Positions 1 to 32,000 of a DNA stretch of 32,000 nucleotides are shown here, piece after piece. The position numbers and the translations under genes are program-made. The stretch comes from Candidatus Saccharimonadota bacterium (lineage in GTDB: Bacteria > Patescibacteriota > Gracilibacteria > Absconditabacterales > Absconditicoccaceae). The notes below the pieces were generated by a model, which had not been told where the DNA came from, searched no databases, and saw only the letters and a program-made list of their open reading frames with translations. The DNA lies in contig CP006913.1 in the NCBI GenBank assembly GCA_000503875.1, forward strand, positions 750,001 through 782,000. Direction: 5' to 3'. Within the stretch, counting starts at the first letter, position 1. Every line of letters begins with the position of its first letter.

Positions 1-1
1 A

Positions 2-373
2 GTTGAGCAAGAGTTTTCTGATTACTTTTGGATAAATGATCCAATTGGAGCAAATAATTGATATTATACAACCGTATCTATATCAGATCTTTCATGATCA
101 TATGAAAGCATCAATAAAAACAATGTTTGATTAAAAGCAACTGAAATAACAACCCTTTCATGAACAGTAAATCCTCGTGTTGAAATAAATAGCAATCTTT
201 TAAATTATCAACCAATTGGAGAACCAATCACTTATATCAAAAGAGATGTTGCAAGCAATTATTGAATAAAAGGAAAATATGGAAATAAACCATGGTTAAA
301 ATTTGATATTCCTGCTTATGTAACTATTGACGATTATCATGCAACATTTACATATACTCTTTATGAAAATTAG
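2..373 (+). CDS. 3' end of a secreted or cell-surface beta-rich protein (5' end lies outside the window)
   Basis: Frame 2 is open from the window edge to TAG 371-373 when 5 in-frame TGA are read as Gly. The sequence is T/S/N/Y-rich and ends ...KPWLKFDIPAYVTIDDYHATFTYTLYEN. No family assignment is possible by eye. Confidence 0.5.
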
Positions 374-439
374 TTTGCATCTGACAAAGATTTTTCTATA
401 TACTAAGCTAATCAAAGTTTTAACTTTTACAAACAAAAG

Positions 440-1489
440 ATGAAAAAATTTTTGGCATTATTATTTTTTTTAGGAGCACTTTTTATAAGTAATACATATG
501 CCGCTACTATTGGTGATGTTGCTTTAAGATTTTGTAATAATTCTGGATCATTAGAAAAAACAATATCGCTTACAACAAGTGGACAAGAACAAAAAGAAAT
601 TTGTATGATGCTTATCAATTGATCTTATGAACCAACAGATGTTAGTATAAATTTTGTAGATGGAACAATAACAAACGATGCTGACCAAAAAAAAGCATGT
701 AAAAACGAATGAGAAAATCAGAATTTTTGACAATATATGACTTTAGAAAATAAAACCATAAGTGTACCAGCCAGAGGAAACACTACATTTACAGGAGTTT
801 TGGAACTTCCAGAAGAAGCAGCAGGAGAAATACATGGATGCGTAACTTATTTCATAAATAATGAAAAAAATCAGAAAGAAATGTTTACTATTATGGTTCG
901 TAGGGCAAATTTTATAGATATTTTTGCAAAAGGAATAGTAACTATTTGATTGGAATTTGTCGATATTGAATCACCAACAAAAAGTATTTCAAAAAATCCA
1001 AAACTCGTAAGCTTCTTTGATACCAAAGAAAATAAATTATATATTCAATCTATGTTAAGAAACAAAGGAACTGCTGAGCAATGAATTACCATAAAAGGGG
1101 AAATTAAAAATCGATTTGGCTACAAAAAAACATTTTTTGAAGAGAAAAGGACTATTTTTTCAAAGCAAACATCAAACATAAATAATGTTATAGATGATTT
1201 ACCATTTTATAAAGGACCTTTCACTATAACATATAGCGTAGAACATAGTGCAAATGTATCAGAATGACTAGAAACAGATACAGAAGAAAAAACAGGAATA
1301 TTGGCAGAAACAACAAGCATTTTGATAATAACTCCAGCTACTTATATTAGTGTACTAGTATTTTTACTAATAATTGCTGGGATATCTTTCTTTATTATCA
1401 GAAGAAAGCATAAAAAAACAAAAACAGCTCACACAACAAACCATAAAGGAACAAAAAAACATCATAAAATAGTCGCAGAAACTTCCTAA
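440..1489 (+). CDS. Cell-surface protein with N-terminal signal peptide and C-terminal TM anchor plus basic tail (architecture reminiscent of DUF916/DUF3324 proteins, tentative)
   Basis: Track ORFs 440-622, 737-949 and 1301-1489 share one frame and join through 5 TGA with no TAA/TAG. The N-terminus is MKKFLALLFFLGALFISNTYA. The C-terminus is ILIITPATYISVLVFLLIIAGISFFIIRRKHKKTK. The stop is TAA. Confidence 0.6.
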
Positions 1490-1580
1490 AGAAGTTTAAC
1501 GACGATTTCTATCGCTATAACACAAATCAACTATAACTTTGAAATTACTATAAGACAAATAATTTACTTTTTTTGAAACA

Positions 1581-2969
1581 ATGCGAAAAAAATTGTTCAT
1601 GTGAATATGCTTAGTATTTTTTTTAGCGTTATTTCACAAAGCAATAGCCGTCGATGTTGACCTATACTTAAGTATTGTTAACTCCTTTTCTTGAACGGTA
1701 ATAGTTACATGAAATAATACGATAACTCAAAACTGAATTACTTATACATCGACAACAACACCATCCCTCCAAATTTTCTCTAATGTTGGATCTAGATATA
1801 ACATATCATGAGATCTTGTATCAGCAATAAGTTGATCTCAATCAAATCCTTATACAATACAAACGATAATACAGGTAAACAAAACTAATGCTATAAATGA
1901 CATTTTTCCTATATTTTGGAGAGAAATAGAACTTTTAACACATCCAAAATTAAAGATATTTGTTGATACCTTAGGTCCAACACTACCTACTATCATAGCT
2001 CCAATAAACAATTCAAATGTAAACGGTCCTATAGTTATTTCTCGAACACCATCAACAGATATTGGAGCATGACTAAAAGAATATATAATTCTTATTTCCA
2101 CCGATCAACTATTTGCGACCACAATATATTATCAAACGACAACCAATAATGAACAATATATCAATATGAATACCTTCAACGAAGGAAAATTATATCTCAA
2201 AATTTTGGCAAAAGATGAAGTAGCAAATATCAGTGAATCTCAAACGCTGACTATTTGCAATAAATGTAGTGCTCCTCCAAATTGATGAGGTGGTGGCTGA
2301 TGAACATATACTCCTCCAACACAACCAACAGATATCCAACGAATAACAATTATTGAAAATTGGGAACAAAACCAAGAACTTACACAAAAAGAAGAACCAC
2401 AAATTTGATTCATCAGTAATCTTTTGTACGACGAAGAACTTTTGGATGCATATAAATATGCATATAATCTAGGCATAACAACAATGCCAACGGCATATCA
2501 AGCAAACCTTAAAGGGAAATTAGTAAGAAAAGATTTGGCCAAAATGATTTCAGAATATGCTATCAAAGCATTAAAACTCAAACCAGACAATAGATTAACA
2601 TGTCTTTTCAATGATTTGGAAGATGAAACATTAGAAACCAAATATTACACAAAGCTCGCATGTAAATTATGATTAATGGGACGACATGCCGATGGAAAAG
2701 AAAAATTAAATGATTTTATGCCAAATGAAGCAGTAAATAGAGCTCAATTCGGAACAGTTTTATCTAGAACAATTTTTTGAGAAAAAAACAACGTAGAAAC
2801 AGGTGAAAACTATGAACGATACCAAAAACATCTCCTAGCACTCAACCAAAACAATATTATGAAAATTATAAATATTCCTTGGATGATAGAACTGAGATGA
2901 CGAGTAATGCTTACTATGATGAGAGCAGATCCAAACCGTGAAATCCAACATACTTCTGCGAAACAATAA
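1581..2969 (+). CDS. Secreted protein with poly-Gly linker and C-terminal SLH-like repeats
   Basis: I translated from ATG 1581 (MRKKLFMGICLVFFLALFHKAIA signal) codon by codon to TAA 2967-2969 and the only interruptions are TGA. The linker PPN-GGGGGGG-TYTPP lies at 2283-2303. The C-terminal segments (YDEELLDAYKYAYNLGITTMP..., YYTKLACKLGLMGRHADGKEKLNDFMPNEAVNRAQFGTVLSR) resemble S-layer homology repeats. Confidence 0.6.
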
Positions 2970-3008
2970 ATCTCATCTAAAACAAATTTTACAAAATAAA
3001 ATTTTTCT

Positions 3009-3728
3009 ATGCAATTATTTCACGAAGAACATACAATACAAAACAATAATCTGATTATTTCAAATCCCGATACTATCGCTCAATGTAGAAAAGTCCTCAG
3101 ACTCAAAACTGGGGATATAATTCACGTTCAATCTACCAAAGCCAATACAACGACTAGACACCTCGTAAGAATCTCTGATATAAGCCAAACACTTATCGGA
3201 GAAATTATAGAAACTACAACAAAAAATAAATGAGAAAATTATACGCAAATATTTGTTGCTATGCCAAATAAACACGATAAACTAGAACTTATCGCCCAAA
3301 AATTAACCGAACTTTGAGTAGATGAAATTGTTTTCCGACCTGCAGAAAGATCAATTATAAAACAACGAAATAAAAATAAGGAACAAAGATTACATCTCAT
3401 TGTCAAAGAAGCTACCGAACAATCTCGAGGTTGGTTTATACCACAGATTTCTTTTAGAGAACATCCTGAAGATACAATCCAAAAAGATTCAATAGTGTAT
3501 ATTTTTGACAAAAAAGAAAACGCAACAACATCTATAGAAAGCTCTTCCAAAAAAACAGGAATTATTGGCCCAGAAGGAGGACTAACCGAGAAAGATTACA
3601 ATCGCTTCGCAAAACATACCCAAAAAACCTACGACCTTGGCTCAACCATCCTCAGGATGGAAACCGCAGCTATTGTTGGATGATGGTTATTGAAAAGTAA
3701 TTTCGAACACCCAAAGAATCTACATTAA
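3009..3728 (+). CDS. rsmE: 16S rRNA (uracil1498-N3)-methyltransferase RsmE
   Basis: Three same-frame pieces join through TGA. RsmE-type motifs are present: KHDKLELIAQKLTELGVDEIV, KEATEQSRGW, GIIGPEGGLTEKDY and LGSTILRMETAAIVG. Confidence 0.8.
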
Positions 3729-3929
3729 TTACTTTGGGATATGAGAATTATACTACAAAGTAGTACAACTAAGCTTGAAAGATATAAAACAAAAAATATA
3801 AACAATACATCACAAGTGAACATTTAAATTTTTAGGTAAGAAAATATATGAAGCCGGTTTGTTTATATTTTCTACCGTAAAGAAAATTTAACAGCGAACG
3901 GTGATGTATGATTGTATGTTTTAAATATA

Positions 3930-5243
3930 ATGTATTCCATGAAATCTCTTATCAAAAAAATAATTTCATACGACAAAATATATCATTTTCTCAAAACAAG
4001 TATCTTGTACCATTTTCGAAAACAACTCAACGGACAAATCGCAAATACTATTTACGGACATCCATCCAAAGATTTTTTCGTTATCGGAGTTACCGGTACC
4101 AACGGAAAAACAACAACCGTAAATCTTATTCACAAAATCCTCAATGATTGTCTAGGTAAAACTATGATGATTAGTACTGCAAATATAAAAATAGGAAACA
4201 AAGAAATCAAAAATATCAAAAAAATGACATCATTGGATATTTATGATCTTCAATCAACGCTCGCAATCGCCAAGGATGCTGGCTGCAAAATTGCAGTTCT
4301 CGAAACATCTTCTCATGGCTTAGATCAATATAGATTTGAAGGCGTAAATTTTGATTGTGGGGTTCTGACAAATATTACACATGACCACCTCGATTATCAC
4401 AAAACAATGGATGAATATGCAAAAGCAAAAAAGAAACTTTTCACCTATATAATGCACAACGAAAAAAATCACAAATATGCTATTCTTCCAAGTGATGATC
4501 CTTATGGGAAAAAACGATTTGAAGAGTTCGCCTTTGACAAAAAAATTAGTTATAGTATTCATACATCAGGATTTCTCAAAGCTGAAAACGTTCAACAATA
4601 CAAAGAAAAAACAACGTTTGACATCAATTATCTAGGTAAATCATATTCTATTACGACTCATTTAGTCGGACTTTTTAACGTATACAATATTCTCGCTGCT
4701 CTTGGTGTTGCTCTAGAAATTGGCGTAAACATAGAAAAAGCCATCGCATCAATCCAAGAATTCATTGGCGTTGAAGGAAGAATGCAAAGAATCGATCACA
4801 AAGAAATCACTGCCTATATCGACTTTGCACACACTCCAGATGGATTAGAAAAAGCCTTATCTTACCTCAAAATGATAAAAGGAAAATGAAGATTAATCAC
4901 CACCTTCGGTGCCCCTTGAGTTAGAGACAAAGAAAAAAGACCTATTATGGGACAAATTGCAGCTGATTATTCGGATATTGTTATCATTACTGACGACGAT
5001 CCCGATACAGAAAATAGACTCCAAATAATCGACCAAATTCAAAAATGAATTTCAAATAAAATTCTAGGAAAAGATCTTTTCATCATTCCAGAAAGAACCC
5101 TCGCCATCGAATTCGCTACTAATATAGCTCAACCTGGAGATATTCTTATGTTCGCAGGTAAAGGCCACGAATCAATCCAATTCACCAACACTGGCAAACG
5201 CCCTTGGAGTGATTTTGAAGAAGTAAAAAAGAGATTAAAGTAA
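3930..5243 (+). CDS. murE: UDP-N-acetylmuramoyl-L-alanyl-D-glutamate--diamino acid ligase MurE
   Basis: Motifs seen are GVTGTNGKTTT (P-loop), LETSSHGLDQYRFEGVNFDCGVLTNITHDHLDYH, GRMQRI and DFAHTPDGLEKAL. The ORF continues through TGA as KGK-G-RLITTFGAP-G-VRDKEKRPIMG...FAGKGHE to TAA 5241-5243. The start is ambiguous among TTG 3912, ATG 3930 and ATG 3939. Confidence 0.85.
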
Positions 5244-5266
5244 ATTTTTATTTTATATGATATACA

Positions 5267-5992
5267 ATGGAACAAGAAAAAAATTTTGAAATTAAAAGAA
5301 CTCAATTAATAAAAGATATCGAAGAAGCTTTTAAAAACGTAGAGTTATGAGATTGAATATGACCAAACGAAGCATTTGCTATCGATGAACGATTAGAAGA
5401 AAATAGCCTAGAATATAAAGATTTTAAAGCAAAAGATGAGAGACATAATTGGAAAAAAGTAATATTTTATCCTACAGAAGAAAGCAATTGATCCAAATAT
5501 TTTTCTATGAGAGAAGGAGCTGATTCAAACAATAATATCGATTACACCCATTGGCGATCCTTTTCTGATGTAGCATGAAAAAGATTTTCCTTTGCACCAT
5601 ATATGATTTATATTCTTCTTCAAAGAGATTTTTCAAATGTTCCAGATTTATTAGGTTTGGATATTTGAGAAATAAGTTTCATAATAAACGATGACGAAGA
5701 AGAATATTCAGATCATTTTAAAAAACAATATAGTGAGCTTTTCGCATCTTTTTCTAGAAATCAAAAAAATATTATAAAAAACTTTGTAGATTTTGATATA
5801 GAATTATGAAAACACCGGTCCAATTTATTAGAAAATGAAGAATATATTAATGATATTGAAACAAAGTTATATAATAATTTTAAAGCAAAGTGTTGAATTG
5901 AAAATTGGATTATAGAGAAAAAGCAAAATGTTATTGATTTTATAAAAAGAAAAGAGAATGAAAAAAAGATTATTGAAGAATTAAGCAAATAG
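5267..5992 (+). CDS. Hypothetical protein (acidic, cytoplasmic)
   Basis: ATG 5267 to TAG 5990-5992 is open when roughly 9 TGA are read as Gly. No other frame is open across this interval. I recognised no motif with confidence. Confidence 0.5.
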
Positions 5993-6015
5993 TTAATATA
6001 GAATAGCAGTAAACA

Positions 6016-6414
6016 CTAATTAGCCATCATCCATCTCTCCAAAATTTTCATAGCTGCCACGGTATCTTTGGCGAGAGTTTTTTTATACGCGGTACCATCT
6101 TTTTGAATTTCACTAAGCATCGCTCACGCCTCAACTGACGTATAATCCTCTCCTACATATTCTACAGGAATTTCTACAAACATCTGCAATTTTTTTACAA
6201 AAGCTTGAATTTTTTCTTGGATCGCAAGCTCCTTATTTGGCAATCCGACAACTATTTGAGAAATCTTTTCTTGCGCGATAATCCCTGCCAATGTGAAATA
6301 CAAATCACCATCATTTTGTAAGTAACCAATAGGGAAAATCACATTTTCTTTCAAAGAAACTTTAGCTAAGCCAAGCATTCTACTTCCCCAATCTATTCAA
6401 AGCACTACTGTCAT
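6016..6414 (-). CDS. ruvX: Putative pre-16S rRNA nuclease / Holliday junction resolvase-like RuvX (YqgF)
   Basis: The N-terminus is MTVVL-G(TGA)-IDWGSRMLGLA. The protein also shows IVVGLP and a C-terminal DTVAAMKILERW, which is the typical YqgF pattern. Track ORF 6124-6378 extends on both sides through TGA. Confidence 0.8.
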
Positions 6415-6443
6415 TAAAATTACTTAATACATAAAACTCAAAA

Positions 6444-7043
6444 CTATCCCAAAGTTGGATCAATCATGTATTCTGCTTTTACTGAAGAGACCTTTTTTAA
6501 ATCAAGATCCTTTGCCGTAAAATAATATTTTTCTCCTTTCCAAAGCAAGAAAGCCCCCTTCTCATCGTTACCAAAATGTGTCATATCAAAATTTTCTCCC
6601 CAATATGCAGAATCATGCACTCGATCACAAAACGACTCTTTTTCAAACACAAAAGGCTGATTCACCATCTCATACAAATCCTTTTCAAAGTCATATTTCC
6701 AAACACTATGTTTTTGTCCCAAATAGATATATCAAATCTTAGGTAAGATGCCTTTTTTCACAAAATAACGGTACAAATCTATCTTCGTACACGAAAAAAA
6801 ATTCACCGTTTGCTTACGCAAATGCAGAAGATGGGCCACCAGATTCCAGGTCAACGCTCAAACCCTGAGGTTTGTAAACCCTCCTGGCCCATTAACCAAA
6901 AACACCTGATCAAAGGGAGATTTTTTTGCTCGATCAACCAGTGTTGGCCCCAAAACCTTCTCAATTCCATTGCGCTCCAAAAAAATCTCCCCCTGAGCAT
7001 CACATATATGTACTTTATCACTCGAAATATTACAGAATAACAT
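6444..7043 (-). CDS. tsaB: tRNA threonylcarbamoyladenosine (t6A) biosynthesis protein TsaB-like
   Basis: Track ORFs 6858-7142 and 6444-6722 share one frame and join through TGA. The motif VNGPGGFTNLRV-G(TGA)-ALTWNLV matches the TsaB GPGSFTGLRIG motif. I chose the start at MLFCNISSDKV (7041-7043). The C-terminal half is atypical. Confidence 0.6.
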
Positions 7044-7131
7044 ACAAATTCTCAAAAAAATAAAATCAAACCATACTATATAAACTTTAGCGAAAAATAC
7101 AAGACAACCAAACAAAAGAATCTGATTTTTT

Positions 7132-7160
7132 TTGTATTTCAAGAGCTTTCGGTGTATAAT
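7132..7160 (+). promoter_or_regulatory. Candidate sigma70-type promoter (TTGTAT, 17-nt spacer, TATAAT)
   Basis: The -35 TTGTAT lies at 7132-7137 and the -10 TATAAT at 7155-7160 (preceded by TG). It sits 31 nt upstream of ATG 7192 in the divergent tsaB/membrane-protein gap. Chance matches are common in AT-rich DNA. Confidence 0.35.
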
Positions 7161-7191
7161 TGTGTATATTTATACCCTTTCTCATAATTCT

Positions 7192-9777
7192 ATGAAAATT
7201 CGCAAAAAATTATTAGGATATCTTACGGTTATTGGGTTGTGACTAGCTGCATTTGCACCATCAAGTATGATGGGAAATACTGCACAAGCACAAACTCCAG
7301 AACAAACTGCAGCAGCACAAAAAGCTACAGAAACAGTTACTGTAGAGCAAGCTCTCAATGAATTTTGGGTACTTATCGATATTGGATTAAAATTAATCTA
7401 TATTGTGATCTGGCCTATGCTTTTCCTTGCAGGAATTGCTTTAGATAACTCAATGGTTTACGGTTCTTTTTTCCATATGGATGCTCCATTATGGTTTTTT
7501 TGGAACATGACCAAAAACTTTGCCAATTTTGCACTAGGATTTATTGTGCTTTTTGCAATTCTCAAAGGAATCTTCAGTTCATTCTGAGATAAAGGGAAAG
7601 ATGCTCGAAATCCCATAGAAATCATCAAAAAAACATTAATTGCTGGAGTTCTTATTCAAGCAAGTTGGTTTATTTTAGCAGCTGTTGTGGATATTTCAAC
7701 TATCGCTACCTACGCTGTCGGATGAATGCCAATGGCTTTATTAAATAACAAAGATATCAAATCAACTCAAACAAAAATTCGACAAACAGAAAGCCACTTA
7801 GAATTAAATAATATAAATAAGCTCCAAGAAGATGTATTCAGAGTTTGGTATAAAACTAATTTAATATGAGAAGATGGAAGCAAAACCGGAATTACTGTTT
7901 CTCCTTGTTTAACACAAAAATTATGAACAAATACTTATATTGTAGGGAGAAAATATGGTGACGCAAAATTCAGTAGCCAAGAAATTAGTAAAAATTTACC
8001 TGATGATATGAAAATTTCCGATGATGAAGAATTTCTTACAAGATGAATTTGTATTTTTGGAAATAAACCCTACTTTTTCAATGAATTTCCCAACATAAAA
8101 TCACGAATAAAAACAAATAGTGAATATCAAAGCATATTAAATGCAAATCTAAACGCTATTTGAAATTTTACTGATGATTTAGCAAATTGTAGATTTATTA
8201 TAAACCTAAATAACGAAAATTGATCAGAAAAACCGACAAGTTGTCAAGAAGCAATAAATAAATTGAGATGAAATTTAGATGAAACCACAAAACAATTTAT
8301 AGAAAACAATGATGATTTGGCTTGGCTAAAAGATTGATCAGAAGAATCTATAGAAGCAGATTGATATCTTGAAAAAATAACACCAGATACTTTTTATTCA
8401 GCATATGGATCAAAAGCGGGTTTTTCTCGATTTTCCAATACACTTGCACCAACCGTTTCGCAAATTATCGATAAATCAAAAGGATTTGTAGGTCCATTTG
8501 TAACTATTTATGCATCTATTATGGATTTTGCTAATTTAAGCGACTCAAATTCAAACACTAGTTCGATAGGAAAAAATTTGGGAAATATGATGATTAGAGT
8601 TGCTGTTGCAGCGGGATTAGTTTTTCCTCTTATAGCATTGGCAGTAGTATTATTTATTAGAATCTGATTTTTGCGAGCAATTATAGCTACGAGCCCTCTA
8701 TTAATTTTAGCGAATGTATTTAAGGACACTATTAAAATAGATCTTTGAAAGCATTTTACGATAGAAAATATTCTTCAAGCAATATTTGCACCAGTAATAA
8801 CAGTTTTTGCTCTAAGTATCTCTATGATTTTTATGACGACACTGTCAAATTCATTGGTTACCGATAACATCGACAAAGTTAATATTATGCAACAATTTGG
8901 AGGTGAATTAAAGGATGAAGGTGAAAATACTCATTTAACTTTGGCAGGATTTACTATTATTTATCCAAAAATTGTTGATACATATGCAGGAGCGACAGGA
9001 GATTGGTTCTCTTGGATACTTCTTTCTTTTTGTTGAATAGGTATTATGCGATTTATTCTTTTCGCAGCAATCAAAGCAAGTTGAACAATTGGATCAGTTG
9101 GTACAAAGATCAAAGATTTCTGAGAAAATGTATTCAAAACAGCTCCTATTATTCCTATTGGTGGCGGTGTTGGATTTGGAACATTATCTGAAACAATGAA
9201 TGTTGAGAATGCAAATAAAATGCGAGAAAATAAAATTGGTTACAAACAACAGAAAGAAGATATGGAAACATATATGACAGATAAATTTGCTACTGCAAAA
9301 TGAGATGAGTATGGTACCGATAAAACATTTAGTGAGAACGAAAAATCAATACTTCAATCTACAATAAATGGTGGAGATTCGAAACAAATAGAACAAGTCA
9401 TGGTAGATAAATGATTTGTAGGCAAAAACTTATCACCAGAAGAAAGAAAAAAGAGAATTGAAGAACTATACAACGAATCAGGTGATTTCCAAGATATAGT
9501 AATAAGTAATTATGATAATAAAGGTATACAAGCATTATTAGGAGAGAGTGTTATCAACAAAGGAATAACAACAATAATAAACAATGAATTAGATTGAACA
9601 TTTAATAGCAAAGAAGAATTAACAAATAAATTGAAAAATATAAATGAAAACAAAAAAAATATTATTGAAAAAATGAAAAACGATTTTACAAAAGAAATAA
9701 CAATAAAAGAGGGCGATGAAACAACTAAAATAAAGATAACAAAAGATACTAACAACCAATTAAAAATCACTTCTTAA
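7192..9777 (+). CDS. Large polytopic membrane protein, paralog A (861 aa; possibly TrbL/VirB6-like, tentative)
   Basis: I checked the frame line by line from ATG 7192 to TAA 9775-9777 and the only interruptions are TGA. The signal peptide is MKIRKKLLGYLTVIGLGLAAFA. There are several hydrophobic helices, a Cys-containing ectodomain and a charged C-terminal tail. It shares conserved blocks with the next gene. Confidence 0.7.
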
Positions 9778-9797
9778 TTCTTATTATATATAAATAC

Positions 9798-11669
9798 ATG
9801 ACTAAACTATCTCACATCAAACAACGATTATTATCTTCTCAAGGACAAAAAATAAGTCTGACTTTTTTAATCGTTGGAGTGTTTTTCTTTGCATCAACAT
9901 TTGCTCAAGGTAGTCCAGAAACTAATACGCAAACATCAAAATTATTAATCAATGCTCAATATGTTATTTGAGAGCTTACTAAACTTTTTTCTCGATCTTG
10001 GATTCTATTGGCAACACTTGCAGGTAAATTTATGACAAATGATATGGTATATGGTTCATGGTTACATTTAGATGTATATCTTTGGAAACTTCGAAATATA
10101 TGCAAAAACTTTGCCAATTTTGCGCTTTTGGGAATATTACTTCGAGAAATTATTCAATATGTTACAAAAAAAACGGGAAGCATACAAAGTATTGTAACCA
10201 AATCAGTAATTGCGGGAATATTAATTCAAGCAAGTTGGTTTATTATGGCAGCATTATTGGATATTTCTACAATTGCTACTGCTGCAATTGGAAGTTTTCC
10301 AAGTCATTTTATAGATAGTAACGCTTTCTCAAAATGAACAATGAGCAATGAAATAGATTTAAATATAAATGCTTACAAATTGATATTTGATAAAAATATG
10401 TCGCCTACATTAGAAGAAACAAATGAAAAAGATAAAACAACGACAACAGTCGATGAATTAATTCAGAAAATTATGCCAAAAAATGATTCCGTTGCAGGAC
10501 CATTAATATATATTTGAGCATCAACATTAAAAATTCAAAATGCATTAATTCGTCCCAAAAACCAAGATATTAATGTTGAAAAAGTATTTACAACATCTGT
10601 TTTACAATTTCTTGCTATAGGAATTTATTGTATCACACTAATTTTACTTTTGATAACAAATATTATTAGAGTAGGATTATTATGGGTGATTATACCTCTT
10701 TCGCCAATTTTGGTGCTTATGTTTACCTTATGAAAATCAATGGGGAAAGAAGGTATTGCCAAAAATTTTGATATAGGAGTTATCCTCAATGCTATATTTA
10801 AACCAGCTATTTTTACCTGAGTACTTTCTTTGGTCTTAATTTTCATCGTAAGTATGCAAAATATTATGACTAGTGGAAACGATCAAAGTTTTACCATCCA
10901 ATGAACAACTTTTGGTTCTTCAGGAAGTCTAGCAACCATGGAAGTAAAAGATTTATTCAAAACAAGTATCAATGACACAGTTTTCACACAAGCAGGAAAT
11001 ATGGGGAAAAACATTTTTTCAAACATAATTATTTATTTTGCAACCATATTTTTATTACGATATCTCGTAAAAATAGCGGCAACTTCTGGTGGCTGAACTA
11101 TTTGAGAAACTATGACAAAAGCAACATGATTGGTAGAAAATATGGCTAGTACCACTCCAATTCTATGATGATATTCTGTAAAAGCATATATGGAAGGATC
11201 TAATAAAGCAATGGTAAATATGTGAAGAGCCGCTGGAGTAGATTTAAATTATTGATCTTCTAATTTTGGTAAAATGGAAAATGAAGAATATAGAAAATGG
11301 TTAAGTACAAAACTTGGAGAAGAACAACGAAGAAGTGGAGACATTTCTGCTTTGGAAACAGCTAGCAATTTTAGCTCTTTTATGAACAAAACAAATAGTA
11401 TTTTAAAAGACGCTCCATTATCATATAAAGATTCTCAAGAAACATTTGAGAAACGAGAAACATTATTTAATAAAATTTTGGTCAAAGAAGAATGAAATGT
11501 TTTCATGGAAAAGAAAAAGAATTATTTCGATGATCCAACAAAATTAACCTTACAGTGATTAAATAAAGAATGATTTAAAAAATTACACGAATTATTAGGC
11601 GGTACTGATGGAAGTATACCTAAAAATTACGATGAATTTAAAAAAATAAAATATGGTAAGGTAGGATAA
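9798..11669 (+). CDS. Large polytopic membrane protein, paralog B (623 aa; possibly TrbL/VirB6-like, tentative)
   Basis: ATG 9798 to TAA 11667-11669 is open apart from TGA. It shares blocks with paralog A: MVYGS(F/W)xH(M/L)D, KNFANFAL, IAG(V/I)LIQASWFI(L/M)AA..DISTIAT, and R(I/V)G(F/L)L...SP(L/I)L. Two 21-nt stretches are identical between the genes (7512-7532 = 10103-10123; 7654-7674 = 10224-10244). Confidence 0.7.
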
Positions 11670-11689
11670 CAACCACTTGCATCTCATAC

Positions 11690-11734
11690 AAGGATATGTA
11701 TAAACTGAAAGTTTTATATATGTCCTTTTTTTTT
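11690..11734 (+). terminator. Rho-independent terminator
   Basis: A 15-bp stem AAGGATATGTATAAA / TTTATATATGTCCTT (two G-U pairs) with an 8-nt loop is followed by a run of about 9 T. It starts about 20 nt after the stop of paralog B. Confidence 0.65.
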
Positions 11735-11735
11735 G

Positions 11736-12578
11736 ATGAAAAAATTATTTCTTTTTGCAATATCTAGTATCACAATATTCTCAGGATTTACCGTAACTTA
11801 TGCTTACACTCCTACCAGTCAAGATCAAATAACTTTGGTTCAACTAAAAAATACTCTCGATCAAATAAATTCAGGTAACGTAACAGATATCTGGAATTTT
11901 TCTACACAGATCAAAAAACTACAACCTATGGTTGCCAACGATCCTAGAATAACATATCTTCTCCAAGAACTACATACTCATCTGTATGGACAGTTCTCAA
12001 TAGCAAAAATTAAAACTAAACAAGCATCAAAATCTGGTTGGAATAATTTTTTGGCTCAATATAATACTGGAATAGTCGCAATTTCTATGGAAGATAAATG
12101 CTTTTGACGATATAATACGCTTGATAATATTAGCTTTGCAAATAATTTCCCGACGGCACTCACTGTTGCTACTCGATACAGAGAAAGTCACTGTGGTTAC
12201 TATCTACCAAAAAATGGAGATGGTCCGTTTCAAATACTAGCAAAAGAATATGGAACTGGAGAAATCACAGAAGAAACTTTCACCCAGAGTGTCCAAGATT
12301 TTATCGATTTCTCCAAAACAAAATACGCTAACTACAAAAGCAAAGTAGATATCAATATCAGTTATACAGGAACAGATCTAAACAGTATAATATCACATTG
12401 AGGTTTTTATAATGGAGGAACAATTTCAGGAAGAATAGTATTTCCTAATGCACCAAAATATGTTTATGAAGGATATGCTAATTACAATTCTTGACAATAC
12501 GCTTCATGAGCTATAAGACATGGACTACTGCCAAAATTTCTCAAAACCTTAGAATTCGAATTAAATAACTATTATTAA
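11736..12578 (+). CDS. Secreted SLT-domain lytic transglycosylase-like protein
   Basis: The signal peptide is MKKLFLFAISSITIFSGFTVTYA. The family-1 lytic transglycosylase motif order is present: RYRESHCG (E-S), GDGPFQI (GLMQ-like) and G(TGA)-GFYNGG (AYNxG-like). There are 4 TGA and the stop is TAA 12576-12578. Confidence 0.6.
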
Positions 12579-12598
12579 TTATCTCTTAACATCTCTCA

Positions 12599-15500
12599 AT
12601 GGCGAAAAAAATCAATACCGAACAACTGATCACCTCACAATTTGCTGAAAAAATAACCTTTCAGGGAGTTAGAACACATAATCTAAAAAACATAGATATC
12701 GAACTCCCAAAAAACCAAATAATCACCATCACCGGAGTATCAGGATCAGGTAAATCTTCACTCGCCTTCGATACTATCTACAAAGAAGGACAATTTAGAT
12801 ATATAGAATCACTTTCTAGTTACCTCAGACAATTTTTTAATTTGGGAGAAAGGCCAGATATTGATCATTGTACAGGACTATCCCCTGCCATCGCTATCGA
12901 ACAAAATAAAAAAACAGGAAATTCCAGAAGTAGCGTAGGAACACTTACGGAAATCGATGATTATTTAAGACTTCTTTTTGCAAAATTAGGAGAGCCATAT
13001 TGCTATAGCTGTCACAAAGAAATCAAACCACAAACTATAGAACAAATTATAAATGAAATAAAAGAAGAATATACAAACAAAAAAATCTATCTTCTCCAAG
13101 AATCATGATGATTCGAAACCAAACTCCAACTTGCAGAATTCGTTAAAAAAAATAGAAACCGCGTAGAAAAAGGTAAGGGTTTTACGAGATATTTGATCGT
13201 TAATAAAAAACAAAATAAAGAAGAAATTAGCGAAACAATCAATAATGCAGCAAAAATTAAAGCCAAAAAAGCCAAACCAACAAAAGAGCAAGATAATTTA
13301 GAACCTATTGAATACTTCTATTTAGAAACACCCAACGTTCCTGATATCTATTTTCCACTAAATATTTATGGAATTTATGATCGTATCACGATAGAAGACA
13401 ATAAAATTCCAAGAATCAAAGAAGATATCATAAAAATTCTAAATGAAACCAAGAAATTCTGAATATTTTGTTCTGAAATCCCAGATCAAATTATCAAATG
13501 GTATACCGATAAAATGTACTGTGCAGAATGTAATATTACGTATCCAGAGTTTACAACTCAATATTTTTCGCCAAATCGTCAAGAATGAGCTTGTCTAAAC
13601 TGTTTAGGACTTGGTGAAATTTTGCAAGTAGATATGGATAAAATATTAGATCCAGAAAGCCCTTATAGCAAAGCTATTATGCCATGGAGAGATTCTAATT
13701 TGGGACAATGAATTTTACAAAAACTTGCTCAAAAATATAGTATAGATCCAGATAAATTTTGGAAAGATTTACCAGAATGGTTTCAACATGTAGTACTTTT
13801 TGGTGATAATGAACTTTTGAGAATACAGTACAACGCCAAATTTATGAGTATTTCTTACAAAGGAATCGAAGAAATCATCAAAGATCAATACGCAAAAGGG
13901 CTTCTCACAGTAGATTTCCAAGCTATGTTAGATATGAAAACTTGCCCAGAATGTGAAGGAAATAGACTAAAAAAAGAAAGTTTAAATGTATTTTTAACAA
14001 TACCATCAAAAAAATCAGACTCCAAAAGGTATAATATTGCTGATCTTCAAAAACTTCCTTTAAACGAACTTATTATAATCCTGACGACATATAGAGAAAG
14101 TAGCAAAAAAGATACAACTCTTGTTTGAAGAATCACGCACCCTCTCATTGATAGGTGTCAAACTATCTGAGAATTGTGACTTGGTTATCTTATGCTCAGC
14201 AGATGAATAGACACTCTTTCTGGTTGAGAAATTCAAAGACTTAGACTAGCAAAACAACTCGGAAACAAACTGACTGGAATTATTTATGTGCTAGATGAAC
14301 CAACTATTTGACTTGATGATAGAGAAATTCAAAGAGCGATAACTTCTATCAGGAAACTCAAAGAAATGTGAAATACTATCATCGTAGTCGAACACAATGA
14401 AGAATTTATAAAAGCATCTGATCGGGTTGTAGAAATAGGCCCAGGAGCTGGAGATTTCTGAGGAGAACTTTTATTTAGTTGATCTTATCCAGATTTTCTC
14501 AAATCAAATACACTAACTGCCCAATATATTACAGGAAAAAGAAAAATACATATAGACTTCGAGCATAATCCGACCAACAAGAAAATACACATTAGAAAAG
14601 CAAATAAATACAATCTTCAAGACGTTTCTGTAGATATTAATCTAGGAAGTTTTACGGTAATTACTGGCCCTTCGGGAGCAGGTAAGACTACGCTTATGTA
14701 CACAACACTTTACAGATTTCTCAACGAAAAAACCAAGTTTGTGCAAAGTTATATCAGACTTCAACTTCTCAAAAAATGACGAAACTGGCAAGAAATCCTG
14801 GCTGCTCCCGTCCTTCATAAGGATGAATATCAACATTACGAAAATCTCGCATTGCAAGAATTCTACAAAGATTTGTGAGTTGATACGATCACGGGGCACG
14901 AAGAAGTAAAAAATGTAATTTACGTTGATCAGACCAGTATCGGGAAAACACCTCGTTCGTGCCCCGCTACCTTCATTGGAACCTTCGATCACATCAGACA
15001 ACTCTATTCTGGAACCACAGAAAGTAAATATCTTGGATTCAACGCAAGCTATTTTAGCTTTAACTCCAACAAGGGAGCATGTACTGCCTGTGATGGATAC
15101 GGCTACAAAAAGATTGAACTCCAATTCCTTCCTGACACCTATATCCCCTGTGATCTTTGTAAAGGAAAAAGATATAAAAACGAAATTCTCGAAATCAAAT
15201 GGAAATGAAAAAGCATAGCCGAAGTTTTGGAAATGTATATTGATGATGCGTTAGAATTTTTTAAAGAAATTGATCATATCAGAGAAGATCTAGAATTAAT
15301 GAAAAATATAGGTCTTGGCTATTTGAAAATGGGACAACCAGCGCATACGCTTTCAGGGTGAGAGAGCCAAAGAGTAAAACTGGTAAAACATCTCCTCAAA
15401 TCTTACAAATGACATTCACTCTATTTCTTAGACGAACCAACCGTTGGTTTACATATGGCAGATATAGAAAAGTTACTTCAAGTAATTAGAGAATTTCTAA

Positions 15501-15601
15501 ATAAATGAGATACTATTCTGATGATAGAACATGACCAAAACATTCTTCAATTCGCAGATAGTGTAATTCACCTAGATGAAGGAAAATTGATAAATAAATA
15601 A
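12599..15601 (+). CDS. uvrA: Excinuclease ABC subunit A
   Basis: The protein is 1000 aa when read through TGA. Motifs seen are GVSGSGKSSLAFDTIY, GLSPAIAIEQ, a zinc-finger CxxC pair, LSG-G(TGA)-E signatures at 14225-14227 and 15359-15361, a second Walker A GPSGAGKTTL, and DEPTxGL twice. Confidence 0.95.
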
Positions 15602-15628
15602 AAGCAGACCTGAGTTATATCGTTATAC

Positions 15629-15656
15629 TTGCTTTTCGTTTTAAAATATGTATACT
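15629..15656 (+). promoter_or_regulatory. Candidate promoter (TTGCTT, 16-nt spacer, TATACT)
   Basis: The -35 lies at 15629-15634 and the -10 at 15651-15656. It sits between the uvrA stop and ATG 15691. Confidence 0.4.
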
Positions 15657-15690
15657 AAGAGTTGCGTTATTTTATCAAATAGAATGAATC

Positions 15691-16650
15691 ATGGTTATTA
15701 GAACTTTTCAAAAACAAAGGAATATCAAAAAGATTTTGAGTATTATAGTAATAATGTTGGTATGAATTATTATAGTTGCAAAGATATCCAATGTTATTTA
15801 TACAGAAATTACTAAACCAGATCAAAATCAAGAATTCCATATTGGAGAAACAATGAACTTTGCGGGAGAAATAAGTAATGAAAATAACTTTCCTTTGTAC
15901 ACACACAAAATAACAAGTAGAAAATGAGAGGTTATTTTTCTTAAAAGTAGCAATATTAATCTAAATAAATATAGTTGAAAGCTTGAAATACATTGAGAAA
16001 TTAAGGATATCAAAAAAGATATCCCTATTCTAGAAGTTATTTCTATAAAGTTTCCAGAACAAGGACTTATTATCAAAAACAATACTTATTTTTTTGTTAA
16101 AGATATGCTCTATTTAGACTTTTCTAACCAATCACAACTTTCTGCAAAAAAAGAAAAAAAAGAAATTAAAATATTTTATTGAGAGGAAAAATTATCAAGT
16201 GCAGAACGCTTTTTATGTAGTAGAGTATTGAGACAAAGAGATTGTACATACCTGATTGAAGATTATGGAAACAGTCAAAAAGAAAATTTCGATTCATATC
16301 GATGATATACATATTATAAACATGGGACTTGATTGTGGACAGTCTTTGATGGAACGATGTTTTGATATATTTTCAAAGATATAGAAGAAGAAACAATGCT
16401 AAGTCTTTCCAACATTATAAAGATCGTAGACAAAAACTTTATTGTAAATAACAAAAAGGAAGTTATCAAAGAAGCTTGCGCAAGTAAATGAGAAATTATT
16501 CAACAAATTGGATCAACATCAGTTCAATACGAAGATAATAATCAAGTACATATCACCGTAGAAACTGCAAAAAGCGATAATCGTTGTAAAGTAACCTTTG
16601 ATATGCGAAATGAATGGGAAATTACTCAAGTACAAATCATAAAGAAATAA
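15691..16650 (+). CDS. Hypothetical membrane-anchored protein (single N-terminal TM)
   Basis: I checked from ATG 15691 line by line to TAA 16648-16650 and the only interruptions are TGA. The N-terminus KKILSIIVIMLVGIIIVAKI is hydrophobic. I recognised no family. Confidence 0.55.
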
Positions 16651-16653
16651 TAG

Positions 16654-16679
16654 AAAAAAGCCGCAATTGCGGCTTTTTT
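16654..16679. terminator. Bidirectional rho-independent terminator
   Basis: AAAAAAGCCGC-AATT-GCGGCTTTTTT is a perfect hairpin flanked by an A-run and a T-run. It sits between the convergent genes ending at 16650 (+) and 16696 (-). Confidence 0.85.
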
Positions 16680-16695
16680 GTATCAACAATATATA

Positions 16696-17184
16696 TTATT
16701 TAATATTAACTATCTTTACATCAATTTTACCTGTTGCTAGTCTCATTTTTACTGTTTCTCAAATCTTTTTTCCTTTTAGTGCTAATCCAAGAGGTGATTC
16801 CAAAGAAATTTTTAGATCTTTATTGTCTAATCATGCCTCTCCAGTACCTACAACATCAACTGTATATTCTTTGTCTCCTTCTACAAAAAAAGTAACCGTA
16901 GTTCAATAATCAACTACTTTATCCGCTTTTTTTGCTGGTGTTTTTTCTTCTTTAATAATCTCTACATTGTGGATCAACTCCTCTATTTCATTCATTCTTG
17001 TTTGAACGAAATCTTTGTCTTCCAATGCGGATTTATACTCAAAGTTTTCTGAAAGATCTCACATAGACTTTGCATCAGCTAATCTTTCAAGAATTTTTGG
17101 TAATTCAACTTTTTTGAGACGATGAAGTTCTTCAATCAATTTTTCGTATCCCTCTTTTGTTAAATAATTAATTTTTGTAGACAT
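16696..17184 (-). CDS. greA: Transcription elongation factor GreA
   Basis: The protein reads MSTKINYLTKEGYEKLIEELHRLKKVELPKILERLADAKSM-G(TGA)-DLSENFEYKSALEDKDF...SLESPLGLALKGKKIGE. This is the canonical GreA GDLSENAEY motif plus C-terminal domain. Confidence 0.9.
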
Positions 17185-17223
17185 AATAACAACTATATAG
17201 ACAGATAAAATAGAACAGATTTA

Positions 17224-17541
17224 TTATTTTGAAAGGAATTCTTTGAAACGTTTAAACGCATGGTTTACCAAATCTTCAACATATTTAAATCAGACTTTAC
17301 TACTATAAGAAAACACTTGTCAATCACAATCAAATAAGAATTTAGCTTCATATCTTCCTTGTTTATTTTTTTGGATTTTATAGTTCAAACGGATTTCTGC
17401 ATCTTTCTTAGTGTACACTTTTTTAAGATAAGCATCAAGTTTACCATCAATATTTTTATCCACAATATCTTTAATCAACGTTTGTTTATACCCAGGCACA
17501 TTGTAAAAACTATAAGATACTTCTACTTGTTTCTCTACCAT
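17224..17541 (-). CDS. hpf: Ribosome hibernation promoting factor / RaiA family (short form)
   Basis: The 105-aa protein starts MVEKQVEVSYSFYNVPGYKQTLIKDIVDKNIDGKLDAYLKK and continues ...AEIRLNYKIQ...YEAKFLFDCDGQVFSYSSKVG..VEDLVNHAFKRFKEFLSK. This fits the HPF beta-alpha-beta-beta-beta-alpha pattern. There are 2 TGA. Confidence 0.65.
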
Positions 17542-17621
17542 GTCGTTATAATAAAAGGGTAAAAGAATATGATTACACAATGAGTATACAAAAGCAATCA
17601 AAAATTTCAACTCCAAAGATT

Positions 17622-18122
17622 TTAATCAAGTTGTTCCAAAAACTTTTTCTTAACATCACTATTTTTTTGCCCTTGTTTAATCAATATATAGCTTTTCCTA
17701 ATTAATTCTCTGATATCCTGATAATAAATAAGACTTAATACCTCTTGCAAAGTAGCCCATTTATAAATACCCACATATCATTCTACCTGATCAATAGAAA
17801 CTACCGAAGGATTTCCCATAAATTCCATCAAAAAATACGTAACATCTTTATCTATTGGTCATTTATTGTCTATATTTCTAATTTGTGTAGTTCCAAGCAT
17901 CTGTTTAATTCTCAGTTGATTTACTGGGATTCCTGATTCTTCACTAACTTCTCTCATCGCAGCAACCTCTAACGACTCATCTCATTTAATTTTTCCTTTG
18001 GGAGAAACTCGCTCTATTTTACCAGAAAGTGCATGTCTTTTGATCAAAAGGTATCTTGGTTCTCCATCTACAGGAGCAAGATAGTAAATAATACCTCAGG
18101 CACTTTGAATAATATCAGCCAT
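17622..18122 (-). CDS. Nudix hydrolase
   Basis: The Nudix box GKIKGDESLEVAAMREVSEESGI matches G-x5-E-x7-R-E-V-x-E-E-x-G-I. I checked the frame line by line and the stop is TAA. Confidence 0.85.
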
Positions 18123-18143
18123 CAAAAAAGGGAAAAATTAAAA

Positions 18144-18620
18144 TTACGTATATCGGGTCATTGTATCAAGCCCTTTCGCTGCCCAACGAGCAACTATATT
18201 AGTATCATTTATTCAAGCAGAAACTTTTGTAATTAAACCTCCTGCTGATTTTGCTTGTGCTGCTTCTACAAGTCATTTTTGTGCATGATCACTATAATAA
18301 TGTGGTATTTTAATATTTTTTTGCAAATCATTTAATGTTTTTTTCGATCAATCTAAAGCATCTGTTTTTTCTTTGCTTTTTTCTTCATCAAGGGTTAATA
18401 GCGTCTCTTTAACTTCTTTTTTTGATTTTTCAGGGGAAACAAGAAGTTTCAACGATTCCAATCATTTTTTTATTGGAATAAGGAGTATTTTTTCTGCTAA
18501 TTCAGAGATTTTGATTTTGCTTTCTTTTTTAATTTTTTCTTGTGCCTGTTTTTTAGATTCAAGATCTAATTTATTATTAGTCTCTATCTTATTATTTTTC
18601 TTGTTCTCAATATTGATCAT
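18144..18620 (-). CDS. Hypothetical Lys/Glu-rich (coiled-coil-like) protein
   Basis: The ATG at 18618-18620 lies 3 nt after the hrcA stop in the same frame. The ORF is open to TAA 18144-18146 apart from TGA. I recognised no motif. Confidence 0.5.
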
Positions 18621-18623
18621 AGC

Positions 18624-19289
18624 CTACAAAAAACTAGCTAAAAGTTTTTTCATTATTGCTGCATTTTGTTTGTAATTTACTCTTGTTGGTCATATAATAC
18701 TAATCACTCCATCATAACCACCAATAAGTATTTTAACATATAAACAAGAAATCATTATATCACTATCCTCTATAAAAGTATAATAAATCTGATTTTTTTT
18801 TAGCATCTTTCCATCAAGAAACTTAACCAATGTTTTGTCTTCAATAAAACGAATAATACTTCTTGTTGTTTGGTATTCGTCTATCATATCATCTTTAAGT
18901 AAATTGTTGATTCACAGATAATAATACTCATCATTTTTCAAAAAACCAACTACAACTCAATCAGCTATCGCTCACAATGTTTCCACAAGATTTTTCATAT
19001 TATCTCTTGCACCAACGATTTCATCCAAAGTATCCTGCTCTTGTTGTGCAAGAAAATGCTCTATATAGAGAGTTAATCATTGCACCGTAGGAATTCTTCC
19101 AGAGCTATTATATGGCTGATAAACCATACCTTGTTGTTCCAAAACATGAAGATATTTTCTAAGAGTTGATGGAGCATACTCCAAATCCCCTTGAGAATGC
19201 AAAAATTTAGAACCAATGGGTTCTCCCTTTGTGATATATGTATCTATCACAACATCCAAAAGTGCCAACAATTTTTCATCATAGGTCAT
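18624..19289 (-). CDS. hrcA: Heat-inducible transcription repressor HrcA (short, 221 aa)
   Basis: The N-terminal winged helix reads LLALLDVVIDTYITKGEPIGSKFL...YAPSTLRKYLHVLEQQGMVYQPYNSSGRIPTVQ-G-LTLYIEHFL. The C-terminus GVISIIGPTRVNYKQ is typical of HrcA. Track ORFs 19077-19289 and 18690-18887 join through TGA. Confidence 0.8.
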
Positions 19290-19466
19290 CTTACGGATTC
19301 CAAAAGGACATAAAACATTAACATAATGTATATATTTTCAAGCAAAATAAGCAAGAGAAAAGTCAAAATAAGTCAAGAATAAACAACGAAACAAAAACAT
19401 TCAGACTTGAAAATATTATGCGTATGTATAGAATAACTCAGATTTTTAACTATTTATACCTTTTTC

Positions 19467-22400
19467 ATGAAACAAAAGATTTTTTTGGGAATTGGAATCT
19501 TATTATGTAGTATCATTGGATTTTCTATTTACAATGAATTTATGACAAATCACACGTATTATTACACAATGTTTAGTGATCGAACAAACTGGAAAATTAT
19601 GATTCGATGAATAATTGCAATTTTGATTCCTTTAGGATATATATTACGAAACAAACAATTTTCACTTAAAAAGTTTTTAATTACTCGACTTCCTGCTGGA
19701 CTTACCATTTTCGGTCTTGCTCATATTATCATCAAAGAAGGTATTATTTGATCTTCGGGCTTTGTCATGATAATAATCAACACCTTATTATTATATTTTC
19801 TCTGATTATACCTTATTCTAGGAATTACTAGTGTAGGACATATGATAAATAAATATCGAATTCGTTTGCCTCAGCAAAGAATACAAGAATTGTTCTTAAA
19901 TTTTGGTATAGGATTAGGTGCCTTTTTATTAATAATTAAAGTCTTAGTAAGTTTTACTATTTTATATTGAGCAGTTACTTGGTTACTCTTTATTTGATTA
20001 GGGGTAGCTATCTACTTTTTCAGAAAAGATTTAATAAAATATCAATTAATTATCGAAGAACAGTTTGATAGTATCAAACAAAGCTCACTCAAAAAAGATC
20101 CAATTTTGTGGATTGGACTGGTTTTGGTAGCAATTTCACTTTTATATTATTTTTATGGGTTTCATCTTTCTTTTATTCCTTATTCTACGGCTTGGGATGC
20201 AAATCATGCCTATATGTATGTACCAAAAGTAATAGCTGAAAATCACGGAGTACTACGAGGAAACCTTTGAGTAGCCGCAACACCACCAGAACTTCGACAT
20301 GGATTTATAACTTTTTGGTTTAGTCTTATTGGTGCTATCAAATGGTTTTGGTTGGGTCCAGATACTGTAGCGGTTGCTATGAATTTCCTTAGTGGAATAT
20401 TTACACTTATTCTTGGATTGTGAACAATAAAAGAAATCATTAATTATTTTACAAAAAAAGAAACAACCTGAACTAAAATAGCATTCTATTTATGACGGTT
20501 TTTACTCATTCTATGGCTTACAAGCGGAATGTGAGCATTTCTCGTTTTCGTAGACAACAAAACCGATCTTTGAGTTATGGCGATCACTATGTTAGGAATG
20601 CTTTCATGATTAATATTTCTCAATTATATAAAAAACAATAACGAACCACGTCAAAAAGAAACACTGAAATATATCGTTATTTCTTGAGTATTCTTCGCTC
20701 TTGCAACTATGGCAAAACCAACAGCGTTTATTGATATCGTATTATTCGGATTACTTCTGGTAGCTCTATGGATCAATTCGGTTATCGCAATTTGATTTGG
20801 TGTTATTGTAACTGGAATGACAGGTATTTTGCAAATAGCCAATGCTAGAGATCTCATCAGTCAAGAAACAGGAAAACGAGTAGTAATTGCTGGAATAATA
20901 ATTGTTATCTGTGGAATTATTTATACTTATTTTCAAAAACATTTTAAGAATCTGAAAACAACATTAATTAATATTGGAATATGGGTAGGAAGTATACTTA
21001 TCACGCTTATATTATTTAAAGGAACGCATCTTATTTATTCTCAAATACAAAACAATGATTTTGGTGGTTGAAATTTTGTAAAAGCATTATTATTAGCAAC
21101 AACTGGTGAAAACAAATTAGAAGATCAAACAACTATTGATCAATTACAAAAAAACAAACTCTGATTAGAAACTTGCGAAGCTATGAGTTTTACAAAGGAA
21201 GAATTAGAGAAAAACAAAAAAAAATCTATTGTATGAAATGAAGATGTTGGAAGATATGTAGGATACGGTTGGAAAGAATTTTCAAAAGGAGATGGACTAA
21301 ACATTTGATATTGAATACTTAGATTGATATACCCTCAAAATGATACTTGTTACGGTTTAAATAAAAATGCAAAAATATTATGTAAAAATAGTAACATGGT
21401 ATTGTCTTTTAATATTCCAGGGTTAAAAGGCGTTTTGAATACATTAGATTCAGATTCAGAAAGTTATAAAGTTTTAAAAAAAGCTCTTCAAAACGCAGAA
21501 AATAAAGGACAAGTAACTTCTGCGGTTGAATATAGAGATGAAATTTTAATGATAAAACAATACTACGAAAGTCGTTCAATTAAAACAGAAAATGGAAAAG
21601 TTTTTGTTCCATATAGATATATTATCCCATTGAATATTTCATTCAACTGGTCATTACAAAATCTAAGTAGTTATTACACAGACATAGGTTTCATCTGGTT
21701 ATTTGCTATGGCATTTATTATTTTTGGTTTAATTTATTGATGTATCAAAAAAGATAAGACCCTAATAAGTATAAGTAGTATTGCAATCTTATGATGGGCT
21801 ATTTGGTGGATGATTTGATGATGAATTCTCTGGTATGGATTGGGATTAATTATTCGAACAATTCTATCTGCAATAATGTATGTAAATCAAATTTTCGACG
21901 ATAGTACTGAAGATACTGAGAAAAACATGTTGTATTTTTTCCTATTTCTTTTTGCTATTTGGGGTATAATCCAATTATTTTTCAATTTTATTAGAATTTC
22001 TTCCCAAGGATCATGAGGACCATTTGCTCGATACAAAATGAATACAGGAAAAACTATAGAACTTGATGCAAATTTACAACAAAAAGAAAGTATTGTAAAT
22101 AAATACGATTGGAAAGATGTTTTTGATCTTCAATTTCCACATTACAATAAATTTATCGAATTAGTCAAAGAAAGAAAAGATGAAGATGGTGTTTTTATAG
22201 CAGGAACATATATTCAGTATTTTCTTCATAATCAAAGAAATATTAAACAAGATTGAATGTTATGACGATTACGAGAAGAAATGTCAGATAACGATAGTTG
22301 CAAAACTAGCCAAAGACTAAAGAACGCAAATATTAAATATCTTGTAATTGACCCAAATATTGGAACAGTTGGAATGGGCGAAGGAAATGAAACACTTTTC

Positions 22401-22982
22401 CACAGATTCTTTGCTAAATTAGATCCAGTAAGTGGTAAAATAGAATCTCATGGAGTTATTAGTATGCTTATGAAAATGAAACAAGAATGATTCTTAGACC
22501 TAATAAATACGAACAATTTAGGTACTAAATACGCATTAGAATTAGACGATAACAAATTGAAAGAATCTTTTGGACAGACACTTTCTCAAGAAGATCTTAT
22601 TTTTACAAGAGCAAAACTTTCTGTAGCTAGATATTTTCAAGATGCAAACAATTATATTAATTTTATTGCAAATATGTTTGTAGAAAGAATCCCTACTGGA
22701 AAAGCAATTGGAGATATAGCAGACGTTTATGGAAAAATTATCGATGAAGAAAAAGTTCAAACTGCTGCAAATACATTATTACAATCTGGACAAGTTACTA
22801 CTCAATTACTACAACAAACAACACAAAATCTTTCTCAAGATGAAAGATTGATTCTTGCCCAATATCTAAGCCTTTTCAATCTTAAAAGATCTGAAAACGC
22901 AAAACTTCAAGAAGCTGTTAACGGTATCTTAGGCCAAAGTTTAGGATGAAGTAGCCAAGTAATCGTTTTAGAATTATTATAA
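19467..22982 (+). CDS. Very large polytopic membrane protein (1171 aa), possibly a GT-C-fold glycosyltransferase-like protein (tentative)
   Basis: Track ORFs 20817, 21324, 22038, 22281 and 22557 are all in the frame of ATG 19467. Codon-by-codon reading gives no TAA/TAG until 22980-22982. The protein has more than 12 hydrophobic helices, a loop YSTAWDANHAYMYVPK and a soluble C-terminal region of about 330 aa. Confidence 0.7.
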
Positions 22983-23004
22983 AATAGTCGCCGAGACTTC
23001 CAAG

Positions 23005-23036
23005 GTAATCCTCTCTTATGGGGATTACTTTTTTTT
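23005..23036 (+). terminator. Rho-independent terminator
   Basis: A 9-bp stem GTAATCCTC / GGGGATTAC (one G-U pair) with loop TCTTAT is followed by T8. It starts 23 nt after the stop. Confidence 0.75.
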
Positions 23037-23069
23037 ATTTTCTATTTATATAAAAAAACAAAAATAGGA

Positions 23070-23097
23070 TTGACTTTTAACAGAAAATATATAATAT
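23070..23097 (+). promoter_or_regulatory. Candidate promoter (TTGACT, 16-nt spacer, TAATAT)
   Basis: The -35 lies at 23070-23075 and the -10 at 23092-23097, 40 nt upstream of ATG 23138. Confidence 0.4.
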
Positions 23098-23137
23098 CTA
23101 AAAAAATAAATGTTGAACAAAAATAAAAACTAAATAT

Positions 23138-23917
23138 ATGAAAAGAGTAAAAATATTGTTAGCAATGATACTCGTAAGTATTGTTGTTATATTACCGTCC
23201 TGTGAAAAGGACGAACCAGCTGAACTCAAAGGAATAAAGCTAAGTTATGGTGATACTTTGGAGATAAGAGCTCAGAAAAGTAACAACCTGTCAGCACGTA
23301 GGGTGATGTCACAAGTGGGTGATACTTTATGGCCTTTAGATGCCGATGGAAATCCCATAAAAATGATTGATCCTATAACAGGACAATTATTATTTATTGA
23401 AGTTGTTACAACTGAAGTAACTGTTGCTCAACAGTATGTTGTTGTTACTTTCAGTGCTGCAGAAGGGTTGGTACAAGAAAAGGGTACTACAATAACCTTT
23501 TTCAACCAAAATCCTGATGAAAAAATTTATGTTTCTTTTCCAAAAGATTCTCGAATAATATCGAGAACAACGGAAGATGGAAAACGATTTCAAGATGAAA
23601 TGGAAAATCTCAATAATATTAGACAACTATTAGTTGATAACACAACTCATACGTTATCTCAAGAAATTGGATTAATCCATACCGATGCAGAACCTACTTG
23701 GATAACAGCAAACAAAGAAGATTTTATAGATCAAATGCTCGATCCAAAGTTTTCAAAGAGTGCTAAGTCCAAATCGGTAATAGCTCAAGTAAATGCTCTT
23801 GATGAGCAAAATATTGAATTGGTTACCACTGAAATTATTGATTTAGTTGAAAAAGGCGAAAAGCTAAATCACAAAGTAATCAATAGATTAGCCAAGAAAC
23901 TAAACTCCCAAGAATAA
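23138..23917 (+). CDS. Putative lipoprotein
   Basis: This is an intact 259-aa ORF in the standard-code track. The signal sequence MKRVKILLAMILVSIVVILPS-C has a lipobox-like LPSC. It contains no in-frame TGA. It has its own promoter-like element and is flanked by terminators. Confidence 0.7.
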   Translation: MKRVKILLAMILVSIVVILPSCEKDEPAELKGIKLSYGDTLEIRAQKSNNLSARRVMSQVGDTLWPLDADGNPIKMIDPITGQLLFIEVVTTEVTVAQQYVVVTFSAAEGLVQEKGTTITFFNQNPDEKIYVSFPKDSRIISRTTEDGKRFQDEMENLNNIRQLLVDNTTHTLSQEIGLIHTDAEPTWITANKEDFIDQMLDPKFSKSAKSKSVIAQVNALDEQNIELVTTEIIDLVEKGEKLNHKVINRLAKKLNSQE

Positions 23918-23940
23918 TTTAAGGGAGTATGTAAATAAAG

Positions 23941-23968
23941 AAAGGAGCGTGTAACCCACCTCCTTTTT
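23941..23968. terminator. Rho-independent terminator (probably bidirectional)
   Basis: The stem AAAGGAGCGTG / CACCTCCTTT (one bulged C) with loop TAACC is followed by a T-run. The complement is followed by T-rich sequence. It lies between convergent genes ending at 23917 (+) and 23996 (-). Confidence 0.7.
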
Positions 23969-23995
23969 CTTATATAGCGGTTCAGTATAAAAAGA

Positions 23996-24883
23996 CTAAA
24001 ACAACGAAGTCTGTTGCGGCATAAAAAATTTCTTCTTCATTTCATGTAATGTTTTTTCCAGCGAAGCAAAATGCAAATCACGAACCAACACTTCGTTATA
24101 TTTATCAAAATCTATGGTACATTTTAAATCCGATAGTATTGTTGAAAAATCTGGGATCATACAAAGATCAACTAATTTTCTACTCATATAAGCTACTTCA
24201 CGCTGCTCAATGAGTTTTTGTTTGATATCTGGAGAGAGATCATCTATATGAGCATAGATCTGATCCAAATTTCCATACTGTTTTATTAGGTCCGAAGCTT
24301 TCTTTGGTCCAATTCCGGCTACTCCAGGGATATTATCTGAACTATCTCAAATCAATGCGAGATAATCGAGCATAAAACTTGGTGAAAACAAAAATTCCTG
24401 AAGAAATTGCTTGGTATCTACACGATTATTTTTCATAGGATCAATACAAAATACATTGTGATCAAGTAATTGTTTTAAATCTTTATCCGATGAATAAACA
24501 TCTATAACAAGCTCCGGTTCAGATTTATATCTAGTTACCAATGTAGCGATAATATCATCTGCCTCATAACCAGGAACAATCAAACTTGGTAATTTCATAT
24601 CTTCTATCATTTGTTGAGTAATCGGAATCTGTTGTTTAAAATCATCTTCCATTTTTTTACGATTGGCTTTATATTCTGGAAATGATTCATGTCTATGGGT
24701 TTTTACAGGAGAATCCCAAGCAATCACAAAATAATCTGGTTTTTCTGCCAATATTTTTAAAATCATACGAACAAATCAATATACAACGTTAGTATTTGTT
24801 CACTCCGAATTTGGCAAAGAAGGAAAAGCATAATATGCTCTATATAAAAATCCAGATCCATCTAAAATAAACAATTTTTTCAT
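23996..24883 (-). CDS. Stand-alone 5'-3' exonuclease / flap endonuclease (Pol I N-terminal domain family)
   Basis: The N-terminus is MKKLFILDGSGFLYRAYYAF. Later motifs are FPEYKANRKK, GYEADDIIATL, SSDKDLKQL, DSSDNIPGVAGIGPKKA (H3TH) and QYGNLDQIY. I checked the frame line by line. There are 3 TGA and the stop is TAG. Confidence 0.85.
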
Positions 24884-25002
24884 CAATAAAACTATAAATT
24901 AAAACTATTTGAATTTATGGAAACTAATAACTTAACTAATCGAGCAATATACTAAACCAACTTGAATTCTGTAATTACTTTAATTAGTTTTAGTATACTC
25001 TC

Positions 25003-25187
25003 TCTCATCCCAAAGCAACGAGGAACAGATTCTTTGGGTGGTCGAGTATAAAAAGAACAAACAAAAGAAAGAGACCATCAACAAATTGATATTATCTGTA
25101 ATCAAAGCAGGAATTTAATTATTACTAGACTTTAGAAATAAACAAAGATATTGCTTTGATGGTTGATGAGTTTTGTTTGTTTTTTAT
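25003..25187 (+). ncRNA. Candidate structured non-coding RNA of unknown class (strand uncertain)
   Basis: It lies in a 425-bp gap with no ORF in any frame, even under table 25. A hairpin pairs 25009-25015 with 25032-25038. Three nested perfect helices pair 25054-25066/25171-25183, 25076-25082/25162-25168 and 25101-25109/25152-25160. A TATACT -10-like element lies at 24994-24999 and a T-run at 25180-25185. Confidence 0.3.
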
Positions 25188-25233
25188 TGCAATATAACAA
25201 GATAGTTTAATGAACTTGATAACTAACCTAACC

Positions 25234-25261
25234 TTGATATATATAGAATTTTCGATATAAA
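25234..25261 (+). promoter_or_regulatory. Candidate promoter for tsaE (TTGATA, 16-nt spacer, TATAAA)
   Basis: The -35 lies at 25234-25239 and the -10 at 25256-25261, 48 nt upstream of ATG 25309. Confidence 0.35.
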
Positions 25262-25308
25262 ATACAAGTGCTGAAACAAAATCAGAATTTATTTTTTGAA
25301 AGAAATAT

Positions 25309-25704
25309 ATGCTAATAACATCTCCAGAAGCTATGCACGAATTAGGAAAATCATTAGCAAAAGATCATAAAATTTTATTATTACAATGAGATTTAGGCAG
25401 CTGAAAAACAACTTTGGCAAAGGGGTTCGCAGAATGATTGGGTATTGACTCAAAACATGTCCAAAGTCCAACATATACATATTTAAATGTTTATAATAAC
25501 AAATTATTGCATATTGATATGCGAAGAATTAACGAACATAAAGAACTAGTTGAAAAAGGAATTTTAGATCAAATACATCAATACGAATATATTCTTATTG
25601 AACGACCAAAGCATACACAACATCTCTGATTAGCCAAAGCAACTATTGTCGATATCAAAAAAACCTCTCCAACAACTAGAGAGGTAAATATAATCAAAAA
25701 CTAA
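25309..25704 (+). CDS. tsaE: tRNA t6A biosynthesis ATPase TsaE (YjeE)
   Basis: The Walker A reads LLLQ-G(TGA)-DLGS-G(TGA)-KTTLAKGFAEGLGI. It is followed by VQSPTYTYLNVY, LHIDMRR and ILIERP, which is the TsaE pattern. The stop is TAA 25702-25704. Confidence 0.85.
25657..25684 (-). terminator. Rho-independent terminator for the minus-strand surface-protein gene, embedded in the tsaE 3' coding end
   Basis: On the minus strand CCTCTC-TAGTTGTTG-GAGAGG is followed by T7. It starts 24 nt downstream of the minus-strand stop at 25708-25710. Confidence 0.55.
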
Positions 25705-25707
25705 TTA

Positions 25708-27552
25708 TTATAGGTTAATTCCATAGGTTTCCAACGACTGTTTGAACTGTTCTAAATGATAATTAGAGAGATTCTGTTTACAAGTATTGTTATCATCTTT
25801 AAGTAATTTCAAAATCACTGAGAAATTATCAAAATTTTGAGCAATATCTTTAAGTTCTAATTCAGACAATGGAGCTTTTTCAAGGTTTTTTAGAATGTAT
25901 AAGATAAAAGAGTTTATAAGTGTTTTCGTTTCACTTTTTTTAAAAGTAGGCATATTTAAAATCAATTCAGTTCATTTAATCTGAAGTTTAATTTTGCTAT
26001 AACTAATATCATTTTTACATTCGGAAAATTTATCAATTTCATCTTTGAATTCTTCCAAAATCGACTCCTGAACTCAAGTATTAATCTGTAAAGATCATGA
26101 TGTTGATAAAAAATTAACTCATGAAGCATAAGTAGTTAATGTTTGTCCATACAAAGTTGCCAACAAAGTAAATGAAATAGCTCCTGAATTATTGCGTTTC
26201 AAAGCAAGAGCTGCTTTACTTTCATTTCCTGCAATATCTTTAACAGCTATTCCCAGATCATAATCTGTATTTAGCAACAATGTTGGTAAAGAAAACATAT
26301 GTCATGTAGAAGCGCCTGTCATAGCAAACGCCCAACCATTAGTAGTATTCTTAAGTAAAACGAATGATGTAGCACGAGTAAGTTCTGATGTAGTAAATGA
26401 GAAATTATATCCAGACAACACAAAACCTGTTATTTGCGGATAGATTAAATCGTAAAATAATTGAGAAACTCCTGTGTTCGTTCATGTAAATCCAACAGAA
26501 TCTTGATAAGAAATAGTATAACCAAGATATCATCCTGATAAAGAGGTTGGTAATACATAACGATATGTATAGTGATTACCTGACAATCCAGAAAAAACTG
26601 CTTGTCCAGAACCAATACTAACACGAACTCATGTTAATGATTCTGATGCATCAAAATGTAAAACAATAGGAGCGCCTACACCAACCATTCCAGATAATGT
26701 GCCAGATGATGATAAAGAAATATTAGAAAGTGTTGGCTTTTTATTATCAATAGTAAAGTCAGTTGTTTCAGATAAAATAGTATCTGGTTGTACCAACCAT
26801 CTCAAATGATATCCTGTCCATGAATTCATAGAAACTCATTGATACGTTCACATAACAAGTACTATTGTTTCACCACTTGAATTGAGTCCTGTTTGATTAT
26901 AAAATCCAGATCCCAAAAGTGTTGTATCAAAAATATATCCTGTTGTTGTTCAAGGAACTCTTGCTAAAGTAATCCATTCTTCATTATGATCATATAACTG
27001 AATATCAACGATTTCATCAGCACAGTTTGGGGAAATTGTCCACGAAATATTCATGATTCATGTATAAATAGTTGATGTAACTATATTTGAAGAAAATCAC
27101 AAATAACTACATTCTTCGTCCTCTTGAAATCAATAGTCTTCTGGATCTACCAAATCACCAGTTCATTCAACATTTCCTGTCAATTCAATATCTCCTGTCA
27201 ATTCAACATCTCCAGTTAATTCAATATTTCCTGTCAATTCAACATCTCCAGTTAATTCAATATCTCCTGTCAATTCAACATCTCCAGTTGATTCAACATC
27301 TCACGTTAGTTCAACATCTCCAGTTAATTCAACATCTCCAGTTGATTGAGATAATACCAAGTCATCAGCAAAACTAGCATCATGAGAAGCATTATATAAC
27401 ATATAACTTGTAGCAAAAAGCATAACTACTTTTGCAACGAGAAACATTCATCCTGCAAGTCATCAAAAAAATAGATACGTATGATGGTGCTTTTTTACGT
27501 GATCAACCACCCTTTTTGCATGGCGAACTACACTATGATTTGAATTTAACAT
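25708..27552 (-). CDS. Signal-anchored surface protein with (TGDVEL)n hexapeptide repeats and beta-rich (Ig-like?) body
   Basis: I checked every line in frame from 27552 down to TAA (complement of 25708-25710) and the only interruptions are TGA. The N-terminus is a basic region followed by the TM YLFFGGLAGGMFLVAKVVMLFATSYML. About 11 hexapeptide repeats follow. The rest of the 614-aa protein is T/S/G-rich. Confidence 0.7.
27145..27342 (-). repeat. In-frame 18-bp tandem repeat, about 11 units (ACTGGAGATGTTGAATTR; peptide TGD[VI]EL)
   Basis: Units lie at 27325-27342, 27307-27324, 27289-27306 and so on down to a degenerate unit at 27145-27162. Units 4-9 alternate in a 36-bp super-period (TGDVEL/TG[DN]IEL). 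Confidence 0.9.
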
Positions 27553-27572
27553 AATAAAATAATATTAAATAA

Positions 27573-27605
27573 AAATTCTGACTACCATAAGTATAATCAG
27601 AATTT
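27573..27605 (-). other. Hairpin (possible leaky terminator or attenuator) between the SLH-like gene and the repeat-protein gene
   Basis: A 9-bp stem AAATTCTGA / TCAGAATTT with a 15-nt loop is T-rich downstream on the minus strand. It ends only about 20 nt upstream of ATG 27552, so its role is unclear. Confidence 0.3.
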
Positions 27606-27634
27606 CTATTTTGTCAAAAAACGAGTAAGTTTTT

Positions 27635-28465
27635 TTATTGAGAAGTTACCAAAGAAAACATAGTTTTCACCTGGCTAATTAATGGTTGATCAATTGCTTG
27701 TTGTGTTTTTGGAGAAGAAGATTCCAATAATTGATTTTTATCCTCTTCAAAATTACGAAATCAACGATACAATACGGCAACAAATTCACCTCTCTTAATA
27801 CGATCTTCAGTACAAAAAGCATGTGACAAATCTAAATTCAACATAGTACATACCTCTGCTTTAGTCAAAAATTTATTAGGAGAAAATATTTTTTTTCCAT
27901 CTTTTTGACTAATTAACTGATCAATTCGTTTTTGTTGTTCTGCATAAGCAACATATGGAGCATATGACGTATTTTGAGCAACATCAAAGAATCGTCCACG
28001 TAATGGAAATACAACAGGAGATAATTGTTTATTCTCCTTTGCAATGCGATATTTCACGAGCATCATAACCAACTCATACCTGCGAAGATAGTTGTCAGGA
28101 TAAAATTTCTCGCGATTTGCATCAATCACCCCAAGTTTAGCAAGAGCTAAGATTTCAGGAGCATAAAGATGTCCTTCTGTGTCAATCAAAGTTTTAGAAG
28201 TTTCTTCCTGCGAGTTAGAAACATCAGCAAAAAATGATTGATCAGCAGATAAGGAAATAATTTCCTTAAAAACACCCTGTAATCTTTCTGAAAGTTTAGT
28301 AACGAAAACAGAAATATCTTTCTTCTCCGTAACTACATTATCAGAAAAATAATCCTCCCCTGAAGATGCAAAGACACTTGAACCCAGGAAGAAAATAGAT
28401 AAAAAGAGTTTCGTCCCAGAAAAAAATCTGAGCATAAATCTTTTGGATAAAGAATAATGTTTCAT
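27635..28465 (-). CDS. Secreted protein with SLH-like repeats
   Basis: Track ORF 27761-28465 extends through one TGA to TAA (complement of 27635-27637). The signal sequence is FLSIFFLGSSVFA. Repeats of the form HLYAPEILALAKLGVIDANREKFYPDNYLRRYELVMMLVKY and SYAPYVAYAEQQKRID...FSPNKFLTKAEVCTML resemble the S-layer homology pattern. Confidence 0.65.
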
Positions 28466-28563
28466 ACAAATGGCTTAGGGAGCTAAATATGTGTAGTATT
28501 TTTCCCATTGAAACGTATATATTATACTCCATTTTTTTAATTTGTCAAGTAAATCATACAAAG

Positions 28564-29787
28564 ATGAACTATTCAATAAAGAAGTTACAAGGTATAGACT
28601 GTATTTTTGCTCCTATGCAAGATAGTAATTCTATTACTATAGAAATTATGTGTAAAGCAGGAAGTATTTACGAAACAAAAACAACAAATGGGATAAGTCA
28701 TTTTCTCGAACATCTTTTTTTTAAGGGAGGAAAAAAATATCCCACGCCAAGAGCTGTTGCTGAGGCAGTTGATACGTTCGGCGGTGAATTCAATGCCTAT
28801 ACAGGTGATGAATATGCAGGATATTATGTAAAATGTGCTCCAGAATTCACCAACAAAGCAATTGATGTTCTCGGAGATATGATGATGAACCCACAATTTC
28901 CCAAAGATGAATTGGAAAGAGAAAAGGGCGTAGTCATCCAAGAACTCAAAATGTACGAAGATAATCCAATGGCTTTAGTAAGCCAAAAACGACAACAACG
29001 ATATTTTGGAGATAATAATTACGGACGACCAACAATCTGAACTATAGAAAACATTCTGTCTTTCAATCAAGATATGCTTTTCGAACACAAAGAAAACCTA
29101 TATACCAAAGATAATTTACTCATTATGATCGCAGGAAAAATCACTGATCAAGCTGAAATAGAAAGCTTATTAACAGATATTTTTGCCACATTACCAGCAA
29201 AAAAGCAGTATCAAAAAGATAATTTTCCAAATCATTTACCCAAAGAACAATCCAATTTTTTCGACAAAAAAACAGAACAAAATCATCTCATTATTTCTGC
29301 ACCAGGTTTCAAAGGTGACGATCAAACGAGATATGCAGCAAGTGTACTAACAACTATTCTTGGAGGAAATATGTCATCAAGATTTTTCCAAAATATTAGA
29401 GAAAAAGAAGGTCTTTGTTATTATATCAGCGCTTCTCATCTTAGCGGACAAGATGATGGGACGTTCATGATGAGAGCAGGAATCGACAAAGAAAGATTTG
29501 ATTTTGGCGTACAAAGAATCTACGAAGAAATTGAGAGAATAGCAGGAGGAGATATTTCGCAAGAAGAATTCGACAATACTATTTGATACAACATTGGACA
29601 GTTACAAATGGGTATAGAATCCTCAGATCAAATGGCTAGTTTCCTCGGTGCTCAATATCTCCTCTACGGCAAAATCGAGACTTTAGACGAAATAGTGCAA
29701 GCCTACAAAAAACTTACCTTGAAAGAAGTTAAAGATATTGCAAATAAACTGAGTAAAGAGAATTTGTATTTGTATCATATTCAGTAA
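28564..29787 (+). CDS. M16 (pitrilysin) family zinc peptidase
   Basis: The inverted zinc motif H-F-L-E-H occurs in GISHFLEHLFFKGG. It is followed by EREKGVVIQELKMYEDNP and C-terminal LGGNMSSRFFQNIREKEGLCYY. Track ORFs 28489-29040 and 29074-29586 join through 2 TGA. I chose the start MNYSIKKL at 28564. Confidence 0.85.
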
Positions 29788-29821
29788 AAAAAAGTCAGTC
29801 TTTCCAGACTGACTTTTTTTA
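29786..29821. terminator. Bidirectional rho-independent terminator
   Basis: An A-run, AGTCAGTCT-TTCC-AGACTGACT and a T-run form the hairpin. It lies between convergent genes ending at 29787 (+) and 29828 (-). Confidence 0.85.
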
Positions 29822-29827
29822 TTATAT

Positions 29828-30907
29828 CTAAGCAAAATCCTTTAGTATTTTTTCTATAATTTCTTTTGATTGATAAATACTTTCAATTTCTACATATTCA
29901 TCAATTTGATGGGCCTTTTCAAATGGTCACGGTCAAATCAAAAGACAATCTCAACCAATATATTCTTTTATAAGTTGAACATCAGAATATCAAAACGTAA
30001 GTCCAGATTCAACCTTAGAATATTTAGAATATTTATTTAATAAATCAGATTGAATAAGAGGATAACACCAATTCTTTTTTTCAAGACTAATTATTTTTAT
30101 TCAATTTTTATCAAGATAGTTCCTTGTAAAACTTTCAAATTCTTGATAAGAAAGCATATTTCACAATCTGAGAGAGAAAATTCATTTGGCAGTATTGGGG
30201 ACAATATTAGCCTGAGAAACTATTATTCAATCTTTATCAATACCTCAATGTATACCAGCTAAATTTGTTAAAGAAACATATCAATCACTATCTTTTGTTT
30301 GGATATATTCTTCTAAATTTTCAATATAATGGATATATTCTTCTATAGCATTGATTCCAAGATGTTTTAAAGCTGAATGGACAGACACTCATCCTATTTG
30401 TAAATTTACAACAGCTATTCATCTAAATCATGTATATATTATTTTATTCGTTGGCTCAGTTACAATAGTTAATTTGGGTTTTATTTTTCATCCATACACT
30501 TCTACAAATTTTTTCATACCCAAAAAGTTATATTCTTCATCTGTATACGAAAGAATCCAAAATTTAATTTTATTTTTAAGCATAAAATCTATCAATGCTA
30601 TGTTAATAGCAACACCAGCTTTCATATCCACAGCTCCCCTACCATATAATTTATTTCAATCAATTCTAGGAATAAATTGTTCTTTAGATAATTCAGGAAC
30701 CACATCTACATGTCATGCAAGGATAACATCAGGTTTATTTGTATTTTTTATAATCAGATTATACCTTCATTTATCTGATATATCCTGTTTTTCATAAATA
30801 AGCTGATCTCAATAAATATTTCTAACATATCCTTCGATAAACTCGATAGCTTGGTTTTCTATCTGAGTTGTATCGAAAGTAATAAGCTTTTGTAAGAAAT
30901 TTAACAT
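29828..30907 (-). CDS. M20 family metallopeptidase (ArgE/DapE/ACY1-like deacylase)
   Basis: Motifs seen are ILA-G(TGA)-HVDVVP, LYGRGAVDMKAG, SYTDEEYNF and GPGPFEKAHQIDEYV. I checked the frame line by line and counted 18 in-frame TGA by hand. The stop is TAG (complement of 29828-29830). Confidence 0.8.
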
Positions 30908-30923
30908 AATTATTTTAAAATAT

Positions 30924-31463
30924 TTAAAAGTTAATACGTTTTACCATAAATCATGAAACAATTTCAGAAAGTTTTTCAACATCACTATAATCATGATCAT
31001 TTCCTGGCAATTCCACGAAAGAAAAATCATTTGAAATCTGACTAACTTCACCTACAACTTCCAAATAGCTACCCGCTGGATCTTCTTTATTTTGGATGAA
31101 CAAGACGGGACATGAAATTTTGGATAGATACGTTTTTAACGAAAATCACATATTTTTAATATATCACAAAGGCAATCATACAAAAATACATTTTTTCGGG
31201 AGAAATCATTGATCGATCATAAGTTTCATAGCCAATACGGTTCCCAATGATTTTGCGAAGATCACCAAATCTTTCTGATCTTTGATTTTTGAGTAAACAA
31301 GATTTATCTCTTTTTCTATATCCATACTTCCCTCTCACGACAACCAATGTTGATATTCATGGATAGTTGTTTCATCAAAAAGAGAAGCGAGTTGTTCCTC
31401 CACTTTTTTAATCCAGCTTTGATTATGAATACTATTTCAACCAAGGAGAAGAAGGTTGGGCAT
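30924..31463 (-). CDS. Small alpha/beta-fold hydrolase-like protein
   Basis: Motifs seen are MPNLLLLGGNS, a nucleophile-elbow-like DLVIFAKSLGTVLAM, CPVLFIQNKEDP and a late His in GNDHDY. The frame differs from track ORF 31156-31347, which I treat as spurious. Confidence 0.55.
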
Positions 31464-31487
31464 AAAAGCAAGATAAGGAATAAAAGA

Positions 31488-32000
31488 CTAAAGATCTATA
31501 ATCAACCCATCATGAGCAAAATCAAATGGAACATCCTTATAGGTATTTTTCATTTTTTCTAGATAATCTAGTCACCAGGCATTAATTTCTATCTCTTCAA
31601 TATGAGTCAAAAGAGTCTTTTTCGGAGCATACAATTTCAATCTATCCATTAATTGCGGGAATCAGATTTCACTTTTTACTTTTTCGTGACTAAAGACTCA
31701 ACATTCAGTAATCAGTAAATCAAGATTTTGCGCTTCTTGCTGAAAACTAATGGTATCACAAGGTGTATAGAGGAATCTTTTTCTTCATTGTTCAAAAAGA
31801 TATCAATAAGTTTCAGATTTTTCTCCTGTAAATCATATTGCGGTTACCTGCGTATCACCAATAGTTACAGACTGATTGTGTTCTATATATACGATATTTG
31901 CTAGACCAAGAACATCAACAAAATAGTTGATAGAAGGATAGTGTATTTTCATGTCTTCATGAACTCTTTTCGGCATATAGAGTTGGATAACTTTTTGTTT
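31488..32000 (-). CDS. MBL-fold metallo-hydrolase-like protein, C-terminal part (5' end lies outside the window)
   Basis: The frame is open from the window edge to TAG (complement of 31488-31490) apart from TGA. Motifs seen are LYTPCDTISF, DLLITECGVFSHEK, KKTLLTHI and FAHDGLIIDL, which fit the C-terminal half of MBL-fold hydrolases. Confidence 0.5.

What the first reader, a model, noticed from the sequence alone, without database searches (positions are those of the whole stretch)
1..32000. TGA is a sense codon for glycine (translation table 25), which places the window in a Gracilibacteria/Absconditabacteria-type CPR genome
In-frame TGA interrupts every recognisable gene, and the flanking ORF pieces always stay in the same frame. 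The TGA codons fall on invariant glycines in several genes.
- UvrA: the ABC signatures L-S-G-[TGA]-E at 14225-14227 and 15359-15361.
- TsaE: the Walker A [TGA]-DLGS-[TGA]-KTT at 25387-25389 and 25402-25404.
- GreA: [TGA]-DLSENFEY (complement of 17059-17061).
- TsaB: GPGGFTNLRV-[TGA] (complement of 6858-6860).
- RuvX: VL-[TGA]-IDWG.
- MurE: FGAP-[TGA]-VRDKEKRP.
- The linker at 2283-2303 is TGA TGA GGT GGT GGC TGA TGA.
- Within the 18-bp repeat array, one unit (27289-27306) has TGA where its sister units have GGA.
TGG is still used at Trp positions. All 28 gene models end in TAA or TAG. Table 25 is already described, so the code itself is not novel, but it is the key to everything else here. The standard-code ORF track misrepresents the locus.
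Basis: partly seen in the sequence, partly recalled or inferred. Interest (0 to 1): 0.85.

Follow-up and report, generated by a model that had tools for sequence, protein, structure and literature searches.

The report
UGA-glycine, CGA-tryptophan recoded SR1 genome

Summary
Reading through TGA gives 28 gene models covering 94% of the window, with 221 in-frame TGAs. Every complete gene ends in TAA or TAG. TGA means glycine, not tryptophan. In the best solved-structure homologs, 27 of 45 aligned TGA positions lie opposite Gly and 1 opposite Trp. In DNA of 49 related uvrA genes, the window's TGA columns hold GGN or TGA and never TGG. Family profile scores favour Gly over Trp in 7 of 7 proteins.

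The window also has 58 CGA and 3 CGG codons that behave as tryptophan. They share columns with TGG in relatives and never with real Arg codons. They lie opposite W, Y, F or H in standard-code homologs.

The window lies in assembly GCA_003543185.1. Shulgina & Eddy (eLife 2021) list that assembly as 'likely Absconditabacteria', with UGA=Gly, CGA=Trp and CGG uninferred. The code is therefore already known. Table 25 would misread 45% of the Trp codons here as Arg. The tRNA-Gly(UCA) gene and loss of RF2 could not be checked in this genome.

The parts
1..32000 (.). Whole window: 28 genes written in a code with UGA=Gly, CGA/CGG=Trp and UAA/UAG as the only stops. GC is 30.7%. It lies in GCA_003543185.1, contig DPJE01000003.1, at roughly 393.4-425.4 kb.
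   Evidence: Gly is 4.73% from GGN alone and 6.94% with TGA. Trp is 0.76% from TGG alone, 1.37% with CGR, and 2.97% if TGA were Trp.
12599..15601 (+). uvrA with 20 in-frame TGAs, including both ABC signatures LSG-[TGA]-E at 14225-14227 and 15359-15361. It has one CGG (14423-14425, residue 609) and one CGA (14780-14782, residue 728).
   Evidence: 12 of 18 aligned TGAs are Gly in T. maritima UvrA (3pih), and 1 is Trp at a variable column; relatives at TGA columns have GGN 410, TGA 336 and TGG 0; the CGG at residue 609 pairs with CGA 24, TGG 19 and CGG 6. Across 50 orthologs, 21 Arg columns hold no CGA or CGG.
25309..25704 (+). tsaE. P-loop [TGA]-DLGS-[TGA]-KTT at 25387-25389 and 25402-25404. CGA at 25522-25524 (residue 72) and 25603-25605 (residue 99).
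   Evidence: TGA is Gly at 3 of 4 positions in B. subtilis TsaE. The CGA at residue 99 lies opposite the W of 'lvEWa', and the CGA at residue 72 opposite the Y of 'dvYR'. TIGR00150 scores 73.0 bits (TGA=W), 85.4 (TGA=G) and 95.3 (TGA=G plus CGR=W).
17622..18122 (-). Nudix hydrolase with CGA at 18009-18011 (residue 38), just upstream of the PKG of the Nudix box.
   Evidence: this CGA lies opposite Trp in all three structures that align there (1kt9, 3u53, 1vc8: 'W-x-x-PKG'); relatives have TGG 4 and CGR 4.
16696..17184 (-). greA with 4 TGAs, including [TGA]-DLSENFEY at 17059-17061.
   Evidence: Gly in E. coli GreA ('ehGDLkENaEY'); relatives have TGA 7 and GGA 2. TIGR01462 scores 114.8 bits with TGA=W and 131.3 with TGA=G.
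3930..5243 (+). murE-type Mur ligase with 3 TGAs (FGAP-[TGA]-VRDKEKRP at 4917-4919) and 2 CGAs (4017-4019, 4515-4517).
   Evidence: all 3 TGAs are Gly in T. maritima MurE (4bub), and the CGA at residue 196 lies opposite Phe. TIGR01085 scores 399.8, 411.6 and 414.9 bits under the three codes.
29828..30907 (-). M20 (ArgE/DapE-family) peptidase. It is the most TGA-dense gene: 18 TGAs against 12 GGN.
   Evidence: TGA lies opposite Gly in the conserved A-G-H-D-V, G-x-x-x-H-S and G-P-G motifs. NF005710 scores 98.3 bits with TGA=W and 130.5 with TGA=G.
3009..3728 (+). rsmE with 3 TGAs and 3 CGAs. The CGA at 3426-3428 (residue 140, 'EQS-[CGA]-GW') is the one site where an Arg-like reading is not excluded.
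   Evidence: residue 140 lies opposite K/Y/G/G in four structures and sits one residue before the conserved 'EQSxR' Arg; relatives have CGR 3 and Lys 1. TIGR00046 scores 104.9 bits with CGR=R and 104.2 with CGR=W.
19467..22982 (+). Polytopic membrane protein of 1171 aa with no family match. It has 29 TGAs, 12 CGAs, 1 CGG (20496-20498) and 19 TGG. Many CGR codons fall inside hydrophobic stretches.
   Evidence: its CGR columns in 4-5 relatives hold essentially only CGR or TGG, with two exceptions (one column with a Gln, one with two TGA); for example residue 797 is TGG 5/5 and residue 855 is TGG 4/5.
7192..11669 (+). Two tandem paralogous membrane proteins (7192-9777 and 9798-11669), each with 7 CGAs. 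The paralogs align 'LWFFWNMTKNFANFAL' against 'LWKL-[CGA]-NICKNFANFAL', with the CGA at 10092-10094.
   Evidence: 48% identity over 108 aa; residue 99 of the second paralog has CGR 19 and TGG 7 in 26 relatives. Residue 139 of the first (7606-7608) is an exception, with Lys 7 and CGR 5.
27154..27347 (-). Tandem array of about 10.8 copies of an 18-bp unit encoding TGD(V/I)EL, inside gene 25708-27552. One unit has TGA for GGA, and the last unit has TGA where the sisters have Leu.
2283..2303 (+). Linker TGA TGA GGT GGT GGC TGA TGA, which reads as Gly x7.
6444..7043 (-). It contains GPGGFTNLRV-[TGA] at 6858-6860. The family assignment is unverified.
   Evidence: No hit in Pfam, NCBIfam or PDB. Both of its TGAs still pair only with GGN/TGA in 19 relatives.

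Best explanation
The window is ordinary chromosomal DNA of an uncultured Absconditabacteria (candidate division SR1, order Absconditabacterales) bacterium. Its genetic code differs from the standard one at three codons: UGA is glycine rather than stop, and CGA and CGG are tryptophan rather than arginine. UAA and UAG are the only stops. Arg is encoded by AGA, AGG, CGU and CGC.

Shown here: the meaning of the codons, from alignments to standard-code proteins and from codon exchange among orthologs.

Inferred from the literature and from related contigs: UGA is read by a dedicated tRNA-Gly with anticodon UCA, and release factor 2 has been lost. CGA and CGG are read by tRNA(UCG) and tRNA(CCG) that carry Trp rather than Arg identity. 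CGU and CGC are read by tRNA-Arg(GCG), because this group lacks the inosine tRNA(ACG).

Low GC (31%) fits the codon-capture route proposed in the literature: the GC-rich CGR codons became rare as Arg codons before being reassigned. GGA-to-TGA drift is now spreading TGA through glycine sites, most strongly in the most AT-rich genes.
For: UGA=Gly. By eye, 27 of 45 aligned TGA positions lie opposite Gly in the top PDB homolog and 1 opposite Trp. The binomial probability at an 8% Gly background is 1e-18. At TGA columns of 49 related uvrA genes the codons are GGN 410, TGA 336 and TGG 0. Over 19 gene families the figures are GGN 38% and TGA 33%, with TGG not among the seven most frequent classes. 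NCBIfam scores are higher with Gly than with Trp in 7 of 7 proteins, about +97 bits in total.

CGA/CGG=Trp. Window CGA columns in relatives hold CGR 47% and TGG 23%, then L/F/I/Y; Lys is 2% and Arg is not in the top seven. Window CGG columns hold CGR 61% and TGG 39%. Window AGA/AGG/CGT/CGC columns hold R 46-70%. Across 50 uvrA orthologs, 21 Arg columns contain no CGA or CGG, and 7 Trp columns contain essentially only TGG/CGA/CGG (2 other codons in 350 cells). Against standard-code structures, Nudix residue 38 is W in 3 of 3, TsaE residue 99 is W and residue 72 is Y, UvrA residue 609 is H/Y, MurE residue 196 is F, and M16 residue 180 is Y/N/Y. Arg appears in 1 of about 29 comparisons. Profile scores rise with CGR=W for TsaE (+9.9), MurE (+3.3) and M16 (+2.1).

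Identity. The window is in GCA_003543185.1. [quoted passage not shown] The closest UvrA relatives are labelled Absconditabacteria, SR1 or Absconditabacterales.

Decoder. 44 metagenomic loci carry one conserved 76-nt tRNA with anticodon UCA, G1-C72, C2-G71, G3-C70 and U73. In most of those loci ORF coverage is poor unless TGA is read through.
Against: No tRNA lies in the window, so the decoders were not seen in this genome here. tRNA presence comes from the published table, which has no column for tRNA(UCA) or RF2. Rfam's tRNA model reaches its gathering score on the tRNA(UCA) family in only 1 of 4 loci tested. CGG rests on only 2 testable sites in the window; the third CGG was not tested because its gene had too few relatives. 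Codetta left CGG uninferred for this assembly and called it Arg in the fairly close relative UBA5124. Two CGA sites sit in columns where relatives or homologs have Lys: RsmE residue 140 and residue 139 of gene 7192-9777. The RsmE profile score drops 0.7 bits with CGR=W. All of this is sequence inference. Shulgina & Eddy themselves say only experiments can establish the in vivo translation or exclude ambiguous decoding.
Confidence: 0.93

Rival explanations
1. Plain NCBI table 25, the first reader's reading: only UGA is reassigned (to Gly), and CGA/CGG remain arginine.
For: UGA=Gly is correct. RsmE residue 140 and residue 139 of gene 7192-9777 have Lys in some relatives or homologs. The RsmE profile marginally prefers Arg at its CGA sites.
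Against: CGA and CGG never occur in the 21 conserved Arg columns of 50 uvrA orthologs, and they fill the Trp columns. Window CGR columns pair with TGG, not with AGR/CGY. Standard-code homologs have W at Nudix residue 38 and TsaE residue 99. Codetta infers CGA=Trp for this assembly.
Confidence: 0.03
2. CGA (and perhaps CGG) is decoded ambiguously, mostly as Trp but partly as Arg, or CGG keeps the Arg meaning while only CGA has switched.
For: Codetta left CGG as '?' for this assembly and called it Arg in the relative UBA5124. A few CGA sites lie in Lys-containing columns. The source paper notes that ambiguous translation cannot be excluded computationally.
Against: Both testable CGG sites in the window (14423-14425 and 20496-20498) lie in columns containing only CGR and TGG, over 57 cells. 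The source paper argues that a tRNA(UCG) would read both CGA and CGG, which makes split meanings hard to maintain. No CGR occurs at any conserved Arg column.
Confidence: 0.08
3. Table 4 (Mycoplasma-type): UGA encodes tryptophan.
For: Many database translations of relatives show W at these columns. Read-through alone restores the ORFs equally well under table 4.
Against: Those W residues are consistent with table-4 translation artefacts, because the relatives' DNA has TGA or GGN there and never TGG. Only 1 of 45 PDB-aligned TGA positions is Trp, against 27 Gly. All 7 profile scores are lower with W. Trp content would be 2.97%.
Confidence: 0.005
4. Standard code, with the TGAs being real stops: pseudogenes, sequencing errors, selenocysteine or programmed read-through.
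For: The public gene table for the NCBI copy, evidently called with TGA as a stop, shows only fragments.
Against: There are 221 in-frame TGAs, no in-frame TAA/TAG and no frameshifts across 28 genes. Identical sequence was assembled independently three times. The TGA positions are conserved as GGN in dozens of genomes. Rfam finds no SECIS element or other RNA element.
Confidence: 0.002

Closest known systems
Absconditabacteria (SR1) genetic code of Shulgina & Eddy 2021 (eLife 10:e71402; PMC8629427): UGA to Gly plus CGA and CGG to Trp
   Same: All three codon meanings, the low GC (0.31, within their 0.26-0.38 range), AGA as the dominant Arg codon, and very rare CGG. The window's own assembly, GCA_003543185.1, is in their table with UGA=Gly and CGA=Trp.
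   Different: Essentially nothing. They left CGG uninferred for this assembly, and two sites in the window point to Trp. CGA is commoner in this window (58 per 10,000 codons over all genes, 42% of Trp codons) than their genome-wide figure in Pfam-aligned columns (25 per 10,000); the two measures are not directly comparable.
NCBI translation table 25 (candidate division SR1 and Gracilibacteria; Campbell et al. 2013, Rinke et al. 2013, as cited)
   Same: UGA=Gly, UAA/UAG as stops, and the CPR lineage.
   Different: Table 25 keeps CGA and CGG as Arg. Here they are Trp, so table 25 mistranslates 61 codons in the window.
CGG to Trp reassignments in Anaerococcus and an RFN20 Bacilli clade (Shulgina & Eddy 2021)
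   Same: An Arg CGN-box codon is captured by Trp in a low-GC genome, with an anticodon one mutation away from CCA.
   Different: In those clades only CGG changes. CGA stays Arg, read through tRNA(ICG), because tRNA(UCG) is absent, and UGA is unchanged. Here both CGA and CGG change, together with UGA.
Table 4 (Mycoplasmatales and several insect endosymbionts): UGA to Trp
   Same: UGA is a sense codon and the genome is small and low in GC; published accounts describe RF2 loss in both groups, which was not tested here.
   Different: The amino acid is Trp there and Gly here. In this clade TGA never exchanges with TGG.

Membership tests
NCBI translation table 25 | UGA is a sense codon for glycine | tested here: met
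   27 of 45 PDB-aligned TGA positions are Gly and 1 is Trp. Relatives have GGN/TGA and no TGG at these columns. Profile scores favour Gly in 7 of 7 proteins.
NCBI translation table 25 | UAA and UAG remain the stop codons | tested here: met
   All 28 models end in TAA (20) or TAG (8), with none in frame.
NCBI translation table 25 | All other codons keep their standard meaning | tested here: not met
   CGA and CGG behave as Trp, not Arg (published for this assembly).
Absconditabacteria code (UGA=Gly, CGA/CGG=Trp; Shulgina & Eddy 2021) | CGA encodes tryptophan | tested here: met
   Over 539 cells, window CGA columns hold CGR 47% and TGG 23%, with Arg codons absent from the top seven classes. Standard-code homologs have W at Nudix residue 38 and TsaE residue 99. 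No CGA occurs in 21 Arg columns across 50 orthologs.
Absconditabacteria code (UGA=Gly, CGA/CGG=Trp; Shulgina & Eddy 2021) | CGG encodes tryptophan | tested here: met
   The evidence is thin: there are only 3 CGG codons. The two testable ones (14423-14425 and 20496-20498) lie in columns of CGR 61% and TGG 39% over 57 cells. UvrA residue 609 lies opposite H/Y in structures. The third (5816-5818) was not tested because its gene had too few relatives. Codetta gave '?' for this assembly.
Absconditabacteria code (UGA=Gly, CGA/CGG=Trp; Shulgina & Eddy 2021) | Low genomic GC (0.26-0.38), Arg mainly AGA, and CGN-box codons depressed | tested here: met
   GC is 0.307. Counts are AGA 154, AGG 16, CGT 34 and CGC 11.
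Absconditabacteria code (UGA=Gly, CGA/CGG=Trp; Shulgina & Eddy 2021) | tRNA(UCG) and tRNA(CCG) with Trp identity, tRNA(GCG) for CGY, and no tRNA(ACG) | not testable with these tools
   No tRNA lies in the window, and the rest of the genome is not readable here. [quoted passage not shown] Identity elements were not inspected here.
UGA-to-Gly recoded lineage (Absconditabacterales / BD1-5) | tRNA-Gly with anticodon UCA in the genome | not testable with these tools
   It could not be looked for in this genome. At lineage level, 44 metagenomic loci carry a conserved tRNA(UCA) with G1-C72, C2-G71, G3-C70 and U73, most of them on contigs whose ORF coverage rises sharply when TGA is read as sense. Rfam confirms 1 of the 4 tested.
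UGA-to-Gly recoded lineage (Absconditabacterales / BD1-5) | Loss of release factor 2 (prfB) | not testable with these tools
   The whole genome is not available to the tools. No prfB lies in the window.
Order Absconditabacterales (SR1) | Closest relatives belong to that order | tested here: met
   UvrA is 87% identical to that of 'Candidatus Absconditabacteria bacterium STD2_163'. At 60-75% identity come many genomes labelled SR1, Absconditabacterales or Absconditicoccaceae. The source paper lists the assembly under 'Likely Absconditabacteria'. No phylogenetic tree was built.
Table 4 (UGA=Trp) | UGA aligns to Trp columns and exchanges with UGG | tested here: not met
   TGG is absent from TGA columns. 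All 7 profile scores are lower with W.

The most novel reading that the evidence does not exclude
The reassignment of the CGR codons may not be clean in this lineage. Codetta could not call CGG for this genome and called it Arg in a fairly close relative. Two CGA sites in the window sit in Lys-containing columns. CGA already supplies about 42% of the Trp codons here. This leaves room for residual dual Trp/Arg decoding, or for lineage-to-lineage differences in CGG, which would make this a living intermediate in a sense-codon reassignment.
Probability: 0.1. Interest if true: 0.55.

Novelty: already known. Interest (0 to 1): 0.3.

Why it matters
The biology is published. UGA=Gly in SR1 and Gracilibacteria dates from 2013, and CGA/CGG=Trp in Absconditabacteria from 2021, including for this assembly.

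The practical point is that the label 'table 25' is not enough for this clade. In this window it would put Arg at 61 positions that are Trp, which is 45% of all tryptophans. Many of these lie in membrane segments and some in conserved motifs, such as the TsaE 'EW' and the Nudix 'W-x-x-PKG'.

Public resources are worse still. One copy of this locus carries fragmented gene calls that treat TGA as a stop, and many relatives' proteins have Trp at columns where their DNA has TGA, as a table-4 translation would give. The translation-table predictor paper read here (gTranslate, bioRxiv 2026) chooses only among tables 11, 4 and 25.

Any downstream work on these genes needs the three-codon correction. 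That includes structure prediction, family profiles and completeness estimates.

Tried and rejected
It ran with the homolog P0001, but the top 150 hits were mostly double-length UvrA-like proteins ranked by summed score, so I did not use them for the column tally and relied on PDB alignments instead.

(2) Protein-level comparison with close relatives is not independent evidence, because database translations mix G and W at TGA columns. I replaced it with codon-level alignments of the relatives' DNA.

(3) The tRNA hunt gave nothing in the window. Only tRNA-Arg(GCG) and tRNA-Lys turned up in 1.1 Mb of relatives' loci. The metagenome pattern scan found the tRNA(UCA) family, but none of those contigs could be tied to this genome, and no SR1-type tRNA(UCG) or tRNA(CCG) turned up.

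(4) The Rfam scan of the window found nothing.

(5) The TsaB assignment for 6444-7043 found no support in Pfam, NCBIfam or PDB, whether masked or recoded.

(6) prfB absence could not be tested, because the tools cannot read the rest of the genome.

(7) I considered M16 residue 180 ('YG-[CGA]-PTIG') as a possible conserved-Arg counterexample from memory of MPP-beta. The aligned structures have Y/N/Y there, so it is not one.

Full report
**Observation.** The window is 30.7% GC. Under the standard bacterial code, stop-to-stop ORFs of at least 100 aa cover 36% of the window. When TGA is read through, 28 non-overlapping gene models cover 94%. They contain 221 in-frame TGAs and no in-frame TAA or TAG, and they terminate in TAA 20 times and TAG 8 times. 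With TGA masked as X, Pfam recognises RsmE, a MurE-type ligase, RuvX, UvrA, GreA, a Nudix hydrolase, HrcA, a 5'-3' exonuclease, TsaE, an SLH-domain protein, and M16 and M20 peptidases. The domains run straight across the TGA positions. The window contains no tRNA and no Rfam family.

**What TGA encodes.** Three independent lines agree on glycine.

(a) Standard-code structures. I read the alignments to the best PDB homolog by eye. In them, 27 of 45 aligned TGA positions lie opposite Gly and one opposite Trp. These include both UvrA LSGGE signatures, DEPTIGL, the TsaE P-loop G-DLG-x-G-KTT, GreA G-DL-EN-EY, MurE FGA-x-G, three of three sites in the 5'-3' exonuclease, and M20 A-G-H-D-V and G-P-G. 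At an 8% Gly background the binomial tail is about 1e-18.

(b) Codon exchange, which needs no translation table. I aligned uvrA DNA from 49 related genomes. The window's 20 TGA columns there hold GGN 410 times, TGA 336 times and TGG never.

(c) Profile scores. NCBIfam whole-protein scores are higher with TGA=Gly than with TGA=Trp in 7 of 7 proteins. Examples are GreA 114.8 to 131.3 bits, M20 98.3 to 130.5 and TsaE 73.0 to 85.4.

Composition agrees. Gly rises from 4.7% to 6.9% with TGA included, whereas Trp would be 3.0% under table 4. Database proteins of relatives show a G/W mixture at these columns. Those W residues are best explained as table-4 translation artefacts, because the relatives' DNA has TGA or GGN at these columns and never TGG.

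At the six TGG codons of the window's uvrA, the relatives carry TGG (155), CGA (107) or CGG (30), and almost nothing else. The window itself has 58 CGA and 3 CGG codons alongside 76 TGG.

I made codon alignments of 19 gene families against relatives. The window's CGA columns hold CGR 47% and TGG 23%, then Leu, Phe, Ile and Tyr; Lys is 2%, and true Arg codons do not reach the top seven classes. The CGG columns hold CGR 61% and TGG 39%. By contrast, the window's AGA, AGG, CGT and CGC columns hold Arg 46-70% and Lys 5-42%. Across 50 uvrA orthologs, 21 conserved Arg columns contain no CGA or CGG at all, while 7 conserved Trp columns contain essentially only TGG, CGA and CGG, with two other codons in 350 cells.

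Standard-code homologs agree.
- The Nudix CGA (18009-18011) lies opposite Trp in all three structures aligned there.
- The TsaE CGA at 25603-25605 lies opposite the Trp of the 'EW' motif, and the one at 25522-25524 opposite Tyr.
- The UvrA CGG (14423-14425) lies opposite His/Tyr.
- The MurE CGA lies opposite Phe.
- M16 residue 180 lies opposite Tyr/Asn/Tyr.

Arg appears in 1 of about 29 such comparisons. Substituting Trp for Arg at CGR raises the profile score of TsaE by 9.9 bits, MurE by 3.3 and M16 by 2.1. It lowers RsmE by 0.7.

**Exceptions.** The CGA at RsmE residue 140 (3426-3428) sits one position before the conserved EQSxR arginine. It has Lys in one of four relatives and in one of four structures. 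Residue 139 of gene 7192-9777 (7606-7608) lies in a hydrophilic loop where 7 of 19 relatives have Lys. CGG rests on two testable sites only; the third CGG (5816-5818) was not tested because its gene had too few relatives.

**Source and prior knowledge.** I looked up the one TGA-free protein (23138-23917) by exact sequence. This places the window on the 462-kb contig DPJE01000003.1 of NCBI assembly GCA_003543185.1. The same sequence is independently assembled in an ENA sediment metagenome and in a Logan assembly.

Shulgina & Eddy (eLife 2021, PMC8629427) report that Absconditabacteria read CGA and CGG as Trp in addition to UGA as Gly. [quoted passage not shown] A 2026 NAR paper restates the reassignment.

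NCBI labelled the assembly 'Candidatus Gracilibacteria bacterium'; that taxid is now named Candidatus Altimarinota bacterium. The nearest UvrA relatives are labelled Absconditabacteria, SR1 or Absconditabacterales, at up to 87-91% identity. The code and its occurrence in this genome are therefore already known.

**Mechanism.** The codon meanings are shown here. The rest is inferred from the source paper and from related contigs. UGA is read by a tRNA-Gly(UCA), and RF2 is lost. CGA and CGG are read by tRNA(UCG) and tRNA(CCG) with Trp identity. CGU and CGC are read by tRNA-Arg(GCG), because this group lacks the inosine tRNA(ACG).

I could not read the rest of this genome. I therefore ran a metagenome scan for a tRNA with Gly acceptor-stem elements and anticodon UCA. 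It returned 44 loci carrying one conserved 76-nt tRNA with G1-C72, C2-G71, G3-C70 and U73. Their GC is 0.18-0.44. In most of them, above all the low-GC ones, ORF coverage is 0-0.4 under table 11 and about 0.5-0.97 with TGA as sense. The tRNA is often adjacent to tRNA-Gly(GCC/UCC) and tRNA-Arg(GCG). Rfam's tRNA model reaches its gathering score on only 1 of the 4 copies tested, which may reflect an unusual D-arm. This shows the decoder exists in the wider lineage, not in this genome.

**Verdict.** Nothing here is new to science. The useful correction is that translating this locus needs three codon changes, not one.

Noticed in passing
window 1-32000 (per-gene statistics): TGA's share of glycine codons varies from 0% to 80% between genes. 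MurE, M16 and the SLH protein are at 6-10%; M20, 5267-5992 and the MBL-fold gene are at 60-80%. The share falls as third-position GC rises (Spearman rho -0.50, p=0.007). This fits AT-biased GGA-to-TGA drift, but a link to expression level was not examined.
   Followed up: partly
window 23138-23917 (+): This is the only gene without any TGA (10 GGN Gly codons; P about 0.02 given the 32% average share). It is a predicted lipoprotein with no family match and is only about 36% identical to its counterparts in 4 relatives. Its two CGA codons fall in variable columns.
   Followed up: partly
L002 (NCBI copy of the window region) compared with L001 and L003: The public gene table for the NCBI assembly's copy of this locus holds only 40-140 aa fragments, for example GreA at 41 aa and TsaE at 63 aa. 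These appear to be calls that treat TGA as a stop. The ENA and Logan copies of the identical DNA carry full-length calls. The assembly also failed GTDB quality control, with CheckM completeness 0.50. I did not test whether mistranslation contributes to that.
   Followed up: no
window 7192-12578 (+): Two tandem paralogous multi-pass membrane proteins of 861 and 623 aa (48% identity over 108 aa, 29% over 245 aa) are followed by a 280-aa secreted protein. None has a Pfam match. The trio is conserved next to uvrA in 22-30 related genomes. Its function is unknown.
   Followed up: partly
window 25708-27552 (-), array at 27154-27347: A 614-aa protein with an N-terminal membrane anchor carries about ten tandem TGD(V/I)EL hexapeptide repeats (18-bp units, with a 36-bp superperiod at 90% match). 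It has weak Ig-like (Big_13) and beta-solenoid-type hits. No ortholog was found in the fetched relatives.
   Followed up: partly
window 31488-32000 (-) and L001 18351-20410: The truncated last gene is an MBL-fold hydrolase whose full-length product hits Pfam Anti-Pycsar_Apyc1 (PF23023). Just beyond the window lie a PqqD-family gene and a radical SAM gene, an arrangement reminiscent of peptide-maturation cassettes.
   Followed up: no
L066-L185 (metagenome loci), e.g. L183 8419-8497: The tRNA(UCA) family is almost invariant in sequence across contigs spanning 18-44% GC. It has an atypical D-arm, so Rfam's general tRNA model reaches its gathering score on only 1 of 4 copies. ARAGORN labels it tRNA-SeC purely because of the anticodon.
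   Followed up: partly
window 18624-19400 (-), 28489-29787 (+), 15691-16650 (+), 30924-31463 (-): My first-ATG gene starts are longer than the public calls for HrcA (258 against 221 aa), M16 (432 against 407), the 15691 ORF (319 against 298) and the alpha/beta hydrolase (179 against 159). The true starts are probably internal; start codons were not examined further.
   Followed up: no

Follow-up and report, generated by a model that had tools for sequence, protein, structure and literature searches.

Three tightly packed genes of the candidate division SR1 bacterium RAAC1_SR1_1 (SR1 = Absconditabacteria), here termed A, B and C, encode two large polytopic membrane proteins and a predicted secreted protein, and raise the question of whether they belong to a type IV secretion system (T4SS). 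A 2025 survey found VirB4 in 2,417 of 3,035 Patescibacteria genomes, placed the Patescibacteria VirB4 clade within MPF-FATA and described the T4SS of this group as chromosomal and relaxase-less. In Gracilibacteria, VirB6 homologues were 'absent', 'suggesting extreme sequence divergence', and TrsD and VirB3 were not found near virB4 (PMC12102498). Since these bacteria have VirB4, pilins and TrsD without a recognisable VirB6, a VirB6-type protein is needed (PMC12102498). We analysed the genes within a 32,000-nt stretch of DNA (the window), for which a first-pass annotation had likened A and B to VirB6/TrbL.

Genetic code and organisation of the locus

With table 11, 9 ORFs in the window reached 150 aa or more, and with tables 25/4 there were 31; UGA is a sense codon here. 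As UGA stands at the Gly that is invariant in each of the two UvrA LSGGE/Q signatures, the codon specifies Gly (code 25). A, B and C lie on one strand, with the start of B 20 nt past the stop codon of A (Table 1), and the three genes agreed with their earlier description. Their surroundings in the window are housekeeping genes (TsaB-like, RuvX, UvrA), and the GC content is even across the region, at about 0.28-0.33. Neither Pfam nor phmmer with VirB4/VirD4 references found a VirB4- or VirD4-type ATPase within the window, as had been noted before, and it also holds no pilin, TraC-like, integrase, relaxase or coupling protein gene.

Table 1. Coordinates of the genes and of the segments of A and B in the window
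Feature	Position (nt)	Strand	Remarks
Gene A	7192-9777	+	861 aa, P148_SR1C00001G0698; A-type member of the putative VirB6-like family
A, N-terminal conserved TM block	7354-7749	+	aa ~55-186
21-nt stretch	7512-7532	+	encodes KNFANFA; identical to 10103-10123 in B
21-nt stretch	7654-7674	+	encodes IQASWFI; identical to 10224-10244 in B
A, variable insert	7750-8565	+	aa ~187-458, 4 Cys
A, C-terminal TM block	8566-9156	+	aa ~459-655, TM4-TM6; invariant R490, P502, F532-x-P534
A, charged C-terminal tail and domain	9157-9774	+	aa ~656-861
Gene B	9798-11669	+	623 aa; B-type paralog
B, N-terminal block	~9975-10322	+	same block as in A
B, C-terminal TM block	~10560-11165	+	same block as in A
Gene C	11736-12578	+	280 aa, P148_SR1C00001G0700
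uvrA	12599-15601	+	20 nt downstream of C, same strand

A and B are divergent tandem paralogs

BLASTP aligned residues 74-186 of A with 68-174 of B at 46% identity (E = 1e-24), and residues 415-654 of A with 215-456 of B at 28% identity (E = 4e-14). A and B are thus true paralogs, as the first-pass annotation had proposed, and all four protein blocks that it described as common to them are present. The two 21-nt identities that it had listed are exact; besides an unrelated tandem repeat near 27.2 kb, no other 21-mer of the window recurs exactly in direct orientation, and 200 shuffles produced none. The differences that it had seen were likewise borne out: the Cys-containing insert of A is matched in B by a shorter, Cys-free one of ~105 aa, and the charged C-terminal tail of B is unlike that of A.

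Protein A, which is 100% identical to P0042, has a signal-like N-terminus (judged by eye and hydropathy), about six hydrophobic helices, the large Cys insert and a long charged C-terminal domain. Its N-terminal block carries the motifs DNxxVYGSxFHxD, KNFANFAL and IAGxLIQASWFxxAAxxDISTIAT. The AF2 model of A has a pLDDT of 71, within which the insert (about 270-300 aa, with C239 and C287 invariant across 77 family members) is confidently modelled as a mixed alpha/beta domain, and residues ~710-861 reach a pLDDT of ~88-93. The insert is probably extracytoplasmic, and the positive-inside rule suggests that the C-terminal domain is cytoplasmic. An outward-facing insert conflicts, however, with a signal-like N-terminus followed by three N-terminal helices, unless one of these helices does not span the membrane.

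Convergent sub-threshold similarity to conjugation proteins

No curated profile or fold search reached threshold for any known family with A, B or C, and the window's own A and B gave no Pfam or NCBIfam match at E <= 0.1 to 1. When searched against 24,736 Pfam models, the consensus of 252 A and B family members had PF04610 (TrbL) as its top match. The whole core gave E = 1.3e-4 and the TM4-TM5 block alone E = 7.8e-5, this block aligning to TrbL positions 86-190 of 215; the corresponding stretch of A runs from about nt 8536 to 8865. The score of 22-23 bits lies below the Pfam cut-off of 25.9 bits. TrbL was also the top match, in the same register, for two of six non-overlapping subfamily consensus sequences and for one of 56 individual members, and was never matched by ten reversed decoys of the consensus (best E 0.03). 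Among 18,950 NCBIfam models, the N-terminal block of the A-family consensus found NF045848 as its top match (E = 4.9e-4), and two of the 56 individual members matched this model as well. NF045848 is the 'MMCAP2_0566 family conjugal transfer protein', a Mycoplasma ICE family.

The B consensus matched eukaryotic NEMP as strongly (E = 1.9e-5), presumably spuriously, and scores at the level of the TrbL match are thus not decisive in transmembrane proteins. The 252-member family HMM had no match in AtVirB6, PrgH, Tn916 Orf15 or TcpH, and the family profile had none among PDB sequences. Foldseek found nothing significant for the AF2 model of A, TrwI/VirB6 ranking 30th (E = 7.9, TM 0.28). One family member, P0093, carries the NCBI name 'type IV secretion system protein', a generic name that PGAP also gives to canonical A. 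tumefaciens VirB6. The VirB6/TrbL likeness of A and B therefore failed every formal threshold, while the converging sub-threshold signals and the strong association with T4SS pilin, TraC-like and VirB4 genes in relatives speak for it.

Gene C encodes a conserved, predicted secreted protein

C has a predicted signal peptide. In its AF2 model (pLDDT 83.7), three helices form a bundle at the N-terminus (aa 28-109), followed by a globular domain (aa ~115-280). Invariant residues of this domain are C122, E150 (nt 12183-12185), C153, P164-F-Q166-I and Y225-N226, and a set of 49 diverse homologs shows no variation at E150, Q166, Y225 and N226. C had been read as a family-1 lytic transglycosylase, and its motifs support this in both identity and spacing. 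The order ES, G-x-hydrophobic-Q and YNxG, followed by a conserved Tyr, is that of the SLT enzymes (PF01464; Slt70, MltC, VirB1), with a motif spacing of 13 and 61 residues in C, against 15/58 for Slt70 and 15/66 for MltC. The constellation occurred in 0 of 5,386 unrelated ORFs, and hhalign placed all four SLT motifs in register. Furthermore, the homologs of C are 45-87% identical, far more conserved than A and B, as is expected of an enzyme. Like VirB1, C would be a secreted protein encoded beside a VirB6-like gene. From its sequence, C may thus be an SLT-like wall hydrolase.

Profile and fold searches did not support the assignment: an SLT or lysozyme signal was absent from Pfam (49 members searched), PHROGs and PDB sequences, Foldseek with the confident model found no such fold in PDB or BFVD, and hhalign against an SLT alignment gave P = 0.11. 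The three-helix bundle and the two invariant Cys are also atypical of SLT domains. It is quite possible, if somewhat the less probable case, that C is no peptidoglycan hydrolase. It might then be a structural or adhesive T4SS component, such as a stalk or tip protein resembling VirB5, or a conserved secreted protein of some unrelated kind. The two-part model would suit this, and the stalk of the solved R388 system consists of VirB5 and VirB6 (title of PDB entry 8rt9). However, VirB5/TraC structures were equally missing from the Foldseek matches for C, and the invariant, SLT-like motif set and the enzyme-like conservation speak against a non-hydrolase.

Linkage to T4SS genes in relatives

While the window itself lacks them, pilin and TraC-like genes accompany the family elsewhere. 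In loci L001, L002 and L008, A-B(-C) lies 0.3-4 kb from PF18895 (T4SS_pilin) and PF26593 (TraC-like) genes. The pilin pair adjoins the TraC-like gene in 54 of 58 species-level loci centred on the latter, and where ~10 kb was available on both sides of the pilin-pilin-TraC-like operon, A/B and/or C were present in 15 of 22 loci. The flanked loci show two gene arrangements and L008 a third. In 14 of 80 VirB4-centred contigs, the gene immediately upstream of the VirB4-type ATPase is TraC-like; just one of these 80 loci holds an A/B gene, L131, where it (E = 6.6e-109) is ~1.8 kb from TraC-like and VirB4. The A-B-C order is conserved, C standing immediately 3' of B in 15/15 testable loci. The RuvX/TsaB-like ... 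UvrA frame around the module is kept in L002, L007 and L008; uvrA, which L002 and L007 share, belongs to the conserved synteny and not to the functional module, and the synteny in relatives is partly phylogenetic inertia.

These data bear on the view that A and B are paired envelope membrane proteins peculiar to this lineage, with no link to type IV secretion. Such a pair could be, for instance, a transporter, a factor in the biogenesis of the wall or an S-layer, or an anchor for a host-contact adhesin. The TrbL and ICE signals would then be transmembrane noise, of which the NEMP match is an example, and the proximity to the pilin operon inherited gene order. The failure of all formal family and fold tests, the housekeeping context with its conserved frame, and the 7 of 22 fully flanked pilin loci that lack A/B/C are in keeping with this. 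We nevertheless consider it unlikely: two different blocks independently have conjugation membrane families as their top matches and decoys do not, the pilin/TraC-like linkage survives at least three gene arrangements across proteins only 25-35% identical, VirB4 is a direct neighbour in L131, and the VirB6-type protein needed by this class has to be supplied. That A-B-C is a remnant of an integrated conjugative or other mobile element, as weak similarities to conjugation proteins might suggest, is highly improbable, given the absence of integrase, relaxase and coupling protein from the window, the uniform GC content, the same upstream and downstream frame in distant species, the spread of the family, with 2,392 cluster representatives, over hundreds of lineages at species level, and the chromosomal, relaxase-less nature of Patescibacteria T4SS (PMC12102498).

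Comparison with known systems

Like TrbL/VirB6 proteins (A. tumefaciens VirB6, R388 TrwI), A and B are polytopic with a large loop, their consensus TM4-TM5 aligns, below threshold, to the TrbL core, and genes for VirB2-like pilins and VirB4-related proteins lie near those of their relatives. In contrast, A and B give no significant fold match and, at 861 and 623 aa, are two to three times the length of those proteins (~295 aa). They have a three-helix block at the N-terminus that is peculiar to the family, an insert rich in Cys and, at the C-terminus, a long charged domain, and they form an obligate tandem pair outside any virB operon.

The VirB6-like proteins of monoderm MPF-FATA systems (TcpH of pCW3, Tn916 Orf15, ICEBs1 ConG, PrgH of pCF10), together with the weakly matching Mycoplasma NF045848, resemble A and B in several respects. 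The host envelope of A and B is of monoderm type, and the size of 600-900 aa is shared (TcpH 832 aa, Orf15 725 aa), with a polytopic N-terminal region and a long soluble C-terminal one, as are six hydrophobic helices and a large loop with TcpH and Orf15; a wall hydrolase gene adjoins the VirB6-like gene (TcpG, Orf14, PrgK). On the other hand, HMM similarity to PrgH, TcpH and Orf15 is lacking, the Patescibacteria-type system is chromosomal, has no relaxase and is dispersed rather than a conjugative operon, and A and B associate with VirB2-like pilins, which MPF-FATA systems do not have.

The first-pass annotation had also drawn a parallel to the Rickettsiales rvh T4SS (RvhB6a-e), where enlarged, divergent paralogs of VirB6 type likewise stand in tandem, the bacterium is host-dependent with a reduced genome, and the T4SS genes are scattered over several loci. 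This holds as analogy only, without common ancestry of the duplication. The rvh system belongs to a different T4SS class (P-type, diderm), its PF04610 domains are clear and its paralogs number 4-5.

A candidate VirB6 component for Gracilibacteria

VirB6/TrbL is the best-supported reading of A and B, from the convergent sub-threshold sequence signals and the strong genomic association with T4SS genes. We consider it fairly likely that they are polytopic membrane proteins of the VirB6/TrbL type that have diverged strongly, stand in tandem since an ancient duplication and form with C a T4SS module, and that the pair is confined to Patescibacteria using code 25 (Absconditabacterales / GTDB class Gracilibacteria). 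A and B would form a membrane channel or pilus base, probably as a hetero-oligomer, with the large Cys domain of A outward and the charged C-terminal domains toward the cytoplasm. They would serve a chromosomally fixed Patescibacteria-type T4SS whose other parts, two VirB2-like pilins, a TraC/TrsD-like protein and the VirB4 ATPase, would lie at separate loci in Gracilibacteria. C, as the strictly co-encoded secreted partner, would most likely remodel the wall as a VirB1-like enzyme of the lysozyme/SLT type, E150 being its putative catalytic acid; less likely, it would be a structural part of a stalk or tip. A and B are probably the VirB6 part that was reported as undetectable in Gracilibacteria.

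A maintained paralogous pair and its secreted partner

Three genes of the window lie head to tail: A and B, which encode paralogous polytopic membrane proteins, and C, which encodes a secreted protein. The first-pass annotation had described A and B as divergent paralogs that differ in a Cys-containing ectodomain and in their charged C-terminal tails, and the paralogy and the differences in insert and tails were confirmed. Two blocks were shared, at 46% identity (E = 1e-24) and 28% identity (E = 4e-14), while the insert between them comprised ~270-300 aa with four cysteines in A (the invariant pair being C239/C287) against ~105 aa with zero cysteines in B, and the two tails were unrelated to each other. 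The two 21-nt identities that had been reported between the genes were exact. They encode the invariant peptide motifs KNFANFA and IQASWFI and are the sole exact 21-mer direct repeats of the window (0 in 200 shuffles), an unrelated tandem repeat near 27.2 kb excepted. Nucleotide identity between A and B was 81% over 37 nt around the first 21-mer and 0.64 across the second conserved block. Recent gene conversion was rejected as their source, since each is exactly 21 nt long and sits on an invariant motif, and identity drops around the first of them, a pattern that points to purifying selection plus codon bias. Promoter- and terminator-like sites in the window were not above chance (49 against 45.7 expected) and the terminator scan found none between the three genes, which is compatible with A-B-C being carried on one transcript.

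Under translation table 11, just 9 ORFs of the window, which has a G+C content of 30.6%, reached 150 aa, against 31 when UGA was read as sense. Both UvrA ABC-signature motifs (LSGgE) carried UGA at the invariant glycine, which identified UGA as a glycine codon (code 25), and the in-frame codons of 24 window genes included 204 UGA, against 459 GGN and 72 UGG. A and C were 100% identical to P148_SR1C00001G0698 and P148_SR1C00001G0700, respectively, of candidate division SR1 bacterium RAAC1_SR1_1, on a contig of 1,177,760 bp. Database copies translated with UGA as Trp are many, for example P0001, the copy of B, with W where G belongs, and such mistranslation makes for poorer alignments and motif searches.

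Word-indexed searches retrieved 95 A-type, 41 B-type and 276 C-type proteins, almost all of them named 'hypothetical protein' and, where the source was named, from SR1, Absconditabacteria or Gracilibacteria; no Pfam domain was recorded among these relatives, bar one CobD_Cbib entry. An exhaustive search with an A/B profile returned at least 2,392 cluster representatives (50% identity) at E <= 1e-3, with 618 at E <= 1e-30. A-type proteins measured ~770-900 aa and B-type proteins ~600-650 aa, and their genes were still neighbours in the contigs that diverge most (L007-L009), so that the duplication is old and the pair maintained. C directly followed B in 15 of 15 testable loci. C was far better conserved than A and B, at 45-87% identity.

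Coordinates of features in the window and in related loci
Feature	Sequence	Coordinates	Strand	Remarks
A	window	7192-9777	+	861 aa
A, N-terminal block	window	~7354-7749	+	
A, C-terminal domain	window	~9320-9774	+	aa ~710-861
B	window	9798-11669	+	623 aa; starts 20 nt past A stop codon
B, N-terminal block	window	~9975-10322	+	
C	window	11736-12578	+	280 aa; 66-nt gap after B
uvrA	window	12599-15601	+	20 nt beyond C
Secreted/surface protein	window	440-1489	+	
Poly-Gly linker protein	window	1581-2969	+	secreted/surface
TsaB-like protein	window	6444-7043	-	199 aa
Large polytopic protein	window	19467-22982	+	1,171 aa
Hexapeptide-repeat protein	window	25708-27552	-	614 aa
DNA repeats behind hexapeptides	window	27182-27270		
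SLH-domain protein	window	27635-28465	-	secreted/surface
Pilin-pilin-TraC-like operon	L001	6695-9725		
Pilin-pilin-TraC-like operon	L002	6843-9803		
Pilin-pilin-TraC-like operon	L008	4146-7257		
Pilin-pilin-TraC-like operon	L010-L067 (54 of 58 loci)			

Possible relationship of A and B to the TrbL/VirB6 family

A and B had been likened to TrbL/VirB6 (PF04610), a channel family of type IV secretion systems (T4SS). The likeness failed at every formal family or fold threshold, but was upheld in part by sub-threshold sequence signals and by linkage to T4SS genes in relatives. None of the three window proteins matched a family in Pfam or NCBIfam (in Pfam, none for A or B at E <= 0.1). With the A+B family consensus, TrbL was the top Pfam match (E = 1.3e-4, 22.2 bits), below the gathering score of PF04610 (25.9 bits); TrbL scores of the family consensus spanned 22.2-23.0 bits, and A and B are not in PF04610 by that family's own criterion. 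The consensus of the C-terminal TM block alone matched TrbL at E = 7.8e-5, with TM4-TM5 aligned to positions 86-190 of 215, and TrbL ranked top, in the same register, for 2 of the 6 non-overlapping subfamily consensus sequences (E = 0.12 and 0.18). When 56 members were scanned singly, one matched PF04610 (E = 0.0014) and two matched NF045848 (E = 0.0013), a Mycoplasma ICE conjugal-transfer family of NCBIfam which was the top NCBIfam match of the A consensus (E = 4.9e-4, over the N-terminal block).

Reversed decoys (n=10) gave a best E of 0.03 and no conjugation family, TrbL included. The B consensus matched the eukaryotic NEMP family over its N-terminal block (E = 1.9e-5), from which it follows that natural TM consensus sequences can yield spurious matches of this strength. 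Over the TM2-TM3 hairpin, two subfamily consensus sequences gave weak matches to T4SS_pilin (E = 0.013 and 0.19), and these N-terminal NEMP and T4SS_pilin matches are probably TM-hairpin noise. An HMM of 252 A/B-family members (hmmsearch --max) found nothing in AtVirB6, PrgH, Tn916 Orf15 and TcpH or in all ORFs of pCF10, pCW3 and pTi, and a B-family profile found nothing among PDB sequences. Relatives of AtVirB6 recovered from plasmids by tblastn were alphaproteobacterial only, too narrow a base for a TrbL alignment, and the best 150 of the 2,392 profile hits were all at E < 1e-110, so that any bridge to annotated TrbL proteins would lie in the tail. One A/B protein, P0093, bears the NCBI pipeline name 'type IV secretion system protein', a generic label that PGAP also applies to canonical VirB6.

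Hydropathy indicated six hydrophobic helices and a signal-like N-terminus, with a large insert in A and a shorter one in B. The structure prediction and fold search suggested for these proteins came out negative for full-length A: the AF2 model (77-sequence alignment; pLDDT 71, pTM 0.52) retrieved nothing from the PDB below E = 1 in Foldseek, with TrwI (8rt9_F), the VirB6 of the R388 T4SS, at rank 30 (E = 7.9, TMt 0.28). The C-terminal domain of A was modelled at pLDDT ~88-93 as helices plus a small beta-sheet and found no fold or family match; the tail of B is unrelated to it. In layout, A and B fit the large monoderm VirB6-like proteins, with about six hydrophobic helices, a large loop and a long charged C-terminus, and at 861 and 623 aa they are of like size to TcpH (832 aa) and Orf15 (725 aa). 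A wall hydrolase gene adjoins those proteins, whereas C, which adjoins A/B, encodes a putative hydrolase only. By the positive-inside rule and from the Cys pair, the insert would face outward and the tail inward, with the large loop of A probably external and the long charged C-terminus of A and B probably cytoplasmic; this orientation is consistent only if one of TM1-TM2, or else the signal-like N-terminus, is non-spanning as drawn.

C as a putative lytic transglycosylase

The assignment of C to the family-1 lytic transglycosylases (SLT, PF01464) was favoured by motif identity and spacing but found no support in any profile or fold search. The predicted motif order was recovered as E150-S, G163-P-F-Q166 and Y225-N226-G-G, with E150, Q166, Y225 and N226 invariant across 49 homologs. 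They are spaced ES-13-GxxQ-61-YNGG, where Slt70 has 15/58 and MltC 15/66, and a regular expression for the constellation found it in 0 of 5,386 other ORFs. With hhalign, all four motifs fell in register with a five-sequence SLT alignment, but at P = 0.11. Pfam assigned no SLT or lysozyme-like family to C of the window or to any of the 49 members, and the C consensus gave nothing for the C-terminal domain and unrelated families only at full length. Nothing was returned by PHROGs, by PDB sequences searched with C and with the C-family profile, or by the C HMM against VirB1, PrgK, Orf14 and TcpG. The AF2 model (pLDDT 83.7, pTM 0.79, of lower confidence at 150-180) has a bundle of three helices at the N-terminus and a globular domain; with this model at full length, Foldseek found no match below E = 1 in PDB and BFVD, and no lysozyme or SLT. 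That C is an SLT-like wall hydrolase, as the motifs suggest, has slightly less than an even chance, and C could equally be a structural element, a role to which the modelled bundle and globular domain lend themselves and which accords with a lysozyme-like domain finding neither profile nor fold support.

Linkage to T4SS genes in relatives

Within the window, A-B-C is surrounded by housekeeping genes (RsmE, Mur ligase, RuvX, TsaB-like, UvrA, GreA, NUDIX, HrcA). As had been stated, the 32 kb hold no VirB4 or VirD4 gene, and neither pilin nor TraC-like genes were found there. In two related loci, L001 and L002, A is preceded at a distance of 0.3-1.5 kb by a divergent operon for a T4SS_pilin (PF18895), another pilin-like paralog and a TraC-like protein (PF26593; VirB4-N/TrsD-like), and the same trio lies ~3 kb away in L008. 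A scan of species-representative genomes for the TraC-like protein gave 58 loci, where the pilin pair was adjacent in 54, while A/B were present in 17 and C was present in 20; of those loci with ~10 kb on either side, the A/B/C module was present in 15 of 22. Module and operon were divergent at ~1.5 kb or convergent at 5-9 kb, L008 showing a third arrangement. In the divergent arrangement, the gene directly upstream of A encodes a polytopic protein (~330-410 aa) that is conserved and ends in a globular domain.

VirB4 was found near 1 of the 58 TraC-like loci, and related contigs held 567 VirB4 relatives. On metagenomic contigs centred on VirB4, a TraC-like gene stood directly upstream in 14 of 80. 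The only contig in which VirB4 adjoins an A/B-family gene is L131, where that gene (E = 6.6e-109) lies ~1.8 kb from a TraC-like gene followed by VirB4. These counts describe a network in which A/B/C is linked with the pilins and the TraC-like protein, and the latter with VirB4. More than 20 contigs (L072-L130) carry, ~+1.5 to +3 kb after VirB4, a stop-to-stop frame of ~330-1,100 codons (most 330-450) that weakly matches pilin HMMs (E = 1e-5 to 1e-10) and may be a further unrecognised membrane component of the T4SS.

Other genes of the window were recorded alongside. The TsaB-like gene, with the TsaB/YeaZ-like motif GPGGFTNLRVG and zero Pfam matches, is conserved beside RuvX and upstream of A in L002, L007 and L008. 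Zero Pfam matches were likewise obtained for the large polytopic protein with its many TM helices. The hexapeptide-repeat protein, probably a surface protein, has an N-terminal TM helix, ~12 tandem TGD(V/I)EL repeats and then Ig-like regions (weak Big_13). Three further genes, all for secreted or surface proteins, form a cluster; the C-terminal domain of the one with the poly-Gly linker shares 45% identity (E = 1e-31) with a portion of a 949-aa protein of L001, which has a faint SLH Pfam match and is encoded ~1.5 kb downstream of C there.

Discussion

Absconditabacteria and Gracilibacteria have tiny genomes and live as obligate epibionts or predators, and in Saccharibacteria T4SS genes, including virB6, are essential for epibiotic growth. 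Quinonero-Coronel et al. 2025 (PMC12102498) detected VirB4 in 2,417 of 3,035 Patescibacteria genomes, as a clade that falls inside monoderm MPF-FATA and in most cases has no accompanying relaxase. In that phylum-wide survey, Gracilibacteria had VirB4, pilins and TrsD, but VirB6 was not found; TrsD and VirB3 were not close to virB4, and the authors' term for VirB6 homologues is 'scarce or absent', scarce applying to Microgenomatia and absent to Gracilibacteria, 'suggesting extreme sequence divergence' (PMC12102498). T4SS go unmentioned in the RAAC1 genome paper (PMC3812714) and in the Vampirococcus paper (PMC8080830).

The most economical reading, which we consider somewhat more likely than not, is that A and B are a divergent VirB6-type component of a dispersed, chromosomal T4SS. 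They are most likely functionally VirB6-like and probably a very remote relative, and as a duplicated, enlarged pair with a conserved secreted partner they are a candidate for the 'missing' VirB6 of Gracilibacteria/Absconditabacteria. The maintained pairing suggests that they form a hetero-oligomer. On the main rival reading, A and B are a pair of envelope proteins particular to the lineage and have no relation to T4SS; the failure at family and fold thresholds agrees with it, but the sub-threshold TrbL signals and the linkage to T4SS genes speak for the VirB6-type reading, and we regard the rival as unlikely. A remnant of an ICE was rejected, given the conserved core-gene frame around A-B-C and the zero mobility genes in the window.

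If the VirB6-type reading of A and B is extended to C, the three together could make up a class-specific envelope module, which would be the membrane core so far missing from the Gracilibacteria/Absconditabacteria T4SS. It would comprise a greatly enlarged heteromeric VirB6-type channel with an outward Cys-stabilised domain and a new secreted wall-lytic or stalk protein, and would serve, with VirB2-like pili, for contact with or transfer to or from host or prey rather than for conjugation. This joint proposal is tentative, and we would put its chance at about one in three.

Standard HMM annotation systematically misses proteins of the A, B and C types, and their database copies are often mistranslated, UGA being taken for Trp or for a stop. 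Were the reading true, the three proteins would offer concrete targets in the Vampirococcus and Absconditicoccus systems, which are in cultivation, to proteomics, cryo-ET and genetics. If A and B are indeed the missing component, the apparatus parts list of the class would gain the VirB6 that the survey did not find, and the T4SS of the class would be one split over several loci, with its channel subunit duplicated and enlarged.
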